Source: an uncultured Acidimicrobiia bacterium
Lineage (GTDB): Bacteria; Actinomycetota; Acidimicrobiia; Acidimicrobiales; JACDCH01
Length of the DNA: 64,000 bases
Assembly (NCBI GenBank): GCA_963840695.1
Contig: CAWIZW010000012.1
Coordinates: 154,424-218,423, forward strand
Direction of reading: 5' to 3'
The first letter of the stretch is position 1. Every line of letters begins with the position of its first letter. Shown here piece after piece: positions 1 through 64,000 of this stretch. The translations under genes were made by a program, and so were the position numbers. Under the pieces are notes generated by a model that saw nothing but the letters and a program-made list of their open reading frames with translations, did not search any database and was not told where the DNA came from.

Positions 1-692
1 GTCGGCACGCTCGACTACGCGGCGGCGAGCTGGCGACAGGTGATGGCCGAGCTCGTCCGCATCCGGTCGATGTGGTTCGGGCTCATGTCGCTGACGATCT
101 CGTCGTTCCTCCTCGGCGCCCTGCGCGTCTGGGGCATCGAGTTCTTCAAGCGGGTGCACGGCCTGTCGGCCACCGAGGCGGGCGTCTCCGCGCCGGTCAT
201 CGGCGCCGGCGCGGCGATCGGGATCGTCGGCGGCGGCGATCGTGGCCGACCGCTCGCTCAAGGCGGGCAACCTCAACGCGCGCGTGCACGTCACCGCCGT
301 TGCGTCGGTCGCTCGCCACCGTCTTCCTGCGTCCCGGCCATCCTCACGACCAACCTCCTCCTGCTCCGCCGTGCTGTTCTTCTTCGGCTCGATGTGCCTG
401 ACCGCGCCGGTCGCGCCGAGCGAGGCGCTGGTGTCCGACGTCGTGCCCGGCGAGCTGCGCGGGCGGGCCGCGTCGGTGCGCTCGGTCGTCCGAGCGCTGT
501 CGCCGCGCTCGCGCCGCTGCTCGTCGGCGCCATCTCCGACGCCCTCGACGACGACCTCCGCATCGCCCTCGCCGTCGTCACGCCGCTCTACGCCGTCGGT
601 GGGCTCGTGATGCTCTTCGCCGCCCGCACCTACCCCGCCGACCTCGCCTTCGCCGCCGCCGAGGCCGAGCGCACCGCACCGGCCGAACCTGA
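1..692 (+). pseudogene. MFS-type transporter, C-terminal portion (5' end outside the window), frame broken several times
   Basis: Hydrophobic helix-rich translation runs in from the window edge and is spread over all three + frames (SMWFGLMSLTISSFLLGALRVWGIEFF; AVLFFFGSMCLTAPVAPSEALVSDVVPGELRGRA; LAPLLVGAISDALDDDLRIALAVVTPLYAVGGLVMLFAARTY). The stop is inferred as TGA 690-692 after one more shift. Confidence 0.55.
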
Positions 693-704
693 CGCGCGTG
701 TCAG
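689..704. promoter_or_regulatory. Palindromic operator-like site 1 (CTGACGcgcgTGTCAG)
   Basis: The left flank is gAAC. The site lies at the MFS gene end and overlaps GTG 698 of the dehydrogenase-aldolase operon. The geometry is GAACCT, 7 nt, GTG. Confidence 0.6.
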
Positions 705-1708
705 ACTCCGCTGCCGTGAAGATCCTCGCCACCGCCCCGCTGCGCGGGCCCGGCCTCGACACGCTGCGCGGCGCTCGGCGAGCTCGTCGAGGAGCCGTGG
801 ATCACCGGGCCGACCTCGCCGATGCGCCTGCTCGGCGAGGACGCACCTCGCCGCCCGGCTCGACCGAGCTCGGCGCCGACGTCGTCATCTGCGAGGCCGA
901 CTCGGTGAAGGGGCCGGTGCTCGACCTCGGCCTCGCCGGCCATCGGCTCGACCCGGGGCGACCCGACCAACGTCGACGTCGCCGGCGCCACCGCCAAGGG
1001 CATCCCCGTGCTGCGGGCGCCGGGCCGCAACGCCGACGGCGTCGCCGAGCTCGCCGTCGCCCTGCTGCTCGCCGTGCACCCGCGGCATCGTCGCCGCCGA
1101 TCGCGACGTGCGCGCCGGGCGAGGTGTTCCGCGACGGCACGATCCCCTACCAGCGCTTCCGGGCGTGGCAGGTCGCGGGCCGGACCGTCGGGCTCGTCGG
1201 GCTCGGCGCCGTCGGGCGCGCGGCCCGGTGGCGCTTCGAGGGCCTCGGCATGCGGGTCCGCGCGCTACGACCCCTTCGCCGCCGACGCCACCGACCCCGA
1301 CCTCGACGAGATGCTCGCGCGAGGTCGACGTCGTGTCGATGCACGCCGCCGTGACGCCCGAGACCCTCGGCCTCATCGGCGCCGGCCGGTTCGAGCGCAT
1401 GCGCGACGGCGCCGTCTTCGTCAACACCGCCCGGGCCGCGCTCCACGACCTCGACGCCCTCACCGCGGCCCTCGGCGTCCGGCCACCTCGCGGCCGCCGG
1501 CGCTCGACCACTTCGAGGGCGAGGCGCTCGCCGCCGACCACCCGCTGGCGGCGATGCCCAACGTCGTGCTGACCCCGCACATCGGCGGCGCCACCTACGA
1601 CACCGAGGCCAACCACACACGCTCGATCGCCGACGGGCTCGCCGCCCTGGTCGGCCGGCGAGCGCGCCGACGAACTGCGTCAACCCGGAGGTGCTCGAGC
1701 GTGGGTGA
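698..1708 (+). pseudogene. D-isomer-specific 2-hydroxyacid dehydrogenase (PGDH-like), multiply frameshifted
   Basis: Fragments lie in three frames: VKILATAPLRGPGLDTL, ELGADVVICEADSVKG, GIPVLRAPGRNADGVAELAVALLLAV, GRTVGLVGLGAVGRAA (GxGxxG), VVSMHAAVTPETLGLIG and VVLTPHIGGATYDTE. The tail is NPEVLERG followed by TGA 1706-1708. The start is GTG 698 or GTG 716. Confidence 0.7.
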
Positions 1709-2366
1709 CTCGAGCCCGACGACGACGAAGGAGGAGGTGCTCGCCACGGCCAAGCAGATGCTGGCCGACGGCCTCGTCGAAGGCACCGCCGGCAACATCT
1801 CCGGCCGCCTCGACGACGACCGGGTGTGCCTCACGCCGTCGTCGGTCGCCTACGAGACGATGACGCTCGACGACCTCGTCGTCGTCGACCTCGACGGCAA
1901 CGTCGTCGAGGGGCACCGCGTCCCCGACCACCGAGAAGGACCTCCACCTCTCGGTGCTGCGCGCCTATCCGGAGCTCGGCGCCGTCATCCACACCCACGC
2001 CGTCTACGCCACGATGTTCGCCCTCGCCCACGAGCCGATCCCCGCCGTGATCGAGGAGGTCGTCGTGTACCTCGGCGGCGACGTCCCGTGCTGCGACTAC
2101 AAGGGCACCGGGACGCGGGAGCTCGGCGACGAGGTCGCCGTCGAAGCTCGCCGACCGCGGCGCGGCGCTGCTCGCCAACCACGGCCTCGTCACGTGCGGC
2201 CCGAACCCGGCCAAGGCCCTGCACAACGCCGCCCTCGCCGAGCGCACGGCCAAGATCGTGTGGGGCGCCCGGGCGGCGGGGCTGGCGATCGTGCCCGCTG
2301 CCGGAGAAGGTCAACGCCGACATGGCCGGCGTGTACCGGTTCATGCGCGAGAACCCCGGGCGGTGA
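1701..2366 (+). pseudogene. Class II aldolase/adducin-family protein, frameshifted
   Basis: Fragments are EEVLATAKQMLADGLVEGTAGNISGRLDDDRVCLTPSSVAYETM, then (other frame) YPELGAVIHTHAVYATMFALAHEPIPAV, then the C-terminal LPEKVNADMAGVYRFMRENPGR. GTG 1701 overlaps the upstream stop. Confidence 0.7.
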
Positions 2367-2376
2367 CGCCGGAAAC

Positions 2377-2391
2377 CTGACACACCGTCAG
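2377..2391. promoter_or_regulatory. Palindromic operator-like site 2 (CTGACAcacCGTCAG, spacer 3 instead of 4)
   Basis: The left flank is AAAC. It is followed directly by TACGCT (2393-2398), then 8 nt, then ATG 2407. Confidence 0.55.
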
Positions 2392-2406
2392 ATACGCTCG
2401 CCGGCC

Positions 2407-3475
2407 ATGCCGTACCGCGTCGTGCAATGGTCGACCGGCCACGTCGGGATGCACGCCCTCCGGGCGATCCTCGACCACCCGGACCTCGAGCTCGTCGGCC
2501 TCTGGGTCCACTCGCCCGACAAGGTCGGGCGCGACGCCGGCGAGCTCGCCGGGCGGGCGCCGTCGGGGTCGCCGCCACCAACGACGTCGACGCCCTGCTC
2601 GACCTCGCCCCCGATGTCGTCTGCTACACGGCCACGGCCGACCTGCGCCCGCACGAGGCGGTCGCCGACATCGCCCGCATCCTCCAGGCCGGGGTCAACG
2701 TCGTGTCGAGCTCGCTCGTGCAGCTGCTGCACCCGCCGACCGCCGACCGATCGCTCGTCGAGCCCGCTCGAGGCCGCGTGCAAGGAGGGCGGCGCCTCCG
2801 TCTTCTTCAACGGCATCGATCCCGGGTTCTGCAACGACCTCCTCCCGCTCGTCCTGTCGGGCGTCAGCCAGCGCATCCGGTCGGTGCGGGTCATGGAGAT
2901 CCTCAACTACGCCACCTACGACCAGGCCGAGGTGCTGTTCGACACCATGGGCTTCGGCCAGGCCCTCGACGCGCAGCCGATGCTCCTGATCCCCGGCATC
3001 CTCGGCTACGCCTGGGGCGGCGCGGTGCAGTCCATCGCCGAGGGGCTCGGCGTCGAGCTGGACGAGATCCGTCGAGATCCACGAGCGGGTGCCGTTCGAC
3101 CGGCCGATCGAGGTCGCCGGGCGCACCGTCGAGCCGGGCACGACCGCCGGTCTCCGCTTCGAGGTCCAGGGCATGGTCCACGGCCGGCCGGTCGTGATCG
3201 TCGAGCACGTGACCCGGCTCCACGACGACGTCGCGCCCGAGTGGCCCGCGCAGGTGGGCCAGGGCCTCTACCGCGTCATCGTCGAGGGCGAGCCGACGAT
3301 CCAGTGCGAGATCTCCTTCTGCGGCGAGGACGGCGACCACAACACCGGCGGCCTGATCGTCACGGCCGCCAAGCTGCTCAACGCCGTCCCGGCCGTCGTG
3401 GCGGCCGCGCCCGGCATGCTGTCGGCGCTCGACCTCCCGCTCGTGTCCGGGAAGAACCTGGTCGAGGGCGACTAA
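2407..3475 (+). pseudogene. NAD(P)H-dependent amine dehydrogenase / DapB-like oxidoreductase family protein, frameshifted
   Basis: MPYRVVQWSTGHVGMHALRAILDHPDLELVGLWVHSPDKVGRDAGEL, VDALLDLAPDVVCYTATADLRP, and GASVFFNGIDPGFCNDLLPLVLSG through to LPLVSGKNLVEGD are distributed over three frames. The stop is TAA 3473-3475. Confidence 0.65.
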
Positions 3476-3476
3476 C

Positions 3477-3492
3477 CTGACGTGAGCGTCAG
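3477..3492. promoter_or_regulatory. Palindromic operator-like site 3 (CTGACGtgagCGTCAG)
   Basis: It forms a perfect 22-bp palindrome AACCTGACGtgagCGTCAGGTT (3474-3495). A TAACCT hexamer is fused to the left arm. Downstream are a GAGGGG Shine-Dalgarno-like run and ATG 3511. Confidence 0.65.
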
Positions 3493-3510
3493 GTTTCGAG
3501 GGGTCGAAGC

Positions 3511-4912
3511 ATGCCGCGTCGCACGACGCACAACCGATGGCGGATCGTCCTCGGGGTGCTCGCCGCCACGCTCCTGGCCGCCTGCGGCACGCGAGCATCC
3601 GACGACGAGTTCGCCGGCGACGACGCCGAGAGCGAGCTTGACGCGACAACGGCCACGGGCGGCGCCACCGGCGAGCCAGGCGCCGGTGTCGAGACCGGCG
3701 CCAACCAGGCCTCCGACGTCGGCATCACCGAGACGACGATCCGCCTCGGCACGATCGTCGCCGAGAACGGCGTGCTCGGCGACGCCTTCGCGCCTGCGGT
3801 GTGGGGCCTGCGGGCCTGGACGGAGTGGATCAACAGCCAGGGCGGGATCAGCGGCCGGCTGGTCGAGCTGTTCACGTGCGACGACCGCGAGGACCGGGCC
3901 CGGTCGCTCGAGTGCGCCCGGCGACTCGTCGAGGAGGACGAGGTCTTCGCCCTCGTCGCCACGAACAGCCGCGCCCTCGGCGGCGCCGCGCCCTACCTGA
4001 ACGAGCAGGACATCCCCGTGCTCGGCATCCCGATCACGAACAGCTTCTACCGCTACCCGCACTTCTACAGCGTGTACGGCGGCGGCTACCCGAACGACGG
4101 GACGACGGTCGGCAACGACGGACGAGCTGATGCAGTTCACGAGCAACTACCGGTGGTTCCGCGAGAACCTCGGAGCCACCAACGCCGCCGTCTTCTCCTA
4201 CGACATCGCCGAGTCGAGCCAGGCCGCCGACTTCATCGAGCAGGGCCTCCGGCTCGAGGGCTACACCGACATCGCCCGGTACACCGTCTCCTTCGCCGCG
4301 CCGAGCTTCGACCAGCCCGTCGCCGACATGCAGCGCCGCGGCACACAGATCATCTTCGACGCCATGGACGACGGCGCCAACCGCCGGCTGTGCGACGCCA
4401 TGGCCCGCCGTCAGTTCACCGTCGCGGCCAAGGTCACGACGATCGTCGGCTACGGCGACGAGGTCGGCACCGCCTTCAACGACGCCTGCCGGAACTCGAC
4501 CTACATCCCCGGCGACTCGATCCCGTACACCACGACGTCGGTCCCGATCATCGCCGCCTTCAACGAGGCCATGGCGCAGTACCAGCCGGACAAGGCGCTG
4601 CACCAGTGGGAGCTGGAGGCGTGGGCGCTGGCGACGATGGTCCGCGACGGCGTCGGGTCGATGGGGCCGGCGCCGACCCGGGCCGGGTTCGAGGCGTGGA
4701 TCCGGGCCCAGGACAACTTCACCGCCGACGGGATCATGAAGGGGATCAGCTACCTCCCCGAGGACTTCTCCCAGCCGCGCGCCCGGCACTGCTTCGCCAT
4801 CGCCCGGTGGCAGGACGCCACCGGCGGCTTCAGCCTCGTGAACCCGCCGTTCCCGCAGTGCTACGAGGACTCCCAGCGCTACGGCACCCCCGCCCGCGAG
4901 AACGGCGATTAG
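3511..4912 (+). pseudogene. ABC transporter substrate-binding lipoprotein (LivJ/branched-chain amino acid type), one frameshift near 4125
   Basis: It has a signal peptide plus lipobox (VLAATLLAACGT). The periplasmic-binding-protein-like body includes IRLGTIVAENGVLGDAF and WINSQGGISGRLVELFTCDD. The sequence continues in ORF 4130-4912. Confidence 0.7.
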
Positions 4913-4957
4913 CGGTTCGGAGCCAACTACCCTCCCGCCGACACGTGAGGCTGACGG

Positions 4958-6082
4958 TTGGGGGGAACGACCATGGCCGAAGTACCGGTTCGGACCGCGG
5001 ACGCCACGCCGGCGTTCGTCACCGAGGCACTGCGCGAGGGGGGCGTCATCGGGCCCGACTCGCGGGTGGCCGAGGTCGACCACGACGAGATCGGTGTCGG
5101 CGTCGGCATCGTCGGCCAGCTGGCCCGCCTCGGCCTGCGCTACGACGGACACGCCGAGGGCGCGCCGGGGACGGTCATCCTGAAGCTGCCGTCGGAGTTC
5201 CCCGAGAACCGCGCCGTGGCCGACCACTTCAACTTCTACGAGCGCGAGGGCCGCTTCTACCAGCAGATCGGCGAGAAGCTCAGCGTGCGCACGCCGCGCT
5301 GCTACTGGAACCACATCGACGTCGAGCGCCAGACCTTCGGTCTCCTGCTCGAGGACCTCGGCTCGCGGACGATGATCAGCCAGGTCGCCGGCGTCGGCGC
5401 CGACCGTGCGGCCCAGGCCTTGACCGCGCTCGGCGAGCTCCACGCCACGTGGTGGTCTTCGCCCGCGCTCGACGGCCTCGACTGGATGCCTCGCCTCGAC
5501 GATCCCATCAACCTGGCCGCCGGCCAGCAGTACCGCGACGCCTGGCCCCTCTTCGTCGAGCGGATCGGCGACGCCATCCCGGCCGAGGCCCTCGAGCTCG
5601 GCGAGCGGGTGCAGCACGCGATGGAGGAGCTCCTCCTGCGGGGCATCGCCGAGGCACCGATGACGATCTGTCACGGCGACTTCCGCATCGACAACCTCCT
5701 CTTCGACGACAGCACCGACGGGCACGATCACGTCGCCGTGCTCGACTGGCAGATCACCCTCCGGGGCCCCGGCGTCGGTGACGTCTGCTACTTCCTGTCG
5801 CAGTCGATGCAGCCCGACGAACGGCGCGCCGCAGAGCACGACCTCGTGCGCACCTGGTACGACGCTGTCGTCGCCGGCTCCGGGCGTGTGCTCGACGAGT
5901 ACCCGTTCGAGCTGGCGTGGTCGCACTACCGCCGCGCCTTGCTCAGCGCCACCGTCTACCCGGTCACCGGCATGGGCGCCATGGATCCCGCCAACGAGCG
6001 GGGCCATCAGCTCGTGACGGAGATGGCGGTGCGCTCCTTCTCCGCCTGCCTCGAGCTCGACGCCGCCGAGCTGCTGCCGTAG
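4958..6082 (+). CDS. Phosphotransferase (APH / choline-kinase-like) family protein
   Basis: The ORF is an intact 374 aa. The catalytic loop is ICHGDFRIDNLLF, followed by VLDWQ. The likely true start is ATG 4973, after a GGGGGGA Shine-Dalgarno-like run. Confidence 0.75.
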   Translation: MGGTTMAEVPVRTADATPAFVTEALREGGVIGPDSRVAEVDHDEIGVGVGIVGQLARLGLRYDGHAEGAPGTVILKLPSEFPENRAVADHFNFYEREGRFYQQIGEKLSVRTPRCYWNHIDVERQTFGLLLEDLGSRTMISQVAGVGADRAAQALTALGELHATWWSSPALDGLDWMPRLDDPINLAAGQQYRDAWPLFVERIGDAIPAEALELGERVQHAMEELLLRGIAEAPMTICHGDFRIDNLLFDDSTDGHDHVAVLDWQITLRGPGVGDVCYFLSQSMQPDERRAAEHDLVRTWYDAVVAGSGRVLDEYPFELAWSHYRRALLSATVYPVTGMGAMDPANERGHQLVTEMAVRSFSACLELDAAELLP

Positions 6083-6102
6083 CCCGCGACGGGGGGAGGA
6101 TC

Positions 6103-6819
6103 TCAGCCTGCGAGGTAGTCGCCGGCGGCACTGCCGTGCAGCTCGCCGGGCTCGCCGCACCACGCCACGCGGCCCTTGGCGAGCACGTAGCAGAGGTCGG
6201 CCAGCCGGAGCGCATGGGTGAGGTACTGCTCGACGAGGACGATCGTGCGCCCGCCGTCGCGCAGCGCCTCGACCTGCTCGAAGATCTGGGCGACCACGAG
6301 CGGGGCGAGGCCCATCGAGAGCTCGTCGAACAGCACCACCTCCGGCGACCCGACGAGCGAGCGGCAAAGGGCGAGCATCTGCTGCTCGCCGCCGGACAAC
6401 GAGCCGGCCCGCTGTCCGAGCCGCTCCCCGCAGCCGAGGGAACGTCGCGGCGACGGTGTCGAGCCAGGCGTCCCACGGGCCGGCGCCGTCGGCCGATGCG
6501 GAGCGGTGGGCGATCTGGAGGTTCTCCTCGACCGAGAGCCCGGGGAACACGCCGCGGCCCTCGGGCACGAGCACGACGCCGCGCCGGGCGATCGTCGAGG
6601 GCCGGTGGCCGTCGATCCGCCGTCCGTCGAGGCGGATGGCGCCCGAGCGGATCGGCAGCAGGCCGGAGACGGCCCGCAGCGTCGTCGTCTTCCCGGCGCC
6701 GTTCGGCCCGAGCAGGGCGACCACGCTCCCCCGGGCACGGCGAGGGACAGGCCGTGCAGGATCTCGATGCGGCCGTACCCGGCGTGCACGCCTTCGACGG
6801 AGAGCGCGGCCGGCGTCAT
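6103..6819 (-). pseudogene. livF: Branched-chain amino acid ABC transporter ATP-binding protein (LivF type), frameshifted
   Basis: N-terminal [26 protein letters not shown], the Walker A segment [18 protein letters not shown] (other frame), and the signature/Walker B segment SGGEQQMLALCRSLVGSPEVVLFDELSMGL are all present. The ATGA overlap joins it to the livG stop. Confidence 0.75.
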
Positions 6820-7634
6820 CGCGATGCAGGGTCCTCGACGCCGAGGTAGGCGACGCGCACCTTCTCGTCCGACGCGATCTCGGCCGGCGTCCCGGCCGCG
6901 ATGAGACGGCCGAAGTCGAGCACGTAGATCCACGACGACAGCGCCATCACCAGCTCGACGTCGTGCTCGACGAGCAGGATGCCGACGCCCGTCGCGGCCA
7001 CCTCGCGCAGCACCGCCTGGAACGCGGCGGTCTCGCCGCGGTCGAGGCCGCTGCCGGGCTCGTCGAGCAGCAGCACGGTCGGCCTGGTGCACAGCGCCCG
7101 ACCGAGCTCGACCAGTCGGAGGAGGGCGGTGGAGAGCGATCCGGCGACGCGGTCGGCGACCGGTCCGAGGCCGACGAGGTCGATGACCGCCTCGACCTCG
7201 GCCACGACGGTCGGGTCGTCGCGGTGGCGGAGCGCGAAGACCTCGGTGAAGGTGCGTCCGGGGCGAGCGGCCTCGGCGGCGACCTGGAGGTTCTCGAACA
7301 CCGTCATGCCGGTGAAGACCTCGAGCCGCTGGAACGTCCGGGCCATCCCGAGCCGGGCCCGCTGGTGCGTGCCGAGGGTGGTGACGTCGCGGCCGCCGAG
7401 GCGGACCGAACCCGCGTCGGGCGGGCGCAGCCCGGTCAGGGCGTTGAACATCGTCGTCTTGCCGGCGCCGTTCGGGCCGATGAGCGAGGTGACGGCGCCG
7501 GGCGCCACCGCGAGCGACACGTCGTCGACCGCGGTCAGCCCGCCGAAGCGCACGGTGATCGACGTCGCCTCGAGCACCGGGTCGTCACCGGGGGCGGTCC
7601 CGTCAGGACCGGCGGGGAAAGTCGACGTGATCAC
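6816..7634 (-). CDS. livG: Branched-chain amino acid ABC transporter ATP-binding protein (LivG type)
   Basis: The gene is intact. Walker A is [18 protein letters not shown], the signature region is [16 protein letters not shown] and Walker B is LLLDEP. GTG 7634 overlaps the livM stop as GTGA. Confidence 0.8.
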
Positions 7635-8729
7635 GTCGGTTTCCCCCGCACATTCGCGGTTTCGGCGAGGAGGCGTTGGGCGAACTCGCTCGGGACCAGG
7701 CCGGCGCCGACCGGCGCCGGCGCCGCGGCCGGTGCTGCCGCGGCGCGCCACGCTCGCGTCAGGTGGCGCTCGATCCCGGCGGGAGCCGCTCGGCCAGCCC
7801 GACGAGGCCGCCCGGCATCCGCCCGAGGAGACAGCGCGGCCAGCAGGCCGAACACGCCGATGGCGCGAGGACGTCGAGGTCGGTGACCCGCGGGATGACG
7901 ACGTACAGGACCGCCGCCAGGATGGCCCCGCGGATCGATGCCACCCCCGCCACGACGACGGCCACGAACCAGAACAGGCCGAAGACGGGGTTGAACGTCG
8001 TGACGTCCCAGTTCTGGTCGGCCTGGGTGAGCATGGCGCCGCCGATGCCGGCCATCGCCGAGGAGACGCCGAACACGAACAGCTTCGCCCGGCGCAGGCC
8101 GATGCCGATCGAGCGGGCCGCCGTCTCCGAGTCGCGCATGGCGGCGAGCACGCGGCCGAGGCGTCCCGTGCGCAGGTTGCGGGCCAGCAGCAAGCATGGC
8201 GCCGAGCACGACGAGCTCGTAGAACCAGAACGCCGTGTCGCCGGAGAGGTCGATCCCGAAGAGCTGGGGCCGCTCGATCACGAGCCCGCCCGGGCCGCCC
8301 GCGAACAGCTCGGCGTGTTGAACACGAACCGGTCGATGATCAGCGCCAGCGCCAGCGTCGTCAGCCCGAGGAACAGGCCCTTGCCGTTTCAGCGCCGGCT
8401 AGCCGGCGGCCAGGCCGGCGACGAGCGCGACGCCGGCGCCCGGGACCATGGCGAGGAGGACCGGCAGGTCGAAGGCGTTGGCGAACCGTGCGGTCGCGAA
8501 CGCGCCGAGCCCGGCGATCGAGGCCTGCCCGAGGGTGATGTGACCGGAGAAGCCGGTGATGCACGTGATCGACACGAAGATCACGGCGAGCGCGAGGAGG
8601 TGCTGGCCGAGCCGGAGGTCGGCGCCGTCGAGGTAGGCCGGCGCGAGGACGGCGGCGAGGACCATGGCGATGGTGACGAACGACGCCGACGCGGCCCGAC
8701 CGGCGGGCTCGCCCGAAGGCTCCGGTCAC
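7631..8729 (-). pseudogene. livM: Branched-chain amino acid ABC transporter permease (LivM type), frameshifted
   Basis: TM-rich fragments are [50 protein letters not shown] and [42 protein letters not shown]. The putative GTG 8729 overlaps the livH stop as GTGA. Confidence 0.6.
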
Positions 8730-9667
8730 GAAGCCGGGGCCGCGTGGACGTGTCGCCCACCTCGTCGAGGCGGCGGAACAGGAGCAGCACCGCCAGCAGG
8801 AGGATGCTCGAGAGGTTGAGGACCGCCGCGTCGTACAGGCGGGCGGGGTCGGTGCCGGAGCCGAAGGGCTCGAAGCCGTCGAGCACGGCGCGGCGTCAGT
8901 CCCATCACGAGGAAGCCGAAGAGCGACGGCGACGGGCAGGCTCGTGAGCCGGGCGACGACGGCGACCGAGAACGTCTCGATGCCGAGGAAGATGATCTTC
9001 TGCGGCTCGAGCACCGGCGCCGCGATGAGCAGCCCCGTGAGGGCGGCGAGCGAGCAGCCGAGCGTCCACGCCACCTGCGACACGCGGTTGGCGTCGATGG
9101 CGGCCAGCTCGGCCAGCTCGCGCCGGTCGACCACGGCGCGGATGCTCGTGCCGAGGAACGTGCGGCGCAGCAGGAAGCAGAGACCGGCCGACAGGGCGAG
9201 GATGGCGAGCACGACGCCGACCTGCTCGGTGTCGAGGACGAAGCGAGCCGACCTCGAAGGTCTTGTCGGGGAAGAGGCGCGGCACCGGGTCCTCGACGCC
9301 GCCCTGCACGCCCGGACCCCAGATCCAGTTGATGAGCCCGAGGATCACCACCGTCACGCCGAGGGCGGCGACGAGCTTCTCCGAGCTGCCAGCCCGCCGC
9401 ACCTGGAGCGGCCGGAACACGACCCGCTCGAGCACGAGCCCGAGCACGGGCCCGCACACGACCAGGACCACGATCACCGATGGCCACGAGCGGGACCCCG
9501 ACGACGCCGTTCAGCTGCCACCCGAGGTACCCGGCGAGGAGGGCGATGGCGAAGTGGGCGATGTTGAAGACGCCTGTCGCCGTGTACGTGAGGACGATCC
9601 CCGAGGCCGACAGCGCGTAGACGCCGCCGACGATGATGCCGAGCAGCGCGTTCTCGAGGAACACCAT
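8726..9667 (-). pseudogene. livH: Branched-chain amino acid ABC transporter permease (LivH type), frameshifted
   Basis: Fragments MVFLENALLGIIVGGVYALSASGIVLTYTATGVFNIAHFAI, LERVVFRPLQ, AVVDRRELAELAAIDANRVSQVAWTLG and ILLLAVLLLFRR lie in different frames. Confidence 0.6.
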
Positions 9668-9672
9668 CGGCG

Positions 9673-10206
9673 TCAGACCGACGCCGATGCCGGCTCGCAC
9701 AGCGGGCAGGGCGAGAGCCCGCGGCTCCGGGCGATCTCGACGGTGAGCTCCTCGGCGTCCTTGCCGGCGACCATGGGGCAGCCCTGGCGGTGGAAGGTCT
9801 CGCCGCCGCGGACCGCGAGCACCGCGTCCGACGACGCGCCGTTGCCCGAGGCGTCGATGCCCGCGTCGGGTGACGGCGCGTCCGGGCGGGTGAGCAGGAC
9901 GGCGTGGAGCTCCTCGACCAGGCGCTCCAGGCGGTCGAGGCGACCGCAGTCCTTGCGCAGCTCCTCGGTGCCGAGGAAGTAGGCGCCCACGATGCAGAGG
10001 AACAGGCCGCCGATGCCGCCGGAGACGAGGTACGGGATCTGCTTGGCGACGATCGCCTCCCCCGACACGCCGAGGTAGCCGAGAAGGATCAGGAGCGCGC
10101 CGAGGCCGATGGACACCCAGCCGATCCACGGGCGGATGGCGCGAACCGCCCACCGCCAGAGCATCTTCGGGTCGCGCTCGTCGCGCTCGTCGCGTTCGTC
10201 GCGCAT
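9673..10206 (-). CDS. Membrane protein with a C-terminal Ada-like Cys/His metal-binding motif (function unknown)
   Basis: The ORF is intact. The start ATG 10206 is preceded by GAGGAGG. The protein has an N-terminal (DER)x3 repeat, two predicted TM helices, a coiled segment, and then FHRQGCPMVAGKDAEELTVEIARSRGLSPCPLCEP. Confidence 0.55.
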   Translation of the reverse strand: MRDERDERDERDPKMLWRWAVRAIRPWIGWVSIGLGALLILLGYLGVSGEAIVAKQIPYLVSGGIGGLFLCIVGAYFLGTEELRKDCGRLDRLERLVEELHAVLLTRPDAPSPDAGIDASGNGASSDAVLAVRGGETFHRQGCPMVAGKDAEELTVEIARSRGLSPCPLCEPASASV

Positions 10207-10286
10207 GTCGCCTCCTCGGTTCATCGGCGCGACCCCGTCATCCCCTCGTTCGCCCCCCCGGGCCACCCAATCCTGCCGCGCCGGGC

Positions 10287-11066
10287 TCAGCTCCGAAGTG
10301 CGCCGGGCTCATCGAGCCACCGGTTCAGGGCGAGGTTGCGAGCGTTGCGCAGGGCGAAGGTGTGCTGCACCGCCTTCCGGATGCGCCGCTGCGCCCCGGC
10401 GGTGACGGCGACCTGCCGCAACAGGTAGTCGGCGGCGTCGCCGTGGTCGGCCTCGGCATAGGCGTGCACCTTGAAGTTCTCGACCTCGATGCCGTAGTGC
10501 TCGCGCAGGCCCTCGTACATGAGCTTGGCGTAGCCGGTGCTCGCCGCGAACCGCTCACCGGCCCAGCCGAACGCGGCCAGCCCCTCCTCGTAGCTGCGGC
10601 GCATGAAGTAGCACGACGTGAACACGAGTCCGATCGTCTCCGGCAACGGGACGTACTCGAGCAGCTCGTCGTCGGAGATGCCGAGCATCCGTGCCCACTC
10701 GACCTTCATGTCGACGTGGTTGCGGTCACCGGCGAAGCCGGTCTCGTCGGCCAGGTTCTGGCACCAGTGGATGAAGTGCTCCGACGACGCCAGGTCGAGG
10801 GCGTCGGTGTCGGGGCTGTTCGACACGAGCGAGCCGAACTCGGCCGTGTACCAGACCCCGAGGAAGTAGTACTCCTTGCAGAAGCGGCGGAGGTGCTCCT
10901 CGGAGAGCCGGCCGTCGGCGACCGCCTGCCACACCTGGTTGCGCGTCGTGACCGTCCCGGCCTGGACCGCCTCGAGCTGCGCCATGAACGCGTCGACCGG
11001 CAGCGCCTCGGCGCTCGCCGCCCGCCCCCGGACGTCGGCGAACGGCCGGGCCTGCGTAGCTGACAT
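10287..11066 (-). CDS. Heme-oxygenase-like fold (TenA/PqqC superfamily) iron-containing redox enzyme family protein
   Basis: The gene is intact. The helical protein includes RFCKEYYFLGVWYTAEFG and HAYAEADHGDAADYLL. ATG 11066 sits 7 nt after a TAACCT hexamer, which suggests a leaderless transcript. Confidence 0.6.
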   Translation of the reverse strand: MSATQARPFADVRGRAASAEALPVDAFMAQLEAVQAGTVTTRNQVWQAVADGRLSEEHLRRFCKEYYFLGVWYTAEFGSLVSNSPDTDALDLASSEHFIHWCQNLADETGFAGDRNHVDMKVEWARMLGISDDELLEYVPLPETIGLVFTSCYFMRRSYEEGLAAFGWAGERFAASTGYAKLMYEGLREHYGIEVENFKVHAYAEADHGDAADYLLRQVAVTAGAQRRIRKAVQHTFALRNARNLALNRWLDEPGALRS

Positions 11067-11075
11067 GCGTGTCAG
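11060..11075. promoter_or_regulatory. Palindromic operator-like site 4a (CTGACAtgcgTGTCAG)
   Basis: The right flank is GTTA. The site contains the minus-strand ATG 11066. It lies in the divergent gap between the TenA-like/liv operon and the cupredoxin gene. Confidence 0.6.
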
Positions 11076-11086
11076 GTTAGTCGGAC

Positions 11087-11102
11087 CTGACACGCACGTC
11101 AG
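11087..11102. promoter_or_regulatory. Palindromic operator-like site 4b (CTGACAcgcaCGTCAG)
   Basis: It lies 11 bp from site 4a. In the minus orientation it sits just upstream of the TAACCT -10 candidate for the 11066 gene. Confidence 0.6.
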
Positions 11103-11193
11103 GGTTGCGGGCCCGAGGTCCCTTGTCGACGGCGCGCGCGCGCGTTAGGGTCCGGCGGCCGCTGGGGCGACATCGAACACAAGGGGATGAGGC

Positions 11194-12095
11194 ATGGGGC
11201 GTGGTCGGATCGTGTGTGTGGCAGCCGCGGCGCTGGCGCTGGTGGCTGGCGGTTGCGGGGATGACTCCGACGACGGTGGCGGGGGCGAGGCCCTCGACGT
11301 CACCGCCGTCGACTTCGCCTTCCAGGACCTGCCAGAGGAGATCGACGGCGGCACGGTGACGGTCAACCTCACCAACGACGGCGAGGCCGACCACGAGATC
11401 ACCTTCGTGGAGATCGGCGACACCCCGATCGACCAGTTCTTCGAGGACTTCGAACCGGTCATCACCGAAGGCGCTCCCGTTCCCCGACTACGTCGGCGAC
11501 AGTCGTCGGTGCCAACGAGGCGGCCGCCGGGCGAGTCGGACACGTTCACCTACACGTTGCCCGGCGGGACCTACGCCGTGTTCTGCTGCGCTGACGGGCA
11601 CCGCCGAGGATCCCGAAGGGGAGGACGGTGCCGCCGCACTTCGTCCAGGGCATGCAGCAGTCGGTCACCGTGACGGCGACGGGATCCGACGACATCGACC
11701 TGCCCGACGGCGACGGGACGATCACGGCGAGCGACTACACCTTCGACGTCGACCTGTCAGCGGGCGACACGTCATCAACTTCTCGAACGACGGCCCGAAC
11801 GACCACTTCGCCGGCTTCGACCTGTACCCGGAGGGGACGACCGTGGAGGAGGCGGAGGAGGCCTTCGCCACGCTGTTGAGCCTGGAGGAGGGCGGCGAGC
11901 CACCGGAGGGCGACGCTCCTCGGCGAGGAGCTCGGCTTCAGCGGGATCGCCAGCGAGGGCGAGGCCATCCAGTTCGAGGTCGAGCGGCCCTCGAACGCCG
12001 GGACCTACCTCTTCTACTGCTTCATCAGCGACCGGGCCGGCGGGCCGCCGCACGCCGTCGGGGAGCAGATGTACAAGGCCTTCGTCATCGAGTAG
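11194..12095 (+). pseudogene. Cupredoxin-like lipoprotein with two plastocyanin-like modules, frameshifted
   Basis: It has a lipobox (LALVAGGCGDD). The two modules are TVNLTNDGEADHEITF ... GTYAVFC and INFSNDGPNDHFAGF ... GTYLFYCFISDRAGGPPHAVGEQM (Cys-His-Met copper-ligand spacing). They are spread over several frames. Confidence 0.5.
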
Positions 12096-12133
12096 CCGGA
12101 CGACGGGCACGGCCTCGCCCCCCGCTATCGTTC

Positions 12134-12149
12134 CTGACATCGATGTCAG
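12134..12149. promoter_or_regulatory. Palindromic operator-like site 5 (CTGACAtcgaTGTCAG)
   Basis: It is followed by TAGGGG (12151-12156), then 8 nt, then GTG 12165 of the hydantoinase B gene. Confidence 0.65.
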
Positions 12150-12164
12150 GTAGGGGGTGAGGCC

Positions 12165-13982
12165 GTGCACGTCGACCAGGTGAGGTTGGCCGGCCGCCGC
12201 CAGCGGCTGGCCGGCGGTGCCCCGATCGACCCGATCACCGCCGAGGTGATCCGGAACGTGATGGAGACGGTCTGCTACGAGATGGCGACCTACGTCTCCC
12301 GCACGGCGACGACCCCGATCCTCAACCAGTCGAACGAGCGCAACGCCACGATCCTCGACGCGCGGGGCCGGCTGGCGGCCCTCTCGGTCGGCATCCCGCA
12401 GTTCATGCTGACCTCGACGCTGCCGGTTCGCTTCGCCCTCGAATTCCTCGGCGTGGAGGAGTTCCGGCCGGGCGACGTGTTCGTGGCCAACGACCCCTAC
12501 CACGGCGGCGGGCACCTCCCCGACTACAACGTCTTCGCCCCGGTGCACGTCGACGGCCGGTTGCTGCTGATCGCGTCGATCCAGTGCCACCACGGCGACA
12601 CCGGCGGCGCCGTGCCCGGCGGGTACAACGTGACCGCCAACGACATCTGGGGCGAGGGGGTGCGCTGGCCCGTGGTCAAGGTGGTCGACCGCGGCGTCGA
12701 GCGCCGCGATGTCCTCTACGCCCTCCAGGCCAACAACCGGATCCCCGACTTCATCGGCGACCTCCGCGCCCAGATCGGCGCCGCCCAGCTCGCCGTGGGC
12801 CGCCTCGGCGAGCTCCTGGCCCGCCAGGGCGAGGCGGCGGTGACGGCGTCGGTCGACGCCATGATCGACTACGCCGCCCGGCGCTTCCGCGAGGAGGTCC
12901 GGGCCTGGCCCGACGGCACCTACGAGGCCGACTGCTGGGTCGACCACGACCCCCTCGGGCACCCCGACATCCACCTCCACGCCGCCATCACCGTCGACGG
13001 CGAGCACCTCGTCATCGACTTCACCGGCAGCGACACGCGCCCGGAGCTCCAGGCGTGGTCGACCTTCGGCAACACGCGCGGGTACACGATCGCCCAGATC
13101 GCCTCGATGATGGACCCGGAGATCCCGAAGAACGAGGGGTTCTTCGACTCGATCGAGCTCATCGTGCCGCCGGGGTGCGTGCTCAACCCGCCGCCCGGCA
13201 AGCCGGTGTCGGCCGGGACCCACCACCCCGGCGCCGACGTGGGCGAGGTGATCGCCCTGGCGATGGCCGACGTGCTGCCCGACAAGGCCGTCCCGCAGGT
13301 GTACAAGACCGGCATCCCGACGATCATCGTCGGCGTCGACCCCCGCACCGGCCAGCCCTTCACCGACCACTCGGCCGAGGTGTACGCCGGGTGGTGCAAC
13401 GCGGCCAAGGGCATGGATGCGTGGGGCGCCCAGAACGCCGCCTTCGGCAACCTCTGGAAGGCGACGGCCGAGATCAACGAGGCGCTCTACCCCCACGTGC
13501 AGTGGAGCCGCGACTACCGCACCGACTCCGGCGGGCCGGGCCGGTGGCGGGGGCTCTGCGGCAGCCACTACGTGAAGGAGGTCAGGGTCGACGCCAAGGT
13601 GTACACGTACGTCGTCGGCATGCGGTACCCGATGCCGGGGATGTGCGGCGGAAAGCCGGGGGCGCCGAACCAGCTCACGATCCGGTACGGGTCCGACGAC
13701 CCGTTCGTCGTGGCCCACACCGCCGACTGGGTCCCCATCGGCGCGGGCCAGCGCCTCTGCTACGACTACGGCGGGGGCGGCGGATGGGGCGATCCGCTCG
13801 AGCGCGAGGCGCAGGCGGTGCTCGACGACGTGCTCGACGAGTACGTGTCGGTGGACGGCGCCCGCCGTGACTACGGCGTCGTGCTCACCGGCTCGCTCGA
13901 CGACCTGTCGTTGGCCGTCGACGAGGCCGCCACCGCCGAGCTCCGAGCGTCCCGGCGCGAGGCGCCGGGTACACGTTCGTGA
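12165..13982 (+). CDS. Hydantoinase B / oxoprolinase family protein
   Basis: The ORF is an intact 605 aa. Family-typical segments are DPITAEVIRNVMETVCYEM, NDPYHGGGHLPDYNV and DYGGGGGWGDPLERE. Confidence 0.85.
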   Translation: MHVDQVRLAGRRQRLAGGAPIDPITAEVIRNVMETVCYEMATYVSRTATTPILNQSNERNATILDARGRLAALSVGIPQFMLTSTLPVRFALEFLGVEEFRPGDVFVANDPYHGGGHLPDYNVFAPVHVDGRLLLIASIQCHHGDTGGAVPGGYNVTANDIWGEGVRWPVVKVVDRGVERRDVLYALQANNRIPDFIGDLRAQIGAAQLAVGRLGELLARQGEAAVTASVDAMIDYAARRFREEVRAWPDGTYEADCWVDHDPLGHPDIHLHAAITVDGEHLVIDFTGSDTRPELQAWSTFGNTRGYTIAQIASMMDPEIPKNEGFFDSIELIVPPGCVLNPPPGKPVSAGTHHPGADVGEVIALAMADVLPDKAVPQVYKTGIPTIIVGVDPRTGQPFTDHSAEVYAGWCNAAKGMDAWGAQNAAFGNLWKATAEINEALYPHVQWSRDYRTDSGGPGRWRGLCGSHYVKEVRVDAKVYTYVVGMRYPMPGMCGGKPGAPNQLTIRYGSDDPFVVAHTADWVPIGAGQRLCYDYGGGGGWGDPLEREAQAVLDDVLDEYVSVDGARRDYGVVLTGSLDDLSLAVDEAATAELRASRREAPGTRS

Positions 13983-14065
13983 CAGCGGCAGGATGCCGCC
14001 CCCGGGCAGCGAGCCGGTCTCGCATGCCGTGTGAGCGGAGCCGCAGGACAGCGGCGGAGCGAACG

Positions 14066-16110
14066 ATGAGGATCGCGGTGGATGTCGGCGGGACCTTCAC
14101 CGACGTCGTCTGCGTGACGGCCGACGCCGAGCTGCTGCTCGACAAGGTCCCGACCACGCTCGAGGACCAGTCGATCGGTGTGATGGACGGCATCGCCCGC
14201 GTCGCCGAGCGGCTCGGGCTCGACGTGGCGTCGTTCCTCGGCGGCCTCGAGGTCGTCGTCCACGGGACGACGATCGCCGACAACACCATGATCGAGATGG
14301 ACGGCGCCGCCACCGGATTGCTGGTCACCGAGGGCCATCGCGACGAGATCGAACTGCGGCGGGTCCACAAGGAGGCGATCTGGGACCCGTCGTACCCGGC
14401 GCCCATCCCCATCGCTCGTCGGCGGGCCCGCATCCCGATCCCCGAGCGGATCGACCACACCGGTGCGGTGCTGCTGCCCCTCGACGAGGAGGCCGTCCGG
14501 CGCGGCGTGCGACGGCTCCGGCAGCTCGGCGTGCGCTCGATCGCGGTCCTGTACCTCTTCTCCTACGTCGACCCGACCCACGAGCTGCGCACGCGCGAGT
14601 TGATCCTCGACGAGTACCCCGACGTCGAGCACGTGTCGCTGTCGCACGAGGTCCTCGCGGCCGGACCGGAGTTCGAGCGCACCAGCACGACGCTCGTCAA
14701 CGCCTACGTGGCACCGCGGGTCGCCGCCTACACGGGCCGGCTCGTCGAACGGTTGCGGGCCGCGGGCTACGCCGGCCCGGTCCAGATCGTCCAGGCGACC
14801 GGCGGCGTGATGCCGCCCGACCACGTCGTGCGCCGCGCCGTGACGTTGCTGGGCTCGGGCCCGACCGGTGGGGTCATGGGCGCGGCCGTGGCCGCCGCGC
14901 AGCGCGTCGGCGCCCGACTTCCTCGCCGTCGACATGGGCGGCACGAGCTTCGACATGTGCCTCGTGCGGGGCGGCACCCCCGAGATCCGCACCGACCGGA
15001 ACTGGCGCTACCGCTACTACATCGGCGTCCCCATGGTCGACGTCCGCTCGATCGGCGCCGGCGGTGGGTCCGTGGCGCGGGTGCGGGAAGGGGCGCTGCT
15101 CGTCGGGCCCGAGTCGGCCGGTGCCGTGCCCGGGCCCGCCTGCTACGGGCGGGGCGGCGACCGCGCCACGGTGACCGACGCCGATGCCGTGCTCGGGTTC
15201 CTGCCCGTGCAGGGCTTCGCCGGCGGGCGCATGACCCTCGACGTCGAGGCGTCGCGCGCTGCCATCGAGCGCGACGTCGCCGGTCCCCTCGGGCTCGACC
15301 TGATCGCGGCGGCATGGGGGATCGAGCGGATCGTCAACGCCAACATGGCGAACGGGATGCGCCGGGTCGCTCGCCGGCTACGGCGCCGACCCGCGCCAGC
15401 TCGCCCTCGTGGCCTACGGCGGCAGCGGCGCGCTGCGGGCCTGCGCTTTGGCCGAGGAGCTCGGCTCGGGCCGCGTGCTGGTGCCGAAGTCGGCCCCGGT
15501 GTTCTCGGCCCTCGGTTGCTTGTGCGCCGAGCCGGCGGTCGACATCGTCCGCACGTACGTGACCCCCATCAGCCAGGTCGACCTCGACCGCCTCCGGAGC
15601 CTCCTCGACGAGCTCGTGCTCGAGGCCGGCAAGGAGCTGCCGGGCGCCTTCGAGGCGACCCTCTACGTCCAGATGGCGTACTCGGGGCAGAACGCCGACA
15701 CGAGCGTCCCGGTGCCGGAGGGGTCGGCGCTCGGTCCCAGCGGGCTGCTCGACCTGGCCGAGCGCTTCCACGACCTCCACGAGTCCGACCGCGGCTTCGC
15801 CTTCCGCCAGCAGCAGCCCCAGGTGCGGGGCGTCCGGCTCGTCGCCAAGGTCGCCACCGACAAGCCGGGCGCGCTGGCCGTGCTGGGGTCGGTCACCGAC
15901 GCCGCCGGCGCGGCGCTCGGCACCCGTCCGGTCTGGTTCGGCGACGGGTGGGTCGAGACGCCGGTGGTCGACGGCGCCGTGCTCGGTGCGGGCTTCGCTG
16001 CCGAGGGCCCGTGCCTCGTGCAGGAGCCGTTCACCGTCGTCGCGGTGTGGCCCGGCTGGCGGGTCGCGCTGGGCGCCCACGGGAGCTACGACCTGACCCG
16101 TGGGGAGTGA
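14066..16110 (+). pseudogene. Hydantoinase A / oxoprolinase family protein, two frameshifts (about 14900 and 15365)
   Basis: MRIAVDVGGTFTDVV, then FLAVDMGGTSFDMCLV in a second frame, then LVAYGGSGALRACALAEELG through to the end in a third frame. Confidence 0.8.
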
Positions 16111-16143
16111 CGCCGAGCTGCTCCTCACCGCGGCTCACCCACT

Positions 16144-16192
16144 GAATTGGCGGTGGTTGTTCGGTCCATGCGCCGACAACCACCGCCAGTTC
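16144..16192. repeat. REP-like hairpin element, copy A (GAATTGGCGGTGGTTGT / ACAACCACCGCCAGTTC arms)
   Basis: It has a 17-bp stem with 1 mismatch and a 15-nt loop, followed by GGGATTTT. It lies between convergent gene ends (16110 + and 16200 -). A second copy is at 57624-57672. Confidence 0.6.
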
Positions 16193-16199
16193 GGGATTT

Positions 16200-16976
16200 T
16201 CAGTCGGGGCCGAGGCCCATGAGGTCGGTGATGGCGTGGTCGCGGCCTGCGGTGTACCCGCCGTCGACGCAGAGGGCCTGACCGGACACGAACGAGGCGT
16301 CGGGCGACAGGAGGAACGCCGCCATCGCCGCCACCTCCTCGGGCCGGCCGAACCGGCGCAGCTTGTGCTCCCGGAGCATCTGCGCCGTTGGCTCCTCCAT
16401 CCCGGGCATCCCGAACACGCCGCTCGTCAGGGGGGTGTCGATGAACCCGGGGCAGATGGCGTTGGCCCGGATGCCCCGGGCGCCGTAGTCGATGGCGACG
16501 TTCTTCGTCAGCATGACGACACCGCCCTTCGATGCGTTGTAGACGCTGCCCCCCGCGGTGCCCTCGATGCCCTCGACCGAGGCGAGCGTCACGATCGACC
16601 CGCGCTCGTCGTCGACCGGCGCCTGGTGGAGCATCTTCTGCACCGCGGCGCGCACGACCAGGAAGGTGCCCGTCAGGTTGACGGCGAGCACGCGGTCCCA
16701 CTCGGCCGTCTCGAGCAGGTGCACCGGACCGCCGCCGGCGACGCCGGCCGCGTGCACGACACCGTCGAGCCGGCCGTCGATCCCGGCGAACAGCGCGTGC
16801 ACGGCGTCCTCGTCGGTCACGTCGACCCGCTCGGCGCGGCAATCGAGGCCGTCCGCCGCGGCAACGTCGGCCGCGACGACTGACGCCCCTTCGCCGAGGA
16901 GCCGGCGGGCCGTCGCCTGACCGATCCCCGATGCCGCGCCGGTCACCACGACCGTGCGCCCTTCGAACCTGCCCAT
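16200..16976 (-). CDS. SDR family oxidoreductase
   Basis: The gene is intact. Motifs are [19 protein letters not shown] (YxxxK) and the PGFIDTP region. Confidence 0.85.
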
Positions 16977-17070
16977 GCCCCGGCCCCCTTGACAACTCAG
17001 CGGTTTCTGTCCAACTGTCTAGCGCATCGGCGAAGCCCTCAGCACCGAGGAACGGATCCTGGACGCGGCC

Positions 17071-17604
17071 GTGCGCTGCCTCGGGCGGTTCGGCATCCGG
17101 CGCACCTCCATGGCCGACGTCGCCACCGCCGCCGGTCTCTCCCGCGCCACCGTCTACAACCACTTCCCCGACCGGGAGGCGCTGCTCGAGGCCGTCACCG
17201 TCCGGCTGGCGCGCGCCTTCGTGGCCGAGAGCGAGCCGGTCGTGCGGCGCCGCCGCAGCCTGGCCGCCCAGGTCGGTGAGGCGGCCGTGTTCATCCGCGC
17301 CCACCTCGGCGACCAGTCCTTCGCGCCCGCCCCACCCGGCGAGGAGGACCACCTCCTCGCCGTGCTCCTCTCGGCCCGCGCCACCCATCTCGTCGAGGCC
17401 TGGGTCGCCTTCTGGGACCCGTTCCTCGCCGCGGCCGAGGCTCGCGGTGAGATCCGCCCCGGCCTCGACCACCGCCAGGCCGGCGAGTGGATCGTCCGGC
17501 TCCTGCTGTCCTTCGCCGTCATGCCCTCGGTGACCGTCGACCTCGACGATCCCGCCGCCGTCCGCGCCTTCGTGCGTACCCACCTCGTCCCCGGACTGGA
17601 GTAA
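17071..17604 (+). CDS. TetR/AcrR family transcriptional regulator (TetR-1); the true start is probably upstream of 17071
   Basis: The HTH is RRTSMADVATAAGLSRATVYNHF. The in-frame upstream sequence (STEERILDAAV, open from 17023) belongs to the fold, but no ATG/GTG/TTG is present there. A TTGACA hexamer lies at 16989-16994. Confidence 0.7.
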   Translation: MRCLGRFGIRRTSMADVATAAGLSRATVYNHFPDREALLEAVTVRLARAFVAESEPVVRRRRSLAAQVGEAAVFIRAHLGDQSFAPAPPGEEDHLLAVLLSARATHLVEAWVAFWDPFLAAAEARGEIRPGLDHRQAGEWIVRLLLSFAVMPSVTVDLDDPAAVRAFVRTHLVPGLE

Positions 17605-17606
17605 CG

Positions 17607-18712
17607 ATGCGCTTCGCCCTGTTCTACGAGATCCCGGTGCCCCGGCCGTGGGGACCCGACAGCGAGCGCCTCGCCTACGAGCACACGCTCGAGCAGGCCG
17701 TCGCCGCCGAGCGCTTCGGCTGGGACGCCTTCTGGACCGTCGAGCACCACTTCCTCGAGGAGTACTCGCACTGCTCGAACCCCGAGGTGCTCTACGGCGC
17801 CATCGCCGCCCGCACCGAGCGGATCCGCCTCGGCTACGGCGTCCGGCTGATGCCCAAGCCCTACAACCACCCGGTGCGCACCGCCGAGTCGGCGGCCGTG
17901 CTCGACCTGATCTCCGGCGGGCGGGTCGACGTCGGCACCGGGCGGTCGGCCACCCGGGCCGAGCTCGAGGGCTTCGGCATCGACCCCGCCGAGACCCGGG
18001 AGATGTGGCAGGAGGCGATCGGTCACGTCGTCGGCTGCTGGACGAACGACGAGTACGACTTCGAGGGCAAGCACTGGTCGATGCCGAACGCGGCGCGTGC
18101 TGCCGAAGCCGATGCAGAAGCCGCACCCGCCGCTGTGGGGGGCGACGAGCAGCGACGACGGCCACGCTCAGGTCGGCAGCCTCGGCCTCGGTCTGTGCTC
18201 GTTCGCCGTCGGTCTCCCGCCGGAGGAGGTCAAGGCGAAGATCGACATCTACCGGGAGGCGGTGCGGGGCTGCACGGAACCGATCGGCAAGTGGGTCCAC
18301 GACGAGGCCGCCACCTTCACGATGGCCCTCTGCGCACCCGATCGCGACGAGGCGTGGGCGACGGCCCGGGAGTCCTTCGAGTGGTACCCGAAGACCGGCG
18401 CCCGCCAGATCGCCACGCTCACCGGCTACATGGCGGACCGCAAGCAGGACCTCGGGAGCTACGCCTACGCCAAGGACCTGTCGAACGTCGACGAGCAGGG
18501 CATGCTCGACCTCCTCACCCTCGAGTACCTCGCCGAGACCGGCGCCTGCGTCCTCGGCACGCCCGACGACTGCTACGACGATGTGCAAGCGCTACGAGGA
18601 GGCGGGCGTCGACCTGCTGCTGTGCCTGGTCAACCCGTACTCGATCCCGCACGAGTCGGTGCTGCAGACCATCGAGCTGCTCGGCACCGAGGTCATCCCG
18701 CGGTTCCGCTGA
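17607..18712 (+). pseudogene. LLM-class (luciferase-like) flavin-dependent oxidoreductase, two frameshifts
   Basis: MRFALFYEIPVPRPWG...FWTVEHHFLEEYSHCSNPEV, then LPKPMQKPHPPLWGATSS, then CKRYEEAGVDLLLCLVNPYSIPHESVLQTIELLGTEVIPRF. These segments lie in three frames. Confidence 0.75.
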
Positions 18713-18720
18713 AGGTCAAC

Positions 18721-18736
18721 TTGACCGACTGGTCAA
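18721..18736. promoter_or_regulatory. Palindromic operator-like site 6, variant (TTGACCgactGGTCAA)
   Basis: It has the same TGAC-N6-GTCA core and overlaps a second palindrome GGTCAAcTTGACC (18714-18726). It is followed by TAGGGT (18739-18744), then 6 nt, then GTG 18751. Confidence 0.5.
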
Positions 18737-18750
18737 GGTAGGGTCGCGAG

Positions 18751-19822
18751 GTGACCGCCACCTCCCGACCCGTGCGCGAGGAAGCGCAGCCGGCGACCGA
18801 GCAGGTCACCGAGCCGGTTCCCGGGATCCTGCGCCTGCAGCTGCCGCTGCGCATGCCCGGCCTCGGCCACGTCAACTGCTACGCCCTCGAGGACGACAGG
18901 GGCTGGACGGTGGTCGACCCCGGCATGCCCGGTCCGAAGCCGTGGAAGGCGATGGCGGCCCGCTTCGCGACCGCAGGGTTCGAGCCGCGTCACGTCCACA
19001 CCGTCGTGGTCACCCACAGCCACATCGACCACTTCGGTGGCGCCGGCCGGCTGCGGACGACGGCCAACGCCGAGGTCGTGTCGTCGAAGAGCTTCCGCAC
19101 GTGGTGGGACCCCGACGATCACGACGACCCCGACGCGTGGGAGGGCGTGGACTTCGACGGTGACGCGGCCCCGTGGGACCGCGGCACGCCGTGGGGCGGC
19201 GACCACCCCCGGCCGCCGTTCAGGGTGCGCATGAAGTACCGGCTCCTGAAGCCGATGTCGAGGCGCTTCTTCCCGACACCGAGCCCGTCGGTCCGCCTCG
19301 ACGACGCGCAGCGGGTCGTCCTCGGCGGCCGCGAGTGGGTGGCCATGCACACGCCGGGGCACACGCCCGACCACCTGTGCCTCTTCGACGCCGACGGCGG
19401 CGTGCTCCTCTCGGGCGACCACGTGCTGCCGACGATCACGCCTCACATCTCCGGCGTCGACGCCGGGCCCGATCCCCTGAGCGCCTTCGAGGCGTCGCTC
19501 GACAAGGTCGCCGCCGTCCCGGGCGTGCGCCACGTGCTGCCGGCGCACGGCCACCCCTTCACCGACCTCGTCGGTCGGGTCGGCGACATCCGCCGCCACC
19601 ACGACGAGCGGCTCGACCGGCTCCGCGGGTTCATGGAGGAGCTCGGGCGCGGCGACCGTCGTCGATCTGTCGCACCGGCTGTTCCGCCCGCAGGTCTGGG
19701 GCTCGATGGCCGAGAGCGAGACCTACGCCCACCTCGAGCACCTCCGCCTCGCCGGCGAGGTCAACCGGCGCGAGCTCACCCCGCCCGGCCCCGGGGGACG
19801 GTTCGAGTACTCGTTGCGCTGA
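18751..19822 (+). pseudogene. MBL-fold metallo-hydrolase, one frameshift near 19650
   Basis: The HxHxDH motif is VVVTHSHIDHFGG. Further on are MHTPGHTPDH and LPAHGHPF. The tail AESETYAHLEHLRLAGEVNRREL is in another frame. Confidence 0.75.
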
Positions 19823-19888
19823 CCCAGGCTCCTGTCGTGCCCGACGCAGTGCGGGCTCGGGAGCGCATCCTGCGCTAGTACTGGCCGG

Positions 19889-20635
19889 ATGCATCACGAC
19901 GAGCACCTCGGCCAGCTCTGGGAGCACGGACTCGGCCTCGCCTTCGCCGCCGAGCGGGCCGGGCTCGACGCCCCGGTGCAGTCGTGCCCGGGGTGGTCGG
20001 TGGCCGACCTCGTGTGGCACATCCTCGAGGTGCAGGACTTCTGGCGCTGGGTCGTCTCCGAGGAGGCGAGCGACCCGTCGGGCTACGCCGAGCCGGAGCG
20101 CCCGGCCGACGCCGAGCTGATCCCGGCGTACCGGCGCGGCGTCGATGCCCTCCTGGCGGTGCTCCGCGACGCCGAGCCCGAGACGCCGGTGTGGAGCTGG
20201 GCGCCGCGCGGGCACACGGCCGGGTGGGTCGTCCGGCGCCAGGCGCAGGAGGCCGCCGTGCACCGCTGGGATGCGGAGGCCGCGGCCGGCACCGACTGGG
20301 CCGTCCCGGCCGACCTGGCCGTCGACGGCGTCGACGAGTTCTTCGAGCACTTCGTCGACTCGCCAGGTGCCGGCGCCGCGGCCGTGGACGGCACCGTCCA
20401 CCTCCACTGCACCGACGCCGAGGGCGAGTGGCTCGTCACCGAGCCCGATGCGGCCGGGCGGCTCGCGGTCGCCACGGAGCACGCCAAGGGCGACGCCGCC
20501 GTGCGCGGCACCGCCTCCGACCTCCTGCTGCTGCTGTGGCGTCGCATCGGCCTCGACGACGAAGGCGACCGCTTCGAGGTCTTCGGCGACCGCGCCGTCC
20601 TCGACCGCCTCCTCGCCCGCACCGACCTCGGCTAG
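19889..20635 (+). CDS. DinB-like / maleylpyruvate isomerase N-terminal family (mycothiol-dependent enzyme family) protein
   Basis: The gene is intact. Segments CPGWSVADLVWHILEVQDFW and RRQAQEAAVHRWDAE are typical of the actinobacterial DinB-like family. Confidence 0.7.
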   Translation: MHHDEHLGQLWEHGLGLAFAAERAGLDAPVQSCPGWSVADLVWHILEVQDFWRWVVSEEASDPSGYAEPERPADAELIPAYRRGVDALLAVLRDAEPETPVWSWAPRGHTAGWVVRRQAQEAAVHRWDAEAAAGTDWAVPADLAVDGVDEFFEHFVDSPGAGAAAVDGTVHLHCTDAEGEWLVTEPDAAGRLAVATEHAKGDAAVRGTASDLLLLLWRRIGLDDEGDRFEVFGDRAVLDRLLARTDLG

Positions 20636-20645
20636 CGGGAGGGCG

Positions 20646-21777
20646 CTACCGCGGGAGGCCGAGGACGCGGTCGGCCAGGATCGTCTTCTGGATCTCACTG
20701 GTGCCGCCGGCGATCGACGCCGCCCGCGACCACAGCCACTGCCGCTGCCACCGCCCGACGAGGGGTGAGGCGGGGCCGACGACGTCGAGGGCGGCGGCCG
20801 AGAGGTGCTGGGTGGCGTCGGTCCACGCCAACTTGACCAGGCTCGACTCGGGCCCTGGCGCCTCGCCGCCGGCGAGCCGCGTGAGCGTCCTCCAGTTGTG
20901 CAGCCGCAGCAGCCGCACCTCGAGCCACGCCTGGGCCAGGCCATCGGCGACCTCGGTCCGCTCGAGGAGCCCTGCCGCCTCCGCCTCGGCCCACAGGGAA
21001 TCGAGGAAGACCTCGTGGACGACCTGCTCCTTGAACGGGAACGCCGTCCCCCGCTCGTGGGCCAGGGTCGTGCCGGCCACCTGCCACCCGTCGTCGAGGC
21101 CGCCGACGAGGTGGTCGTCGGGCACGAACACGCCGTCGAGGAACACCTCGTTGAACTCCGACTCGCCCGTGATCTGCCGGAGGGGGCGCACCTCGATGCC
21201 GGCGTCCTCCATGTCGACGACGAAGTAGGAGATGCCCGTGCCGGTTCGGGCGAGGCAGATGCCCCAGCGGGCGAACTGGGCGTACGACGTCCACACCTTC
21301 TGGCCGGTGAGCCGCCAGCCTCCGGCGGCGTCCGTCGCGGGTGGCGGCGGTGCGCAGCGACGCCAGATCGGAGCCGGCGTCGGGCTCGCTGAAGAGCTGG
21401 CACCACAGCTCCGACGCGTCGAGGATCGGGCGCAGCCAGCGAGCCTGCTGGTCAGCCGTCCCGTGGGCGAGGAGCGTCGGGCCGGCGAGGTTGATCCCGA
21501 CGCGGTTGACCGGTTGCGGTGCGCCGGCGCGGGCGTACTCGGCGTTGAACAGGGCGACCTGGACGGGACTGGCGCCGCGGCCGCCGTGCTCGACCGGCCA
21601 GTGGATGCCGACCCACCGGGCGCCGGCGAGGCGCGCCTGCCACCGGCGCCCCCAGGCGATCTCGTCGGCTGCCGACGCGAAGGACGCGGGCGACGGGTCG
21701 GCGGCGACGGCGCCAACCAGCCAGTCCCGGGCCTCGGCGGCGAACGCCTCCTCGGCGGGGGTGAACGAGAGGTCCAC
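20646..21777 (-). pseudogene. Acyl-CoA dehydrogenase, frameshifted
   Basis: The N-terminal half (VDLSFTPAEEAF...LFSEPDAGSDLASLRT) and the C-terminal half ([12 protein letters not shown]...IAGGTSEIQKTILADRVLGLPR) are in different frames. GTG 21777 shares 1 nt with the upstream stop. Confidence 0.75.
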
Positions 21778-23480
21778 TACAGGTCCCAGAAGCGCCCGCG
21801 GCCGGCGGCGGTGAGCTCGGCGCGCAGGTCGGCCTCGTCGGCGGCGGAGAAGGGCCGGTACGTCTCGCGGCCCCGGTCCCGGATCCAGAGGGCGTCGGGA
21901 CCGATGAGGTCGCGGCGCCACTTCTGGCGGGCCAGCTCGCGCTTCACGACCTTGTTCGTCCCGGTCGTCGGCAGCTCCGCCGCGACCCGCACATACCGGG
22001 GACGCCACTTCGGCCCGACCTCGTGCTGGGCGTCGAGCCAGCCGGCGAATGCGTCGGGGTCGAAGGCGGCGCCGGGCCGGAGGACGAGCGCCGCCATCAC
22101 CTGGTCGCCGGCGTGCACGTCGGGAACGCCGTAGGCCGCCGCCAGCACGACGTCGGGGTGGCGAGCGAGGGCGTCGTCGATCGGGCCGGCCGGGAAGTTC
22201 TCGCCGTCGACGCGGATCCAGTCGCCCGCTCGCCCCGCGAAGTAGAGCCATCCCTCGGCGGTGACGTAGCCGAGGTCGCCGGACCAGTACCAGCCGCGCC
22301 GCAGGGTCCGGGCCTCGGCCTCGGGGTTGCCGTAGTAGCCCTCGAAGGGCCCGGGGCCGGCCGTGCTCACGATCTCGCCGACGCACTCCTCGGCGTTCAC
22401 GAGCCACCCGGCGTCGTCGAACCGGGCGCGGGGTCGCTCGCTGCCGTCCTCGTCGACGACCTTCACCGTCTCGGTCACCATCCCGACGGCTCCTGCCGGC
22501 ATCGCTGGATCACGCTGCACCGCCACCCCGCCCTCGGTGGCCCCGAAGGCGTCGACCACCTCCACGCCGAAGCGGCGACCGAACGCCTCGACCACCTCGG
22601 GCGACCCTTCGTTGCCGAAGGCGATGCGCAGCGGGTTGTCGGCGTCGTCGGGTTGCACGGGCGTGGCGACGATGTAGGAGAGGGGCTTGCCGGTGTAGTT
22701 GAACCACGTGGCGCCGTAGCGGCGGACGTCGGCGATCCATCCCGAGGCGCTGAACCGGCGAGCGAGGGCGACGGACGCTCCAGCGACGACCGCCGGCAGC
22801 CATCCCACCATGAGGGCGTTCGAGTGGAACAGCGGCATGCACACGTAGCCGACGTCGTCGGGCTGCAGTTCGAGGATCTGGCGCATCCGTTCGCCCGTGG
22901 TCAGCAGGCGCCGCTGGGAGCAGATGACCGCCTTGGGTGCCGACGACGTGCCCGAGGTGAACACCAGCACCCACGTCGTGCCGACGTCCGGCTCGAGCCG
23001 GGGGTCGACGGCCGGGTGGCGGGCGAGCTCGGCGTCGAGGCCGTCGCCGACGACGAGCACCGCAGGAAGGTCGGCGGCGATGGGCTCGAGGAGGTCGAGG
23101 TGCGCGGGCTCGGTCACGACGAGCTGGCAGTCGGTGTGGGTGACGTCACGCAGCAGGTGCTCGTCGCGGCGGGTGTGGTTCAGGCCGACGACGACCGCGC
23201 CGCTGAGCGCGGCTCCGCCGAGGGCGAAGAGGTACCCCGGAACATTGTCGAGGAGCACGGCGACGTGCGGCGGCCGTGCGGGATCGAGCCGGTCGAGGAA
23301 CAACCGGGCCCACCGCGCCGATTCGGCGAGGTACTCGGCGTGGGTCCACCGCTCGTCGCCGGCGCGTACTGCGACACGGCCGGCGATGGCGGGATCGGTG
23401 GCGTTGCGGCGCAGCAGGGCGGCGGCGTTGGCGGCGGGGAGGTCGGCCTGGCCAGGCGCGGGCGCAGTTCGGCTGGCCAT
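21777..23480 (-). CDS. Long-chain acyl-CoA synthetase (AMP-binding, FadD type)
   Basis: The ORF is an intact 567 aa. Motifs are FTSGTSSAPKAV, WYWSGDLGY and TGTNKVVKREL. Confidence 0.85.
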   Translation of the reverse strand: MASRTAPAPGQADLPAANAAALLRRNATDPAIAGRVAVRAGDERWTHAEYLAESARWARLFLDRLDPARPPHVAVLLDNVPGYLFALGGAALSGAVVVGLNHTRRDEHLLRDVTHTDCQLVVTEPAHLDLLEPIAADLPAVLVVGDGLDAELARHPAVDPRLEPDVGTTWVLVFTSGTSSAPKAVICSQRRLLTTGERMRQILELQPDDVGYVCMPLFHSNALMVGWLPAVVAGASVALARRFSASGWIADVRRYGATWFNYTGKPLSYIVATPVQPDDADNPLRIAFGNEGSPEVVEAFGRRFGVEVVDAFGATEGGVAVQRDPAMPAGAVGMVTETVKVVDEDGSERPRARFDDAGWLVNAEECVGEIVSTAGPGPFEGYYGNPEAEARTLRRGWYWSGDLGYVTAEGWLYFAGRAGDWIRVDGENFPAGPIDDALARHPDVVLAAAYGVPDVHAGDQVMAALVLRPGAAFDPDAFAGWLDAQHEVGPKWRPRYVRVAAELPTTGTNKVVKRELARQKWRRDLIGPDALWIRDRGRETYRPFSAADEADLRAELTAAGRGRFWDL

Positions 23481-23498
23481 CTCGCCGGCGAGCCTAAC

Positions 23499-23514
23499 CT
23501 GACATCTGCGTCAG
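23499..23514. promoter_or_regulatory. Palindromic operator-like site 7 (CTGACAtctgCGTCAG)
   Basis: The left flank is TAAC. It lies in the divergent gap between the acyl-CoA synthetase (ATG 23480, -10 candidate TAGGCT on the minus strand) and TetR-2 (TACGCT 23533-23538, then 8 nt, then ATG 23547). Confidence 0.65.
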
Positions 23515-23546
23515 CTCGGGCGGGTGCCCGCCTACGCTCTCGGGCA

Positions 23547-24181
23547 ATGCGTGCATCTCCTGCAGCCGCCCGATCCGGCGCGCCGGCCGAGGGGCGGGCG
23601 CTGCGGGCCCGCGGGCAGCGGACCGTCCGCAAGCTCCTCGATGCCGGTGTCACCGTGCTCGCCGCCCGCGGCTACCACGCTGCGCGCGCGTCGACGACAT
23701 CGTCAAGGCGGCGAAGACGTCGCACGGCACCTTCTACCTGTACTTCGCCAACAAGGAGGACCTCGTGCGGGCCCTCGTGCTCGACGTCGGCGAGGCCATG
23801 GCCACCCACGCCGGAACGCTCGGCGCCCTCACCCCCGACGACGCCGGCCGCGCCGCGCTCCACGAGTGGATCCGCGCCTTCGGAGATCTCTACGCCCGGT
23901 ACAGCCCGGTGATCCGCAGCTGGGTCGAAGCCGAGATCGACACCCACGAGTTCGGCCAACTCGGCGCCGACGTCCTCGGGGGGTTCGCCGCCGTCCTCAC
24001 CGACCGCATCGCCGCATCCGATGCCGACGTCGTCGACCCGGCCAACGCCGCCGTCGTCCTCGTCGCCATGATCGAGCGCGGCAACTACTACGCCACCGTC
24101 GGACAGATCCGGGCAGAACCGGACGAACTGGCCGCGTCGCTCGCCCGTTCCGCCCACGCGGCCCTGTTCGGCTCCCGCTGA
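23547..24181 (+). pseudogene. TetR/AcrR family transcriptional regulator (TetR-2), frame broken inside the HTH region
   Basis: RTVRKLLDAGVTVLAARGYHAAR then VDDIVKAAKTSHGTFYLYFANKEDL continues in another frame. The shift maps to the GCGCGCGCG run at 23682-23690, consistent with one extra GC unit. Confidence 0.7.
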
Positions 24182-24200
24182 GGGCCGTACGGTCCGTGCC

Positions 24201-24722
24201 ATGGGGGGACACCGAAGGTTGCTGTTCGTCGTCGTCGTGCTCGTGATGGGCGCCTGCGGAGGTGACGACGGCTCGCCCACCGCCGCCGAGACGACCGCCG
24301 TGCCGACGACCGCCGTGGAGACGACCGTCGCCGCCGACCCGACGGCCGAGATCACCGCGGTGTACGAAGCGTTCTTCGACGGCACCAACACCGACATGGC
24401 GTCGAAGCTCGCCCTGCTCGAGTCGCCGGACGAGCTCGAGGACATCTTCAACCGCGCGTTCGGCGACCCAGCCTTCGCCAACCTGGTCTCCCAGGTGCAG
24501 GGCGAGGTGGTCACGGTGACGCCGACATCGGACACGACCGCCGACGTCGACTACCGGCTGCTGCTCGAGGGGGCGCCGGCCACCGAGGGCACGCTGTTCG
24601 GGCGCGCCGTCCTCGTCGACGGCGAGTGGCGCATCGCCGACGCGACGTTCTGCAACGTCGCCGGTCTCGGCAACCCGGCCTACGCCCAGGACCCCGTCTG
24701 CCTCGAAGCGACCGGGGGCTGA
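24201..24722 (+). CDS. Secreted lipoprotein of unknown function
   Basis: The gene is intact. It has a signal peptide plus lipobox (VVLVMGACGGDD), a Thr/Ala-rich linker and a small globular C-terminal domain. Confidence 0.5.
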   Translation: MGGHRRLLFVVVVLVMGACGGDDGSPTAAETTAVPTTAVETTVAADPTAEITAVYEAFFDGTNTDMASKLALLESPDELEDIFNRAFGDPAFANLVSQVQGEVVTVTPTSDTTADVDYRLLLEGAPATEGTLFGRAVLVDGEWRIADATFCNVAGLGNPAYAQDPVCLEATGG

Positions 24723-24736
24723 GCAGACTGCGGCGC

Positions 24737-25930
24737 ATGGGGATCGAGATCCGCACGCCGACCCACGACGAGTGGCCGGCCATCTGTCGCGCCGACGACC
24801 GGATCTCGGGCGGGTGGGAGACGGAGGAGCGGATCGAGGAACGGCGAGCCGTCCACGACCTCTCGCGCTTCCGCATCGCCGTCGACGGCGACCGGATCGT
24901 CGGCATCGCCAATTCCTACGGCATGGAGGTCACGCTTCCCGGCGGCGCCATCGTCCCGATGGGCGGCGTGTCGTGGGTGTCGACGGCGACGACGCATCGC
25001 CGGCAGGGCGTCATGCGTTCCGTGCTCGAAGCCGTCCACGACGACATCGACGGTCGGGGCGAGCCGATCGCGTCCCTCTACGCGTCAGAGGGGAGCATCT
25101 ACGAGCACCTCGCTTACGGCATCGCCACCCGGAGGAGGCTCACGACCATCGACCCGCGCCGGGCGCGCTTCCGTGGCGCGTACCGCTGCGATCCGGGCGC
25201 GGTGCGCTACCTCGAGGGGGACGACGTCGTCCCGGCCGTCTCCCGGATCTGGGACCGGTACCGGCGCGCTCAGCCGGGCGAGGCGGGGCGTTCGTCCGAG
25301 TTGCAGCGCTACTTCGCGATGGTGCGCGGGCGGGAGCAGGGGGGGCGGACCCCGGTCTTCTACCTCGCCCACGCCGACGGGTACGCCGCCTACCGCCTGG
25401 AGGACACCGGTGCCGAGGGTCACCCGGCCCTGACGCTGCACCTCGTGGAACTGGCGGCAGTCACCCCCGCGGCCCACGCCGCCCTGTGGCAGACGCTCCT
25501 CGCCACCGACTTCGTGACCGAGATCCGCTCGCCCAGCGTCCCGGCCGACGACCCCCTGCCCTTCCTCCTCGAGGACCAGCGCGCCGTCGCGACGGCGGAG
25601 GACACCGACGGCGTCTGGGTGAACGTCCGCGACATCTCCGCCGCCTTCGGGTCCCGCACCTACCGGACCGACGATCGGATCGTGGTCGAGGTCGACGGGC
25701 GACGGTGGGCCGTCGACGGCGGCCCGTCCGGCGGGTCGTGCCGGCCGGTGCGGACCAAACCGGACCTGGTGACGACGCACGCCTGGTTCAGCTCGTTGCT
25801 GTACGGCGGCATGCTGCCGTCGTCGCTCGTGGCCGGCCGCCGCATGACCGCGCGCGGCGACGAGGTCCTCACCCGAGCCGACCTGTTCTTCGCGACGAAC
25901 CGCCCCCCGTTCTGCCAGGAGTTCTATTGA
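24737..25930 (+). CDS. Eis-like GNAT acetyltransferase (GNAT plus SCP2-like C-terminal domain)
   Basis: The gene is intact from ATG 24737. The GNAT core is VSWVSTATTHRRQGVMRSVL, and the long C-terminal extension ends in FCQEFY, as in Eis-family proteins. Confidence 0.7.
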   Translation: MGIEIRTPTHDEWPAICRADDRISGGWETEERIEERRAVHDLSRFRIAVDGDRIVGIANSYGMEVTLPGGAIVPMGGVSWVSTATTHRRQGVMRSVLEAVHDDIDGRGEPIASLYASEGSIYEHLAYGIATRRRLTTIDPRRARFRGAYRCDPGAVRYLEGDDVVPAVSRIWDRYRRAQPGEAGRSSELQRYFAMVRGREQGGRTPVFYLAHADGYAAYRLEDTGAEGHPALTLHLVELAAVTPAAHAALWQTLLATDFVTEIRSPSVPADDPLPFLLEDQRAVATAEDTDGVWVNVRDISAAFGSRTYRTDDRIVVEVDGRRWAVDGGPSGGSCRPVRTKPDLVTTHAWFSSLLYGGMLPSSLVAGRRMTARGDEVLTRADLFFATNRPPFCQEFY

Positions 25931-27429
25931 GTCACGAGGCGCTCGCGTAGGAGGCGCTTGAGGACCTTGCCGTTCGGGTCGCGCGGCAGTTCGTCGACGA
26001 GCTCCCACCGCGTCGGCACCTTGAAGTCGGCCAGCCGCGACCGGACGTGCTCGGCGAGATCGTCGGCGGCCGCCGGCGCCCGCGTCTCCACGACGGCGAC
26101 GAGGACCTCGCCGTGGCGCTCGTCGGGGACGCCGAGGACGGCGCAGTCGACGACGGCGGGGTGGGTGAACAGGACCTCCTCGATCTCGCGCGGATAGACG
26201 TTGACGCCGTCGAGGAGCACGAGATCACTGACCCGGTCGGTGATGTAGAGGTAGCCGTCGGCGTCGACGTGACCGACGTCGCCGACGGTGAAAGCGCCAT
26301 CGCGCCAGGCGGCGTCGGTCTTGGCGTCGTCGCGGTGGTAGTGGAACGTCGCGCCGCCCGCCGGTCGGACGTAGACGACACCGTCGGTGCCCACCGGCCG
26401 CGGCCGGCCCGACCCGTCGAGGATGCGGACCTCGACACCCGGCCACGGCGGTCCGACCGTGCCGGGCCGGGCCCGCCACTCGTCGGGGCCGACCCGGGTC
26501 GCGCCGCCCTCGCTGGCCCCGTACAGCTCCCACACCTCGGTGCCGATCGGCCCGAGCCACTCGAGCATCCGCTGCTTGATCGGCACGGGGCACGGCGCTC
26601 CGGCGTGGATCACCAACCGCAGGCTGCCGAGGTCGAAGCTCGCTCGATCGTCGGCGGGGAGCTCGAGCAGGCGGACGAAGTGCGCCGGGGTCAGGAAGGT
26701 CGTCGTGACGCGGTGCTCCTCGATGGCGGCGAGCGCGCGCCGCGGCTCCCAGGCCGGGAGCACCACGACCGCACCGCCGACGAACAGGGTCGCGAAGGCG
26801 TAGCCCGCCGGTCCGGCGTGGTACGCCGGACCGGCGAGGAGGTGCACGTCGTCAGCGGTGAGCCCCCACAGCATCGAGAGGCCGGCCTGGGCCTGGAGGA
26901 GGCGGCCGTCGTCGAGGCCGGCGTGCACGACGCCCTTCGGCCTCCCGGTCGTCCCCGACGTGTAGAAGAGGTAGGCGGGGGTGCTGAACCCGGTCCGGGC
27001 GGTTGGCTCGTGCCCGGCGATGGCGGCGTCGTACTCGGCACCGACCCAGAGCACCCTGGTGTCCGGCAGGTCGGCGACGGCGGCCTCGACGTGCTCGCGG
27101 AGGTCGGGGTGGGCCACGAGAACACGAGCCCCGGAGTCGCCGAGGATCCAGGCCAGCTCTTCGCCCTTGAGGTGCCAGTTGACGGGCAGGAGGCGGGCCT
27201 CGGCCCGGCACGCGGCCGCAGCCACCTCGATGAACGCGATCGAGTTGGGCACCATCACGGCGACCGCCCGCTCGCCCCCGGGCCGCGGCTCGAGCCCCAT
27301 CTCGTCGAACGCGGCCGCCAACCGGTCGGCGCGGTCGACCAGCTCGCGGTAGGTCGACGAGGCCCCGGAGCCGGCGTCGACGACCGCGGTGCGGTGACCG
27401 TCCTGGCGGAACATCCCCTGGGCGCCCAC
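25924..27429 (-). CDS. AMP-dependent synthetase/ligase (acyl-CoA synthetase)
   Basis: The ORF is an intact 501 aa. Motifs are YTSGTTGRPKGV, YGASEGG and PNGKVLKRLL. An alternative start is ATG 27414. Confidence 0.85.
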   Translation of the reverse strand: MGAQGMFRQDGHRTAVVDAGSGASSTYRELVDRADRLAAAFDEMGLEPRPGGERAVAVMVPNSIAFIEVAAAACRAEARLLPVNWHLKGEELAWILGDSGARVLVAHPDLREHVEAAVADLPDTRVLWVGAEYDAAIAGHEPTARTGFSTPAYLFYTSGTTGRPKGVVHAGLDDGRLLQAQAGLSMLWGLTADDVHLLAGPAYHAGPAGYAFATLFVGGAVVVLPAWEPRRALAAIEEHRVTTTFLTPAHFVRLLELPADDRASFDLGSLRLVIHAGAPCPVPIKQRMLEWLGPIGTEVWELYGASEGGATRVGPDEWRARPGTVGPPWPGVEVRILDGSGRPRPVGTDGVVYVRPAGGATFHYHRDDAKTDAAWRDGAFTVGDVGHVDADGYLYITDRVSDLVLLDGVNVYPREIEEVLFTHPAVVDCAVLGVPDERHGEVLVAVVETRAPAAADDLAEHVRSRLADFKVPTRWELVDELPRDPNGKVLKRLLRERLVTQ

Positions 27430-27438
27430 CGGAGAATC

Positions 27439-27454
27439 CTGACACGCGTGTCAG
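27439..27454. promoter_or_regulatory. Palindromic operator-like site 8 (CTGACAcgcgTGTCAG)
   Basis: It lies in the divergent gap. It is followed by TACGCT (27456-27461), then 8 nt, then GTG 27470 of the alcohol dehydrogenase. Confidence 0.65.
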
Positions 27455-27469
27455 CTACGCTGCGCGCTC

Positions 27470-28502
27470 GTGGGGGGGACGATGCCGGCGGCAGTGCTGC
27501 GCGGCCCCGGCGTGCTCGAGGTCGAGGACGTGCCGGTACCGGAGCTCGGTCCGAACGACGTGCTCGTCGAGGTCGACCGCTGCGGCGTCTGCGGCAGCGA
27601 CCTCCACCTCGTGCTCGAGGGCTGGGGCCAGGTCGGGTCGATCCCGGGTCACGAGTGGACCGGCGTGGTCGCCGACGTTGGCACCGATGTCACGCGCTGG
27701 CGCGCCGGCGATGCCGTCGTAGGCGGTCCCACCGTCCGCTGCGGCCACTGCCGGCACTGCCGGGCCGGCCGCCCGTCGCTCTGCGCGGGGCGCGACACGC
27801 CCGGCGTGCACGTGTGGAAAGGCGCCTTCGCCCGGTACACCTCGGCGCCCGAGGGCGAGCTGCTCGCCCTGCCCGACGGGTTGGCCTCCCGGACGGCGGC
27901 GTTGACCGAGCCGCTGGCGGTGGCGTTGCACGGGATCACGCGGTCGGGCGCCAGGCCCGGCGACCGCGTGCTCGTGTCGGGCGCCGGTCCGATCGGTGCC
28001 CTGACGATCGCGGCGCTCCGCGCCCTCGGCGTCGACGACGTCGTCTGCGTCGAGCCCGGCGAGCAGCGGCGCCTGCTCGCCGAGGAGGCCGGGGCGACCC
28101 AGGTCAGGACGCCGGACGAGCTCGACCAGCCCACGATCGCCGAGCCCGGGCGCGTCGTCGACGACCCGTTCGACGTCGCCCTCGAGTGCTCGGGCAACAA
28201 CCGGGCCATGGAGGCGGCGCTGGGCCAGCTCGAACGGGGCGGGATGCTCGTCCTCGTCGGCAACGGAATGCACCGGCCCAAGTTCGACAACAACCGGATC
28301 GTCCTCAACGAGGTCATGATCACCGGTGCCTTCACCTACGACCCCGACGGCTTCAGCCGCGCGCTCGGCGCTGCTCGCCTCGGGGCGGCTGCCGATCGAC
28401 GCGCTGCTCGAACCCGACGACGTCCCGCTCGCGGGCGCACTCGAGGCCATGCGGGGGCTGGCCGAGGGCCGCCTCGCCGGCAAGGTCCTCGTGAAACCGT
28501 GA
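27470..28502 (+). pseudogene. Zinc-dependent alcohol dehydrogenase (MDR family), one frameshift near 28370
   Basis: Motifs are CGVCGSDLH, GHEWTG, the structural-zinc segment CGHCRHCRAGRPSLC and SGAGPIGAL. The tail LLASGRLPIDALLEP...GKVLVKP is in another frame. Confidence 0.8.
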
Positions 28503-28954
28503 GCAAGCTCGGCCCGCGCTTCTCGAAGCCGCCGCGGCTGAACCACGTGGCGATGTCGTTGCCGGCCGACGCCCTCGACGAGTCGGGCCGGCAGGCCGTG
28601 TGCGCCTTCTACGGCGACGTGTTCGGGCTCGAGGAGTACGAGGGCCTCACCGAGGACCGTCGCCGGCTCGTGCTGCGGGCGCACACCCACGAGCAGTTCG
28701 TGTTCCTGATCGCCGACGAGGCGCACATGACCGCGCCGCGCATGGACCACTTCGGGCTGTCGGTGGCGACGAAGGAGGAGTTCGACGAGGTCGCCCGGCG
28801 GGCGGCAGCGTGGAAGGCGAAGGAGCCCGACGACGTCGACCTGGTCGAACCAACGGTCGAGGAGTACCCCGGTGCCCTCCGGCTCCACAGCTTCTACGTG
28901 CGCTACCGCCTCCCACTGATGGTGGAGACCCAGCACTTCGAGTGGCTCGCCTGA
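28499..28954 (+). CDS. VOC (glyoxalase/bleomycin-resistance/dioxygenase) family protein
   Basis: The frame is intact. GTG 28499 overlaps the ADH stop as GTGA. Segments include PRLNHVAMSLP and MDHFGLSV. Confidence 0.55.
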   Translation: MSKLGPRFSKPPRLNHVAMSLPADALDESGRQAVCAFYGDVFGLEEYEGLTEDRRRLVLRAHTHEQFVFLIADEAHMTAPRMDHFGLSVATKEEFDEVARRAAAWKAKEPDDVDLVEPTVEEYPGALRLHSFYVRYRLPLMVETQHFEWLA

Positions 28955-28978
28955 GGCGAGTCGGCCGGCTCGCGGCCC

Positions 28979-30575
28979 TCAGATCTGCTCGGCGACGGGC
29001 ACGCCGGGGGTCACCTGCCACGTCGATGCCGTCTGGATCGGGCTGTCGGCCTGCTGCACGTCGTCGAGCACCCGGAAGCGGGCCACGAGGCGCTCGGGCT
29101 CGACCTCGACGGTGAGGTAGCCGTGCTGGTTGAGCTGCTGGCGCAGTTGCGGCGTGCGGGCGCTCACGTCGGCCGGGAACAGCGGTGAGGAGATGGCGGG
29201 GGCCATGAACTCCGGCGCGACGACCGTGCTGGTCTGGTCGAACGGCTCGAGGTGCACGTCGAGGACCATGCCGGCGTGGTAGTCGCCCGTGAGCACGACC
29301 GGGTTGTCGGCCGTCGCCAGCTGGGCGATGAGCCGGCGGCGGGCGTCGGGGAAGCCGTCCCAGGTGTCGAGGTAGTAGCGCGGGCGCGTCGGTCCCGGCA
29401 TCGACCCCGGCGAGGACGACCGGGTTGCCGATCAGGTTCCAGGTCGATGCCGCCGGCGGCGAGCGACTCGGCCAGCCAGTCCTCCTGCGCCGGCGCCGAG
29501 GCGGGTGCGGTCCTCGCCCAGGCGGGCCGGGCAGTCGCCGTAGTCGGCGGCGGCGCCGGCGTCGCGGCACGGGGGGACGTCGCTGTCCTGGCGCTCGTCG
29601 AGCACGTGGATGCGGGCGAGGTCGCCGACGGTGAGGGCCTGGGTCACCACGAGGTCGGAGCCGTCGGGCGGCCCGACGCGGACGGGGAGGTGCTCCCACC
29701 AGGCTCGGTACGCCGCGGCCTTGCGGTCGCGCCCGGCCTCGACGGACGGGTCGCCGACGAGCACGTCGCCCATGTAGTTGTTGGCGACCTCGTGGTCGTC
29801 CCAGGTGACGCTGAACGGGAACCGGGCGTGCGCCGCCTGCAGGTCGGGGTCGAGCTTGTACGACGGCGTAGCGGAGCCGGTAGTCGGTGAGCGTCACGAG
29901 GGCGTTGGCCGGCTGCGGCGCACGGGGCCCGGCGATCGCCGCGTACTCGTAGATGTAGTCGCCGAGGTGGAGGACGAGATCGACCGGTTCTTCGACGAGG
30001 TGGCGGTAGGCGGCGTAGGTGCCGGTCTCGAGGTACTGGCAGTTGACGACGGCGAGACCGAACCGCGCCGGCGAGCCTTCGGGCAGGGTGCGGGTGCGCC
30101 CGACGGGGCTGGTGAACTCGCCGACGGTGAACCGGTAGTAGAGGTCGGTCGCCGGCTCGAGGCCGTCGACGTCGACATGGATCGCGTGGCCGTCCTCGGG
30201 CATCGCCGTCACCGCCCCCTGGCGGACGATGCCGGTGAAGCGGTCGTCCGTCGCCACGTCCCAGAGCACGTCGACGGGGTCGGCGGGCATGCCGCCGAGC
30301 CCGTCGGCGGCGAGGGGGTCGGGGGCGAGGCGGGTCCAGAGCACGACGCCGCCGGCGAGCGGGTCGCCGGAGGCGAGGCCGAGCGTGAAGGGATCGCCGC
30401 TCAGGCGCGCGGTGTGGACGGTGGTCGGAGGGCCGGTCGTCGTCGAGGACGGCTCGCCGGAGGTCGGCGGCGCGGCGCTGTCGCCGTCGTCACCGCTGCA
30501 TCCGGTGGCGAGCCCGGCGACGGTGGCCGCCGCGCCGACGAGGAACAGGCGGCGGGACGGATCGGTCGGCGTCAC
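28979..30575 (-). pseudogene. phoD: Alkaline phosphatase D (PhoD-like), Tat-signal lipoprotein, frameshifted
   Basis: It has a Tat motif and lipobox (SRRLFLVGAAATVAGLATGCSG). Body segments are FTLGLASGDPL, VTWDDHEVANN and YYLDTWDGFPDARRRL, in several frames. Confidence 0.75.
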
Positions 30576-31743
30576 GTCGGGTTGGCTTCGGTCCAGCGCT
30601 TGAGCAGGCCGCGGGCGATCACGATGCGCTGGATCTCGTTGGTGCCCTCGCCGATGATCATCAGCGGCGCGTCGCGGAAGTAGCGCTCGACCGGGAACTC
30701 CTTCGTGTAGCCGTAGCCGCCGTGGATCCGCATGGCCTCGGTGGCGAGCTCGAACGCCGTCTCCGAGCAGAACAGCTTCGCCATGCCGGCCTCGACGTCG
30801 GCCCGCTCGCCCGCCTCGAACTTCTCCGCCGCCGAGCGCACGAGCAGCCTGGAGGCCTCGAGCTTCGTGGCCATGTCGGCCAGCTTGAACTGGATCGCCT
30901 GGTGGTGGTGGATCGGGACGCCGAAGGTCTCGCGCTGGTGCACGTACCTCATGGACGCGTCGAACGCGGCACGGCGCGACGCCGACGGCACGGGCGGCGA
31001 TGTTGATGCGGCCCAGCTCGAGCGAGCCGAGGACGTAGTGGAGGCCCGTGGCCGAGACCGTCGTCGCCGCCGAGGACGTTGGCCGCCGGGACCTTGTGGT
31101 CGACGTAGGTCATCTCGACGGTCTCGAGGCCCTTGTAGCCGAGCTTGTCGATCGCGGCGGCTCGTGGCGATGCCCTCGAAGGCGGGGCCGGGCTCCTTCT
31201 CGACGATGAAGCAGGTGATGCCCTCTGGGGTCCTGGCGGCGAGCGCGACGATGGCGGCGCGCTCGCCGTTGGTGACCCACATCTTCGTGCCGTTGAGGCG
31301 GTACTCGTCGCCGTCGCGCTCGGCCTTGCACCGGATGGCCTGGGTGTCGCTGCCGGCGTCGGGCTCGGACAGCGAGAACGCGCCGCGGCGCTCGCCCGTG
31401 GCGAGGTCGGGGAGCCAGCGGGCCCGCTGGTCGTCGGTCCCGAAGCGCGTGATGAGGGTGGCGGCGATGGTGTGGGTGTTGAGCACGCCGGCGAGCGACA
31501 TCCAGCCGTACGACAGCTCCTCCATCAGCCGGGCGTAGGTGATGGTGTCGAGCCCCAGTCCGCCGTAGTCGCGGGATCGATGCGAGCGCCGAACAGCCCG
31601 AACGCCTTCATCTGCTCGACCCACGGCTCCGGGTACTCGTCGGCGTGCTCGTACTCCGACGCCTTGGGGATCACCTCCTTGGCGACCCAGTCGCGGATCG
31701 TCGCGACGAGCTCGTCGGCGAGCTCGGGATCGGTGGCGGCCAT
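30572..31743 (-). pseudogene. Acyl-CoA dehydrogenase, frameshifted
   Basis: Fragments are MAATDPELADELVATIRDWV, FSLSEPDAGSDTQAIRCKAERDGDEYRLNGTKMWVTNG and IHGGYGYTKEFPVERYFRDAPLMIIGEGTNEIQR. The stop overlaps the PhoD GTG as GTGA. Confidence 0.8.
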
Positions 31744-31759
31744 GACTCGACCGTACTTG

Positions 31760-33124
31760 TCAGTAGCGCTGCAGCTCGGGCCAGAGGTCGTCCCAGTCGA
31801 GGCGCTGGTCCCGGGCGACGAAGACGCCCCACCCGTCGTCGATCATCGGGAACGGCCCGAGCGTGGCCACGTGCTCGACGTCGGCCCAGAAGCGGTCGAC
31901 GTAGGCGCGGTCGGGCGCGACGACGATCGTGGTGTCGCTCCGGCCCGGCGGCAGCTCGGCCCAGTACCAGTACGTGAGGTGGGCGCTGATCGGCCGCAGG
32001 GCGGGCGACCACAGCTCGAGGGCGCCGGCCTCGCTGTAGGTCATGGTCAGGACGGTCGCGCCCGGGTGGGCGGCGGCGACGCGCTCGATCTCGGCGACGA
32101 CCTCGGGCCAGCCGAGCATCTCGCCCAGCTCGGGGTTCAGGCGGGCCAGGAACCCGGCGGTCGACCTCGGCGTCAGCGGCATCGAGAACGGTGCCATGAG
32201 GACGGCGAGGATGCCGATCGCGGCGAAGGTCGGTCCGGGCCGCCACGCCTCGGCGACGACGGCCCCGGCGCCGATGAGAGCCGGCAGCAGGACGCCGGCG
32301 TAGTACGGCTTGCCGCCGGTCGCCATCACCACGACCACGACGACGGCGAAGGCGACGACGAGCCACCGCTCGGGCGTGCGCACGAGACCGACGACTGCCA
32401 GCACCGCGGCGGGACCGGCGAACAGGAACTGGTACGGGAGCGTGAGCATCGCCTCGCCGTAGTCACGGATTCGAGCGGCGAAGGCGAACGCGGGCCAGTC
32501 ATGGCTCGCCTGCCACGCCAGGTTCGGGCTCCAGAGCAGGAGCGCGACGGCGGCGCCGGCGAGGACCCACGGGGTGAACAGGACGTCGCGCGAAGGGCTG
32601 AGGAGCAGGCCGGCCACGACGGCGAGCACGAGGTAGGTGACCGTCCACTTGTTGAGCAGCGCGACGCCGACGGCGGCGCCCACCGCGAGCCACAGCCACG
32701 GGTCGGCGCCGTGGACGAGCTTCACGACGAGGAGGGTGATCACCGCGCTAGGCGAGCACCTCGAACGTGACGGTGCCGAGGAAGTGACCGGTCGTCAGGA
32801 ACATCGGGCACACGGCGGCGGCGAGCGCGGCCAGCAGCTGGCCCCGCGAGCCGGCGCCGAGCTCCTTGGCGAGAAGCGCGGTGACGACGACGGTCGCGCC
32901 GTGGATCAGCGCCGGCGCCACCCGCAGGCCGACCTGGCTGGCGCCGAAGAGCAGCTCCTGGACACGGAACAGCGCAGGGGTGATCGGCGGGTGGTCGACG
33001 AACCCCCACGCCAGCCGGCGGCCGCAGGCGAGGTAGTAGAACTCGTCGCGGTGGAACCCCCACACGCCGGCGGTGGCGAGGTGGAAGGCCGCGGTGAGGC
33101 GCCGACGACGACCGCCGGCGTCAC
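31760..33124 (-). pseudogene. Glycosyltransferase family 39 / ArnT-like membrane glycosyltransferase, frameshifted
   Basis: WGFHRDEFYYLACGRRLAWGFVDHPPITPAL, followed by about 10 TM segments. There is a frame break with a stop at about 32745 and a probable one near 33095. The N-terminal assignment is uncertain. Confidence 0.55.
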
Positions 33125-33816
33125 CCCTCGACCACCAACGCCGAGGCGATCATGTGCAGCACGGTGTTCCGAGCGACGTCGTCGTCGATGCGGGCGCCGT
33201 CGTGGTCGCCGAAGCGGTGCATGGCGAACCAGGCGATGGTCTCCAGGACGAAGCGGGCGGCGACGGCGGCGTCGGGCACGGGACGGAAGTGGCCGCTCTT
33301 GACCCGCCGGCTGATGTAGCGCGCCAGGTCGTCGATGAACGGTGCCCGACCCTTCTCGTAGAAGAGCTCGGCGATGGCCGGCCGGTCGAGCGCCGACCGC
33401 TCGACGATGCGGATCAGGCGGCGGTACCGGAACAGCCAGTCGTAGTGCTCGCCGACGATCGCATCGAGCTCCGCCCGCACATCACGCGGCGAGCGCCGAC
33501 CGGCGAGCGCCGCCGCCAGCGCCGGCCGGCCTGACGTGCTCGCCAGGGCGGTCTGCAGCTCCGTCTCGACCGTGGCGCTCGGCGATGCCTTCGCCGGGAG
33601 GTCGCTCTCGTCGACCGGCGTTCCCACCTCGCGCAGGAGGACGAGGTGGAAGAGGGCCTCCTTGCTCTCGGCGTACTGGTAGAGGAGACCGGGCGAGATC
33701 CCGGCGACCGTCGCGATGTCGGCCATCCGGGCCCGCTGGAAGCCCACCTGCTGGAAGATCTCGACCGCGGCGTCGAGGATCTCGCCGACCCGTCCGGGCG
33801 GTCGCGTGCGAACCAT
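33121..33816 (-). CDS. TetR/AcrR family transcriptional regulator (TetR-3)
   Basis: The ORF is an intact 231 aa. The HTH is ARMADIATVAGISPGLLYQYAESKEALF. Confidence 0.85.
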   Translation of the reverse strand: MVRTRPPGRVGEILDAAVEIFQQVGFQRARMADIATVAGISPGLLYQYAESKEALFHLVLLREVGTPVDESDLPAKASPSATVETELQTALASTSGRPALAAALAGRRSPRDVRAELDAIVGEHYDWLFRYRRLIRIVERSALDRPAIAELFYEKGRAPFIDDLARYISRRVKSGHFRPVPDAAVAARFVLETIAWFAMHRFGDHDGARIDDDVARNTVLHMIASALVVEG

Positions 33817-33850
33817 GAGCGCATCATAAATGAATGACTCATTCAGTCAA
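33817..33850 (-). promoter_or_regulatory. Near-consensus promoter with an embedded palindromic operator for TetR-3
   Basis: On the minus strand the sequence reads TTGACT, 16 nt, TATGAT, 6 nt, ATG 33816. The spacer is occupied by the perfect palindrome TGAATGAgTCATTCA (plus-strand 33831-33845). This is the most AT-rich spot in the window. Confidence 0.6.
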
Positions 33851-34301
33851 GGTGAGATGGCGGAGATGCCCGGCCGGCCGGAACCCGTGTCGTTCGTAGA
33901 ACCTGACCGAGCGCTCGGTCGGGTTCAGGACGAGCTGGGTGAGGCCGCCAGCGCGCCTCGCGGATCAGAGCAGCCATGAGGGCGCCGCCCACGCCGGTAC
34001 CGCGGCGCTCGGACACGACGAAGAACTGGTGCACGTAGCCCCACTCGCTCGGCGGCCGCCGGGCCTCGGCATGCGGCGCATCACGACGAGGCTCACCATG
34101 CCGACGGCCGATCCGGCGTCCTCGGCGACGTACGAGCGCCGGTGACCCACCTCGGCGGCGAGCCAGTCGTCGAACCGCGCCTCGAGGTCGGGTCGTCGAT
34201 CGCCTGACCAGCGTCCTCCTCGGTCCACGTGCGGCGCAGCGCCCGGAGGACGGCGACGTCGCCGGGGTCGTCAGATCAGCGGCACGGACCGAGACCGGCA
34301 T
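33839..34301 (-). pseudogene. GNAT family N-acetyltransferase, multiply frameshifted
   Basis: Fragments are MPVSVRAADLT, PDLEARFDDWLAAEVGHRRSYVAEDAGSAVGMVSLVVM, EWGYVHQFFVVSERRGTGVGGALMAALIREA and LVLNPTERSVRFYERHGFRPAG, in alternating frames. Confidence 0.6.
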
Positions 34302-35790
34302 CGGTGCACGGTACCGGTGGGGGTCAGGCGGGCGAGGTTCACGCCGTTGCCGCCGTCGACGAGCTCGACCCGGCGGCCGACCCACTCCTCGGCCTCCAGG
34401 GCCGCCAGCAGATCGGGGTCGCGCACCTTGGCGTAGCAGCGCGGGCCGGCCGGGCCGTCGATGTCGCACACGAGCAGGCCGTCGGTGACGGCGCCGTCGC
34501 GACCGTGGTGCACCGTGTAGGTGGCGACCGTGGCCGGGCCGTGGTGCGCGTCGACGATCGGCCGGAGCACCGCGGGGCCGGGATCGGGCGGCGGCGGCCG
34601 TAGCTCGCCCGCGCCGGGATCGGTCGACCACACCGTCGAGCTGTGCTTGGTGAGGTGCATCCCGACGCCGGTCACCATCCCGAGGGCGCCCGGGTCGCCG
34701 ACCAGCCGGTCGGCCATCGCCGCCGTCGCCATCACGCAGGTAGCACGAGCCGGCGCCGCCGTAGTACGGCAGCCCGCCGGTGACGGTGAACGGCGCCCGC
34801 TCGTCGCCGGGCGCCAGCCCGAGGGCGTCGAGGGCGAGGTGCACCGACGACGGGAAGCACGAGTACAGGTCGACCACGGCGACGTCGTCGACGCCGGCGC
34901 CGGCCGCCGCCAGCGCCGTCGCGTGCACCCAGGCCATCGCCGGCGACCGCCACGGCTCGTCGTGCTCGGCGACGTACACGGGGTCGGTGGCGTAGGCCCA
35001 ACCGCGCAGGTGCACCCGCCGGTCGTCCGGCACGCCCAGGGCGTCGGCGGCCGCCGCCGACGCCAGCACGAGCGCCCCGGCGATGTCGACGTCCATCACC
35101 GACATGAGCCGCTTCGTGTACGGGTAGGCGACCATCCGGTTCTCGGGCGTCGGCGTCGGCGAGCTCCTGCGGCGTGCGCTCGATCGCGGAACCAGGCGTG
35201 CGGGTTCGCCGCCGCCACCTCGGTCATCGGCGCGAACAGGTCGCCGAGCCCGCGCCGGTACGCCTCGACGCCGACGCCGACGGTGCGCCCGCCGGGCGAC
35301 GTCCCAGAGGGCGAAGGTCGTGTAGGCCTGGAACACCTCGTGGGCGATCTCGGCAGGGTGGAACGGCGCCTCGAACGGGAACGGCTTGCGCTCGGGGTCC
35401 CGGTGCGACCACGCCGGCCGCTCCCCCGCCTTCTTCAGCCGCCGCACGGTGTCGAGGGCCTCGCCCCCGGCGACGACGCACACGTCGGCGTCGCCGGCGG
35501 CGATGCGGCTCGGCGGCCTCGCCGAGCAGGAGCTGCGGCGTCGTGCCGCCGATGCCCGAGTAGGCGAGCGCGCCGCGGCGAAGCGCCGACGGCCGCCCGC
35601 CAGCCGCCCGGCGGGGTCGTCGTAGGGCCAGCTCTGGCAGTAGACGACGTCGAGGGAGTCGACCCGTTCGGGCGGGACCTTCGCCGAGCGCCTCCCGGAC
35701 GGCGTCGGCCCACGCCTCGAGCGGCTCGCCCGGGTGCCGGCTGACCTGCGACCACCCGATCAGGCACGGCGGCCGGTCGCCGGGCCTCAC
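34271..35790 (-). pseudogene. Thiolase-like acetyl-CoA acetyltransferase family protein, multiply frameshifted
   Basis: Fragments are PCLIGWSQVSRHPGEPLEAWADAVREAL, VCVVAGGEALDTVRRLKKAGERPAWSH, VDLYSCFPSSVHLALDALGL, FTVTGGLPYYGGAGSCY and VTGVGMHLTKHSSTVWS. Confidence 0.65.
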
Positions 35791-35797
35791 CGGCTCC

Positions 35798-36610
35798 TCA
35801 CCGGTTCTTCCACTCCGGCGGTCGCTTCTCGGCGAAGGCCTTCGGGCCCTCCTTGGCGTCCTCGGAGGCGAACACGACCTGGGACAGCTCCTGCTCGATC
35901 GTGTACGCCTCCCGCAGCGTGACCGACAGGCCGCGGATCACGGACTCCTTCGTGGCCCGCACGGCGAGCGGGCCCGTTGGCGAGGATGCGCCCGGCCCAC
36001 TCGAAGGCCCGGTCCATGAGCTCGCTCGGGCTCGACGATCTCGTTGAGCAGCCCGAGCGCCAGGGCCCGCTCGGCCGGGAACGGCCTCGGCGGTGAGCAG
36101 GAACTCCATGGCCGCCGGGAACGGGATCTGGCGGGGCAGCCGCGCCGTCGTGCCGCCGCCGGCGAACAGCCCCCGCTTGGGCTCCATCACGCCGAACGTC
36201 GCGCGCGGCGTCGCCAGGCGGATGTCGATGCCGCCGAGCATCTCCATGCCGCCGGCGACGCAGGGGCCGTCGATGGCGGCGATGATCGGCTTGTACAGCT
36301 TCGACGTTGCGCAGCACCGCTTCGGTGCCGTCGCTGAGGCGGCAGCCGTCGATCTCCTCGACCTCGCCGCTGCCGATCTCGGCGGCCAGCTTCGTGATCT
36401 GCGGGATGTAGTCCTTCAGGTCGGCGCCCGACATGAAGCAGCCGTCGACGCCGGTGACGATCGCGACCCAGAGGTCGTCGTCGTCACGGAAGTCGCGCCA
36501 CGCCTTGGCCAGGTCGCGGAAGTCGTGGAGGTCGAGGGAGTTCTTGCGCTCCGGTCGGTCGATGGTGACGACCACCACGTGGTCGTGACGGGCGTCGTAG
36601 TGGATCGGCA
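35798..36610 (-). pseudogene. Enoyl-CoA hydratase/isomerase (crotonase) family protein, frameshifted
   Basis: Fragments are VVVVTIDRPERKNSL, VAIVTGVDGCFMSGADL, CVAGGMEMLGGIDIRLA and the tail EDAKEGPKAFAEKRPPEWKNR. Confidence 0.75.
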
Positions 36611-36699
36611 TCAGCGGTGCTCCATCGACAACTTTGGCGGTCGGACCCGGACTCGCCGCGCCCACCCCGGGCCCGACCGCCGCGGAACGCGCCGGCGGG

Positions 36700-37131
36700 T
36701 CAGCCCCGACTGGGCAGCGCGGCGCTGGCAGAACCCGCCACCTTGACCTCACCGTCGGCGTTGGCCAGGGCGATGTCGAGGTCGACGAGGTTCTCGCCCT
36801 CCTCCTTGCGCTTGCCGGTGACGGTGATCGAGGAGACCAGGGTCTCGCCCGGCCACGTCTGCTTCGTGAACCGGACCTTGAACGTCTTGAGGTTGCCGAT
36901 GCCGACCCAGTCGGTGACGGACCGGCCGAGCAGGCCCATCGAGAACATGCCGTGGCCGAACACCGAGGGCAGGCCGGCCGCCCTGGCCTTCTCGTCGTCG
37001 TGGTGCATGGGGTTGAAGTCCCCCGAGGCCCCCGCGTACTTCACGAGGTCGGTGCGCGACAGCACATGGCGCACCTCGGGGGCGGTGTCGCCCTCGCTCA
37101 CATCCTCGAAGAACAGCTTCTCCTCGGCCAC
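36700..37131 (-). CDS. MaoC-like (R-specific enoyl-CoA) hydratase, hotdog fold
   Basis: The gene is intact from GTG 37131, which is preceded by GGGGGAG. The key segment is YAGASGDFNPMHHDDEKARAAGLPSVFGHGM. Confidence 0.8.
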   Translation of the reverse strand: MAEEKLFFEDVSEGDTAPEVRHVLSRTDLVKYAGASGDFNPMHHDDEKARAAGLPSVFGHGMFSMGLLGRSVTDWVGIGNLKTFKVRFTKQTWPGETLVSSITVTGKRKEEGENLVDLDIALANADGEVKVAGSASAALPSRG

Positions 37132-37177
37132 CGGGCTCCCCCTGCGCTCTGTGCGAAAGGTGTGTGTGTCGCGTTTC

Positions 37178-37193
37178 CTGACGATCGTGTCAC
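37178..37193. promoter_or_regulatory. Palindromic operator-like site 9, degenerate (CTGACGatcgTGTCAC)
   Basis: It lies in the divergent gap between the MaoC operon (-) and the kinase-UbiA operon (+). The TGAC-N6-GTCA core is kept, one arm has a mismatch, and the flank is TTC. Confidence 0.45.
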
Positions 37194-37242
37194 ATTCGCG
37201 GCGGGTGGGGCGACCCCCAGGCCCGGGTGGGGGCCGGCCCGG

Positions 37243-37851
37243 ATGCCGCCCGCGGCAGGGGTCGGCGATGGTGGACCCATGGCACCGACCCTGCTCGTCA
37301 TCGGGCCCTCCGCCAGCGGGAAGTCGACGATCGTCGACGCCCTCGCCCGCAGGGGCCTGCTCACCGTCGTCCCGACCTGGACGACCCGACCCCGCCGCGC
37401 CGACGAGGGCGACGGGTCGGTGAACCACCGCTTCGTGTCCGACGTCGAGTTCGACGAGCTCGAGGCGACCGGAGCCTTCCTCGGCACCGTGTCGCTGTTC
37501 GGACTACCGCACCGGTACGCGCTCCCGCGGCTCGACCCGCCGAGCGACGGGCGGGTGCGGACGATCCTCGCCCGGGCCCACCTGCTGCCGGCGCTCGTCC
37601 CGCACGTCGGCGACCACGTGACCTACCAGATCGAGCGGCCGCTCCGGCTCTCGGTGGCCGCCCTGACCTGCCGGGCGTCGAACGGGTGCGAGCTGCACGC
37701 CCGCCTCCGCCACCTCGCCGAGGAGCGCGAGCTCGGGCGCTGCGTCGCCGACCGGGTGTTCCGCAACGAGGGCCCGGTCGAGCACACCGTCGAGGCGGTC
37801 GCGGAGGCGCTCGTCGCCGACGTGGCCCCGACCGTCGAGGTCGTGGCGTGA
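37243..37851 (+). CDS. Guanylate-kinase-like P-loop kinase
   Basis: The gene is intact. The P-loop is IGPSASGKST, followed by TWTTRPRRADEGDGSVNHRFVSDVEFDELEATGAFLG (the Gmk-type TTRxxR...E..G pattern). An alternative start is ATG 37279. Confidence 0.6.
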   Translation: MPPAAGVGDGGPMAPTLLVIGPSASGKSTIVDALARRGLLTVVPTWTTRPRRADEGDGSVNHRFVSDVEFDELEATGAFLGTVSLFGLPHRYALPRLDPPSDGRVRTILARAHLLPALVPHVGDHVTYQIERPLRLSVAALTCRASNGCELHARLRHLAEERELGRCVADRVFRNEGPVEHTVEAVAEALVADVAPTVEVVA

Positions 37852-37973
37852 GGCGCGTGCTGGTCGGGATCGCCGCCGCGCTCGGTGCCGCGCTGGCGGT
37901 GATCGGCCTGTTCGCCGTCGGCTACTTCGTCGTGCTGGCGATCGCCCTCTCGCAGTGGGGCGGCAGCAAGTGA
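37848..37973 (+). CDS. Possible 41-aa single-pass membrane peptide
   Basis: The peptide is [41 protein letters not shown]. It has GTGA overlaps with both the upstream stop and the downstream start. There is no homology evidence. Confidence 0.35.
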   Translation: MRRVLVGIAAALGAALAVIGLFAVGYFVVLAIALSQWGGSK

Positions 37974-39013
37974 GCGCGGCCCGACGCCGCCCCTTCTCGT
38001 TCGCGGTGGCCATGGCCCGGCCGGCTGCTGCGGGAGTCGCCCTGCTGTTCGCGGCGGTCGGCAGTGCCGCCGCCGGATCCGGCGGCGCGCTGCTCCCGTT
38101 GTTCACGACGGTGCTCGTGATCGTCGGCTCCTGGTTCGCCGCCCTGGTCTGCGTGAACGACCTCGGCGACGAAGCCATCGACCGGGTCAACCTGCCCGGC
38201 GACGCCAACCGACCCCTCGTCACCGGCGCGGCATCCCGGCGGCAGGTGACGGCCATCGGTGCCGGTGCCGCCGCCCTCGCGCTCGGTGTCGCGTGGATCG
38301 AGGGCCCGATCGTCGCCGCCGTCGTCGCCGCCGGGCTCGCGCTCGGCGCCGCCTACTCACTGCCGCCGTTCCGGCTGTGCGGGCGAGGCCTCGTCGCCGC
38401 CGCCGTGCTGCCGGCCGGCTACGTCGCGGTCCCCTTCCTCGTCGGCGCCCTGAGCACCGACGCCACACCCCGCGGGACGGCGTTCGCCGTCCTGCCCGGG
38501 CTCTACCTCGTGTTCATGGGCCGCATCCTGTTGAAGGACTTCCGCGACGTCGAGGGCGACGCCCTCTTCGGCAAGCGGACCTTCCTCGTCCGCTACGGCC
38601 GGCGCGCCACCTGCTGGTTCAGCGCCGGGTGCTGGTGCGTGGGCGCCGTCGCCGTCGCGGCTGCCGTCCCGCAGCGCGCCGTCCTCGTCGTGCCGATCGC
38701 GGCGCTGCTGGCGTCGGTGCTCCACGGGCTGTCGGCGCTCGCCGCGGACGCAGGCCGCACCGAGGACGACGCCGCCATCGCCGCCATCGCCCAGACCGGG
38801 CGGGGGCTCGGTGTCCTGCTGCTCGCCCACCTCACGATGCTCGAGCAGGGCTGGGGCGCTGGTGGCCGGATCGGCGTGACCGTCGCGCTGACCTTGGTGT
38901 TCGTCGCTGGCTACGCCGACGTCGCCATCGCCAGGTCGGCGAGCCGGTCATGGTGGTGGTCGGCCGTGCCGAGCAGGTGCTCCGCGGCGAGCGCCCGCCT
39001 CAGCCACAGGTGA
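37955..39013 (+). CDS. UbiA-family prenyltransferase
   Basis: The frame is intact with about 8 TM segments. The Asp-rich motifs are NDLGDEAID and KDFRDVEGD. The start is GTG 37955 or GTG 37970. The 3' end overlaps the convergent ACAD-like gene by about 100 bp. Confidence 0.7.
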
Positions 39014-39916
39014 AGGTCGTGCTCCCACGTGTAGCCGATGCCGCCGTGCACCTGGATCGACGTCCGCACCGCGTGCGCGGCGGCTTCGGAGGCGGCGGCC
39101 TTGGCGACATGCGGCGCCCGCGTCGCGTCCCGAACCGGCAGCGTCGGGATCGTCGAGGCACATGGCCGCCCACTGCACCCCGGCCCACGCCCGTTCGACG
39201 TCGAGGGCGAGGTCGGCGAGCAGGTGCTGCACCGCCTGGAAGGAGCCGATGGGCTTGTCGAACTGGATGCGCTCGCCGGCGTAGGCGACCGCCATGTCGA
39301 GCATGGCCCGGGCCGTGCCGCACAGCTCGGCGGCGAGCACGACCGTGCCCCGCTGCAGGATCGACGCCAGCGTCGCGGCGGGCACGGCCGCAACGGGTCC
39401 GTCGCCACCGGTCAGCTCCCATGCCGTGCGGCTGAGGTCGAGCCACGTGGTGCGCCGCCCGGCCCCGGCGGCGACGACGGCGATGCCCTCGGGGAGCGCG
39501 ACGACGACGTCGTCGGCCAGGTCGAGCTCGAGCACGAACGTGCGCTCCGGCTCCGAGCTCGGCGGCACCGCCCAGTCCCCCTGGGCGCCGGCCCAGGCGA
39601 CCGTCGCCGCCCGCTCCCCCGCGGCGACGGCGTCGGCCAGCTCGTGCCCGGCGGCCCGCAGCAGCGGTAGCGCCAGCGCCGAGGCGACGAACCACGTCCC
39701 GGGCGCGCAGCTCCGCCCGACCCGCTCGGCGACGAGCACGTGGTCGGTGACCGGGCCGTCGCCCACCGCGACGAAGTCGGCCAGTGGGGCCAGACGGGCG
39801 GCGTCGCGATCGCCCTCGGCGACGGCCCGGACGAGAGCAGGGGGGCAGGCGCCGTCGAGCAACGCCGACACCGAGTCGACGAGGAACCGTTGATCGTCGG
39901 TGAGGGTGAAGTCCAT
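38911..39916 (-). pseudogene. Acyl-CoA dehydrogenase-like protein (short, partner-subunit type), one frameshift near 39130
   Basis: [20 protein letters not shown] and [22 protein letters not shown] are in one frame. The tail [28 protein letters not shown] is in another. Confidence 0.7.
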
Positions 39917-39919
39917 CGC

Positions 39920-41096
39920 CTACGACCGCGGCAGACCGAGGATGCGGGTGGCGATGATGTTGCGCTGGATCTGGCTGGTGCCGCCGGCGATGGTCGAGGC
40001 GAAGCTGACGAAGTAGCTGTGGGCCCAGCGCCCGCCCTCCTCGCCCCGCTCGGGATCGACGACCGCGCCCCACGGACCCTGCAGCTGCATGCCGAGCTCG
40101 AACAGCTCCTTGCCCAGCTCCGACGACGCCAGCTTCAGGTAGCTGTGCTGCGGCGCCGAGCCGCCCTGGGCGAAACCGGCGAAGCCCTGGTAGCCGAGGG
40201 CCCGCAGCGAGGCGACGCGCTGCGTGGCGCGGGCGAGGGTCCGTCGCACGCCGGCGTCGTCGAGCAGGCCGCGACGTCGGGCCAGCGCCCACAGGTCGTC
40301 GACCGCGACCTGGGCCCGGGCCACGCCCTCGAGCCAGAGCCCGCCCCGCTCGTGGGCCAGCGAGCCGGTCGTGATCCGCCAGCCGTCGTTCTCGGCGCCG
40401 ACGCGGTTGGCCACCGGGACCTCGACGTCGGTGAGGAACACCTCGGCGAAGTCGGCGCCGCCGGTGATGTGGCGCAGCGGCCGCACCTCGATGCCCGGGC
40501 GTGTCCATGTCGACCATGAGCGCCGAGATCCCCTTGTGCTTCGGCACGGTCGGGTCGGTGCGGACGTACAGGAAGCAGCGATCGGCGAACGACGCGTACG
40601 ACGTCCACACCTTCTGGCCGTTCACGACGTACACGTCGCCGTGGCGCTCGGCGCGGGTCGAGAGCGCGGCGAGGTCGGAGCCGGCGCCCGGGCTCGCTCA
40701 TCCCGACGCACCAGACGGTGTCGCCGCGGATGGCGTCGGCGGCGAGGGCCTTCTGGGCCTCGTCGCCGTACTCGAGGAGCGACGGTCCGACGATGGCGTA
40801 GCCGCCGAAGTGGAGGCTCCGCGGCACCCCTCGGCGCGCAGAGCTCCTCGAGGTAGACCATCGTCTGGGTCGGCGTGGCGTCGCGGCCGCCGAGCTCGGG
40901 TGGGTAGCCGGGCACCATCCAGCCGCTGTCGAAGAGCTTCGCCTGCCACCGGCGGGCCCACTCGGGCACGCCGTCGGTCACCTGGCCCTCGCTGAAGTCG
41001 CGCCGGACCTTCGCCTCGGGCGGGCGTGTGCTCGTCGAGGAAGGCGACGAGCTCGTCGCGGAAGGCCTCGTCGGCCGCCGACCAACCCAGCTTCAT
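39920..41096 (-). pseudogene. Acyl-CoA dehydrogenase, multiply frameshifted
   Basis: Fragments are [87 protein letters not shown] and [23 protein letters not shown]. Confidence 0.75.
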
Positions 41097-41141
41097 GAGG
41101 ACTCGGGCTTCATGAGGACTTGGGGTTCATGCCGGACTGGG
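41091..41141 (-). repeat. Three tandem copies of a 17-bp stop/start junction (minus strand: CCCAGTCCGGCATGAAC / CCCAAGTCCTCATGAAG / CCCGAGTCCTCATGAAG)
   Basis: Each copy carries an ATGA. Together they chain the SDR-relic stop (41129-41127) to mini-ORFs MNPKSS (41130-41110) and MKPESS (41113-41093), and then to the ACAD ATG 41096. Confidence 0.7.
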
Positions 41142-41318
41142 GAAGAAGAACGGAGGGATGGCGCCGTCGGACCGGGCGAGCAGCTGGGCCCTGACCGCGT
41201 CGACGGAGTCGATCGTCCACGGCTTGTCGGAGGTCGACGCGAGCAGGAGCGCCTCGGCCCGGCCGATGCCCCGGCCGGCGCCGGTCACGATGGCGACCTT
41301 CCCGTCGAACCGCCCCAT
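41127..41318 (-). pseudogene. SDR relic: a 63-codon in-frame fusion of an SDR N-terminus and C-terminal tail
   Basis: MGRFDGKVAIVTGAGRGIGRAEALLLA is joined directly to TSDKPWTIDSVDAVRAQLLARSDGAIPP. The tail parallels that of the full-length paralog at 56731-57615 (EQGERWTVDAVAARADELFGERRRGTPP). About 230 codons of the core are missing. Confidence 0.55.
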
Positions 41319-41353
41319 GCACTCCCCCGTTTCGATGACCCTCGCCGACAAAC

Positions 41354-41369
41354 CTGACACGAGCGTCAG
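41354..41369. promoter_or_regulatory. Palindromic operator-like site 10 (CTGACAcgagCGTCAG)
   Basis: The flanks are AAAC and GT. It lies in a divergent gap and is followed by TAAGGT (41375-41380), then 8 nt, then ATG 41389. Over AACCTGACACGAGCGTCAGG it is identical to site 12. Confidence 0.65.
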
Positions 41370-41388
41370 GTGCGTAAGGTAGCCCGAC

Positions 41389-42279
41389 ATGCCCGACGAC
41401 GCGACGTCTTCGGCGGGGGCCCCACCCCTGCGCCCAAGCCTTCGGCGGGGGCCCCCACCCCTGCGCCGATCCGCACCGAGGTCGACGACCGCGGCGTCGC
41501 CACGATCACCATCGACCGGCCCGACGCCGGCAACTCCCTCACCGCCGAGATGCGCGACTCGCTGGCCGACACCTTCGACGAGCTGTCGGCGACGCTCGGG
41601 GTGCGGGCGGTCGTGCTCACCGGCGCCGGCGACCGGCACTTCTGCACCGGCGCCGGGCTCGGCGGCAGCGCAGCCGGCCGCAGCCGGCCCGGCCCGACGG
41701 CGCCCCCGACCGCGCCCTCGGCGACGTCGCCCGCATGATCCGGCGCGGCTGGCAGCGGCTGATCGCGCTCGATCCTCGACTGCGAGAAGCCGGTGATCGC
41801 CGCGGTCAACGGCACCGCGGCCGGCGGCGGCGCCAACCTCGTGCTCGCCTGCGACCTCGTCGTGATGGCCGACACCGCCCGGCTCATCGAGGTCTTCGTG
41901 CGGCGCGGCATCATCCCCGACGCCGGCGGCTGCTACCTCCTGCCCCGCATCGTCGGCCTGCCGCGGGCCAAGGAGCTGATGTTCCTCGGCGACGACGTCT
42001 CGGCGCGCCGACTGCGAGCGCTTCGGCATCGCCAACCGCGTCGTGCCGGCGGCGGACCTGCGGCCGACGGTCGACGAGCTGGCCGGCCGGCTGGCCGGCG
42101 GCCCGTCGAAGGCGGTGGCCATGACGAAGTGGCTCGTGAACCGGAGCTTCGAGTCGGGCCGCCACACCGCCTTCGAGGAGGAGGCCTACGCCCAGGAGCT
42201 GGTCGCCGCGACGGCCGACATGGCCGAGGGCATGGCCGCCTTCGCCGAGCGCCGGGACCCGTCCTTCCGCGGTTGGTGA
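41389..42279 (+). pseudogene. Enoyl-CoA hydratase/isomerase (crotonase) family protein, frameshifted
   Basis: Fragments are VATITIDRPDAGNSL, VVLTGAGDRHFCTGAGL, KPVIAAVNGTAAGGGANLVLACDLVVM and DMAEGMAAFAERRDPSFRGW. ATG 41389 comes into frame once the C-run indel in the 33-bp repeat is corrected. Confidence 0.75.
41408..41467 (+). repeat. Tandem 32/33-bp duplication inside the crotonase N-terminus
   Basis: The unit is CTTCGGCGGGGGCCCC(C)ACCCCTGCGCC, present twice at 41408-41434 and 41440-41467. Copy 1 has C4 (41420-41423) and copy 2 has C5 (41452-41456). With C5 in both copies, the repeat encodes SAGAPTPAP twice in frame. Confidence 0.75.
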
Positions 42280-42281
42280 CG

Positions 42282-42305
42282 GCGCGGCCCTCGTTCGGGC
42301 CGCGC
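42282..42305. terminator. Bidirectional terminator-like hairpin between convergent genes
   Basis: GCGCGGCCC-tcgttc-GGGCCGCGC forms a perfect 9-bp GC stem. It lies directly after the crotonase stop (42277-42279) and abuts the gluQ stop (42305-42307). Confidence 0.55.
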
Positions 42306-43201
42306 TACGGCGCCCAGACCCAGGGGTCACGCGGCAGGCGGGCCGGGTCGAAGCGCTCGACGAGGTCGGCGGCCGCCACCTGCTCGCCCGGCTCCGCCAG
42401 CCCGAGCGACGCCGCGAGGCGGCTGCGGACCTCGGCGGCGCCGACCCCGCGGGCGGCCAGGTCGGCGAGCGTGACGGCGCCGTGGCGCTTGGCGAGGCGC
42501 TGACCGTCGGGGCCGACGACGAGCGGCACGTGGGCGTAGGCCGGCGCGGGGAGGTCGAGCAGCCGAGCGAGGAGGACCTGGCGCGGCGTCGAGTCGAGCA
42601 GGTCGTCGCCGCGGACCACCTCCTCGATGCCCTGGAAGGCGTCGTCGACGACGACGGCGAGGTTGTAGGCGGGGATGCCGTCGTTGCGCCGGAGCACGAG
42701 GTCGTCGACGGCGAGGGAGATCGAGCCGGCCAGGCCGTCCTCGACGGTCACCACCTCGGCGCCGGCCCGCAGCCGGAGCGCCGGCGGCCGCCCGGTCGCC
42801 TCCCGCTCGCGCCGCTCGGCCGCGGTGAGGTCGCGGCAGGTCCCGGGATAGGCGCCGGCCGGGCCGTGGGGCGCCGCCGCCGCCTCGCGGATCTCCCGCC
42901 GCGTGCAGTAGCAGGGGTAGGTGCGGCCGTCGCCGACGAGGCGCTCGATCGCCGCCTCGTGGGCCTCACGCCGCTCGGACTGGCGCACCAACGGCGGGTC
43001 CCAGTCGAGACCGATGGCGGCGAGATCGGCGAGCTGGCCACGCTCGTGCTCGGGGCGGGCGTCGGACGGGTCGAGGTCCTCGACCCGCAGCAGGAACCGG
43101 CTGCCGGCCGCCCGGGCGAACAGCCAGGCGACGAGCGCGGTCCGCAGGTTCCCGACGTGCAGCGGCCCGGTCGGGCTCGGCGCGAACCTCCCGACGGCCA
43201 T
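42305..43201 (-). CDS. gluQ: Glutamyl-Q tRNA(Asp) synthetase
   Basis: The ORF is an intact 298 aa. It is a truncated GluRS-like catalytic domain with no anticodon-binding domain. Segments are RFAPSPTGPLHVGNLRTAL, YPCYCTRREI and LAKRHG. Confidence 0.85.
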   Translation of the reverse strand: MAVGRFAPSPTGPLHVGNLRTALVAWLFARAAGSRFLLRVEDLDPSDARPEHERGQLADLAAIGLDWDPPLVRQSERREAHEAAIERLVGDGRTYPCYCTRREIREAAAAPHGPAGAYPGTCRDLTAAERREREATGRPPALRLRAGAEVVTVEDGLAGSISLAVDDLVLRRNDGIPAYNLAVVVDDAFQGIEEVVRGDDLLDSTPRQVLLARLLDLPAPAYAHVPLVVGPDGQRLAKRHGAVTLADLAARGVGAAEVRSRLAASLGLAEPGEQVAAADLVERFDPARLPRDPWVWAP

Positions 43202-43219
43202 CCCCCGACACTACGAACC

Positions 43220-43259
43220 GGGGCTGGTCGATCTCGGCCTCCCGACATCGACCAGCCCC
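43220..43259 (-). terminator. Strong stem-loop downstream of the oxygenase gene (13-bp perfect stem)
   Basis: The arms are GGGGCTGGTCGAT and ATCGACCAGCCCC, with a 14-nt loop. It lies between the oxygenase stop (43275) and the gluQ start (43201). There is no U-tract. Confidence 0.45.
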
Positions 43260-43274
43260 CGTTCGAGGATCGGG

Positions 43275-44648
43275 TCAGGGCGTCGGGGTCGGGCACCAGT
43301 TGCCGTGGAAGCCGGCGGGGACGCGCTGCGGGAGGTGGACCCGGGCGACGGGTCCGGCGGCCACGTCCTGGGCGGCGATGACGACGAGGTCGCTCGACGC
43401 GGTCGCCGAGTCGTGCACGAGGGTGAGGAGCCAGCCGTCGTCCTCGGCGAGGGCACCGTCGCGGGGGACGAAGACGGCCTCGCCGACCGAGCTCGTCGCT
43501 CCCGGCTCCCACGCCTCGGTCGTGCCGGCGTCGAGGTCGTGCTTGTGGAGCCGCCAGCCGTCGTTGTGGAGGTCGATGGCGCTCGTGTAGCCGAAGCGGT
43601 GCTTGCGTCCGACGAGGCGCTCGTCGCAGCGGGGGAACTCCTGGGTGGCGTCGTGGAGCAGCTCCTCGCTGACCTTCCCGGCGGCGGGATCGACCGTCCA
43701 GCGCACGAGCGTGGTCGGGCCGTTGCCGGGGCCGCGGCGGTCGTCGAGATCGAAGGTCTTGTCCCACTTCACGACGTCGACGACGAGGCCGCCGTCGGGC
43801 CCTTCGCCGGGACGGAGATCAAAGGCGTTGAGCGGGTGGTACACGTAGCACTGGGGCAGCTCGCACCAGACCACCTCGTCGGGCCGGCCGCCGAGGGGGA
43901 GGACGCCGAGTCGAGCACCTTCGTCGCGCTGCCACACGTACGGGAGGCCGGACCCGGACGCGGCGAGCTCGAGGTCGAACAGGACCGGCAGGTCGAAGAG
44001 CAGCACGCGGGTCTCGGTGATGGCGGTGTCGTGCACCATCGGGCGGCGCCCCACGGGGATGGCGACCTCGTGCTGGACGCGGGCGTCGGGGCCGACGACG
44101 ACGTAGCGGACGGCTTCCTCGGGCCAGAAGTACGTCATGGCGTGCAGCAGCCCGGTCGCCGGGTCGCGCTTCGGGTGGGCGGTGAACGACGCCTCGAGCG
44201 TGCCGTCGAAGGGGTTGCGGGCGATGGTGCTCAGCTCGTCGTCGAGCTCGACGGGCCAGCCGCCGGCTTCGACGATGGCGAACGTGCGGCCGCCGATGGC
44301 GATGACGTTGGTGTTGGCCGGGAAGTCCATGCCCTCGTGGATCGGACCGCCGGGATCGGGCTCGCCGAGGGCCTCGGGCACGGACCCGGCCCGCACCCAC
44401 CGGTTGCGGTACCAGTCGGCCTTGCCGTCGCGCAGGCGGATGCCGTGCACCATGCCCTCGCCCGTGAACCAGTGGTACGTCGCGGCGTCGGCGCCCATGG
44501 GGTTCGGCCCGTTGCGCAGGTAGCGCCCATCGAGCTCGGCCGGCAGCGAGCCCGTGATCGGGAGGTCGAACGCCGTGACCTCCTTGTCGACGGGGGCGAG
44601 GTAGCCGGTCAGGTACGGGTTCACGGTGGTGCGGTCGACGGTCGTCAT
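43275..44648 (-). CDS. Carotenoid oxygenase family protein (carotenoid/stilbene cleavage dioxygenase type)
   Basis: The ORF is an intact 457 aa. Segments are YLRNGPNP, HWFTGEGMVHGIRL, FTAHPKRDP, MVHDTAITE and YHPLNAF. ATG 44648 is preceded by TAGGGA plus 6 nt. Confidence 0.85.
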   Translation of the reverse strand: MTTVDRTTVNPYLTGYLAPVDKEVTAFDLPITGSLPAELDGRYLRNGPNPMGADAATYHWFTGEGMVHGIRLRDGKADWYRNRWVRAGSVPEALGEPDPGGPIHEGMDFPANTNVIAIGGRTFAIVEAGGWPVELDDELSTIARNPFDGTLEASFTAHPKRDPATGLLHAMTYFWPEEAVRYVVVGPDARVQHEVAIPVGRRPMVHDTAITETRVLLFDLPVLFDLELAASGSGLPYVWQRDEGARLGVLPLGGRPDEVVWCELPQCYVYHPLNAFDLRPGEGPDGGLVVDVVKWDKTFDLDDRRGPGNGPTTLVRWTVDPAAGKVSEELLHDATQEFPRCDERLVGRKHRFGYTSAIDLHNDGWRLHKHDLDAGTTEAWEPGATSSVGEAVFVPRDGALAEDDGWLLTLVHDSATASSDLVVIAAQDVAAGPVARVHLPQRVPAGFHGNWCPTPTP

Positions 44649-44679
44649 GCAGGCTCCCTACGGCGGGTCGCAGCGTTGG

Positions 44680-44705
44680 TGTACGCTGTCCATGTACGGT
44701 GTCCA
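44680..44705. promoter_or_regulatory. Two tandem 13-bp direct repeats (TGTACGCTGTCCA / TGTACGGTGTCCA) in the oxygenase / TetR-4 divergent gap
   Basis: The repeats are adjacent, with 12 of 13 positions identical. They lie between ATG 44648 (-) and TTG 44727 (+) and are a candidate TetR-4 operator. Confidence 0.45.
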
Positions 44706-44726
44706 CCTAACCACGGGAGCGCTCGT

Positions 44727-45344
44727 TTGGCAAGACCCCGGAGCAAACGAGGTTCGGGCCAGCAGCTGCGGTCCGACCTGATCGACGCGGCCAACGCCAT
44801 CCTCGACCGGACCGCCGACCCGGCCGACGTGACGGTGCGCGGCGTGGCGGCGGCGGTCGGGGTGGCGCCGAACGCGGTGTACCTGCACTTCGCCGACCGC
44901 GACACCCTCCTGACCGAGGTCGTCGTCGACCGCTTCGGCGCCTTCAAGGCCGCCCTCGCCGACGCCGTCGAGGGCGTGGACGACCCCCTCGAGCGCCTCA
45001 AGCGAGGGCACGCCGCCTACTGCGCCTTCGCCATCGAGCACCCCGGCCACTACCGGATGCTGTTCGGCAACACGGGTGTCGACCCCGCTCGCCGGGACCT
45101 GTGGAACCGCCGCCTCGAGGTCGCGTTCCCGGCGTTCGAGATCCTCGTGGAGTGCTGCCGTCGATGCATCGACGGCGGCGTGTTCGGCCCGGTCGATCCC
45201 TACGAGCTCGCCGGTGCGCTCTGGGCCTTCGAGCACGGATGGGTCGTCCTCAAGTCGGGCGGACGCGAAGGCGACGTCGTGCCGGCCGCCGGCGCCGCCC
45301 TCGACGTCCTCCTCGCCGCGCTGGGCGCGACGCGAGCGGGCTAG
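44727..45344 (+). CDS. TetR/AcrR family transcriptional regulator (TetR-4)
   Basis: The frame is intact. With the TTG start it reads (M)ARPRSKRGSGQQLRSDLIDAANAIL. The HTH is VTVRGVAAAVGVAPNAVYLHFADRDTL. Confidence 0.8.
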   Translation: MARPRSKRGSGQQLRSDLIDAANAILDRTADPADVTVRGVAAAVGVAPNAVYLHFADRDTLLTEVVVDRFGAFKAALADAVEGVDDPLERLKRGHAAYCAFAIEHPGHYRMLFGNTGVDPARRDLWNRRLEVAFPAFEILVECCRRCIDGGVFGPVDPYELAGALWAFEHGWVVLKSGGREGDVVPAAGAALDVLLAALGATRAG

Positions 45345-46572
45345 CGGGTCAGCAGGAGGCAGCCGGCGAGGGGGCCGCCGCCGGCGCCCACCACGGCGAC
45401 CTCGGGCTCGCGGCCGCCGGGCCGCACGACCTGGCGGTCGCCGCCGGCGCCCCGCAGCTGCACGACGGCCTCGTGCAGGAAGCCGTAGCCGTGCAGGCGC
45501 CCGGCCGACAGCTGGCCGCCGTGGGTGTTCAGCGGCAGCTCGCCGTCGAGGGCGATGCGCGTGCCGCCCTCGACGAACGGGCCGCCCTCGCCCTTGCCGC
45601 AGAAGCCGAGCGCCTCGAGCCAGCAGAGCGTGATGAAGCAGAACCCGTCGTAGAGCTCGGCGACGTCGACGTCGGCCGGCGTGAGGTCGGTGGCCGCGAA
45701 CAGCTGGGCCGATGCGTCGCGCAGCGCCATCGTCGTGAGGTCGTCCCACTGGTCCCACGACGGGCGCCCGTGGATGGCGGTGCCGACGGCGTCGATCCGC
45801 ACCGGCGGGTGCGGCGAGGTCCGCCACCGTGTCGGCCGCCGAGACGATGACCGCGGTCGACCCGTCGCACGGCGCGTCGCAGTCGAAGAGGCAGAGCGGC
45901 TCGGAGACCATCCGGGCGGCGAGGTAGTCGTCGAGGGTCATCGGGTCGCGGTAGACGCCCTTCGGGTTGCGGGCGGCGTTGCGCCCTGCCGTTGAGGGCG
46001 ATGCCGGCCAGCTGCTCGCGCGTCGTGCCGAACTCGTGGAAGTGGCGCATCGCCATCATGGCGATCCAGTTCGCCGCCGACGGCGCGCCGTAGGGCAGCA
46101 CCCACTGCATGAACCCGCCCATGCGGACGCCGCGGCCGCCGCCTCCGCCACCGCCGCTCGAGGACGACCCCGGCATCACCGCGGAACGCCCGCTGTCGCC
46201 CTGGGCCGAGGCCTCGGTCACGGTGCGGAAGCACAGGACGTGCCGGGCCAGGCCGGCGGAGACGGCGAGCACGGCGTTGACGACCGAGCCGAGCTGGCCC
46301 GGCGACTCGATGCCGCCCGTGTACCAGTTGAGGTCCAGGCGCAGGGCGTCGTGGATCTCGGTCACGCCGACGCCGCCGCTGAAGCCGGGCGGCGTGTCCA
46401 TGGCGCCCGGGTAGGTGGCGACGCCGTCGATGTCGCCCGGCGTCAGACCGGCATCGGCGATGGCCTCGAGGCAGGCGTCGAGCGTGAGGTCGAGGCCGGG
46501 CCGGTACAGCCGGCGGCCGACGTCGGACTGGCCGACGCCGGAGATGACGGCGGCGAGCCGCTGGCTACCCAT
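45341..46572 (-). pseudogene. Ltp-type (non-specific lipid-transfer-protein-like) thiolase, frameshifted
   Basis: Fragments are AAVISGVGQSDVGRRL, YGAPSAANWIAMMAMRHFHEFGTTREQLAGIAL, EPLCLFDCDAPCDGSTAVIV and LNTHGGQLSAGRLHGYGFLHEAV. It contains an unusual SSSSGGGGGGG insert (about 46130-46165). Confidence 0.75.
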
Positions 46573-47069
46573 CGGCGCCGTCGCCGTCGGGTGCGAAGAA
46601 CGGGAGCCACACGTCGTCGTACTGCTCGAAGGTCACCCGCACCGGCATGCCGATGCTGACCGACGTCCGGCTCGATCGCCGACGATGCCGGCGGTGACGC
46701 GCAGGCCGGCCTGCTCGGGCAGCTCGACGATGCCGACGACGTAGGGCGGCTCGAGGCCGGGGTACCAGGGCTGGTGGTTCACCGTGTAGGTGTGCAGCGT
46801 GCCCCGGCCCGGACGTGGCCGACGGCGTCGAGGGCGCGGCCGCGGCACGACGGGCAGATCGGAGCAGGCGGGTGGACCCAGGTGCCGCAGGCGTCGCAGC
46901 GCAGGATGCGGAGCTCGCCGTGCTCGCCGCCGGTCCAGTAGTGGCGGTTGGCGTCGTCGAGCCGGGGCAGCACCCGGAACGGCTGGGCCGGCTGAGGCGG
47001 CACGGGCGGCGCCGCAGGAGTCGCCGCAGGATGCGGCTCCGCCGCCCCGGGCTCAGGTGCCTCCGTCAC
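46565..47069 (-). pseudogene. DUF35 OB-fold / zinc-ribbon protein (thiolase partner type), frameshifted
   Basis: The zinc ribbon is CDACGTWVHPPAPICPSC, followed by TLHTYTVNHQPWYPGLEPPYVVGIVEL and MPVRVTFEQ. The stop lies 4 nt after the thiolase ATG. Confidence 0.65.
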
Positions 47070-47394
47070 GAGGGGCCGCCTCGAACCCGGCTCGGGCGGC
47101 CGCCAGCGCCTGGGCGGCGGGCAGGACGCCGAAGGCCGGCGTCGTCAGCATGATCGAACCGAGGACGTCCTCCCACGTCACGCCGAGCTCGGCGGCGAGC
47201 ATGGCGTGGCGCTCGATGCCCGGCGGGTTGCGGGCGATCACCTGGCACACGAGCCGGATGAGCTCGTGGGTCCGGCGGTCGGGCGCCGCGAGCGAGTCGA
47301 TCGCCGACAGCCAGGCGCTCTGGGCGTCGTGCAGCGCCGGGAACACCTCGTGCACCGGCGCTTCCCAGGCGAAGGTCCACTCGTGCTCGTTCAC
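47053..47394 (-). CDS. Carboxymuconolactone decarboxylase (AhpD-like) family protein
   Basis: The ORF is an intact 113 aa and is helical. Its segments are PDRRTHELIRLVCQVIARNPPGIERHAMLAAELGVTWEDVLGSI. Confidence 0.55.
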   Translation of the reverse strand: MNEHEWTFAWEAPVHEVFPALHDAQSAWLSAIDSLAAPDRRTHELIRLVCQVIARNPPGIERHAMLAAELGVTWEDVLGSIMLTTPAFGVLPAAQALAAARAGFEAAPRDGGT

Positions 47395-47403
47395 CGCACC
47401 GTG

Positions 47404-47800
47404 CTAGCACGGCCGGAAGACGGGCAGCGCGAAGTCGCCGTCGTCGCGGAAGGTCACCTCGAGCGCCATCCCGATGGCGACCGCCTCGGGCTCGCAGTCG
47501 ACGACGTTCGTCAGCATCCGCGGTCCCTCGCCAGGTCGACGACGGCGGCGACGTACGGCACCCGCTCGTTGAACGGCGGCAGGTCGTTCCGGCGGACGAT
47601 CGAGTACGTGTAGAGCGTCGCCGCGCCGGAGGCCTCCTCCCACTCGACGTCCTCGCTCCAGCAGTGCGGGCAGAACGGCCGGGGGTAGCATGGGGCCGCC
47701 CGCAGGCGCGACAGCGCTTGATCAGCAGCTTGCCCTCCTTCGCCGCATCCCAGTAGGGCTGGGTCTCGGCGTCGGGCGTCGGCAGGTGGGCCGAGCTCAT
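47404..47800 (-). pseudogene. DUF35 OB-fold / zinc-ribbon protein (second copy), frameshifted
   Basis: Fragments are PYWDAAKEGKLLIKRCRACG, then CYPRPFCPHCWSEDVEWEEASGAATLYTYSIV, then VAIGMALEVTFRDDGDFALPVFRPC. Confidence 0.65.
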
Positions 47801-48935
47801 CGGGGCCCTGCTCGTCGAGGTCGCTGGGCAGGCCGAGCAGCCGCTCGGCGATGACGTTGCGCTGGATCTCGCTCGTGCCGCCGGCGATCGAGAGGCAGCG
47901 GTTGGCGAGGAAGCCGTAGAGCCAGCCGGCGGCGTCGCCGTCGTCGGCGACTGCGGCCCGGCCGAGCGAAGCCGAGGCCGACCTCCTGCGTGCGCTGGTC
48001 GTGCTCGACGCCGAGGAGCTTGCGCACGCTCGCCTCCGGGCCCGGGCCGGCAGCGGCGGCTCGGCGAGGGAGCGCAGCGTCATGCGGAGCGCCGAGGACG
48101 GCGAGGGCCTGGGCCGTCGGCGAGCAGCCCGCCGACGTGGTCGACGTCGACCGGATCGGCGGCGCCGAGGTCGGCCCAGGAGCGCCGAGGACGAGCTCGA
48201 CGCCGAGGCCGAACGACGAGCCGCGAGCCCATCGACACCCGCTCGTTGGCGAGCGTCGTGCGCGCGGCCGCCCACCCGCCGCCGACGGCGCCGACGACGG
48301 CGTCGTCGGGCACGAACACGTCGGTGAGGAACACCTCGTTGAACATCGCCTGCCCGGTGAGCTCGCGCAGCGGCCGGATGCTCGATGCCGTCGGCCGCCA
48401 TGTCGACGACGAAGGCGGTGATGCCGTCGTGTCGGGGCACGTCGGGTCGGTGCGGGCGAGGCAGAGGCCGCAGGTCGGCGTCGGCGGCCATCGACGTCCA
48501 CACCTTCTGGCCGGTGAGGAGCCAGCCGCCGTCGACCTTCGACCGCCTTGGTCGCCAGCGACGCCAGGTCGCTGCCGGCGCCGGGCTCGCTGAACAGCTG
48601 GCACCACGACAGCTCGCCCCGCAGCGTCGGGCCGACTACCGGTCCTGCTGCTCGGCGCGTGCCGTGGGCGATGAGCGTCGGGCAGCACCCACGCGCCCGA
48701 CCTGCGAGGTGGGGACGGCGGACGTGACGCGGCCGCCAGCTCCTCGTCGATCACGAGCTGCTCGAGCGGCGACGGCGTCGCGGCCCCACGGCGCGGGCCA
48801 GTGCGGGGCGATCCAGCCGCCGTCGGCGAGCAGCGCGCCGCCACTCGGACTTCGTCGTGCGCGGCGAGCTCGTCGACGCACGGCGCGGATCGGCCGCGCG
48901 GCCGGCGTCGGCCTCCGGCGGGCAGCTCGACGGTC
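47797..48935 (-). pseudogene. Acyl-CoA dehydrogenase, heavily frameshifted (boundaries approximate)
   Basis: Fragments are LLADGGWIAPHWPAPWGRDA, PLEQLVIDEEL, GQKVWTSMAADADL, HDGITAFVVDMAADGIE, IRPLRELTGQAMFNEVFLTDVFVPDDAVVG and SIAGGTSEIQRNVIAERLLGLP. No clean start codon is visible. Confidence 0.6.
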
Positions 48936-49945
48936 GATGGGCCGGCGCGCGCCGGCCGCGGCCAGCTCGGCGACGCGCCGCTCGCCAGCGGTGCGGCAGG
49001 GCCGACGAGGGCGCGCGGTCGCGAGCGCCCGCTTCAGGTACAGGTGGACGTCGTGCTCCCAGGTGAACCCGATGCCGCCGAGCACCTGCACGCAGTCCTT
49101 CGCCGCCGGCGAGGAAGGCCTCGGGCGCGAGGGCGGCGGCGACGGCGGTGGCGAGGCCGCCCTCGTCGCCGTCGACGTCGGCGCGCGCAGCGCGTCCCAG
49201 GTCGCGGCCCGGGCCAGCTCGAGCGGTGCAGAGCATGTCGGCGCACCGGTGCTTGACCGCCTGGAACTGCCCGATCGGCTGGCCGAACTGCTCGCGCACG
49301 CGCGGCGTACGCGGCCGCCGTCTCGACGCACCACGCCGCGCCGCCGATGGCCTCGGCGCACCACAGCCGCACGGCGATCGACGTCGACCAGATCGTCGGG
49401 GTCGTCGAGGAGCGCAACGGCGGGAACGTGGTCGACGACGACGTCGGCGACCGGGCGGGTCTCGTCGGTCGACGGGCGGTCGCGTGCGCCTCGAACGCCA
49501 TCGACGACCGCCCACCGAGCGGCGCTGACGGGCAGGAGCAGCCAGTCGGCGCCGACGGCGCCCGGGACGGCTTCGATGCGGCCGGACACGGTGCCGCCGG
49601 CGTCGGCATCGAGCGGCGCGACGTCCCACGCCAGCGCCGCCCGCCCTTCGGGGACCTCGCCACCGAGGCGTTGCACCGCGGTGACGGCCGCGGCCGTTGG
49701 CAGGAACGACCCCGGCGCGCAGGCCGCGACCGAGCTCCTCGAGCACGACGCCGAGCTCGGGGAGCCCGAAGTCGGTGCCGAGCGTGGGCCAGTCGGCGGG
49801 CACGGCCGGCTCACGGGCCCGGACGCCGCCGTCGAGCCAGGCGCGCGGCACCTCGCGCGGCACGTTGCTCTCGACCCAGCGCCGCGCCGAGTCGTGCAGC
49901 GCGGCGTGCTCGTCGCTGATCCCGAGGCGTCCGACCTTCACCAGC
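48936..49945 (-). pseudogene. Acyl-CoA dehydrogenase-like partner protein, heavily frameshifted (3' boundary approximate)
   Basis: Fragments are VKVGRLGISDEHAALHDSARRWVES, SGRIEAVPGAVGADWLLLPV, REQFGQPIGQFQAVKHRCADM and VLGGIGFTWEHDVHLYLKRALA. Confidence 0.6.
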
Positions 49946-49960
49946 CGCCTCGCCGGCGGG

Positions 49961-50081
49961 GCGGGTCGAGGACGACCGTGCCGCGACCCTCGGAAACCGG
50001 CGGTCGATGCACACTCGTCGGCGCGGTCGAAGACGACCGTGCCGCGACCTTCGGAAACCGGCGGTCGATGCACAGTCGTCG
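49961..50081. repeat. Tandem 60/61-bp duplication between the ferredoxin and the ACAD-like gene
   Basis: Copy 1 is 49961-50020 and copy 2 is 50021-50081. They are near-identical, with core GACGACCGTGCCGCGACC(C/T)TCGGAAACCGGCGGTCGATGCACA. Confidence 0.75.
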
Positions 50082-50093
50082 CCGCTGACGGGC

Positions 50094-50295
50094 TCATGCG
50101 TCGTCGCGGTGGAGCGTGATCGACTTCGTGGGGCAGCCGTCGGCGGCGAGCTCGATCTGCTCGGGCGGGTCGCCGGCCGGGTCGACGACGATGGCGATCA
50201 GGTCGTCGTCGAGATCGAACGTGGCCGGCGCGCAGGTGGGCGCAGTTGCCCGATCCGATGCAGGTGTCCCGGTCGATCTCGATGCGCAGCCCCAC
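50094..50295 (-). pseudogene. Small single-cluster ferredoxin (3Fe-4S/4Fe-4S type), one frameshift
   Basis: GLRIEIDRDTCIGSGNCAHL, then (shifted) PATFDLDDDLIAIVVDPAGDPPEQIELAADGCPTKSITL. GTG 50295 lies 8 nt after a TACTGT hexamer on the minus strand. Confidence 0.65.
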
Positions 50296-50311
50296 GGGGC
50301 CCAACAGTAAC

Positions 50312-50327
50312 CTGACACGGGTGTCAG
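50312..50327. promoter_or_regulatory. Palindromic operator-like site 11 (CTGACAcgggTGTCAG)
   Basis: It lies in a divergent gap. On the plus strand, TAACCT (50308-13) is fused to the left arm and followed by 7 nt and GTG 50321. On the minus strand, TACTGT (50309-50304) is followed by 8 nt and GTG 50295. Confidence 0.65.
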
Positions 50328-51402
50328 TGATCGATGCCGACGCCCACGTCAACGAGGACCCGCTGGCGTGGACGAGCTCGCCGAGGCGCCACCCGGGTTG
50401 GCTCGGCGACCGGCGAAGTCGGCCGGCCGATGGGTCGCCGAGATCGACGGGAAGCTCTACCCCCGCCAGGACGGCCGGGCTGCGGCGTGCCGGTCGACGC
50501 CGTCGACCAACCCGCGCGCGTGCCGGCGCGCCGGCGACCGAGACCGGACTCGACACCCGGCTCGCCGACATGGACGCCGAGGGCATCGACGTGCAGGTGC
50601 TCTTCGGCGGGCTGGTGATCGGCGTCACCGGCTACGACGACGCCGGGTTCGCCCTCGACGTGTGCCGCGCCTACGACGACTGGCTCCTGACGAAGGTGTG
50701 CGGGCACGCCCCCGACCGGCTCAAGGGCGTCGCGGTCGTGCCCGCTGCAGGACGTCGGCCGGGCCATCGACGAGGCCGAGCGGGCGCGCGGCCTGGGCGC
50801 CGTCGCCGTGACGATCCCGCCGGTGCTGGGCGACCGCAACCTCGACGACCCGTCGCTGCTGCCGTTCTTCGAGGCGTGCGCCGCGCTCGACCTCGCCGTC
50901 GCCGTGCACTCGGCGCCGGGCATGAACCTCGCCGCTGCCCGGGGCCGGGCGGTTCGACAACTACGCGATGGTGCACGCGCTGTCGTTCCCGGTCGACCAG
51001 ATGGTGGCGCTCACCGCCCTCACCCTCGGCGGGCGTGCTCGACCGGTTCCCGGCGCTGCGGGTCGCGTTCCTCGAGTCGGGCGTCGGGTGGGTGCCGTAC
51101 TTCGTGCACCGCCTCCACGAGCACCACGAGAAGCTCCCCCACCTGCTCGGCGGCGACGTCGACCGACCCGCGGGCCATCCTCGAGCGGGGCCAGTGCTAC
51201 TTCTGCTTCGAGGCCGAGGAGCCGCTGCTCGCGACCTACGTCGAGCACCTCGGCGACGACGTCGCTCGTCTACGCCAGCGACTACCCCCACTGGGACTCG
51301 ACTTCCCCGGCACCGTCGCGGACGTCCGCCGCCAGGACCTGCCCGAGGCGACCCTCGACCGCGTGCTCGGCGACAACGCGCGCACGGCTGTACGACCTCT
51401 GA
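50321..51402 (+). pseudogene. Amidohydrolase (amidohydrolase_2 / ACMSD-like) family protein, heavily frameshifted
   Basis: Fragments are VIDADAHVNEDPLAW, MDAEGIDVQVLFGGLVIG, AVAVTIPPVLGDRNLDDPSLLPFFEACAALDLAVAVHS, FLESGVGWVPYFVHRL and YASDYPHWD. Confidence 0.7.
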
Positions 51403-51422
51403 GCGACCGTAGCAAACGCCGC

Positions 51423-51456
51423 GAACACCGTCGAACACCGTCGGGAGTGAACCGTC
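51423..51456 (+). promoter_or_regulatory. Direct repeats GAACACCGTC x2 plus a degenerate third copy (GAACCGTC) upstream of the GGDEF-EAL gene
   Basis: The copies are at 51423-51432, 51433-51442 and 51449-51456. They are followed by a comparatively AT-rich stretch (TATCGTTCACTCTACGTAGTTGGATGGCTACATAGC) ending 5 nt before ATG 51526. Confidence 0.3.
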
Positions 51457-51525
51457 GGACCCATGCGGACGGCCGAGGGGCGTCGGTATCGTTCACTCTA
51501 CGTAGTTGGATGGCTACATAGCGGG

Positions 51526-53898
51526 ATGTCCGGCGATCGGGAACGGCGGTCGAGGAGAGATGGCGAACGGCGGGCAAGCGGCGCAGGGTCCGCCGCGGCA
51601 TCCACATACCCCCCGTCGCCCTCATCGGGCTCGCCGCTCGCCGGCGCCCTCGGCGGGCTCCTCGGCGGGGCCGACCGCCGCGTCGCCGCCGCCATCGCCG
51701 CCTGCGCCTCGCTGCTGACCTCACCGCCGGCCGTCGCCGGCTCGGCCACACGCTCGCCGGCATCCGCACCCGATCCTCGATCCCTTCCTCGGTCTCGGCG
51801 TCGCGACGGTGGTCCTGCTCCTCGGAGCCGGCACCCGGGCCGTCGGGACGGCATCGGCCGAAGCCAACGACGTCCTCACGATCGCCGCTCGCCCTCGCCT
51901 GGTCCAGCGCGGGCATCCTCGGCCTGCTCCGCGAGCGCCTCAGCACCCACGCCCTGGAGCTCGCCCGCGAGGCCGTGTTCGCCGGCGCCGTCGTCGGCAC
52001 CGTCGTCTGGGTCGCGCTCGTCGAGAAGGCGTGGCTCCTGCACCGGTTCACCACCCTCGACGGCATCCTCTCCGTGGTGGCCCTCGGCATCGCGACGGCG
52101 GCGGCCGTGCTCGCGCTGCGGCTCGTGACGACCGTTCCCGGGCCGGTGCGGTGGTTCGCCGCCGCCCCGCTCGTCCTCGTCGTCACCGCCGTCCTCGCCT
52201 GTCGTCGCGCCACGCGGCGGCGCCGGCCGGGCTCGAGCAGGCGGGGCTGGCCGTGGCGTCGCCGCCTGTGCCCTCACCGGCGCCGCCGTCGCCCACGGGG
52301 GCCTCGCGCCGCTGCGCACCGCCGTCGCCGTGCCGCCGCCGCGCATCGGCGTGCCTGCGCCTCGCCATCGGTCCTCGGGACCGTGCTCCTCGTGCCGGCC
52401 GTCACCGTCGGCCGGCTCGTGACCGGCGACGACGATGTCGGTGCCGTCGCTCGTCGGCACCACGGCCGTCCTCTCGCGTCGCCGCCGTCGCCTACCTCGG
52501 CGGCCTCGCCCGCGACTGGGGCCAGCTCGAGCGGCGGGCCCAGCACGACGAGCTCACCGGTCTGCCCAACCGCCGCTACTTCACCGAGCGGCTCGCCGTC
52601 GCCGTCGCCGACGGCGCGACGCCGACGGCACGCGCCCGGCCGTGCTCTTCTGCGACCTCGACCGGTTCAAGGTCGTGAACGACAGCCTCGGCCACGCCGC
52701 CGGCAACCAGCTGCTCGTCGCCGTCGCCCGGCGGCTCGCCGACGCCGTCGCCCGAGACGCCCTCGCCGCCCGGCTCGTCCGGCGACGAGTTCGCCGTGCT
52801 GCTCCCCGATGCCGACGAGGAACACGGCCGTGCACGGTCGCCGCGCGACGTCATCGCCCAGCTCGGCGAGCCCGTCGAGGTGTCCGGCAGCGAGCATGCA
52901 CGTCGAGCGCCAGCATCGGCGTCGCCCGCTACCCGGTCGACGGCACCGATCCCGACGCCCTCCTGCGCGCCGCCGACACCGCGATGTACCGGCGCCAAGG
53001 AGCTCGGCCGGGGCCGGGTCGTGGTGCACAGCCGACGCCTCCGCGACGCGATCGAGGGCCGCTTCGCCCTCGAGACCGACCTGCACAACGCGGTCGAGGA
53101 GTCGCCAGCTCCGGCCTCGTGTACCAGCCGCGGGTCGACCTGGCGAACGGGGCCATCGTCGGCGCCGAGGCGCTGCTGCGGTGGCACCACCCCCGGTTCG
53201 GCAACGGTGCCCCCGTCCCGCTTCATCCCCATCGCCGAGGAGACCGGCCTGATCCGCCGCGTCGGCCGCTCGCCCTGCGGGAGGCGTGCGCGCCAGCTGG
53301 CCGCGTGGGAGCGGTGCCGGCTACCCGAAGCTCGTCGTGTCGGTGAACCTGTCGGCCCGGCAGTTCGAGCTCGGAGTCGGGCCGACACCGTCGCCAGCGT
53401 GCTGCGGGAGACCGGGCGCCGACCCCACCTGGCTCGAGCTCGAGCTCACCGAGAGCCTCGCCCAGCACGACGTCGACGCAGTGTGCGCCGGACGATCGCG
53501 GAGCTCGCCGACATGGGCGTGCGCTGCTCGATCGACGACTTCGGCACCGGCTACTCGGGCCTGTCCTACCTCGGGCGGTTCCCGCTCTACGCCCTCAAGA
53601 TCGACAAGGGGTTCGTGCAGGCGATCGACGCCCGGTCGCGTCCCGCGGCGGCGCGACCCGTCGGCGGTCGTCGCCGCCGTCATCGCGCTCGGCCGCTCCT
53701 TCGGCCTGCGGGTCATCGGCGAGGGCGTCGAGACGCTGGAGCAGCTCGGCGTTCCTCGTCGACAACGGCTGCGACGAGATCCAGGGCTACCTGTTCAGCC
53801 CGCCGGTCGACGTCGAGGCGTTCGAGTCGCTCCTGATGCTCGAGCGGGTGGCCATCCGGGCCCGGTCGCCTGGAGGTGCTGCTGACCGCGATCGGTGA
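51526..53898 (+). pseudogene. Membrane-anchored GGDEF-EAL (diguanylate cyclase / phosphodiesterase) protein, heavily frameshifted
   Basis: It has an N-terminal TM block (VVWVALVEKAWLLHRFTTLDGILSVVALGIATAAAVLAL). GGDEF segments are HDELTGLPNRRYF, LFCDLDRFKVVNDSLGH and GDEFAVLL. EAL segments are YQPRVDL, GAEALLRW, ELTES, DDFGTGYSGLSYL, KIDKGFV and EGVETLEQ. Confidence 0.7.
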
Positions 53899-53999
53899 CG
53901 GCAGGGACGGCCAGGCTCGTCCACCGGCGACGATCATCGACCTCGCAGGGCGGCGGCTACGGCTCCTGGGCTGATCGCCGGTCGCGGTGGCGCGCGACC

Positions 54000-55369
54000 T
54001 CAGCGTTCGACCGCCGCCGCGGTCAGACCGAGGAAGCGGGCGTAGCGCTCGTCGCACGGACCGGCCCAGTCCCGGCTGGGCTCGACGGTGCGGGCCGTGC
54101 GGGCCCAGCGACGGGCGTCGGTCATGTTCGCCTCGAGCCCCGCGGTGCAGCGGGCCACGAAGGCCGCCCCCAGCGCCGCGCCCTCGGGGACGGCGACGAC
54201 GTCGACCGGGAGCCCGGTCGCGTCGGCGAGGGCCTGCACCCACGCCTCGACGCGGCTGCCGCCGCCGGTGGCCACGATGCGGCGCGGCGCCAGCCCGCCG
54301 CCGCGCCGAGGTCGAGGTGGTGGCGCACGACGAAGCCGGCGGCTTCGTACGCGGCTCGACGCAGGTGCGCCGGGCCGTGGGACAGCCCGAGGCCGTGCAG
54401 CGACGCCCGCAGGTCGGTCCGGTGCAGCGGCGTCCGCTCGCCGCGCACGTACGGGCAGCCACACCGGGACGTCACCGGGATCGACGGCGGCGTCGTCGCC
54501 GCCGTCGCCGACCAGGCGCCGCGCCCAGTCGAGGAACAGCCCGCCGGCGTTCGACGGGCCGCCGACCAGGCGCCTGCCCCGGCGCCGTGTGCGGGATCGG
54601 TCCAGAGCCCGGGCACCTCGTGCCACTCGTCGACGACCCCCCAGGTGATCAACGTCGTCCCGCAGATCACCAGCACGTCGCCGGTCGGCGTCGGCGCCGG
54701 CGACCAGCTGCTCGGCGAGGGCGTCGATCGTCCCGCCGGCGACGAGCGCCCCCTCCGCCGGCAGCCCGGCCCGGACCTCGCCCGCCGCCGACGTCCCGCT
54801 GACGACCTCGGGGAGCTGGTCGGGCCGCGCGCCGGCCCCGGCGGCCAGCACCGGCGTCCCACCCCACGAAGTCGAACAGCGGATGGGCGGTCACGGCGGT
54901 CGTCGAGTCGATCGCCCCTCGCCCGCGTGAGGGCGTGGTTGGCGACCGCCTGGGCCGGCCAGAAGCCCGCCGCCTCCGGGCACGCCTCGAGCCAGCCACG
55001 CCAGGAACGCGAGCAGCTCGCCGCTGTCGCCGGGCTGGGTCGTGTCGCGATCCTCCGGCCGCGCCCCGCGGACGTCGCCGTAGAGCAGGCCGGGCCCGAC
55101 GGCCCGACCGTGGGCGTCGACGGCGCCGAGGCACGGCACCATCGCGGCGACGGCCACCGCGTCGACCCGGTGGCGCAGCGGCGCGGCCACCTGACGCAGC
55201 GCCTCGCAGGACCCCGCCTCGCCACGCGTGGTCGATGTCGTGCTCGAAGGCGCCGGGGAACGGGCAGCCCGAGGGCGTGCGGGATCCGGGCCCGCGCCAG
55301 CACGACGCCGTCGTCGTCGGTGGCGACCGCCTTCACCGACGTCGTGCCGATGTCGAGGCCGACCGTCAC
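54000..55369 (-). pseudogene. FGGY-family carbohydrate kinase (xylulokinase-like), heavily frameshifted
   Basis: Fragments are VTVGLDIGTTSVKAVATDDDG, LVICGTTLITWGV, GGPSNAGGLFLDW, PYVRGERTP and IVATGGGSRVEAWVQALADATGLPV. Confidence 0.7.
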
Positions 55370-55377
55370 CCCCGAAC

Positions 55378-55393
55378 CTGACACGAGCGTCAG
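55378..55393. promoter_or_regulatory. Palindromic operator-like site 12 (CTGACAcgagCGTCAG)
   Basis: It lies in a divergent gap. On the plus strand, TACTGT (55396-55401) is followed by 7 nt and ATG 55409. On the minus strand, the TACCCT hexamer (55398-55393) overlaps it, and GTG 55369 lies 8 nt beyond the site. Confidence 0.65.
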
Positions 55394-55408
55394 GGTACTG
55401 TCGCCGCC

Positions 55409-56721
55409 ATGCCGCCGACCTACGACCCGCACTTCCTCGGACCCGAGCCGCGCGACCCGGCGCAGCCCTACTGGGACCCCGAGATGCAGACGATGCCGCG
55501 GGAGGAGCTCGAGGCGCTGCAGCTCGACCGGCTGCGCACCCTCGTCGCCCGGCTCGTCGACCGGGCGAGGCGCCGCTGTTCGGGCGCAAGCTCGCCGACG
55601 CGGGCATCGACGCACCGGAGGCGATCGGGTCGCTCGACGACATCGCCGCCATCCCGCTCACGCGCAAGCAGGAGCTGCGCGACAGCGAGGCCGAGCACGC
55701 CGCCGTTCGGCGACTACCGGTTCACCGACTGGCGAGCGTGCGTTCGCCTCGGCACGTCGACGGGCACGACGGGCACGCCGACGGTCGCCCTCTGGACCCG
55801 CAACGACATCTGGCTCGAGTACGAGTCGGCGGCCCGCAACTGGTGGCGCACGGGTTGGCGCCCGGGCCAGATCGTCACCCACGCCCACCCCGCCTACCTC
55901 TACGGCGGCGGCGCCATGCTGTCGGGCTCGCTCGAGTACTTCGGCATGCTCAACATCTGGGTGGCGCCGCCCGACACCGACGAGATCGCCGAGCAGGGCA
56001 TCCGCATGTGGCAGCGCGTCCGGCCCGACGTCTCCTTCGTCGCCTTCAACCTCAACCGCTTCGTCGAGGTGGCCGCCAAGCTCGGCCTCGACGACATCGG
56101 CCTGCCCGCCTTCCAGTTCCACGGCGTCGGCAAGAAGGGCTTCCCGTTCATGACCTGTGGCGCCGAGGCCTACGCCTACGCCGGCGGGCCCGGGACCGCA
56201 GTGCACCGGCGGCCACATCCACGAGGACTGGGCCATCGTCCAGGCCGTCGACCCCGACACCGGGCTCGAGGTTCCCGAGGGCCAGTGGGGCAACCTCGTC
56301 GTCACCACGCTCGACCGCGACAACGGCCTGCTGCGCTACGACCTGGAGGAGGCGGTGTGCGAGTTCCGCGAGCCGTGCCCGTGCGGCGAGACGACGAAGC
56401 GCATGTTCTGGGGCGGCCGCTTCAAGGACTTCCTCACCGTCCAGGGCCGCTGGTTCAACGTCAACGAGGTCGAGCAGGCGCTCCGGTCGGTCGCGGCCGT
56501 CGCCGCAGCCGACGCTCGAGTACGTCGTCGTGAAGCCGACCGACGCCGACGCGCCGCTGCGCGTCCGCGTCGAGCTCGCCGACGGCGACCCGGCCGTCGT
56601 CGGCGACGAGTGCGCCGCCGTCGTCGAGAACGAGGTCGGCGTCAAGGCCGACGTCGAGGTGCTCGAGCGCGACACGCTCGCCCGCAGCGGCTACAAGGCC
56701 ACCCGCCTCGTCGAGGCCTAG
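55409..56721 (+). pseudogene. Phenylacetate-CoA ligase (PaaK) / coenzyme F390 synthetase-like family protein, frameshifted
   Basis: Fragments are YWDPEMQTMPREELEALQLDRLRTLV, LDDIAAIPLTRKQELR, GTSTGTTGTPT, GGHIHEDWAIVQAVDP and CPCGETTKRM. Confidence 0.7.
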
Positions 56722-56730
56722 ACGGCCGCC

Positions 56731-57615
56731 ATGGGAGCGCTGGACGGCAAGGTGGCCGTCGTCACCGGGGCCGGCCGCGGCATCGGTCGCGGCGAGGCGC
56801 TGGCGCTGGCGGCCGAGGGCGCGGCGGTCGTCGTGAACGACGTCGACCACGACCTCGCCACCGCGGTCGTCGCCGAGATCACCGGGCCGGGCGGCGCGGC
56901 CGTCGCCGACGCGCGCGACGTGGCCGACTGGAGCGGCGCCGCCGCGCTGGTCGACGCCGCCCTGGCGTCGTTCGGACGCCTCGACGTGCTCGTCAACAAC
57001 GCCGGCTTCCTGCGCGACCGGATGAGCTTCTCGATGGACGAGGCCGAGTGGGACGACGTCGTGCGTGTCCACCTCAAGGGCCACTTCGCACCGAGCCGCG
57101 CCGCCGCCGCGCACTGGCGCGAGCGAGCCAAGGCCGGCGACGCGGCCGGCCGGGCCATCGTCAACACGGTGTCGGAGGCCGGCCTCTACGGCGGCACGGG
57201 CCAGGCCAACTACGTGGCCGCCAAGGCCGGGCATCGCCGGCATGACGATCGGCCTGGCGCGGGAGCTCTCGCGCTACGACATCCGGGTCAACGCCATCGC
57301 CCCGCGGGCCCGCACGCGCATGACCGAGGACGTCCTCGGCGACTTCGCCGCGCCACCGCCCGACGGCGGCTTCGACGAGTGGGACCCCGACAACATCGGT
57401 CCGGTCGTGGCCTGGCTCGCGAGCGACGCCGCCGCCGGCGTCACCGGGCAGGTGTTCGTCGTCTTCGGCGGGCGCATCCACCTGTTCGAGGGCTGGACGA
57501 TGGTGTCGGAGATCGAGCAGGGCGAGCGCTGGACGGTCGACGCCGTCGCCGCCCGGGCCGACGAGCTGTTCGGCGAGCGCCGCCGCGGCACCCCCCGATG
57601 GGCTTCGGCCGCTGA
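56731..57615 (+). pseudogene. SDR family oxidoreductase (long, about 290 aa type), two frameshifts
   Basis: Fragments are VAVVTGAGRGIGRGEALALA, LVNNAGF, YVAAKAG then IAGMTIGLARELSRYDIRVNAIAP, and the tail GTPPMGFGR. Confidence 0.8.
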
Positions 57616-57623
57616 CCAACCCC

Positions 57624-57672
57624 GAATTGGCGGTGGCTACCGGCGTATGGAGCGGACAACCACCGCCAATTC
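57624..57672. repeat. REP-like hairpin element, copy B
   Basis: The arms are GAATTGGCGGTGG and CCACCGCCAATTC (13-bp perfect stem), and the right arm ACAACCACCGCCAATTC is shared with copy A. It lies between convergent gene ends (57615 + and 57685 -). Confidence 0.6.
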
Positions 57673-57684
57673 GATTCTCCCGGG

Positions 57685-58593
57685 TCACCAGTCGATGGCG
57701 CTGAGGAAGGTCGAGATGAGGTTGACCGTCGAGCGGGGGTTGTCGCCGGCGGCGAGGTGGCCGGCCTTCTCGACGGTGGCGAGCCGGGCGTCGGTCATCA
57801 GGTCGACGAGCTCGGTGGCGGTGTCGCCCGAGAGCACGTCGGAGGCGCCGCCGCGCAACACGAGGGTCGGGCACCGGATGGCCCGGGCGTCGTCCTCGAC
57901 CCCGGCCATCACGCCGGCGACCTCGGGCACCTCCCCCCCGGCCTCCCCGACGCGACGGTTCCAGCTCCGGCCCATCCCGTGCTTCCAGATCCACCGGCCG
58001 TCGGCCCGCTGGCGGAGGTTGCGCGTCAGCGACTCGGGCCGGAACGACTTGCGGTAGGGCAGGTACTCGCCGATGAAGGCGGCGGCGTCGTCGAGGCTGG
58101 CGAAGCTCTCGTGGGCGCGCATGAACTCGATGATCTTCATGACGCCTTCGGGCTCGACCTTGTGGCCGATGTCGATCAGCACGAGCCCGGCCATGCGATC
58201 GGGATGGGCGGCCCCGAGGGCGAGCGACACCAGCCCGCCCAGCGACGCCCCCACGAAGACGGCCCGGTCGACGCCGAACTCGTCGAGGAACGGGACGGTC
58301 GCGGCGGCCAGCACCGTCCGGTCCCACATCCCCGGCGGCAGCGGATCCGAGTCGCCGTGGTTGGGCAGGTCCGGCGCCAGCAGGTGGTAGCGCCCGCGCA
58401 GGGAGGCGCCCAGCTCCTCGAACATGTAGGCCGTCTGGCCGCCGCCGTGGAGGCACAGGACGGCGGGCGCCGTCGAGCGACCCCACTCGAGGTAGTGCAC
58501 CTGCCGGTCGCCCTCGACGACGACGAAGCCGCTGCGCCCGTCGATCGGGCAGTCGTGGCGGGGAACGACGTCGTCGGGATCGATAGCTGACAC
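57685..58593 (-). CDS. Alpha/beta hydrolase fold protein
   Basis: The ORF is an intact 302 aa. Segments are LCLHGGGQTAYMF, the nucleophile elbow VGASLGG, and AGHLAAGDNP. The only start candidate, GTG 58593, lies inside operator site 13. Confidence 0.8.
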   Translation of the reverse strand: MSAIDPDDVVPRHDCPIDGRSGFVVVEGDRQVHYLEWGRSTAPAVLCLHGGGQTAYMFEELGASLRGRYHLLAPDLPNHGDSDPLPPGMWDRTVLAAATVPFLDEFGVDRAVFVGASLGGLVSLALGAAHPDRMAGLVLIDIGHKVEPEGVMKIIEFMRAHESFASLDDAAAFIGEYLPYRKSFRPESLTRNLRQRADGRWIWKHGMGRSWNRRVGEAGGEVPEVAGVMAGVEDDARAIRCPTLVLRGGASDVLSGDTATELVDLMTDARLATVEKAGHLAAGDNPRSTVNLISTFLSAIDW

Positions 58594-58602
58594 GCGTGTC
58601 AG
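58587..58602. promoter_or_regulatory. Palindromic operator-like site 13 (CTGACAcgcgTGTCAG)
   Basis: It lies in the divergent gap between the alpha/beta hydrolase (-) and the acyl-CoA synthetase (+, ATG 58614). The left flank is TAG, as at site 4a. Confidence 0.65.
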
Positions 58603-58613
58603 TATCCCTCCGC

Positions 58614-60179
58614 ATGGACCTGTTGCACGCCCTGACCCTCGGCGACGTGCTCCGCGAGCACCGCCGCAGCTACCCGCTCCGGACGGCGACGGTCGACGGC
58701 GACGTCCGGCTCACGTGGCCCGCGCTCGATGACCGCGTCAACCGCCTCGCCCAGGCCCTGCTCACCGCCGGCGTCGGCGAGGGCGACCGCCTCCTGTGGC
58801 TCGGCCAGAACAGCTGGCGCCTCCTCGAGGTCCTCCTCGCCGCGGCCAAGACCGGCGCCGTCTGCTGCCCGGCCAACTGGCGCAGCGCGGCCGACGAGCT
58901 GGCCTTCGTGCTCGAGGACGCCACGCCCGCGGTCGTCGTCTGGCAGGACGCCGAGATCGGCGACAACGTGCGCGCCGCGCGCGAGGCGACCGGCGGCGCC
59001 GGCCTGTGGCTCCAGCACGACGGCCCCGCCGGCGCTCCCGGAGGTGCGAGCGAGTACGAGGCCTTCCTCGCCGGGGGCGAGCCGGCCGACCCCGACCTCG
59101 TGATCGACCCGGCGTCGCCGGTCCTCATGCTCTACACGGCGGCCTTCACCGGACGGCCGAACGGGGCGCTGCTCTCGCACTGGGCCGTGCTCGTGCAGAA
59201 CCTCGTGATGGGCAACCTGCAACGGGTCGACAGCTCGTACGTGTACCTGAACAGCGGACCGCTGTTCCACGTGGCCACGTTCATGACGACCCTCGCCACC
59301 CTGCACTTCGCCGGCACGAACGTCTTCACGCCGCGCTCCGACGCCGAGGAGATCTGCCGGCTGATCCAGGACGAGCGCTGCACCGGCGCGTTCGTCGTGC
59401 CGCCCACGACCGACCAGATCATCGAGTTGAACGCCGGCGGCAAGTACGACCTGTCGTCGCTGCGGACGTTCCCCGGCAAGCCCGAGTGGAACGCGATGGT
59501 GACCGTCGACGACAGCCCGTGGACGCGACGACCGGCCGGCTTCGGGCAGACCGAGTGCATGGGCATGCTGACGCTCAACGCCTGGGGCGGCGACGCCACC
59601 GGCACGAGCGGACGGCCCTCGCCGATGGTGCAGCTGCGCATCGTCGACCCCGACGGCAACGAGGTGCCGCCGGGTGAGGTCGGCGAGATCGTCGGGCGGG
59701 GCCCGACGGTCATGAACGGGTTCCTCAACCGTGCCGGTCTGAGCGAGGAGCGGCTCGCCGGGGACTGGCACCACACCAACGACCTCGGCCGGCGCGAGGA
59801 GGACGGGTCGCTCACCTGGGTCGGTCCGAAGACCCGCTTCATCAAGTCGGCCGCCGAGAACATCTACCCCGCCGAGGTCGAGGCCGCGCTCGAGAAGCAC
59901 CCGGCCGTGCGCGAGGCGGCCGTGATCGGCGTGCCCGACCCGACCTGGGGCCAATCGGTGCGGGCCGTCGTCGCCCTCAAGGACGGCGAGTCGGCGACGG
60001 CCGAAGAGCTCATCGAGCACTGCCGCACGCTCATCGCGTCGTACAAGAAGCCGCGGTCCGTCGAGTTCGTGGATGCCCTGCCCCGGCTCGGCTGGCCGAT
60101 CGACTACGACGCGCTCGACGAGCGGTTCGGCGGGGGCGGCTACCCCACTGGGGTCAGAGGAAGCGGATCTCGCGGCTGA
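58614..60179 (+). CDS. Acyl-CoA synthetase (AMP-binding family)
   Basis: The gene is intact. Segments are MLYTAAFTGRPNGALLSH, WHHTNDLGRREEDGSL and YKKPRSVEFVDALPR. The ORF-track start at GTG 58596 lies inside the operator, so ATG 58614 is preferred. Confidence 0.85.
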   Translation: MDLLHALTLGDVLREHRRSYPLRTATVDGDVRLTWPALDDRVNRLAQALLTAGVGEGDRLLWLGQNSWRLLEVLLAAAKTGAVCCPANWRSAADELAFVLEDATPAVVVWQDAEIGDNVRAAREATGGAGLWLQHDGPAGAPGGASEYEAFLAGGEPADPDLVIDPASPVLMLYTAAFTGRPNGALLSHWAVLVQNLVMGNLQRVDSSYVYLNSGPLFHVATFMTTLATLHFAGTNVFTPRSDAEEICRLIQDERCTGAFVVPPTTDQIIELNAGGKYDLSSLRTFPGKPEWNAMVTVDDSPWTRRPAGFGQTECMGMLTLNAWGGDATGTSGRPSPMVQLRIVDPDGNEVPPGEVGEIVGRGPTVMNGFLNRAGLSEERLAGDWHHTNDLGRREEDGSLTWVGPKTRFIKSAAENIYPAEVEAALEKHPAVREAAVIGVPDPTWGQSVRAVVALKDGESATAEELIEHCRTLIASYKKPRSVEFVDALPRLGWPIDYDALDERFGGGGYPTGVRGSGSRG

Positions 60180-60534
60180 CGAAGCGCCACTCGCCGTCGC
60201 CGTCACGCCGGAGGCGGTCGTGGTAGCGGCCCGCCGAGGTGATCTCCCTGGCCTTGGACAGGAACAGGTAGTCGGTGACGGCGGCGGCCTCGTCGCCGTC
60301 CACGTCGACCTCCGATTGGGCGATGACGTGCTTCCCACGGGCGTCGGGGCCCTGGGACTTCTCGATGAACGCCCGGATGGCGTCCCGACCCTCGTAGGTG
60401 CGGCCCAGAACGGAGAAGGTGGCGCCGGGCTCGAACAGCTCGGACCAGGTCGCGAAGTCGCCGTCGTCGCATCGCTGGCAGTAGCGGGTCAGCGTGCGCC
60501 GGATGGCGCTCTCCGCCGCTGGATCGGTGGTCAT
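60154..60534 (-). CDS. SnoaL-like / NTF2-fold protein
   Basis: The ORF is an intact 126 aa: MTTDPAAESAIRRTLTRYCQRCDDGDFATWSELFEPGATF...RYHDRLRRDGDGEWRFVSREIRF. ATG 60534 lies 7 nt after a TACTTT hexamer. Confidence 0.7.
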   Translation of the reverse strand: MTTDPAAESAIRRTLTRYCQRCDDGDFATWSELFEPGATFSVLGRTYEGRDAIRAFIEKSQGPDARGKHVIAQSEVDVDGDEAAAVTDYLFLSKAREITSAGRYHDRLRRDGDGEWRFVSREIRFL

Positions 60535-60559
60535 GGATCGGAAAGTACTGTTCGACGCC

Positions 60560-61435
60560 ATGGCGAACATCCTCGAGTTCCTCCGCGGCGTGATCACCGA
60601 GCCCGAGGCGCGGGGGGCCTTCCAAGCCGACCCCGACGGGTACATCGAGAGGGCGGGTTTCGTCGACCTGACCGGCGAGGACGTGGTCGAGGCGGTGCTC
60701 GTCCTGCGGCGCTCGCTGCCCGAGGACGTCGCCGCCCGCCTGTCGGCCTTCGAGGACGACGACGAGCTGCCGGCGGTGCGGCCGGGGCCCGAGGAGACCG
60801 AGCTCGACGCCGCGGTGCGGATGCTCCACTTCGCCATCCAGGCCGGCGGGATGGCGACCACGGCCGGGCCGTCGGGCGACCAACCGATCGACGTGGAGAA
60901 CGAGCTCGACACCGACCTGGCCCCCGCGGCGCCGGCCGCCTCGACGGCCGGCGGGGTGGCGGCAAGTCCGGCGCAGACGCTCCAACGGTTCTCCGACGAC
61001 GTCGACACGATCGTGGGCGACGCCGCCGAGGCGCTGGAGAAGGCCGCCGCGGCGATGCGCGACGCGGTGGCGGCGGCCGTCGGCGAGGCCGACGCCCATG
61101 CCCGGCAGATGCGAGCCGAGGCCGACGTCGAGCGGGAGAGCGCCCGCGTCGAGGCCGACGTCGAGCGGGAGAGCGCCCGCGTCGAGGCCGAGCGGATGCG
61201 CACCGAGGCCGACAACGAGCTCCAGCGCGCACGCGAACAGGCCGAGGAGTCACGGCGACGCGCCGAGGAGCTCGTCGCCTCCGCGCAGGCCGAGAGCGAA
61301 GCGACCCACGCCGAGCTGGCGGCCCGCCGCGCCGAGTTGCGCGAGGTCGAGCGCCAGCTCAAGCAGCGCCTGCACGACATCGACTCGCTGTTCCGCACCG
61401 CCCTGGGCGACGAGGGCGACGCCCCGCCGGCCTGA
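60560..61435 (+). CDS. IniB-N-terminal-like domain protein with a long charged coiled-coil C-terminus
   Basis: The gene is intact. The N-terminus MANILEFLRGVITEPEARGAFQADPDGYIERAGFVDLTGEDVVEAV resembles the IniB N-terminal domain. The C-terminal part is an E/R/A-rich heptad-like sequence. ATG 60560 lies 8 nt after TACTGT. Confidence 0.55.
   Translation: MANILEFLRGVITEPEARGAFQADPDGYIERAGFVDLTGEDVVEAVLVLRRSLPEDVAARLSAFEDDDELPAVRPGPEETELDAAVRMLHFAIQAGGMATTAGPSGDQPIDVENELDTDLAPAAPAASTAGGVAASPAQTLQRFSDDVDTIVGDAAEALEKAAAAMRDAVAAAVGEADAHARQMRAEADVERESARVEADVERESARVEAERMRTEADNELQRAREQAEESRRRAEELVASAQAESEATHAELAARRAELREVERQLKQRLHDIDSLFRTALGDEGDAPPA
61118..61183 (+). repeat. Perfect 33-bp tandem repeat (x2, plus 9 bp of a third copy) inside the coiled-coil gene
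   Basis: GAGGCCGACGTCGAGCGGGAGAGCGCCCGCGTC occurs at 61118-61150 and 61151-61183. It encodes EADVERESARV twice, in frame. Confidence 0.85.
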
Positions 61436-61453
61436 GGACCTCGCCGGCTCGGC

Positions 61454-62182
61454 TCAGGCGACCGTCCAGCCTCCGTCGGCGGCGCGCCGCCAACCGCCGG
61501 CGGCGTGGTTGCCGCCGTCGACGTGGATCGTCGAGCCGGTGACGAAGCGAGCGAGGTCCGAGGCCAGGAAGACCACGGCGCCGGCGACGTCGTCGGCCCG
61601 CCCTGCTCCGCCGAGCGGCGTCCGGACCCCCTCGAGGGCGCCGACGCCGGGGGTCACGATCACGTCGGGGGCGACGCAGTTCACCCTGATCCCGCGGTCG
61701 CCGAGCTCGAGGGCGAGGGAAGCGGTCAGGTTGACCACCGCCGCCTTCATGGCTGCGTAGAGAGCGAAGCCGGGCGCGGCCCGGTGCGCTTCGATCGAGG
61801 TGATGTTCACGACGGCGGCGCCGTCGGCGAGCAGCGGCTCGAACGCCCGGGTGACATCGGCGAGCTGGGTGAAGTTCTCCCGGATCAGGGCGTCCTGGGC
61901 CCGTAGCGAGAGGTCGGCGAAGGCGGCAGGGAACCCACCGCCGGCGTTGTTCACGAGGACGTGCACCGGCGCCCCGATGGCGGCCGCCCAGCACGACACC
62001 GCGTCGGGGTCGCGCACGTCGACCCGCTCCGTCGCACCGTCGATCGGGTCCTTGTCGCAGCCGTGCACGTCGGCGCCGAACGCCGCCAGCGCGTCGTGGA
62101 CGGCGGCGCCGATGCCGCGGGCCGACCCGGTGACCACCGCCCGCCGCCCGTCCAACCGCACGTCGTCCGGCCCCACGCCCAC
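61454..62182 (-). CDS. SDR family oxidoreductase
   Basis: The ORF is an intact 242 aa. Motifs are AVVTGSARGIGAA, NNAGG and YAAMKAA. Confidence 0.85.
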   Translation of the reverse strand: MGVGPDDVRLDGRRAVVTGSARGIGAAVHDALAAFGADVHGCDKDPIDGATERVDVRDPDAVSCWAAAIGAPVHVLVNNAGGGFPAAFADLSLRAQDALIRENFTQLADVTRAFEPLLADGAAVVNITSIEAHRAAPGFALYAAMKAAVVNLTASLALELGDRGIRVNCVAPDVIVTPGVGALEGVRTPLGGAGRADDVAGAVVFLASDLARFVTGSTIHVDGGNHAAGGWRRAADGGWTVA

Positions 62183-62194
62183 GCCCCGGAGACG

Positions 62195-64000
62195 CTAGCC
62201 ATCGAGTGACTCCGGCAACGGGTCGTGGTGGACGACCGTCAGGGACTGGACGGCGCGGGTGAGGGCGACGTACAGGAGCCGGAGGCCGGCGGCGACGTCG
62301 GCACCGGTCGTGGCGACGATCGCCGCCGGTTCGACGACGACGACGCCGTCGAACTCGAGGCCCTTCGCCTCGGCCGGCGCGACGAGCTGCGCCGCTCCGC
62401 CCAGCCCGGCGTCGCGAAGCGCCGCGTGGGACGCGGCGACGGCGACGACCCCGACGCTCGTGTGGCCGGCGGCGTCGAACGCCGCCACCGCCTCCACGGC
62501 CGTCGCCGATGACCGCGTCGACCTCGACGGCGACGCGACGTCGGGCTGCTGGCCGGTCGTCGCGCACCGACCGGGCCGGCACGACGCCGGGCGCCGCCTC
62601 GGCCAGGAGCCCGTTGGCCCAGTCGAGGATCGGCGGCCGGCACGCGGTAGCCGAGGGTCAGCTCGGCCAGCCGACGCCAGCGGCGGGACGCCGAGGTGCC
62701 CGATGGCCTCGTCCCACGAGCCGCTGTGCGCCCGGCGCGGTCGCCTGGGCGAGGTCGCCGAGGATCGTGAGCGAGCCCGACGGGCAGCGCCGGGCCGACG
62801 GCGCGGAACGCCATCGCCGTGAGGTCCTGGGCCTCGTCGACCACGACGTGGCCGTAGGACTGCGGCGCCCCCTCCGTCGGCCGCCCGGCCTCGTCGACCA
62901 CGACCAGCTTCGGCCGCCGACCACGGCTCGTCGTCCGAGCCGCCGGGCGCCGCGCCGCAGGAGCAGGCGCTGCTCGCAGTCGATCGAGCAGCCCGTCGGC
63001 GGCGGCGGCGAGCGCCGTCCGGTTCGTGAGCAGCCGCTTCGGCCAGCGCCGCGCCCGACAGCGGCGGCCAGAGCCGGTCGAGGGCGCGGGCGAGGTCGCG
63101 CCGGCGGCCGGAGGTCGTCCTCGAGCGCCTCGGAGGTGACGATGCCGCCGCCCGGCTTCTCGGCGACCTCGAGGCGGGCCAGGCGCAGCAGGATCGTGCG
63201 CAGCGCGGTCCGCGCCACGCCGTGGGGCGACGTCGCGGCCGGCGACCTCGGCGACGGCAGCGGCGACGGCCGCCTCCGGGATCCGGAGCAGGCCCCAGGC
63301 CGAGGGGAGGTCGAGGTCGCCCTCGGGCGCCTTGATGGCGCCGCGCGATCGCCGCCTGCACGACCGCCGCCATCCGGGCGTCGCCGAGCAGCGCCGCCCG
63401 CGCGCGGCGGGTCGACGGCGGCGTCGGCCGTCGACGCCCACCAGCCCGGCCACCGTGGCCTGGCGGACGCTCGTCTCGCCGAGCGACGGCAGGACCTGGC
63501 TGATGTAGCGCAGGAACGTCGGGTTGGGGCCGACGACGAGCACGCCGACCTCGTCGAGCAGACGCCGGTGCTCGTACAGCAGGTAGGCGGCGCGGTGCAG
63601 CCCGACCGCCGTCTTGCCGGTGCCCGGTCCGCCCTGCACCACCAGGCAGCGGTCGAGCGGCGCCCGGATGACGACGTCCTGCTCGCCCTGGATGGTGGCG
63701 ACGATGTCGCGCATCGTCCCGGTGCGGGCCCGTTCGAGCTCGGCCAGCAGCGGGTCGGGCACGCCGCCGTGCCCATGGGCGGCGTGGACGCAGTCGGGGT
63801 CGGCGAAGTCCTCGTCGAACAGCGCCTCGATCGCGGCTCCCTGCGGTGGCGAAGCGCCGCCGGCGGGCGAGGCCGAGCGGGTCGGCCGGCGTGGCCCGGT
63901 AGAAGGGGACGGCCGCCGGCGCCCGCCAGTCCATGACGAGGGTGCCGCCGTCGGGGTCCTCGACGTGGCGGCGCCCGATCCGGTAGTCGCCGTCGCCCTC
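62195..64000 (-). pseudogene. HelD / helicase IV-like UvrD-family ATPase (5' end outside the window), frameshifted
   Basis: Fragments are DYRIGRRHVEDPDGGTLVMDWRAPAAVPFYRATPADPLG, the Walker A segment VVQGGPGTGKTAVGLHRAAYLL, YGHVVVDEAQDL, ILGDLAQ and the C-terminal KGLEFDGVVVVEP...LYVALTRAVQSLTVVH. Confidence 0.7.

Follow-up and report, generated by a model that had tools for sequence, protein, structure and literature searches.

Among described systems, KstR and KstR2, which govern cholesterol catabolism in Mycobacterium and Rhodococcus, resemble the locus analysed here in layout: both are autoregulated TetR repressors whose short palindrome recurs in numerous promoter gaps, often divergent ones, where genes for FadD, ACAD, hydratase and thiolase-like proteins are densely clustered, and the inducer of KstR2 is a CoA thioester. 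Bacillus FadR (YsiA; PDB 3whb/3whc, 5gpa/5gpc) is a TetR-family protein that represses beta-oxidation operons and responds to long-chain acyl-CoA; its operator is a 16-bp inverted repeat (PMC5397183). The mycobacterial BkaR, or Fad35R (Rv2506), is another autoregulated TetR repressor, whose gene diverges from a fadD; its palindromic core spans 16 bp around a 4-nt centre and is present twice in one divergent gap (PMC3920632). As to the half-sites themselves, binding sites of the Streptomyces avermitilis TetR protein SAV151 contain CTGACA...TGTCAG inverted half-sites (PMC10933834), and Cmr (Rv1675c) of M. tuberculosis has a 16-bp palindrome, TGTCAGCGTGCTGACA, made of the same two hexamers as the motif described below (PMC5499769).

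Our locus is a 64,000-nucleotide stretch of DNA (the window) from an uncultured Acidimicrobiia bacterium, with 73% GC and many frameshifts in its assembly. Its gene map was anchored on Pfam domains, and it was compared with 83 related loci of 20 kb each, carrying an orthologue of one of its four TetR genes, TetR-2. A sequence-only reading had proposed that the copies of a recurrent palindrome serve as operators for a single uncharacterised catabolic regulon, arranged like that of KstR, and enrichment, promoter restriction and conservation at orthologous promoters support this proposal. We consider it likely that the palindromes are operators of one factor, most likely the autoregulated TetR-2 and its orthologues, repressing an acyl-CoA/beta-oxidation regulon.

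Literature searches returned no described regulator with this motif, and the earlier statement that it is not assignable to a characterised one agrees with our comparisons, as operator and protein match none of KstR, KstR2, Bacillus FadR, BkaR and Cmr. The host belongs to Acidimicrobiia, not Mycobacteriales; the KstR and KstR2 operators (TnnAACnnGTTnnA, AnCAAGnnCTTGnT), from which the sequence had been said to differ, were absent from the window in a motif scan, no steroid ring-opening genes were seen there, and TetR-2 scores 19 bits against a KstR cut-off of 280. Bacillus FadR is the best match to the TetR-2 HTH in sequence (E = 2e-9) and among the best matches in fold, but the similarity is limited to the HTH, TetR-2 reaches an NCBIfam score of 49.8 where the cut-off is 200, and the FadR box reads ATGAATGA...TCATTCAT. 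The BkaR core is GTTA-N-T-N4-A-N-TAAC, and its regulon is small (10-12 genes) and devoted to branched-chain keto-acid metabolism. SAV151 is a local regulator of a few adjacent genes whose half-sites lie 8-10 nt apart, compared with 4 here; the likeness concerns the half-sites and carries no claim of orthology. Cmr belongs to the CRP/FNR family, controls another regulon (dosR, redox) and has its half-sites in the order TGTCAG...CTGACA instead of CTGACA...TGTCAG.

The palindrome is clearly over-represented. The exact pattern CTGACR-N4-YGTCAG (CTGACRNNNNYGTCAG) has 11 matches in the window (all operators in the table except those at 2377 and 37178) against 0.04 expected, a count equalled by none of 100 shuffles, and the relaxed conserved core TGACR-N4-YGTCA (TGACRNNNNYGTCA) has 12 against 0.17 expected, the added one being 37178. 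The palindrome is thus indeed far above chance for 64 kb. As for the 14 copies listed previously, the 11 exact ones stand, and so do 37178 and 2377, whereas 18721 does not. The copy at 37178, formerly called degenerate, matches the core fully and differs only in the outer C/G; since this is the variable position, we count it as a full member. The site at 2377 has a 3-nt spacer and is a single copy in the window against 0.01 expected, and the identical 15-bp site precedes the orthologous gene start on an independent metagenome contig, L086 (MPHRVVQW in the window, MPYRVVQW on L086), and therefore we regard it as real and not as an assembly error. Spacers over the 83 related loci are 4 nt long 159 times, each other length occurring 1-8 times. 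It would be unusual for one dimer to accept both 4-nt and 3-nt spacers, and this counts against a single-regulator reading. The rejected candidate at 18721, TTGACC-N4-GGTCAA, shares the geometry, but its R/Y positions are broken and it is a singleton at chance level. The reported extension of the arms, (a)AC...G(tt), exists but is weak (0.2-0.4 bits over 81 sites).

Table. Predicted operators in the window, with the candidate repressor gene and its divergent neighbour
Feature	Position	Strand	Sequence	Context
Operator	689..704		CTGACGcgcgTGTCAG	11 nt upstream of GTG 716, 2-hydroxyacid dehydrogenase-aldolase operon
Operator variant, 3-nt spacer	2377..2391		CTGACAcacCGTCAG	Before DAP-dehydrogenase-like gene (ATG 2407); then -10 hexamer TACGCT (2393), leaderless layout
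Operator	3477..3492		CTGACGtgagCGTCAG	Joined to TAACCT (3473); upstream of SBP (Peripla_BP_6)-kinase operon, ATG 3511
Operator	11060..11075		CTGACAtgcgTGTCAG	Overlaps start codon (11066, minus strand) and TAACCT -10 of TenA-like/liv operon
Second operator	11087..11102		CTGACAcgcaCGTCAG	Same divergent gap as 11060 (centres 27 bp apart); faces plus-strand gene at 11194
Operator	12134..12149		CTGACAtcgaTGTCAG	15 nt upstream of hyuB GTG (12165); hexamer TATCGT at 12126
Operator	23499..23514		CTGACAtctgCGTCAG	67-bp divergent gap FadD (ATG 23480, minus strand) / TetR-2 (ATG 23548)
Operator	27439..27454		CTGACAcgcgTGTCAG	AMP-ligase (minus strand; start 27429 or 27414) / ADH (GTG 27470) gap, roughly 40-55 bp; -10 hexamer TACGCT at 27456
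Operator	37178..37193		CTGACGatcgTGTCAC	Upstream of MaoC-crotonase-thiolase operon (minus strand); divergent from kinase-UbiA genes
Operator	41354..41369		CTGACAcgagCGTCAG	Between ACAD pair (minus strand) and enoyl-CoA hydratase (plus strand); hexamer TAAGGT at 41375
Operator	50312..50327		CTGACAcgggTGTCAG	Joined to TAACCT (50308); ACAD-DUF35-Ltp operon (minus strand) / amidohydrolase (ATG about 50334)
Operator	55378..55393		CTGACAcgagCGTCAG	FGGY kinase (minus strand, true start about 55370) / PaaK-like gene (ATG 55409); hexamer TACTGT at 55396
Operator	58587..58602		CTGACAcgcgTGTCAG	Alpha/beta hydrolase (minus strand) / acyl-CoA synthetase (ATG 58614)
FadD-type acyl-CoA synthetase	21777..23480	-		First gene of FadD-ACAD operon, divergent from TetR-2; conserved member of the putative regulon
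TetR-2, candidate cognate repressor	23548..24181	+		210 aa when stitched

The sites are restricted to promoter regions. Every accepted site lies between genes at a gene 5' boundary of the Pfam-anchored map, and scans of the window found no core copy inside any gene and no site in a convergent (3'-3') gap, which upholds the earlier description of copies at intergenic or gene-boundary positions with none deep in genes. Three related loci (L001, L002, L004) gave the same picture, with 11 of 11 sites between independently called genes. That nearly every transcription unit has a copy was somewhat overstated: most of them do (about 19 of about 27 5' ends, or about two thirds, adjoin a site), but the window scan found none in the SDR/TetR-1 gap, the TetR-3 promoter, the RPE65/TetR-4 gap and the SnoaL gap. 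The sites also adjoin or fuse to -10 hexamers as described, TAnnnT being present within 14 nt of 10 of the 13 sites compared with 1.6% of random positions. On metagenome contigs GTCAG-A-TACGCT is recurrently followed by a start codon after 6-10 nt, which points to leaderless promoters. Site centres fall at about -21 to -25 relative to the predicted start or else cover the -10 hexamer and +1.

Conservation upstream of orthologous operons had been suggested as a check, and the sites are indeed kept in many Acidimicrobiia genomes while the remaining intergenic DNA has diverged. Across dozens of Acidimicrobiia MAGs the motif stands upstream of hyuB, FadD, MaoC, AMP-ligase/ADH, TenA-like, SBP and SDR genes. 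Orthologues with a site (FadD, ACAD, MaoC, AMP-ligase/ADH, hyuB, TenA-like) occur in MAGs whose TetR is 47-72% identical, where the SBP and SDR genes next to sites are homologues; SBP homologues (~30% identical) in other loci have upstream sites as well. MaoC orthologues carry the site in >40 loci, AMP-ligase/ADH in L002, L004, L005, L008, L017 and L052, hyuB in L001, L002 and L069, and TenA-like orthologues in L033, L036 and L075, there 27-35 nt upstream. In the FadD-TetR gaps of 8 genomes CCTGAC...GTCA is the sole invariant block. The putative regulon comprises acyl-CoA synthetases, acyl-CoA dehydrogenases, crotonase- and MaoC-type hydratases, thiolase-like/DUF35 proteins and SDRs, and further a hydantoinase A/B pair, an ADH and a Liv-type ABC uptake system.

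The motif is also linked to a TetR gene. TetR-2 orthologues occur throughout the class, and the best palindrome within -260..+60 of the orthologue has <=2 mismatches in 73 of the 83 loci and <=1 in 45, compared with about 6 of 83 expected by chance (our own estimate). The divergent gene varies (FadD, MaoC, SDR, acyl-CoA synthetase) and the TetR gene is the constant element. Because TetR-2 alone of the four TetR genes has a site in its own promoter (the core scan found none at the other three), and this arrangement is conserved class-wide, we agree with its earlier choice as first candidate. The linkage is also specific in that 4 of the 6 least similar loci (<=49% identity, probable paralogues) are without a site. 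Across the family the HTH and recognition helix (AKTSHGTFYLYF) of TetR-2 do not vary, parallel to the invariant operator core. The AF2 model of TetR-2 (pLDDT 87) best matches Bacillus FadR with stearoyl-CoA, FasR with C20-CoA, EthR and PfmR; these matches, with E about 1e-5 and 20-24% identity, are generic within the TetR family, and thus an acyl-CoA ligand is a guess. The window copy of TetR-2 is frameshifted by a 2-nt insertion near 23680, which could be a sequencing error or a true inactivation.

In the mechanism that we propose, a TetR dimer would bind two TGAC(A/G) half-sites 4 bp, rarely 3 bp, apart, at promoters of which many or most may be leaderless. The operator would fill the spacer just upstream of the TAnnnT -10 or overlap the hexamer and the transcription start, and because of this position the bound protein would exclude RNA polymerase, so that one or both divergent operons would be repressed. 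An acyl-CoA that the FadD enzymes of the regulon itself produce might bind the C-terminal domain and free the repressor, in the manner of Bacillus FadR, KstR2 and FasR. If true, this is a new example of a familiar gene switch, a TetR repressor of lipid catabolism, conserved across uncultured Acidimicrobiia.

The evidence tying TetR-2 to the motif is all comparative, and one might assume that the sites are genuine lipid-catabolic operators bound by a regulator encoded elsewhere, TetR-2 being merely one regulated gene; we consider this unlikely. Another TetR paralogue would be a candidate, or a CRP/FNR-type protein, as the 5-4-5 core has FNR-box geometry. On one hand, the linkage is confounded: the neighbours FadD, MaoC and SDR are regulon members themselves, and therefore a site in the shared gap would be expected under an unlinked regulator as well. 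In ten of the 83 loci, some of them at 57-59% identity, the scanned region contains no good site; moreover, as Cmr (PMC5499769) and SAV151 (PMC10933834) use such half-sites, these are not unique to one protein. On the other hand, the TetR gene stays beside a site while its partner changes, and its invariant HTH parallels the invariant core. Domain searches found no cNMP-binding/CRP-type domain anywhere in the window, the half-sites of Cmr are everted, and the site centres lie at repressor positions, not at class I/II activator positions.

It is very improbable that the palindromes work as nucleic-acid hairpins, whether as REP-like intergenic repeats, as terminators or as 5'-UTR stem-loops affecting mRNA stability or translation. 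Each site could fold into a stem of 6-9 bp closed by a 4-nt loop, and some 36-nt contexts fold better than shuffles (z down to -3.4), but the energies, -9 to -15 kcal/mol with z from -0.8, are no more than usual in DNA of 73% GC, no site lies in a convergent gap or has a T-run behind it, many sites precede the -10 predicted for leaderless genes and therefore would not be transcribed, the flanks have no common extended repeat, an Rfam search gave no match, and the sequence itself is conserved, not just the pairing. Nor is there compensatory constraint at the sole variable arm position, as the inner R/Y of the two arms vary independently over 171 sites (AT 43, GC 49, mixed 79; expected 39.8, 45.8 and 85.4; p = 0.33). 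Arms free of a base-pairing constraint favour recognition by a protein over a hairpin.

The palindrome proposed in the sequence-only reading, CTGACR-N4-YGTCAG, proved to be real. Its exact form, CTGACRNNNNYGTCAG, has 11 matches in the 64-kb window, where dinucleotide-preserving shuffles give an expectation of 0.04, and the core, TGACRNNNNYGTCA, has 12 matches against 0.17 expected, with site 37178 as the addition. No copy of the core was found within any gene of the window, in agreement with the earlier scan by eye, which had reported no complete copy deep inside a gene. When the true sites were taken out, 16-mers with up to two mismatches occurred at chance level in the window (21 vs 15.7 expected); the site family is thus sharply defined, and we claim no weak additional sites. 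Beyond about 3 nt the flanks are unrelated among the sites, and over 81 sites they carry only 0.05-0.4 bits, giving the weak consensus (t/a)aC-CTGACR-yNNr-YGTCAG-Gt(a/t). One of the 14 palindromes originally listed, the variant at 18721 (TTGACC-N4-GGTCAA), was dropped from the regulon, as it occurs only once and its pattern is no commoner than chance.

At a GC content of 70-78%, the window yields standard ORF lists that are unusable (201 overlapping ORFs at 73% GC), and simple GC3 filters were rejected as the genes came out truncated. The gene map was built from a GC-phase Viterbi path, stitched translations and Pfam. Within many genes the phase of third-codon-position GC jumps every few hundred bases, and translations stitched along the Viterbi path gave full-length Pfam domains (Aldolase_II, for example, was covered from 1 to 182 of 183 over three frames). 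By GC3 coding phase, the whole window has about 79 frame switches within genes, that is, roughly one indel per 800 bp, and so it carries many indels. The most likely explanation is that the window comes from an error-prone, unpolished long-read metagenome assembly; extensive pseudogenisation is a less likely source of the frame switches. Two stretches in which no coherent reading frame could be traced, and only ACAD and GGDEF-EAL protein fragments were recognisable, are the most degraded or error-rich of the window.

On this Pfam-anchored map, all 13 accepted sites lie between genes, at gene 5' boundaries. Nine are located in eight divergent gaps and four in tandem gaps, while the roughly eleven convergent gaps are all without a site. 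About 19 of the approximately 27 transcription-unit 5' ends adjoin a site, and in an analysis of start codons the nearest plausible start was some 10-50 nt away from a site or, in some cases, overlapped by it. In three related loci (L001, L002 and L004), in which genes were called independently, 11 of 11 sites were also between genes.

A TAnnnT hexamer is found no more than 14 nt from 10 of the 13 sites, compared with 1.6% of random positions, and two arrangements occur. In arrangement 1, the hexamer follows 1-5 nt after the operator and the start codon comes 7-9 nt later, the operator centre being at about -21 to -25 from the predicted start. In arrangement 2, TAACCT is fused to the left arm, so that the operator would cover the transcription start. 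The order of operator, 1-2 nt, TACGCT or TACTGT, 6-10 nt and ATG or GTG recurs in the window and in the metagenome contigs L086-L098, and in most of the high-GC metagenome matches the start codon stands 6-10 nt after TACGCT. Judging from this distance, the promoters are probably leaderless. The recurring order implies that such mRNAs are a common feature of these Acidimicrobiia, with TAnnnT as the -10 hexamer.

Coordinates of the putative operators and of other features in the window
Feature	Window position	Remark
Operator	689	
Operator	2377	3-nt spacer; arrangement 1
Operator	3477	arrangement 2
Operator	11060	arrangement 2, on the minus strand
Operator	11087	
Operator	12134	
Operator	23499	
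Operator	27439	arrangement 1
Operator	37178	core match
Operator	41354	arrangement 1
Operator	50312	arrangement 2
Operator	55378	arrangement 1
Operator	58587	
Operator-hexamer-start order	2393-2409, 27456-27472, 55396-55411	TACGCT/TACTGT, then ATG/GTG
True start of FGGY gene	~55370	immediately left of site 55378
TetR-2 gene	23548-24181 (+)	
Arg-rich arm of TetR-2	23572-23616	residues 9-23, ahead of helix 1
GC-repeat in TetR-2	23674-23690	2 extra bases; frame broken near 23680
TetR-3 start	33816 (minus strand)	
TGAATGA-C-TCATTCA	33831-33845	15 nt upstream of TetR-3 start
CTTGACC-gact-GGTCAAG	18720-18737	
CCGACGcccaCGTCAA	50337-50352	2 mismatches
GluQ-type paralogue and RPE65-type oxygenase	42305-44648	
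No coherent reading frame	48400-50250, 51400-54000	
Examples of frame switches	1-3100, 6100-9700, 14900-15400, 30900-31600, 34700-36700, 45800-57300	

Conservation of the sites upstream of orthologous operons, a check that the sequence-only reading had called for, was observed in related Acidimicrobiia loci. L001, L002 and L004, whose TetR orthologues are 61-72% identical, keep the order hyuB/A ... ACAD-FadD <> TetR ... AMP-ligase <> ADH and have exact sites at the orthologous promoters. The 84 related loci, each of 20 kb or less, have 72 exact sites over 1.35 Mb. With duplicates left out (83 loci, 1.34 Mb), the core with a 4-nt spacer is present 159 times, as opposed to 1-8 times for each other spacer from 0 to 8 nt. 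In the region from -260 to +60 around the TetR orthologue, 73 of the 83 loci have a best palindrome with no more than two mismatches, and 45 have one with no more than one, whereas the window mismatch scan leads one to expect about 6 loci of 83 with up to two mismatches by chance. The site is absent in four of the six least similar loci (identity of 49% or less), which are probable paralogues. The outer C/G differs by clade (GTGACA...TGTCGG and similar), the constant part being TGACR-N4-YGTC.

The flanks of all core sites were searched by blastx against the window proteins. Core sites were found just upstream of FadD, ACAD, MaoC, AMP-ligase/ADH, hyuB and TenA-like orthologues and of TetR itself, as well as upstream of more distant SBP and SDR homologues. 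TetR is the constant element, whereas its divergent partner differs among clades (FadD, MaoC, SDR or acyl-CoA synthetase), and an alignment of eight FadD-TetR gaps left only CCTGAC...GTCA invariant. It needs to be mentioned that five short contigs with an Acidimicrobiia-type TetR and the motif (L013, L043, L064, L072 and L025) were deposited under the MAG labels Burkholderiales, Bifidobacteriaceae, Bifidobacterium breve or Frankiaceae, probably through mis-binning.

Site 2377 has the arms of the main motif with a 3-nt spacer, which is unique in the window and expected there 0.01 times; copies with a 5-nt spacer were not found in the window. As the window is full of frameshifts, we first assumed a 1-bp assembly deletion at this site. 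This explanation was rejected, as the metagenome contig L086 has an identical 15-bp site ahead of the start of the orthologous gene, and the short spacer recurs on other high-GC contigs and in three to four related loci. Scanning metagenome contigs for CCTGACA-N(3-6)-GTCAGATACGCT returned 17 contigs, and seven of the high-GC ones, L086 among them, have the 3-nt spacer. In the related loci, three of four 3-nt-spacer sites have complete CTGAC...GTCAG arms, and two of these follow closely on the TetR gene, at the place of the 4-nt site in other genomes. On the strength of this recurrence, we take the 3-nt-spacer variant to be real and rare.

The palindrome might alternatively be a structural-RNA or REP-like hairpin, and the sites are indeed predicted to fold as RNA, at -9 to -15 kcal/mol; such energies (z of -0.8 to -3.4) are, however, ordinary for this GC content. 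The only variable arm position is R on the left and Y on the right, and in 171 sites the two arms vary independently (AT 43, GC 49 and mixed 79 pairs vs 39.8, 45.8 and 85.4 expected; p = 0.33), so complementarity is not selected. Given, in addition, that the sites have no match in Rfam and occupy upstream, often untranscribed positions, we rejected the hairpin and treat the palindromes as protein-binding sites.

Of the four TetR genes in the window, only TetR-2, divergent from FadD, has a site in its own promoter. Compared with L085, a JGI metagenome contig that is 96.5% identical, its reading frame is broken after the first helix by a 2-nt insertion; this may be an error of sequencing or a true knockout. 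The stitched protein (210 aa) is 98% identical to metagenome proteins and has thousands of relatives, every informative source name among which is Acidimicrobiia or Acidimicrobiales. Among species-representative genomes, there are 575 stretches that code for a relative, and the best 80 are nearly all Acidimicrobiia MAGs. TetR-2 and all its homologues match PF00440 (TetR_N HTH). Across 16 homologues of 55-98% identity, there is no variation in the HTH, in the recognition helix or in an Arg-rich N-terminal arm. This arm reads R-x-G-x-P-A-x-G-R-x-L-R-A-R-G in 16 of 16 homologues and is a possible contact to the minor groove or to the CG-rich central spacer.

As expected of the TetR/AcrR family, TetR-2 is predicted to combine its N-terminal HTH with an all-helical C-terminal ligand domain. 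The AF2 model has nine helices (pLDDT 87) and TetR structures as its top fold matches, the closest being Bacillus FadR with stearoyl-CoA, EthR, FasR with C20-CoA, and PfmR. By sequence, TetR-2 resembles proteins of solved structure only in the HTH, and Bacillus FadR most closely. The modelled fold, with its resemblance to the acyl-CoA-bound forms of FadR and FasR, supports TetR-2 being a ligand-binding TetR of the lipid-sensing sort, even though the match is not specific. The autoregulated TetR-2 is the most probable repressor, with an acyl-CoA as its probable inducer.

TetR repressors with palindromic operators ahead of beta-oxidation genes are well known. TetR-2 reaches no curated NCBIfam cut-off: it scores 49.8 bits against 200 for Bacillus FadR (NF053878), with only the HTH covered, and 19.1 bits against 280 for KstR (NF033703). 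Neither the KstR operator, TnnAACnnGTTnnA, nor the KstR2 operator, AnCAAGnnCTTGnT, has a match in the window. The Bacillus FadR box, ATGAATGA...TCATTCAT (PMC5397183), is not matched by TGACR-N4-YGTCA, and from the core of BkaR (Rv2506), GTTA-N-T-N4-A-N-TAAC (PMC3920632), our consensus differs at every specified position. In the open-access literature we found no published bacterial regulator, actinobacterial ones included, with this operator; only SAV151 and Cmr have its hexamers. SAV151 binds CTGACA/TGTCAG half-sites, but these are 8-10 nt apart (PMC10933834), while the CRP/FNR protein Cmr binds TGTCAGCGTGCTGACA (PMC5499769), a TGTCA-N6-TGACA palindrome in which the half-site order is everted. 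The stitched translations, taken over the whole window, showed no cNMP-binding domain. The system described here would work in the manner of KstR, KstR2 and the FadR proteins of TetR type, though it belongs to none of those families.

The idea of one large, uncharacterised catabolic regulon was essentially right, with the palindromes as putative operators of one conserved regulon for acyl-CoA/lipid catabolism in Acidimicrobiia. We consider it rather unlikely, though worth stating, that the TetR-2 family is a class-wide master regulator of Acidimicrobiia lipid catabolism (at least 575 species-level genomes have a relative), that the operator delineates a large, unrecognised complex-lipid pathway, and that tolerance of both 4-nt and 3-nt spacers reflects an unusual, flexible recognition of DNA. 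On this reading, side chains of a branched, alicyclic or steroid-like kind, not plain fatty acids, would be hinted at by the ACAD pairs, the MaoC/DUF35/Ltp-type thiolases, the hydantoinase-like carboxylase and the Liv-type uptake system.

Soils, freshwater, oceans and wastewater are rich in Acidimicrobiia, nearly all of which are uncultured, and we came across no transcription factor from this class that has been characterised. A conserved operator with a candidate regulator offers a sequence handle for predicting co-regulated genes in hundreds of MAGs, by which a lipid/acyl-CoA degradation pathway may be defined without cultivation and the annotation of many "hypothetical" operons improved. 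The candidate repressor/operator pair is also simple and testable, and could serve high-GC synthetic biology. No general concept is changed by these results, their use being in the annotation of an uncultured class.

Several other features of the window were observed. A GluQ-type tRNA-synthetase paralogue and an RPE65-type carotenoid oxygenase are located mid-cluster, divergent from TetR-4 and without an operator, and are apparently outside the regulon. Operator 50312 is followed, 25 bp downstream and already within the start of the amidohydrolase gene, by a weak second palindrome, CCGACGcccaCGTCAA, which could be an auxiliary half-strength site or a chance occurrence. The perfect 7-4-7 palindrome CTTGACC-gact-GGTCAAG, found between luciferase-like monooxygenase and metallo-beta-lactamase genes downstream of TetR-1, shares its geometry with the main motif and differs from it at the inner base; another TetR, possibly TetR-1, may bind there. 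Finally, in DNA of 73% GC, TetR-3 is preceded by a perfect AT-rich palindrome, TGAATGA-C-TCATTCA, present in one copy in the window; its half-sites are those of the Bacillus FadR box, but with a spacer of 1 nt instead of 4, and it is probably the operator of TetR-3.

Follow-up and report, generated by a model that had tools for sequence, protein, structure and literature searches.

Clustered single-base indels breaking reading frames in a 64-kb Acidimicrobiia sequence are best explained as residual consensus errors

Frameshifts that persist in long-read assemblies are a familiar problem, at which the IDEEL test, proovframe and Homopolish are directed. Among older Sanger data from high-GC actinomycetes, GC compressions were a source of frameshifts and the historical reason for FramePlot-type analysis of third-position GC (GC3). 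Mycobacterium leprae provides a further case of frames broken by genuine pseudogene decay. Polishing requires uniformly high depth, which is seldom attained in complex communities, and a long-read consensus retains frameshifting indels unless depth is high, approximately 40x for R10.4 (PMC9262707). Raw PacBio CLR errors comprise approximately 8% insertions compared to 3% deletions (10.1101/2021.08.23.457338). In real bacterial pseudogenes, the insertion:deletion ratio is 0.76–0.94, indel sizes follow a power law and about half of the insertions are direct repeats (PMC6054270).

The DNA considered here, referred to as the window, is a 64-kb stretch from an uncultured Acidimicrobiia bacterium with a GC content of 73.5%. 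With a probability of roughly 0.95, its broken frames are residual single-base consensus indel errors of a weakly supported assembly, the genes being intact in the organism. A first-pass annotation had likewise preferred indel-type consensus error, and this preference is strengthened by intact near-identical assemblies, an odd indel spectrum, the lack of relaxed selection and damage that is blind to gene function.

Three independent JGI metagenome contigs, collinear with the window at 93–97% DNA identity and with intact genes, served as DNA references: L060 (JGI 3300060897, approximately 97% nucleotide identity), L072 (JGI 3300038383, 96.1%) and L070 (JGI 3300038383, 8,988 bp, 8/8 genes intact). 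Being 3–7% diverged, the references represent other strains; strictly speaking, comparison with them ties the indels to this lineage or this assembly and does not by itself mark them as errors. Close strains also show real structural differences, of which an SDR remnant is an example. In an acyl-CoA dehydrogenase (ACAD) gene, the window differed from L060 by exactly four extra bases, at all four predicted junctions. Over 8.9 kb collinear with L070, 91 indels were found in the window, 87 of them within 50232–57232, while the mostly clean 8 kb aligned to L072 held only approximately 7 extra coding bases (5 single ones and a pair in a TetR gene). According to their gene tables, three further contigs (samples 3300041967 and 3300067032) carry intact ECH, SDR, ADH, PhoD and ACAD genes where those of the window are broken. 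The broken frames are read as consensus errors because these near-identical independent metagenome assemblies carry the genes intact.

The GC3 of approximately 0.96 means that coding frames are well tracked by the detector, a 7-state GC3 frame HMM, in which a same-strand frame change at a stop of the old frame within 25 nt was taken as a true gene end. The HMM divided the window into 170 segments with 118 same-strand frame changes, 22 of which were true gene ends and the other 96 frameshift candidates. Controls were drawn from 44 other high-GC loci. The candidate rate was 1.39 per kb in the window compared to 0–0.1 per kb in short-read contigs; MAG contigs named as Microflora Danica bins, which we take to be nanopore long-read assemblies, gave 0.3–0.9 candidates per kb with an insertion bias of 55:22. 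At 17.35–25.3 kb, the L072 DNA alignment reproduced all four candidates at offsets of 0–15 nt, with no false positive, and at 50232–57232 the HMM saw approximately 45 events compared to the 87 found by exact alignment to L070. Merging the HMM candidates with the comparisons with relatives gave at least 186 indels, 144 of which were reference-checked. The frame changes reported initially, put at approximately 100, are thus borne out by HMM, alignments and Pfam, though their number had been set too low. Proteins stitched across the junctions gave single full-length Pfam matches bridging them, and all three ACAD domains were recovered in this way. The matches on stitched proteins included:

GGDEF, 1–160/161
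EAL, 12–236/236
PhoD, 1–342/343
Hydantoinase_A, 1–288/291
Aldolase_II, 1–182/183
Peripla_BP_6, 1–340/343

Frameshift-aware alignment to L062, L063, L068 and L069 proteins added to the comparison, and the resulting map of the window is as follows.

1–4119, plus strand: dirty block with approximately 18 frame changes (HMM junctions, Pfam across junctions); MFS transporter, D-2-hydroxyacid dehydrogenase, class II aldolase, DAP-DH-like gene and liv-type binding protein
6439–11899: moderately dirty block with approximately 11 frame changes (HMM); livG/livF-type ABC ATPases, BPD_transp_2 permease and neighbours, with two ABC_tran matches and BPD_transp_2 bridging junctions
11900–14907, plus strand: clean block, one HMM segment, with an intact hydantoinase B gene (12165–13982)
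14066–16095, plus strand: hydantoinase A, two +1 frame changes at approximately 14908 and 15368 (HMM), both bridged by Pfam
18089–21327: five single extra bases by L072 DNA (18089 G, 18578 T, 19649 C, 19883 C, 21327 C) in luciferase-like, metallo-beta-lactamase-fold and ACAD genes
21328–28366: longest clean block, its sole coding defect being 2 extra bases at 23681–23683 within a TetR gene
21777–23480 and 25924–27429, both minus strand: two intact AMP-ligases
28367–31576: dirty block with at least 9 frame changes (L062, L063 and L069 proteins, HMM, Pfam)
About 28367: extra base in a zinc alcohol dehydrogenase (ADH)
28980–30575, minus strand: broken PhoD phosphatase, junctions bridged by Pfam
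30579–31750, minus strand: broken ACAD, junctions bridged by Pfam
34334–36611, minus strand: dirty block with 12 single extra bases, 8 in a TLP1-type thiolase-like gene and 4 in an enoyl-CoA hydratase
36612–39129: clean block with an intact MaoC dehydratase (36703–37131) and other genes
39130–42006: dirty block affecting ACADs, an enoyl-CoA hydratase (ECH) and a 33-bp repeat
38932–39916: ACAD with 1 extra base at 39130
39923–41126: ACAD with extra bases 41024 C, 40839 G, 40686 C and 40500 G (L060 DNA)
41469–42276: ECH with events at 41671, 41768 and 42006
42007–45817: clean block with gluQ (42305–43201), an RPE65-type oxygenase (43275–44648) and a 189-aa gene, full-length in Pfam
45818–48636, minus strand: dirty block with 19 events (L068 orthologues of 74–85% identity, split tblastn HSPs, Pfam)
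Within 45818–48636: thiolase-like gene with 2 events
Within 45818–48636: two DUF35/ChsH2-type genes with 4 insertions and 2 deletions
47820–48636: C-terminal part of an ACAD with 11 events
50232–57232: worst block, 87 indels against L070 in one collinear blastn HSP
Within 50232–57232: amidohydrolase with 16 indels (14.9 per kb)
51526–53974: GGDEF-EAL, the most damaged gene (2.45 kb), with 50 indels (20.4 per kb)
Within 50232–57232: FGGY kinase with 10 indels
Within 50232–57232: PaaK-like gene with 5 indels
Within 50232–57232: short-chain dehydrogenase (SDR) with 2 indels, intact in JGI 3300041967
57685–62555: clean block with an abhydrolase (57685–58593), an AMP-ligase (58614–60179) and downstream genes
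62556–64000, minus strand: dirty block, helicase-like gene with at least 2 frame changes (HMM; frame signal unreadable at 62556–63097)

The first block was assessed by HMM, Pfam and protein alignment rather than against a close DNA reference; the match of a relative's protein passes from frame 1 to frame 2 at 3069/3074, and the break at 4119 falls within the liv-type binding protein. Hydantoinase B matches Pfam Hydantoinase_B over 1–519/519 and has an identical protein on database record, deposited from the source contig itself. At 18089–21327, the HMM junctions (18089, 18581, 19656 and 21312) agree with the extra bases located by L072. The longest clean block additionally holds an acetyltransferase and other genes; its indels against L072 at 23522/23541 and 24722–24723 are intergenic or at gene ends, L072 coverage ends at 25344, and 25345–28366 was called from HMM and Pfam. 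For the block that follows, a near-identical contig of JGI 3300067032 lists intact ADH (339 aa), PhoD (530 aa) and ACAD (388 aa) genes. The 34334–36611 calls are based on L068 and L069 orthologues of 75–84% amino-acid identity. In the clean block downstream, the reference check was confined to the MaoC dehydratase (0 events against L068/L069; identical 143-aa protein on database record) and the remainder was read by the HMM. The block at 39130–42006 was resolved by L060 DNA alignment together with L068/L069 protein alignments; the stitched ACAD protein is 96% identical to P0048 over 100% of its length, and the gene table of JGI 3300041967 lists as intact an ECH (241 aa) and two ACADs (390 and 334 aa). 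The reference-checked part of 42007–45817 is gluQ (42314–43192, 0 events against L068), and the proteins of this block, as well as those of 57685–62555, have identical sequences on database record. L070 ends at 59029, with 0 coding indels at 57685–59027, and 59030–62555 was read by HMM only. At the position of the helicase-like gene, the JGI 3300041967 contig carries an intact gene of 684 aa, which probably corresponds to it judging from gene order.

The frame changes are clustered, with variance/mean ratios of 2.1 in 1-kb, 3.4 in 2-kb and 6.0 in 4-kb bins (p between 8e-7 and 1e-12) and 9 gaps of more than 2 kb between events compared to 4.6 expected (P = 0.006). Indel density ranges from 0 per kb in several 2–7 kb blocks to 20 per kb at 51–54 kb, and within 50232–57232 it drops in steps, from approximately 20 per kb (51–53.5 kb) to 6, 2 and finally 0 per kb. 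The block arrangement proposed in the first-pass annotation is accordingly significant by bin variance and gap lengths alike, and its blocks do cross gene boundaries, both gene and strand limits being crossed. The clean blocks it listed stood wherever they were compared with references (21328–23520 and 23684–25344 by L072 DNA, 57685–59027 by L070 DNA, and the MaoC and gluQ genes by protein alignment), the others being supported by the HMM alone. Several details of its map need correction: the worst block reaches 15–20 indels per kb rather than 3–6, 1–4.1 kb is likewise dirty, hydantoinase A is broken, and the TetR genes are not all intact, the one at approximately 23550–24177 carrying the two extra bases mapped above. 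Indel density correlated only weakly and non-significantly with local GC (rho 0.18–0.24), and a simple version of GC bias blocking short-read polishing is therefore not supported.

The indel spectrum is non-biological and unlike replication slippage. Insertion-type events outnumber deletion-type ones by 112 to 32 (3.5:1) in the reference-checked set of 144, of which 133 (92%) are exactly 1 nt; the sign test on HMM candidates gave 73:23 (p = 3e-7), on both strands. The 87 indels against L070 divide into insertions of one base (62) or two bases (3) and deletions of one base (21) or 3 nt (1). Only 9 of the 62 inserted bases equal a neighbour, compared to 35.7 ± 3.7 expected, which leaves approximately 85% non-duplicative, and the commonest insertion is GG->GCG / CC->CGC. 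Homopolymer-length errors from a flow-based or early nanopore platform (454, Ion Torrent, R9.4) would find ample substrate in the 461 G/C runs of ≥4 in the window, and the C4/C5 difference between the copies of the 33-bp repeat (41420/41452), pointed out earlier, fits the type and is real, as the 97%-identical L060 has C5 in both. Such an origin is nevertheless very improbable. Runs of ≥4 or ≥5 are not enriched in the junction windows, 53 of the 62 inserted bases have a run length of 1, the share of deleted bases within runs of ≥2 (10/21) is that expected by chance, and the direction is chiefly insertion, not deletion; the exact alignments to the references contradict this reading. The association with homopolymers or short repeats that was to be checked is hence absent, and homopolymer context is unusable as an error criterion here. 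The damage is almost certainly an artefact of assembly or polishing, though not of the homopolymer type.

In the densest block, substitution divergence from L070 is approximately doubled, with many G<->C changes. It is possible, if rather doubtful, that the artefact is real but that the blocks mark collapsed strain heterogeneity instead of low depth, for instance with both G/C alleles written in tandem. Inserted bases do not match those flanking them, and frequently a GG or CC pair is interrupted by its complement; the raised G<->C-rich divergence points the same way, and close strains do differ structurally, as in the SDR remnant. Against this, insertions show no significant concentration beside third codon positions, the site of most polymorphisms (15, 18 and 26 by adjacent codon position, p = 0.19), and substitutions within 3 nt of indels are not in excess (34 compared to 38.5 expected). 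Three observations run counter to the error reading itself: the homopolymer indels that are the classic mark of long reads are missing, the GG->GCG preference is odd, and the doubled divergence may be real extra divergence.

The corrected genes show no sign of relaxed selection. The 2,836 corrected codons contain 0 new in-frame stops, stops occurring only at gene ends, in line with the earlier remark that nonsense codons are missing; 5–11 would be expected if the approximately 235–469 substitutions in these genes were unconstrained (P = 0.005 to 2e-5). The dN/dS values are 0.15–0.44 in broken genes compared to 0.08–0.29 in intact neighbours, and the corrected ACAD differs from L060 by 20 synonymous and 5 nonsynonymous changes, so that the proposed dissimilarity to old pseudogenes is upheld by both dN/dS and stop count. 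A very recent, indel-only inactivation in this strain, through pseudogenisation or localised hypermutation with substitutions not yet accumulated, is highly unlikely. Window-specific indels against 3–7% diverged relatives do not alone separate mutation from error, patches of error-prone repair could in principle produce clustering, and the densest block has raised substitution density. However, the GGDEF-EAL gene has a stop-free corrected frame despite its 50 indels, new stops are missing where 5–20 would be expected, the excess of insertions runs opposite to bacterial deletion bias, the prevalence of 1-nt and non-duplicative events is contrary to slippage, and the same signature occurs in long-read MAG contigs while being absent from short-read contigs. 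Unrelated functions are also damaged alike, block by block: the catabolic genes fare no worse than those for the GGDEF-EAL protein, the FGGY kinase, PhoD, the MFS transporter, the aldolase and the helicase-like protein, and the pattern is not confined to a catabolic island.

Programmed ribosomal frameshifting or phase-variable contingency loci have nothing in their favour beyond the frame changes themselves. Up to 50 changes fall in one gene, the indel sites show no simple-sequence repeats or common slippery motif, and the changes are not conserved in the 93–97% identical relatives, comparison with which contradicts this explanation and makes its probability negligible.

Residual consensus error thus remains the preferred reading, and the source is probably a long-read assembly. 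A possible mechanism is that errors, mostly spurious extra bases, remained where the consensus was weakly supported, owing to few reads, incomplete polishing or several collapsed strains, and were absent where support was good. Uneven support would then produce clean 2–7 kb blocks alternating with dirty ones whose error density reaches 20 per kb, the block boundaries presumably tracking read depth, polishing or strain mixture.

Among known systems, the window most resembles low-depth or underpolished nanopore or PacBio CLR assemblies, in which single-base indels fragment conserved genes whose corrected translations are full-length, density varies with local support and the genes are unbroken in short-read assemblies of that population; it also shares insertion-biased frameshifts with other long-read soil MAG contigs. 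It differs from nanopore errors described as mainly homopolymer indels in avoiding homopolymer extension and favouring GG->GCG. Sanger GC compressions share the high-GC DNA, the single-base errors in G/C context and their exposure by third-position GC, but a Sanger origin is improbable since the source contig, 328 kb long, is from an uncultured organism and its relatives are recent metagenome assemblies. The Candidatus Burkholderia leaf-nodule symbionts (PMC6054270) are similar in having several frameshifts per gene next to intact neighbours, whereas real pseudogenes show more deletions, broad size distributions, duplicative insertions, nonsense codons and relaxed dN/dS, none of which is seen in the window.

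With a GC content of 73.5% and a third-position GC of approximately 0.96, the window has a coding frame that can be read straight from composition. A seven-state hidden Markov model (HMM) of third-position GC divided it into 170 segments with 118 same-strand frame changes, 22 of which were ordinary gene ends (stop of the old frame at most 25 nt away). The remaining 96 frameshift candidates correspond to 1.39 per kb of window, compared to 0–0.1 per kb in the short-read contigs among 44 other high-GC loci analysed with the same model. A codon-usage HMM with a lower penalty gave 231 segments, short noisy ones included, and served only as a second check on where the junctions lie. When proteins were stitched together over the junctions, each yielded one essentially full-length Pfam match (GGDEF, EAL, FGGY, PhoD, hydantoinase A, class II aldolase, periplasmic binding protein, ABC ATPases, permease, amidohydrolase, short-chain dehydrogenase (SDR) and all three acyl-CoA dehydrogenase (ACAD) domains), and in-frame stops were confined to gene ends. 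Neither tRNA genes nor Rfam families were detected in the 64-kb window in the respective scans. Its intact proteins, among them a 605-aa hydantoinase B (12165–13982), are deposited under NCBI and ENA, all from a single contig of 328,293 bp. For the RPE65-type oxygenase, the nearest species-representative genomes were Acidimicrobiales MAGs with 57–59% protein identity and no synteny to the window; these MAGs, obtained from the RPE65 scan of genome contigs, served as controls only. The same list included two MAG records titled 'Bordetella parapertussis' (L017) and 'Bifidobacterium breve' (L022), both with an Acidimicrobiia-like RPE65 gene whose product is 50–51% identical to the window protein, similar to the Acidimicrobiia MAGs listed; these are probably mislabelled bins.

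When all detections were merged, the census comprised no fewer than 186 events, of which a reference comparison covered 144. The first-pass annotation had estimated about 100 frame changes arranged in blocks; their existence is borne out by the HMM, the Pfam matches and the control loci, but the count was roughly two-fold too low. The block arrangement was significant (variance/mean ratio 2.1–6.0 by bin size, p = 8e-7 to 1e-12), with nine gaps longer than 2 kb compared to 4.6 expected, and the stretches described as clean were clean wherever a reference existed. The density of 3–6 per kb proposed for the affected stretches was an underestimate for the worst block, which carries 15–20 per kb. 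Local GC content explained little of this pattern (rho 0.18–0.24, not significant).

Individual indels were located by comparison with close relatives. The stitched ACAD (39923–41126) has an intact full-length homologue, P0048, with 96% identity over 100% of its length, on L060, a JGI metagenome contig with approximately 97% nucleotide identity to the window. Relative to L060, the window gene contains exactly four extra bases; they lie at 41024, 40839, 40686 and 40500 and coincide with the four junctions that had been predicted. A second JGI contig, L072 (96.1% identity, spanning 17350–25344), confirmed all HMM candidates within its span, the coding differences being five single extra bases and two extra bases at 23681–23683 in a TetR gene. 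The latter two, a G and an A in a GCGCGC context, fall at approximately codon 45 of the 210-aa TetR gene, which is thus frameshifted in its HTH region. What had been read as an extra GC unit at 23682–23690 corresponds to these two bases and, contrary to what had been stated, not all TetR genes are intact.

Searching with the GGDEF-EAL protein and scanning metagenomes with FGGY gave best matches of just 73% and 67% identity, respectively. The contig carrying the former match, L070 (8,988 bp, from another JGI sample), is approximately 93% identical to the window at the nucleotide level over 8.9 kb, aligns with 50093–59029 in a single collinear alignment and has all eight of its genes intact. Relative to L070 the window showed 91 events (63 insertions and 23 deletions of a single base, 4 insertions of two bases and one deletion of 3 nt), 87 of them inside 50232–57232.

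Indels in the window relative to L070, by gene
GGDEF-EAL gene: 50 indels, 20.4 per kb
Amidohydrolase gene: 16 indels
FGGY kinase gene: 10 indels
PaaK-like gene: 5 indels
SDR gene in the aligned stretch: 2 indels
Two genes after this SDR: 0 indels

At 34–49 kb the window is syntenic with L068, a contig of 24 kb (probably assembled from short reads with MEGAHIT, given the k141_ in its record name), and with L069, at protein identities of 62–91%. A purpose-written frameshift-aware protein–DNA alignment, validated on the ACAD gene, revealed 36 insertion-type and 3 deletion-type events against these two contigs. Three further near-identical JGI contigs (samples 3300041967 and 3300067032), compared through their gene tables only, had intact genes where those of the window are broken. 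The indels are thus absent from independent near-identical assemblies (L060, L070, L072 and the three gene tables), and frame correction restores full-length conserved proteins, as judged from Pfam and P0048; both are properties of an assembly artefact.

Several local features were observed in the course of these comparisons.

Local features of the window
34300–49000: genes for ChsH2-type DUF35/OB, Ltp2/TLP1 thiolase-like, paired ACAD, MaoC hydratase and enoyl-CoA hydratase (ECH) proteins
41090–41142 and 41400–41470: two small tandem repeats flanking the ACAD/ECH divergent region, both common to L060 (1–190)
41130–41399, minus strand: SDR, in the window a 90-aa fusion of N- and C-terminal ends
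49960–50085: 61-nt repeat, 2.1 copies, 92% matches, just upstream of a ferredoxin gene
61117–61191: perfect 33-nt tandem repeat, 2.3 copies, inside the coding frame of a clean block

One of the flanking repeats consists of three copies of a 17-nt unit, each with 'CCTCATGAAGC' including the ACAD start codon, and the other of two copies of a 33-bp unit. The earlier observation of C4 versus C5 in the 33-bp repeat was confirmed, since copy 1 in the window has C4 and L060 has C5 in both copies. The SDR at 41130–41399 is intact in a near-identical JGI contig (329 aa), measures 305 aa in L068 (9084–10001) and is wholly missing from the 97%-identical L060 (1–190), a difference between close strains that looks like real structural variation and not indel error. 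The gene content at 34300–49000 resembles that of a beta-oxidation cluster for steroids or branched side chains in an Acidimicrobiales-like genome; the cluster is syntenic in L068, and the ACAD homologues are named 3-oxochol-4-en-24-oyl-CoA dehydrogenase by JGI.

The 144 reference-checked events comprised 112 of insertion type and 32 of deletion type, and 133 involved exactly one base. A sign test on the HMM candidates alone gave the same bias on both strands (73:23, p = 3e-7). The inserted base matched a neighbouring base in only 9 of 62 cases, compared to 35.7 ± 3.7 expected by chance, and 27 of the 62 insertions split a GG or CC, the commonest changes being GG to GCG and CC to CGC. Replication slippage would give the opposite spectrum, and the events look like the product of sequencing or consensus building, unlike spontaneous mutation. 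Homopolymer errors of the kind made by 454, Ion Torrent or R9 nanopore platforms were considered and rejected, as runs of four or more bases were not enriched near the junctions and 53 of the 62 inserted bases stood in runs of length 1. The usual description of nanopore, 454 or Ion Torrent error consequently does not fit, and homopolymer context, which had been proposed as a mark of error, is unusable here. A search for an extended motif around the insertion sites, as for methylation-type systematic error, returned nothing beyond a tendency towards GG/CC sites and away from CG. Programmed frameshifting or phase variation was likewise rejected, as no motif was seen, single genes carry as many as 50 changes and the relatives lack them.

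The frame changes might alternatively record real, indel-only decay of the genes in the window. Once the indels were removed, none of the 2,836 codons was a new stop, in agreement with the lack of nonsense codons noted on first inspection. Random substitutions would create a stop in these genes in 2.3% of cases, so that 5–11 stops were expected had the observed substitutions been free of constraint, and approximately 20 at a substitution-to-indel ratio of about 10:1, assumed to be typical. The relaxed selection and nonsense codons of genuine decay were thus not observed (0 stops compared to 5–20 expected). The ACAD gene displayed 20 synonymous and 5 nonsynonymous differences, and dN/dS on the repaired genes was 0.15–0.44, compared to 0.08–0.29 in intact neighbours, values that support error as the source. 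Damage was also blind to function: signalling, transport, phosphatase, sugar-kinase and helicase-like genes were hit as heavily as catabolic genes, blockwise and across strands, and ligases and TetRs seem spared only because the clean blocks happen to lie there. In real bacterial pseudogenes, deletions outnumber insertions, sizes follow a power law and about half of the insertions form direct repeats (PMC6054270). The window indels differ from this deletion-biased, size-varied and often duplicative pattern in being insertion-biased, single-base and non-duplicative (PMC6054270), and real decay is accordingly very improbable. Also very improbable is that the extra bases are real and that a wild Acidimicrobiales strain carries patchy, non-templated single-base insertions over kb-scale tracts, for example from a localised error-prone repair or gap-filling polymerase with a preference for GG→GCG changes; this would mean that dozens of genes were inactivated within a very short time.

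Regional indel-type consensus error, the reading preferred in the first-pass annotation, is instead supported by the spectrum, the selection data, the function-blindness and the analogy with other assemblies, and we assign it a probability of approximately 0.95. With the same high confidence, the frame changes are an artefact of the deposited assembly and no biological feature, and the genes of the organism are almost certainly intact. The indel density across 50–59 kb drops in steps (approximately 20, 6, 2 and 0 per kb), which would fit stepwise changes in read support. The non-duplicative GG→GCG preference might stem from consensus building in homopolymer-compressed space, from insertion-biased graph consensus at low depth, or from both alleles of a polymorphism being written when strains were collapsed. 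On the last possibility, the codon phase of the insertion sites was not significant (p = 0.19), and no clustering of substitutions next to indels was seen. Substitution density relative to L070 reached 85 per kb in 50232–54000, where G↔C transversions made up half of the changes, compared to 41–46 per kb in the adjoining 54–59 kb; synonymous divergence per gene was 0.15–0.23 and 0.08–0.12, respectively. The doubled substitution density of the densest block suggests either a strain mosaic or mixture, or added substitution errors.

Annotated as it stands, this public contig would give approximately 40 false pseudogenes, along with many truncated proteins and too low an estimate of completeness, and the annotator could be misled into postulating the decay of a beta-oxidation cluster of steroid or branched-chain type. 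As the case shows, such consensus errors can lie outside homopolymers and be strongly concentrated by region; checks built around homopolymers, or a look at a handful of intact genes, would therefore overlook them. Such regions can be flagged and repaired cheaply by pairing a third-position GC frame model with a comparison against contigs from short-read metagenomes. The case has no biological importance; its sole value is to caution annotators and to illustrate consensus errors that cluster by region without being tied to homopolymers.

Similar damage was found in MAG contigs named after Microflora Danica (MFD), which, judging by their names, are apparently long-read assemblies. These had split genes, 0.3–0.9 HMM candidates per kb and an insertion bias of 55:22, whereas none of this was seen in short-read contigs. 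Among them, the public soil contigs L048, L050, L052, L055 and L056 contain frameshifted genes with an insertion bias like that of the window, and the RPE65 gene is split in L048, L050 and L056. Long-read consensus is known to retain frameshifting indels unless depth is high, approximately 40x for R10.4 (PMC9262707), and polishing does not succeed for community members of low abundance (10.1101/2021.08.23.457338). By analogy with the MFD-named contigs, the frameshift problem seems to be general for low-support bins.

Follow-up and report, generated by a model that had tools for sequence, protein, structure and literature searches.

TetR-2, one of four TetR genes in a 64,000-nt stretch of DNA (hereafter, the window), is probably the cognate regulator of a CTGACR-N4-YGTCAG palindrome that recurs upstream of genes of lipid catabolism. 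The frame break that interrupts its coding sequence is most likely an error of the consensus, introduced in sequencing or assembly, and not a mutation. Taken as a whole, an ordinary TetR repressor of the palindrome regulon with an artefactual break is the best explanation that we have, and we hold it with somewhat more confidence than doubt. An earlier note on this DNA had named TetR-2 as the leading candidate for the regulon repressor and had left two readings of the break. The candidacy gained support from comparison with relatives. Of the two readings, the artefact was judged the likelier one; an inactivated regulator with a constitutively derepressed regulon was not upheld, given about 30 frameshifts in the window, intact relatives and no relaxed selection.

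Sequences and comparisons

The GC content of the window is 73.5%, and its closest database relatives are metagenome bins of Acidimicrobiia/Acidimicrobiales. For the frameshift survey, 1,196 coding-like ORFs of 83 related loci were searched against the window by tblastn. Near-identical contigs were obtained through protein-cluster look-ups. Four of them (L081, L082, L083 and L164) are metagenome contigs from four different samples; the proteins P0001 and P0002 come from JGI metagenomes.

We took 75 TetR-2 relatives from species-representative genomes and counted a site when the exact core TGACR-N4-YGTCA was found at most 250 bp upstream. Among loci with a FadD orthologue, 54 had enough upstream sequence, and the neighbour gene, readable in 46 of these, was very diverse. 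A metagenome scan for FadD gave relatives at most 72% identical, which were used for operator conservation. The -10-like boxes were called by eye and by conservation. Coordinates of the features are collected in Table 1.

Table 1. Features of the fadD–tetR region and related elements of the window (positions are those of the window)
Feature	Positions	Strand	Basis or remark
Acyl-CoA dehydrogenase 3' of fadD, frame-broken	20646..21777	-	+1 insertion at about 21326
Acyl-CoA ligase, FadD-like, 567 aa, intact	21777..23480	-	divergent from TetR-2
-10-like hexamer TAGGCT, putative fadD promoter	23491..23496	-	inferred from sequence
16-bp palindromic operator (candidate) CTGACATCTGCGTCAG	23499..23514	.	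read from sequence and comparison with relatives
-10-like hexamer TACGCT, putative TetR-2 promoter	23533..23538	+	inferred from sequence and conservation
TetR-2 residues 1-47, N-terminal tail and helix alpha-1, ending GYHAAR	23547..23687	+	sequence; helices from AF2 model of P0001
GCGCGCGCG run with 2 extra bases (by convention 23688-23689)	23682..23690	+	DNA alignment to relatives
TetR-2 residues 48-210 and stop, other frame	23690..24181	+	alpha-2, alpha-3 (helix-turn-helix proper), ligand-binding domain
TetR gene	about 17056-17604	+	
TetR-3	33121-33816	-	
TetR-4	44727-45344	+	
Exact core sites	689, 3477, 11060, 11087, 12134, 23499, 27439, 37178, 41354, 50312, 55378, 58587		

The reading frame of TetR-2

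From the TetR-2 ATG, the frame reads M...GYHAAR for 47 residues, up to 23687; beyond this the coding sense is lost, and a stop follows at 23912. The frame closed by the stop codon 24179-24181 reads VDDIVKAAKTSHGTFYLYF... from 23690, and its first available start codon is GTG 23765. As sequenced, the gene could only give two products: a protein of 121 aa, 47 of them native, or a C-terminal fragment of 138 aa that would lack the DNA-binding domain. According to the AF2 model of P0001, the break after residue 47 would remove the helix-turn-helix proper and all that lies beyond it.

The earlier note had placed the switch of frame in the GCGCGCGCG run and had explained it by a +2 insertion of one GC unit. 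Four relatives bear this out. All four contigs named above code for an intact protein of 210 aa and read CACGCGGCGCGCGTCGAC in frame where the window reads CACGCTGCGCGCGCGTCGAC, so that the window has 4.5 GC units versus 3.5 in the relatives. The comparison adds a neighbouring G-to-T change to the two extra nucleotides (T at 23681 in the window, G in 4/4 relatives). The flanks are 96.4-98.8% identical to the window at the DNA level, over 3.1-3.3 kb for L081 (96.6%) and L164 (98.8%) and over 1.8 kb for a further contig, L165.

Removal of the two extra bases gives a 210-aa protein with 98% identity, from end to end, to P0001 and P0002, both intact and 210 aa long. The repaired protein aligns without gaps to all the orthologues, which read ...GYHAARVDDIVKAAKTSHGTFYLYF.... 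No further indel or stop was found in TetR-2 in comparison with L081, L082 and L083. The dN/dS of the repaired gene against its relatives is 0.13-0.26, compared with 0-0.22 for the intact relatives among themselves and 0.24 for FadD. There is no sign of relaxed selection or decay: a genuine pseudogene is expected to have dN/dS nearing 1 or added lesions in the gene, and TetR-2 has neither.

Frameshifts across the window

The break in TetR-2 is far from unique. The tblastn search revealed about 33 junctions at which one continuous homologue changes frame in the window, 27 of them strongly supported. This amounts to about 0.45 frameshifts per kb, or roughly one per 2 kb of the 64 kb, and about two thirds of them belong to the net +1 (or -2) class. 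The genes at 741-1652, 1731-2357, 14069-16098 and 47820-49480 contain 2-5 breaks each. The junctions include those at 1252, 1473, 4080, 8196, 14866-14898, 15356-15370, 21326, 31570-31579, 34729, 39066, 40494-40500, 40687-40697, 45829, 48469 and 57224-57231. The junctions at 14866 and 15356 fall in the same hydantoinase-A gene, which is 64-80% identical to its counterpart in locus L003. The acyl-CoA dehydrogenase at 30578-31570 has an internal out-of-frame stretch between compensating shifts, and the region 48000-57000 is heavily fragmented, with few ORFs left. In-frame stops number 9 in 11,472 aligned residues, all of them in low-identity alignments across doubly shifted stretches.

Pfam searches on single ORFs returned partial domains, and searches on stitched frame pieces returned full-length ones. 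In particular, a Peripla_BP_6 match grew from 124-340 to 1-340 after stitching, a stitched acyl-CoA dehydrogenase recovered its N, M and C domains, and a stitched short-chain dehydrogenase became full-length. Since the Pfam stitching shows the same, the excess of frameshifts does not depend on the tblastn query set.

The comparison with L164, the relative with 98.8% identity, gave 39 substitutions and 5 indels over 3.25 kb. Three of the indels, at 20641, 23518 and 23542, add or remove a single G in a G run between genes. The other two, a +1 at 21326 in the acyl-CoA dehydrogenase and the +2 in TetR-2, break two of the three genes covered. The dehydrogenase, in which the tblastn junction falls at 21323, reads GGCGG at about 21326 where L164 reads GGGG, and its relatives P0121 and P0122 are unbroken proteins of 376 aa. 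The junctions lie in short G/C runs (CCCGGGC twice) of a window with 73% GC, a context suggestive of homopolymer errors but not decisive at this GC content.

The zinc alcohol dehydrogenase ORF at 27470-28954 (+) has 494 aa, about 150 aa above the norm of its family, and its Pfam domains stop near residue 300. It may be joined to the next gene through another frame error.

The TetR-2 break is most likely an error of sequence quality because about thirty frameshifts, this one included, occur in 64 kb. At about 0.45 frameshifts per kb, a gene of 635 bp has about a 25% chance of being hit, and therefore TetR-2 is not singled out. Real gene loss is unlikely for the multiply broken genes, since every frame piece keeps 70-87% identity to its orthologue.

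Two other explanations of the break have to be weighed against these data. The frameshift could be a real and recent mutation that leaves TetR-2 without alpha-2 and alpha-3, nonfunctional, and the whole palindrome regulon constitutively derepressed. The break is indeed present in the given sequence and takes out the helix-turn-helix. A dinucleotide (GC)n run is a plausible site of slippage, and the combination of +2 with a substitution differs from the single-base changes at the other four L164 indels. Nevertheless, we regard a real mutation as improbable: the break shares the window with about 30 others, many of them in multiply broken genes with well-conserved pieces, 4/4 near-identical relatives are intact, dN/dS is low, and the GC run is short.

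The second explanation makes the run a site of phase variation or of programmed frameshifting that toggles the regulator, and the only point in its favour is that the break falls in a short dinucleotide repeat. A phase-variable contingency locus is marked by a long tract and by length polymorphism among close relatives; here, the tract has 4.5 units only, and the same shorter, in-frame tract is present in all four relatives, each from a different sample. The run contains no slippery heptamer, and dozens of frameshifts in the window lie outside repeats. Such a switch is hardly credible. Thus, a consensus error is preferred in what follows, and the 210-aa protein is treated as the natural product.

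The palindrome family in the window

With at most two mismatches, the palindrome gives 27 strand matches in the window versus 8.1 +/- 3.1 in shuffles. Exact cores (NTGACR-N4-YGTCAN) number 12 versus 0.05 expected (Table 1). The information content spans about 22 bp, wAAC-CTGACRYNNRYGTCAG-GTTw.

All 12 core sites are in 5' regions. The genes that bear them encode three acyl-CoA ligases, a zinc alcohol dehydrogenase, a MaoC hydratase, an enoyl-CoA hydratase, hydantoinase B, a solute-binding protein, a ferredoxin, an FGGY kinase, an alpha/beta hydrolase and a 2-hydroxyacid dehydrogenase. The site at 37178 is that of the MaoC gene (36700-37131). A TANNNT box stands no more than a few bases from many of the palindromes, and where gene starts can be placed (23499 and 27439) the start codon follows 8-10 nt past this box. 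Such a layout suggests near-leaderless promoters in which the operator would overlap the promoter core or lie in the spacer.

Two of the core sites, 11060-11075 and 11087-11102, form a tandem with 27 bp between their centres; a haem-oxygenase-like gene (-) flanks it on one side and a lipoprotein gene (+) on the other. In a related locus, L073, three operators stand in a row with 30-bp spacing (12308, 12338 and 12368). A two-mismatch site within TetR-3, at 33531, departs from the exact core and was judged to be due to chance. A literature search with the motif string returned plant WHIRLY and ERD15 only, and nothing bacterial was found.

Among the four TetR genes, TetR-2 alone has the site, as had been claimed: no palindrome match with fewer than 4 mismatches occurs in the 300 bp upstream of the other three. 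The private operators that the earlier note ascribed to two of them are present as sequences. A perfect palindrome, TGAATGACTCATTCA, occupies 33831-33845, 15 nt ahead of the TetR-3 start. This box (TGAATGA-N-TCATTCA) presumably resembles the box of Bacillus subtilis FadR (YsiA), which suggests that TetR-3 is a second, separate fatty-acid regulator in the window. Adjacent 13-bp direct repeats, TGTACGCTGTCCA/TGTACGGTGTCCA, lie at 44680-44705, just upstream of TetR-4.

TetR-2 orthologues and the palindrome

Comparison with orthologous TetR genes, which the earlier note had suggested, provides the main evidence on the identity of the regulator. The core site is present upstream of TetR at 11 of the 13 orthologue loci (at least 54% identity) versus 2 of the 62 loci of more distant relatives (below 50% identity). 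The two exceptions, L029 and L035, both have the MaoC-SDR context of the orthologues.

The gene contexts of the site-bearing regulators are of at least two kinds. TetR is divergent from a fadD-ACAD pair in the window and in L003, L006, L081, L084 and L089, and from a MaoC-SDR operon in L002, L004, L005, L007, L009-L013, L029 and L035. In five of the latter loci (L009, L011-L013 and L029), a FadD orthologue that carries a separate site is found at a distance of 6.5-9 kb. Of the candidates for the regulator, TetR-2 is the best because its orthologues keep the site across differing gene contexts and the distant relatives do not. Moreover, among the 46 readable loci of 54, only one regulator, the TetR-2 family, recurs beside FadD orthologues; likewise, the site-bearing FadD promoters have no second regulator family that recurs beside them.

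TetR dimers typically bind a 16-bp palindrome of two 6-bp halves. Judging from the conservation of the sites, we consider the TetR-2 family the probable cognate regulator of CTGACR-N4-YGTCAG.

At three other metagenome contigs (L106:1570-1680, L114:2210-2320 and L139:835-945), a TetR that is 52-55% identical to TetR-2 is divergent from a FadD orthologue, and a different inverted repeat, ACCGTACGCGGT ... ACCGCGTACGGT, replaces TGACR-N4-YGTCA. These loci weigh against the assignment, and they may reflect a change of operator inside the TetR-2 family.

The main alternative is that the site at 23499 serves as the fadD operator only, that TetR-2 is a bystander or a local regulator, and that another regulator, encoded elsewhere, binds the palindrome. 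Several observations agree with it. The site is found at 41 of 58 FadD orthologues, 9-96 bp upstream of the start, mostly with no TetR-2 orthologue detected nearby. Every TetR-2 orthologue site lies in the region common to the divergent target operon, and none could serve TetR alone. In the window itself, the site abuts the -10-like box of fadD and is 18 nt from that of tetR. Against it, the TetR-2 gene moves among at least two site-bearing operons and is always divergent from one of them, distant TetR relatives in motif-rich loci have no site upstream, and no second regulator family recurs beside the sites. We therefore consider the bystander role unlikely and keep TetR-2 as the probable regulator.

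The fadD–tetR intergenic region

The earlier description of this region, with the palindrome, the TACGCT box, 8 nt and the ATG, was confirmed in all its coordinates (Table 1). The operator is unchanged in L081 and L083, the relatives that cover the site, and the alignment with L164 crosses it without an indel there.

On the fadD side, the TAGGCT hexamer is separated by 2 nt from the operator and by 10 nt from the fadD ATG (23480), and this geometry of operator and TANNNT box recurs at other sites of the window. The FadD-like ligase would be the first gene of a fadD-ACAD pair under control of the candidate operator.

On the tetR side, the TACGCT hexamer lies 18 nt past the operator and is followed by 8 nt (23539-23546) and the TetR-2 ATG 23547-23549. 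The box is kept in L081, L082 and L083, and a TANNNT box 8-9 nt ahead of the TetR start is also found in L003, L006, L084 and L089. With 8 nt from the -10-like box to the ATG, the TetR-2 mRNA would be nearly leaderless. A scan of 23380-23660 with the sigma-70 promoter consensus gave no match; this consensus is uninformative for a 73% GC actinobacterium.

The window also differs from all close relatives by a single G in the G runs at 23518 (+1) and 23542 (-1). The loss at 23542 makes the spacing from the -10-like box to the ATG 8 nt in the window versus 9 nt in the relatives. Both differences are probably consensus errors like the other indels.

Autoregulation had been read from the presence of the site in the promoter of TetR-2. 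The site is there, but it is not independent evidence of autoregulation, because it lies 2 nt from the fadD box and 18 nt from the tetR box and because FadD orthologues carry it too. The same spacing makes the site first of all a fadD operator. Autoregulation of TetR-2 is plausible as a by-product of the overlap of the operator with the tetR -35 region.

Protein family and related systems

The helix-turn-helix domain PF00440 (TetR_N) is annotated in 120/120 listed homologues of TetR-2, P0001 and P0002 among them; as sequenced, it is split over two frames in TetR-2. In 60 homologues, the segment S58-F66 of the recognition helix (SHGTFYLYF) does not vary at all, and T57 hardly does. The AF2 model of P0001 (pLDDT 91.3) has nine helices, with alpha-1 at residues 13-45, alpha-2 at 48-55 and alpha-3 at 59-65. 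A structure search with this model gave 185 PDB matches at E <= 0.001, and the best 50 of the 185 are all TetR-family regulators. By its PF00440 domain, its predicted fold and the listed structural neighbours, TetR-2 can be assigned to the TetR/AcrR family.

The similarity of TetR-2 to solved TetR structures is mostly confined to the helix-turn-helix. NCBIfam has no equivalog for TetR-2: all its matches cover the helix-turn-helix only and are far below the cut-offs. The best of them, the Bacillus FadR equivalog NF053878, reaches 49.8 bits versus a cut-off of 200, over residues 28-76 (the helix-turn-helix).

In its arrangement, TetR-2 follows the TetR-tetA paradigm, in which the repressor is likewise divergent from its target gene. 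The highest TM-scores to the model, 0.75-0.84, belong to EthR of M. tuberculosis, which has a hydrophobic, tunnel-type ligand pocket. EthR is about 21% identical to TetR-2, and its context, the ethA monooxygenase, is different. The operator of EthR is long (55 bp) and is bound by an octamer.

FadR/YsiA of B. subtilis and B. halodurans and FasR of M. tuberculosis are among the best structural and helix-turn-helix matches to TetR-2. The matching structures are 3whb/3whc with stearoyl-CoA, 5gp9/5gpa, and 6o6n with C20-CoA, at an identity of about 20%. FadR and FasR respond to acyl-CoA and are concerned with fatty-acid degradation, as is the palindrome regulon with its acyl-CoA ligases, dehydrogenases and hydratases; their operator sequence, however, differs from the palindrome of TetR-2.

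By layout, the closest functional analogue appears to be the mycobacterial BkaR/Fad35R (Rv2506), a TetR that is divergent from an acyl-CoA ligase gene (fadD35) and has a palindromic 16-bp operator. Its structure (6yj2) has a TM-score of 0.53-0.59 to the model. BkaR is autoregulatory, and its dimer binds a 16-bp core (PMC3920632). We rejected BkaR/Fad35R as an equivalent of TetR-2 because the operator here is TGACR-N4-YGTCA, in contrast to GTTA-N-T-N4-A-N-TAAC of BkaR (PMC3920632). In addition, unlike BkaR, TetR-2 is known solely from the sequence of uncultured Acidimicrobiia.

Proposed mechanism

We propose that TetR-2 is an ordinary repressor of the TetR/AcrR family in an uncultured Acidimicrobiia-like actinobacterium, with a natural product of 210 aa and nine predicted helices. 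From the conservation of the 16 bp upstream of the orthologues, a TetR-2 dimer would be expected to bind the palindrome and to leave it with a ligand. The bound element would be CTGACR-N4-YGTCAG, 16 bp long and extended to about 22 bp, which seems to abut the -10 boxes of near-leaderless promoters for lipid catabolism (acyl-CoA ligases, dehydrogenases, MaoC and enoyl-CoA hydratases, and others). In the 66 bp that fadD and tetR share, a single operator would block the fadD-ACAD promoter from 2 nt beside its -10 box and would overlie the -35 region of the tetR promoter as well.

Release would be expected through an acyl-CoA or another lipid ligand. The choice of an acyl-CoA or lipid effector is a tentative guess, held at rather less than even confidence, from the content of the regulon and from structural neighbours of about 20% identity.

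Significance

The frame break is a data-quality flag for the whole window, and calls of pseudogenes or frameshifts here need read support. If the break were a real null allele after all, it would be a natural regulatory knockout of a master TetR repressor in an uncultured Acidimicrobiia lineage, with a lipid-catabolic regulon (12 operators in the 64-kb window alone) permanently derepressed.

As preferred here, with an intact repressor, the system follows the standard TetR paradigm and brings no new mechanism. What is of use is a TetR subfamily without a name so far, widespread in soil Acidimicrobiia metagenomes, that a comparative-genomic assignment links to the well-defined TGACR-N4-YGTCA operator. 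This would give a testable regulator–operator pair for lipid catabolism in a class whose genetics has hardly been studied by experiment.

Follow-up and report, generated by a model that had tools for sequence, protein, structure and literature searches.

A strain-variable tandem repeat of a stop/start junction ahead of an acyl-CoA dehydrogenase gene in an uncultured Acidimicrobiia species

Results

Organization of the locus

The window, i.e. the whole 64-kb stretch of DNA that was analysed, carries on its minus strand a pair of acyl-CoA dehydrogenase (ACAD) genes preceded by the remnant of a short-chain dehydrogenase (SDR) gene, just as a preliminary description of the locus had proposed. ACAD1 (39920..41096, minus strand), which contains four 1-nt insertions in this assembly, has N, M and C domains; when stitched, it matches PF02771, PF02770 and PF00441 (N-terminal, middle and C-terminal ACAD domains, respectively). 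Its partner, ACAD2 (38911..39916, minus strand), has the C-terminal domain only and starts 3 nt past the ACAD1 stop. The SDR relic upstream is an ORF of 63 codons (41127..41318, minus strand), in which an N-terminal part of 27 aa with the Rossmann motif GAGRGIG is joined in frame to a C-terminal part of 36 aa (TSDKPWTIDS...FFFPSPA-stop). The 27 aa are 92.6% identical to the SDR N-terminus of L003, and the relic matches the adh_short profile at positions 1–35 only. Relative to full-length orthologues, ~720 bp (about 240 codons; breakpoints set against L167) have been deleted from the SDR gene of the window. A Shine-Dalgarno (SD)-like sequence, GGGGGAG (41322..41328, minus strand), is located 3 nt ahead of the relic ATG.

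A palindromic operator-like site, CCTGACGCTCGTGTCAGG (41353..41370), is found between the SDR relic and a divergent enoyl-CoA hydratase (ECH) gene, and is a probable marker of the regulated promoter of the operon. The motif CCTGAC-N6-GTCAGG occurs five times in the window and precedes the ACAD or SDR gene in L002, L003, L005, L086, L087, L161–L163, L165 and L168. Neither a sigma-70-like promoter nor an intrinsic terminator was found in 40800–41800. The 5' end of the divergently transcribed ECH gene contains a 32-bp tandem duplication (41408..41460, plus strand), another rearrangement affecting this control region, which is also present in L161 (positions 1–62).

Geometry of the array

Between positions 41141 and 41091 the minus strand reads through three ATGA motifs spaced by 17 nt. 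Unit 1 (CCCAGTCCGGCATGAAC; 41125..41141) corresponds to the native 3' terminus of SDR (P S P A stop); it holds the first ATGA, in which ATG 41130 overlaps the stop of the SDR relic (TGA 41129-41127). Unit 2 (CCCAAGTCCTCATGAAG; 41108..41124) carries the second ATGA, with ATG 41113, and unit 3 (CCCGAGTCCTCATGAAG; 41091..41107) the third, of which ATG 41096 is the ACAD1 start; unit 3 is directly followed on the minus strand by CTGGGTTGG. The repeated unit is composed of 13 spacer bases and ATGA, 17 nt in all. Two mini-ORFs lie within the array: MNPKSS-stop (41110..41130, minus strand), the start of which overlaps the SDR stop and the stop of which overlaps ATG 41113, and MKPESS-stop (41093..41113, minus strand), the stop of which overlaps the ACAD1 ATG at 41096. 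The chain of ORFs in the window consequently runs from the SDR relic (63 codons) through two mini-ORFs of 6 codons each to ACAD1 (MKLGWS), with three serial ATGA overlaps of the 4-nt class between co-directional ORFs. The three 17-bp units, the two 6-codon mini-ORFs and the overlaps between them had been described beforehand and are exact in the sequence.

Since 17 equals 2 modulo 3, each unit is a 6-codon ORF with its ATG on the previous stop and its TGA on the next ATG; that is, ATG(n)+18 falls on TGA(n+1), in frame. The preliminary description noted that a unit length which is not a multiple of three nevertheless regenerates a stop/start overlap in every copy. The geometry holds, but the regeneration is automatic arithmetic for a 17-nt period. 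Because it is automatic for a pure 17-nt change in copy number, preservation of the chain is no evidence for selection. The position of the ACAD1 start codon is orthologous in all relatives, and no canonical SD sequence is recognisable ahead of ATG 41096. The predicted folding energy of the RNA at 41160–41070 is no better than that of shuffled sequences (z = +0.85), and no Rfam family is matched anywhere in the window.

Significance of the repeat and its extent

Tandem Repeats Finder reported a repeat of period 17 with 2.5–3 copies (score 70/61). Units 2 and 3 are identical at 16 of 17 positions, and just two adjacent pairs of 17-mers window-wide score so high; the likeness of units 1 and 2 was equalled by 22 of 200,000 random 17-mers from the window. 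Allowing for up to 3 mismatches, the unit pattern has three matches in the window where 0.16 are expected, and ATGA-N13-ATGA occurs four times against an expectation of 0.17. Neither the remainder of the 64-kb window nor the first 160 related loci searched contained another copy of the 17-nt unit; over this range of sequence a dispersed element is not favoured. A tandem repeat across the start codon was present in 0 of 152 other homologous ACAD loci.

The PSPA-stop encoded by unit 1 is orthologous to ESPA-stop, PSPT-stop or PSP-stop at the SDR ends of L166, L167, L168 and L171, and in L167, which belongs to the same species, the likeness of unit 1 to unit 2 outside CATGAA is weak (5 of 10 positions). 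The 'triplication' of the preliminary description, correct in that there are three units of 17 nt, is therefore perhaps only a duplication: the array may have arisen by duplication of a unit of 13-nt spacer plus ATGA adjoining a pre-existing overlap. With respect to the polarity of origin, L171 (a single ATGA) and L168 (GTGA-13-GTGA) point different ways, the former to a triplicated overlap and the latter to a duplicated NTGA-13-NTGA.

Assembly quality and gene integrity

As assembled, ACAD1 contains four frameshifts, ACAD2 one and the ECH gene three. The underlying 1-nt insertions are located at 41024/5, 40839, 40686 and 40500 in ACAD1 and near 39131 in ACAD2. All five are missing from every conspecific contig covering the respective site: L161 and L167 are insertion-free at all five positions and L170 across ACAD1. 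The four ACAD1 insertions are missing from all relatives, the more distant L168 and L169 included. P0001 is an intact protein of 390 aa with 98% identity, and intact 390-aa homologues at this identity were found in six samples. Across the window there are ~135 same-strand frame switches, about one per 450 bp, skewed towards +1 nt (93 vs 42). No premature stops were found in ~13 kb of frameshifted genes, and despite 10 frameshifts a GGDEF-EAL gene is matched over the full length of both of its Pfam domains. Given so many frame switches, and insertions that are missing in conspecifics, the base-level sequence of the window is unreliable, and the apparent pseudogenes in this indel-rich assembly should not be counted as biology. 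Judged from these comparisons, the ACAD1 insertions are probably assembly errors rather than decay, and ACAD1 and ACAD2 are almost certainly intact in the organism.

Variation among strains and relatives

Conspecific contigs from separate samples, with ACAD1 about 96.7–98% identical to the window at the nucleotide level, were found only by protein search; scans of genomes and metagenomes with the stitched ACAD1 sequence were dominated by a common ACAD motif and gave at best 73% identity among the matches listed. Different forms of the array are present in four further metagenome assemblies of this species. The array is GGCATGAAG, CCCAGGTCCTCATGAAG and CCCATGTCCTCATGAAG in L161, with three ATGA motifs, and GGCATGAAG, CCCAAGTCG-----AAG and CCCAAGTCGTCATGAAG in L167, where one unit is 5 nt short. 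L170, the contig of which begins inside the array, has at least three spacer units of the GTCCTC type, as compared to two in the window, two in L161 and two, one of them shortened, in L167. The P0121 contig combines an intact SDR gene of 329 aa with a 30-nt gap as in the window. The chain leads to ACAD1 through ORFs of 10, 6 and 6 codons in L161, through a single 10-codon bridge over 29 nt (which also equals 2 modulo 3) in L167, and through two 6-codon ORFs in L170. It is unbroken in every variant (chain check, four strains), and every observed form leaves the frame of ACAD1, outside of which the array lies, untouched. Substitutions distinguish the units, none of them within an ATGA, and the mini-ORF peptides vary (MNPKSS, MKPESS, MKPRSS, MKPMSS and MKPKSKPKSS). 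The dinucleotide at unit positions 4–5, i.e. at −8/−7 from the next ATG, is also variable (AA, GA, AG or AT).

The array is thus real and polymorphic between strains, and the examination of copy number in related strains that the preliminary description had called for has yielded variable arrays in independent assemblies, which excludes the assembly artefact that it had named as a possible refutation. More distant relatives (82–87%) have one junction in place of the array, namely ATGA (ccATGAgg in L171), TGATG (gctTGATGaag in L166) or GTGA-13 nt-GTGA, which forms one 6-codon bridge (L168/169). On this comparison the array would derive from a single junction; the origin by slippage of a coupling junction, already suggested from the window, is consistent with it. 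Overlaps of −4 and −1 nt with the upstream ORF are common in this ACAD family.

Fate of the SDR gene

L167 has a full-length SDR gene together with the array, and in P0121 the SDR gene is intact with the same gap; the array is therefore not a response to the loss of SDR and, as far as these contigs indicate, predates it. In L161 the SDR gene has been reduced to a relic of 10 codons, and ~25 nt, including the SD sequence ahead of the relic, are missing. Both relics, of 63 codons in the window and 10 codons in L161, are in frame with the first ATGA. In SDR-less relatives short leader ORFs overlap the ACAD start by 4 nt; these comprise 14 codons, with the SD sequence GGAGGG, in L162 and 29 codons on the P0007 contig.

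Similar arrays elsewhere

An independent array with this geometry precedes an aldehyde dehydrogenase gene in L007. It contains five ATGA motifs spaced by 18, 17, 17 and 17 nt, and each unit carries GGAGGA. In L004, the ATGA of a 14-bp array is present only on the strand opposite to the genes on either side, so that arrays of this kind can form without a role in coupling. Among ATGA arrays with periods that are not multiples of three, identified in 1.53 Mb, 4 of 4 have a period equal to 2 modulo 3 and none equal to 1 modulo 3, a weak trend (p ~0.06). Bridges of one mini-ORF are not significantly enriched, being present at 4 of 32 loci with a spacer of 1–40 nt where ~2 are expected.

Discussion

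Proposed multiplication of a coupling junction by slippage

In our estimation there is a little better than an even chance that the array is a slippage-made tandem repeat (VNTR) of a translational-coupling junction, tolerated as termination-reinitiation coupling survives. Slipped-strand mispairing at the junction would generate the array, the CATGAA direct repeat at both unit ends being the likely substrate. Ribosomes that terminate on the SDR gene or its relic would start again at the overlapping ATG, and successive rounds of termination and reinitiation through the mini-ORFs would carry them to the ACAD1 start. The duplication would be tolerated, and the array would persist, because coupling stays intact. 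ATGA and TGATG overlaps are known to couple translation by termination-reinitiation, for which the last 15 nt of the upstream ORF suffice and which is nearly abolished by a spacer of ~20 nt (PMC6728339, PMC10666635). The 30-nt gap, if untranslated, would be expected to abolish coupling. More copies may cut ACAD output stepwise, which would be a side-effect.

There are several counter-points to such a relay. The in-frame coincidences (the two relics and the 5-nt deletion in L167) each have a 1-in-3 probability by chance and were noticed post hoc, and the 10-codon relic of L161 lacks an SD sequence ahead of it. Actinobacteria often initiate translation without an SD sequence, in which case ACAD1 could start independently, and 6-codon ORFs may shed ribosomes at each step by the peptidyl-tRNA drop-off seen at minigenes. 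The unconserved mini-ORF peptides would be consistent with a pure delivery role and equally with no role. Single bases of the array might be wrong in so error-rich a window, although the relatives argue against this.

A neutral scar of slippage, i.e. an unstable repeat without a role in translation, alongside untranslated or irrelevant mini-ORFs and a de novo start of ACAD1 at ATG 41096, is to our mind rather unlikely. The automatic continuity of a 17-nt period, the lack of clear enrichment of bridged junctions (4/32 vs ~2 expected), the missing SD sequence that would feed the chain in L161, the variability of the peptides and the ATGA repeats of L004, which can have no coupling role, would all be accounted for. 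It is less readily reconciled with an ACAD1 start that has no SD-like sequence, in a family typically joined upstream by −4/−1 nt overlaps, with the frame being kept across the 5-nt deletion of L167, in the two SDR relics and in the leader ORFs of lineages that lack SDR, with the sparing of the ATGAs by all substitutions between units, or, weakly (p ~0.06), with the 4 of 4 arrays with a period equal to 2 modulo 3. At the other extreme, the junction repeat might be 'frame-proof' and serve as a translational rheostat, in which slippage adds or removes reinitiation steps without ever uncoupling the genes, and copy number and the dinucleotide at the SD position set the amount of ACAD per upstream translation event. 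We hold this to be improbable; if true, selection for an unbroken chain would explain why relics and leader ORFs stay in frame after SDR loss, and arrays like that of L007 would make translation-initiation-region repeats a class that recurs in high-GC Actinobacteria. That copy number has been selected to set ACAD output relative to upstream translation, in the manner of contingency loci but by tuning instead of on/off switching, is decidedly improbable. Copy number and form do vary among strains that are 97–98% identical, the variable dinucleotide occupies the SD position (−8/−7), where GAG and AGG are weak SD cores, and SD strength modulates reinitiation in published work; however, the comparison covers only five strains, among which copy number varies little (2 to at least 3 spacer units), and any unstable repeat would vary likewise.

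Extra units absent from the organism might be suspected in a contig with ~135 frame switches biased to +1 and a GGDEF-EAL gene that retains intact Pfam matches in spite of 10 frameshifts. The errors of the window, however, are single-base indels and not 17-nt duplications, and the array recurs in L161, L167 and L170, which were assembled independently from other samples and show point differences of their own, by which an assembly artefact is effectively refuted; we assign it a negligible probability. Decay of the entire cluster, with SDR, both ACAD genes and ECH dead and the junction functionless, would account for the assembled frameshifts and the ~240 codons missing from SDR, and is rejected as very unlikely in view of intact conspecific genes: the five ACAD indels are all single-base insertions missing from conspecific contigs, the bias towards insertion is opposite to the natural deletion bias, premature stops are lacking in ~13 kb, 390-aa proteins are intact at 98% identity in six samples, and only the loss of SDR is real, recurring in different forms in L161 and L167. 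It is likewise extremely unlikely that the array consists of iteron-like direct repeats with a TCATGA core bound by a regulator, or forms a regulatory RNA structure. A tandem array of direct repeats around a 6-bp palindromic core, 50–230 nt from the operator in SDR-deleted strains, would suit a binding site, but the array lies ~900 nt inside the operon when SDR is intact, the recognisable operator is a different motif, a search of the window and of the first 160 loci gave no further unit, and there is neither a signal of RNA structure nor an Rfam match.

Comparison with known systems

In contingency loci, slipped-strand mispairing changes the number of repeat copies and turns genes on or off by frameshift or promoter spacing (phase variation). 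Here too slippage-type repeat copies differ among close strains beside a gene that could be affected; every copy number, however, keeps the chain, so that the effect would be graded at most and on/off switching is not seen. A short upstream ORF coupled to a downstream gene is also the basis of bicistronic design in biotechnology. In nature, short upstream ORFs are described as 'delivering' ribosomes to the gene coupled to them (Shell et al. 2015, discussed in PMC12548453). The relics of SDR in the window and in L161, like the leaders of 14 and 29 codons, resemble these in having no conserved peptide and a stop that overlaps the gene start. The known delivering ORFs are single, in contrast to the serial copies made here by tandem duplication.

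With the pairs studied by Huber et al. (2019, PMC6728339; 2023, PMC10666635) the locus shares −4 nt overlaps of the ATGA/TGATG kind between co-directional ORFs and downstream genes that encode heteromeric enzyme subunits (the ACAD pair). The strong distance dependence found in that work makes the 30-nt gap problematic unless it is bridged. In their cases two full-length genes share one overlap, whereas at least two overlaps are chained here via 6-codon ORFs, in numbers that differ between strains. If the relay is real, then the single junction and the forms with one, two or at least three bridges or with the fused 10-codon bridge would constitute a natural allelic series, from which one could measure how efficient each step of termination-reinitiation is, how short a bridging ORF can be and what SD-like bases contribute; these have so far been studied only with engineered constructs.

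The array is unusual, yet a precedent with larger units is already known. MIRU-VNTRs (Supply et al. 1997), the closest analogue, are repeated in tandem between the genes of actinobacterial operons; in two accounts (PMC12548453, PMC3184786) their units, which share a conserved MIRU sequence, are given as ~40–100 bp at ~40–50 dispersed loci, where they show signs of being mobile and of having inserted at start codons, and their small ORFs as overlapping the neighbouring stop and start (−4 nt) at the ends, which is thought to preserve downstream coupling. The present array similarly lies within an operon, with SDR (or its relic) upstream and ACAD1 downstream on one strand, contains a co-oriented small ORF per unit with −4 nt overlaps at both ends (four strains), and varies in copy number between strains. 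It differs in its 17-nt unit, which derives from the local junction and has no second copy in the 64-kb window or the first 160 related loci searched, and in its host, an Acidimicrobiia species and not a Mycobacterium. The array would extend the idea that operon repeats are tolerated since coupling is preserved to a much smaller, locally generated unit in a different class of Actinobacteria.

Geometry of the 17-nt repeat upstream of ACAD1

The array lies between the relic of a short-chain dehydrogenase (SDR) gene and ACAD1, the first of a downstream pair of acyl-CoA dehydrogenase genes (ACAD1 and ACAD2), and reads on the minus strand (41141-41091) ttcttc CCCAGTCCGGCATGAAC CCCAAGTCCTCATGAAG CCCGAGTCCTCATGAAG, followed by CTGGGTTGG. 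The SDR relic ends P-S-P-A-TGA, with its stop (41129-41127) inside the first ATGA. A mini-ORF, MNPKSS-stop, extends from ATG 41130 to a TGA (41112-41110) within the second ATGA, and another, MKPESS-stop, from ATG 41113 to a TGA (41095-41093) within the ATGA that opens ACAD1 (MKLGWS...). Checking this chain against the window sequence confirmed all coordinates given for the array and its mini-ORFs in the preliminary description. The latter also noted, as if unexpected for a unit length that is not a multiple of 3, that every copy regenerates a stop overlapping the next start; this is a matter of arithmetic and no further coincidence, since at period 17 ATG(n)+18 always falls on the TGA of ATGA(n+1).

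The 17-nt repeat itself exceeds chance. Tandem Repeats Finder reported period 17 at the array. The second and third units (U2 and U3) are equal at 16 of 17 positions, a score reached by only two adjacent 17-mer pairs window-wide, and the likeness of the first unit (U1) to U2 was attained by only 22 of 200,000 random window 17-mers. The pattern ATGA-N13-ATGA was observed four times (0.17 expected). No canonical Shine-Dalgarno (SD) sequence precedes the ACAD1 start (ATG 41096); RNA structure and Rfam matches were absent at the array, as were promoter or terminator matches in the array region.

Variation of the junction within and beyond the species

Equivalent junctions are present in same-species metagenome contigs. 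In L161 (JGI 3300060897), where ACAD1 is 97.9% identical and lacks all four insertions of the window copy, the array reads gccggcATGAAG cccaggtcctcATGAAG cccatgtcctcATGAAG ctcagttgg. The L167 junction (JGI 3300038383) is GGCATGAAG CCCAAGTCG-----AAG CCCAAGTCGTCATGAAG; because one unit is short by 5 nt, a 10-codon ORF (MKPKSKPKSS-stop) bridges the two remaining ATGA motifs. The L170 contig (JGI 3300086401) starts within the array (aagtcctcATGAAC cccaagtcctcATGAAC cccaagtcctcATGAAG) and contains three or more units of the spacer type, whereas the window has two. The P0121 contig (JGI 3300041967) has the gene order of the window and a 30-nt gap to ACAD1, which equals the window geometry. The stop/start geometry persists in every variant found.

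Fifteen of the 17 positions are shared by all four copies of U2 and U3 in the window and L161. Their differences are confined to unit positions 4-5, an apparent hotspot, where the dinucleotide is AA, GA, AG or AT (window 41121-41120 and 41104-41103; L161 165-166 and 182-183). Within the mini-ORF they form codon 4, and relative to the next ATG they occupy -8/-7, the usual location of an SD sequence.

The more distant relatives compared have one junction only: a single overlap in L171 (ccATGAgg; ACAD1 86% identical at the amino acid level) and in L166 (gctTGATGaag; 82% at the nucleotide level), and acGTGA-13 nt-GTGAgac in L168/L169 (87% at the nucleotide level), which is already one 6-codon bridge with the 17-nt geometry of the array.

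Loss of the SDR gene

In the window, 27 N-terminal and 36 C-terminal SDR codons are fused in frame across a deletion of ~720 bp (breakpoint region 41236-41229). The L161 remnant (127-159), GTG GGG CGG TCG ACA GAA GGG TCG CCG GCA TGA, comprises 10 codons, ends at the first ATGA and lacks the GGGGGAG SD sequence of the window. The L167 SDR is full-length except for one frameshift (about 640-700) and ends PSPA-stop, and that of the P0121 contig is intact (329 aa). SDR damage thus differs in three conspecific strains (frameshift, roughly 720-bp in-frame deletion and near-total deletion), which indicates that the gene is repeatedly being lost in the species while a translatable stretch ending at the first ATGA is retained. 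A paralogous SDR is located at 56720-57587 of the window.

Relatives without the SDR follow the same logic: a short leader ORF and ACAD share a 4-nt stop/start overlap. L162-L164 combine GGAGGG with a 14-codon ORF, the TGA of which overlaps the ACAD GTG; in L162 (1062-1106) GGAGGG is the SD sequence of this ORF, which reads MGTEVVDVVRGGRR-stop. The corresponding ORF of the P0007 contig has 29 codons.

Taken together, the conspecific and distant junctions indicate that the array is real, specific to one species, variable between strains and older than the SDR loss.

Assembly state of the ACAD genes

In the assembly, ACAD1 and the divergently oriented enoyl-CoA hydratase (ECH) gene are each split into four frames, and ACAD2 into two. 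Comparison with five orthologues showed that each ACAD1 break is one inserted base. A codon-phase HMM run over the whole 64-kb window detected 135 same-strand frame switches, 93 of the +1-nt and 42 of the -1-nt type, clustered regionally, especially in 1-4100, 6078-11055, 29000-37000 and 45300-57500. Between 44.7 and 57.6 kb the frame changes every 100-200 bp in many genes, with premature stops absent, and a GGDEF-EAL gene (52477-53868) stitched over ~10 frameshifts matched its two Pfam domains over their full length. Numerous indels, hardly any nonsense changes and a bias towards insertions are the signature of an indel-rich assembly, not of gene decay; therefore, apparent pseudogenes in the window are untrustworthy. 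A protein search retrieved an intact 390-aa ACAD1 homologue (98% identity; P0001) that clusters with sequences from other samples, six in all; their contigs supplied the same-species comparisons. When the stitched ACAD1 was scanned against genome and metagenome collections, the closest among the matches listed was 73% identical.

The structural and evolutionary reading in the preliminary description, a coupling junction multiplied by slippage, is supported and extended: the proposed comparison of copy number in related strains (L161, L167 and L170) revealed a strain-variable repeat. Its picture of a defunct relic feeding a relay needs correction on two points, as the array predates the SDR loss and the apparent ACAD breakage is an assembly problem.

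Possible translational role

Translational coupling at ATGA and TGATG overlaps proceeds by termination-reinitiation; it requires no more than the final 15 nt of the upstream ORF and is almost lost when a spacer of ~20 nt intervenes (PMC6728339, PMC10666635). The array is probably a slippage product, for which direct repeats of CATGAA spaced by 17 nt are the likely substrate. Normally, 34 nt inserted into such a junction would break the coupling of ACAD1. In this case each step brings a new overlapping start, so that ribosomes could be passed along, with a probable loss of some at every step, and the insertion has probably survived because it is among the few duplications that leave the operon translatable. 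From the stop/start geometry, the lack of an SD sequence and the published distance limits we infer such a hand-on of ribosomes; a functional relay through the mini-ORFs is plausible but unproven. Both SDR relics (window and L161) keep the frame, the ATGA motifs of L167 stay 2 mod 3 apart despite its 5-nt deletion, and substitutions among units spare every ATGA. Together with the pattern at positions 4-5, these observations offer a weak, post hoc hint of constraint.

Other repeats and motifs

Searching the retrieved loci for the pattern identified a second, independent array in L007, an unrelated Actinomycetes MAG (10326-10398, plus strand), flanked by genes for a thiolase-like protein and an aldehyde dehydrogenase (ALDH): gagg ATGAcacggaggacgagg ATGAcacggaggacccg ATGAcacggaggacccg ATGAcacggaggacgcg ATGAcactgacg. 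Its five ATGA motifs are spaced by 18, 17, 17 and 17 nt, each unit contains GGAGGA together with the opening bases of the ALDH ORF, and the chain of mini-ORFs (MTRRTR-stop) is unbroken. In 1.53 Mb of sequence there are four arrays of at least three [AG]TGA whose period is not divisible by 3, and in all four the period equals 2 mod 3 (8, 14, 17 and 17). One of the four, a 14-bp repeat (TCCCTCATTTGCCT; 4-5 copies) upstream of the ACAD gene in L004 (about 5850-5908), forms its chain of ATGA and 5-codon ORFs only on the strand opposite to the flanking genes and serves as a negative control, warning that such arrays can arise without a coupling role. In the window (10221-10241, minus strand), a 6-codon ORF, MTGSRR-stop, preceded by GAGGGG, has the 17-nt geometry as a single unit, its TGA overlapping the following gene's ATG (MNRGGDMRDERDE...).

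The divergent ECH gene carries at its 5' end a 32-bp tandem duplication (CTTCGGCGGGGGCCCCACCCC...; 41408-41460, plus strand), which is also present in L161 (1-62) and is therefore a second real rearrangement in the same control region. The palindrome CCTGAC-N6-GTCAGG occurs five times in the window (41353-41370, 55377-55394, 12133-12150, 11086-11103 and 3476-3493) and also upstream of ACAD/SDR genes in L002, L003, L005, L086, L087, L161-L163, L165 and L168; a regulator of this lipid/steroid-like catabolic regulon, possibly of the TetR type, probably uses it as operator. A 61-bp tandem duplication (49960-50085, minus strand; 2.1 copies, 92% matches) directly follows an ATGA at which a ferredoxin-like gene (stop about 50094-50096) overlaps the ACAD gene after it; in the assembly, the reading frame opened by this ATG continues across both copies into ACAD. 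A perfect 33-bp tandem repeat (61117-61191, plus strand; 2.3 copies) encodes EADVERESARV in frame within a coding region.

Comparison with known systems

The closest described system is MIRU-VNTR. These are intercistronic tandem repeats of mycobacterial operons, variable in copy number, in which small ORFs have 4-nt overlaps with the adjacent stop and start codons (Supply et al. 1997, as summarised in PMC12548453 and PMC3184786). The array shares the logic of intercistronic, copy-variable small ORFs with 4-nt overlaps, but its unit is 17 nt rather than 40-100 bp and, over the 64-kb window and the first 160 loci searched, it lacks their dispersed distribution; it would work like a MIRU without being one. 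The array also differs from classical phase-variable repeats, because the frame is intact at every copy number.
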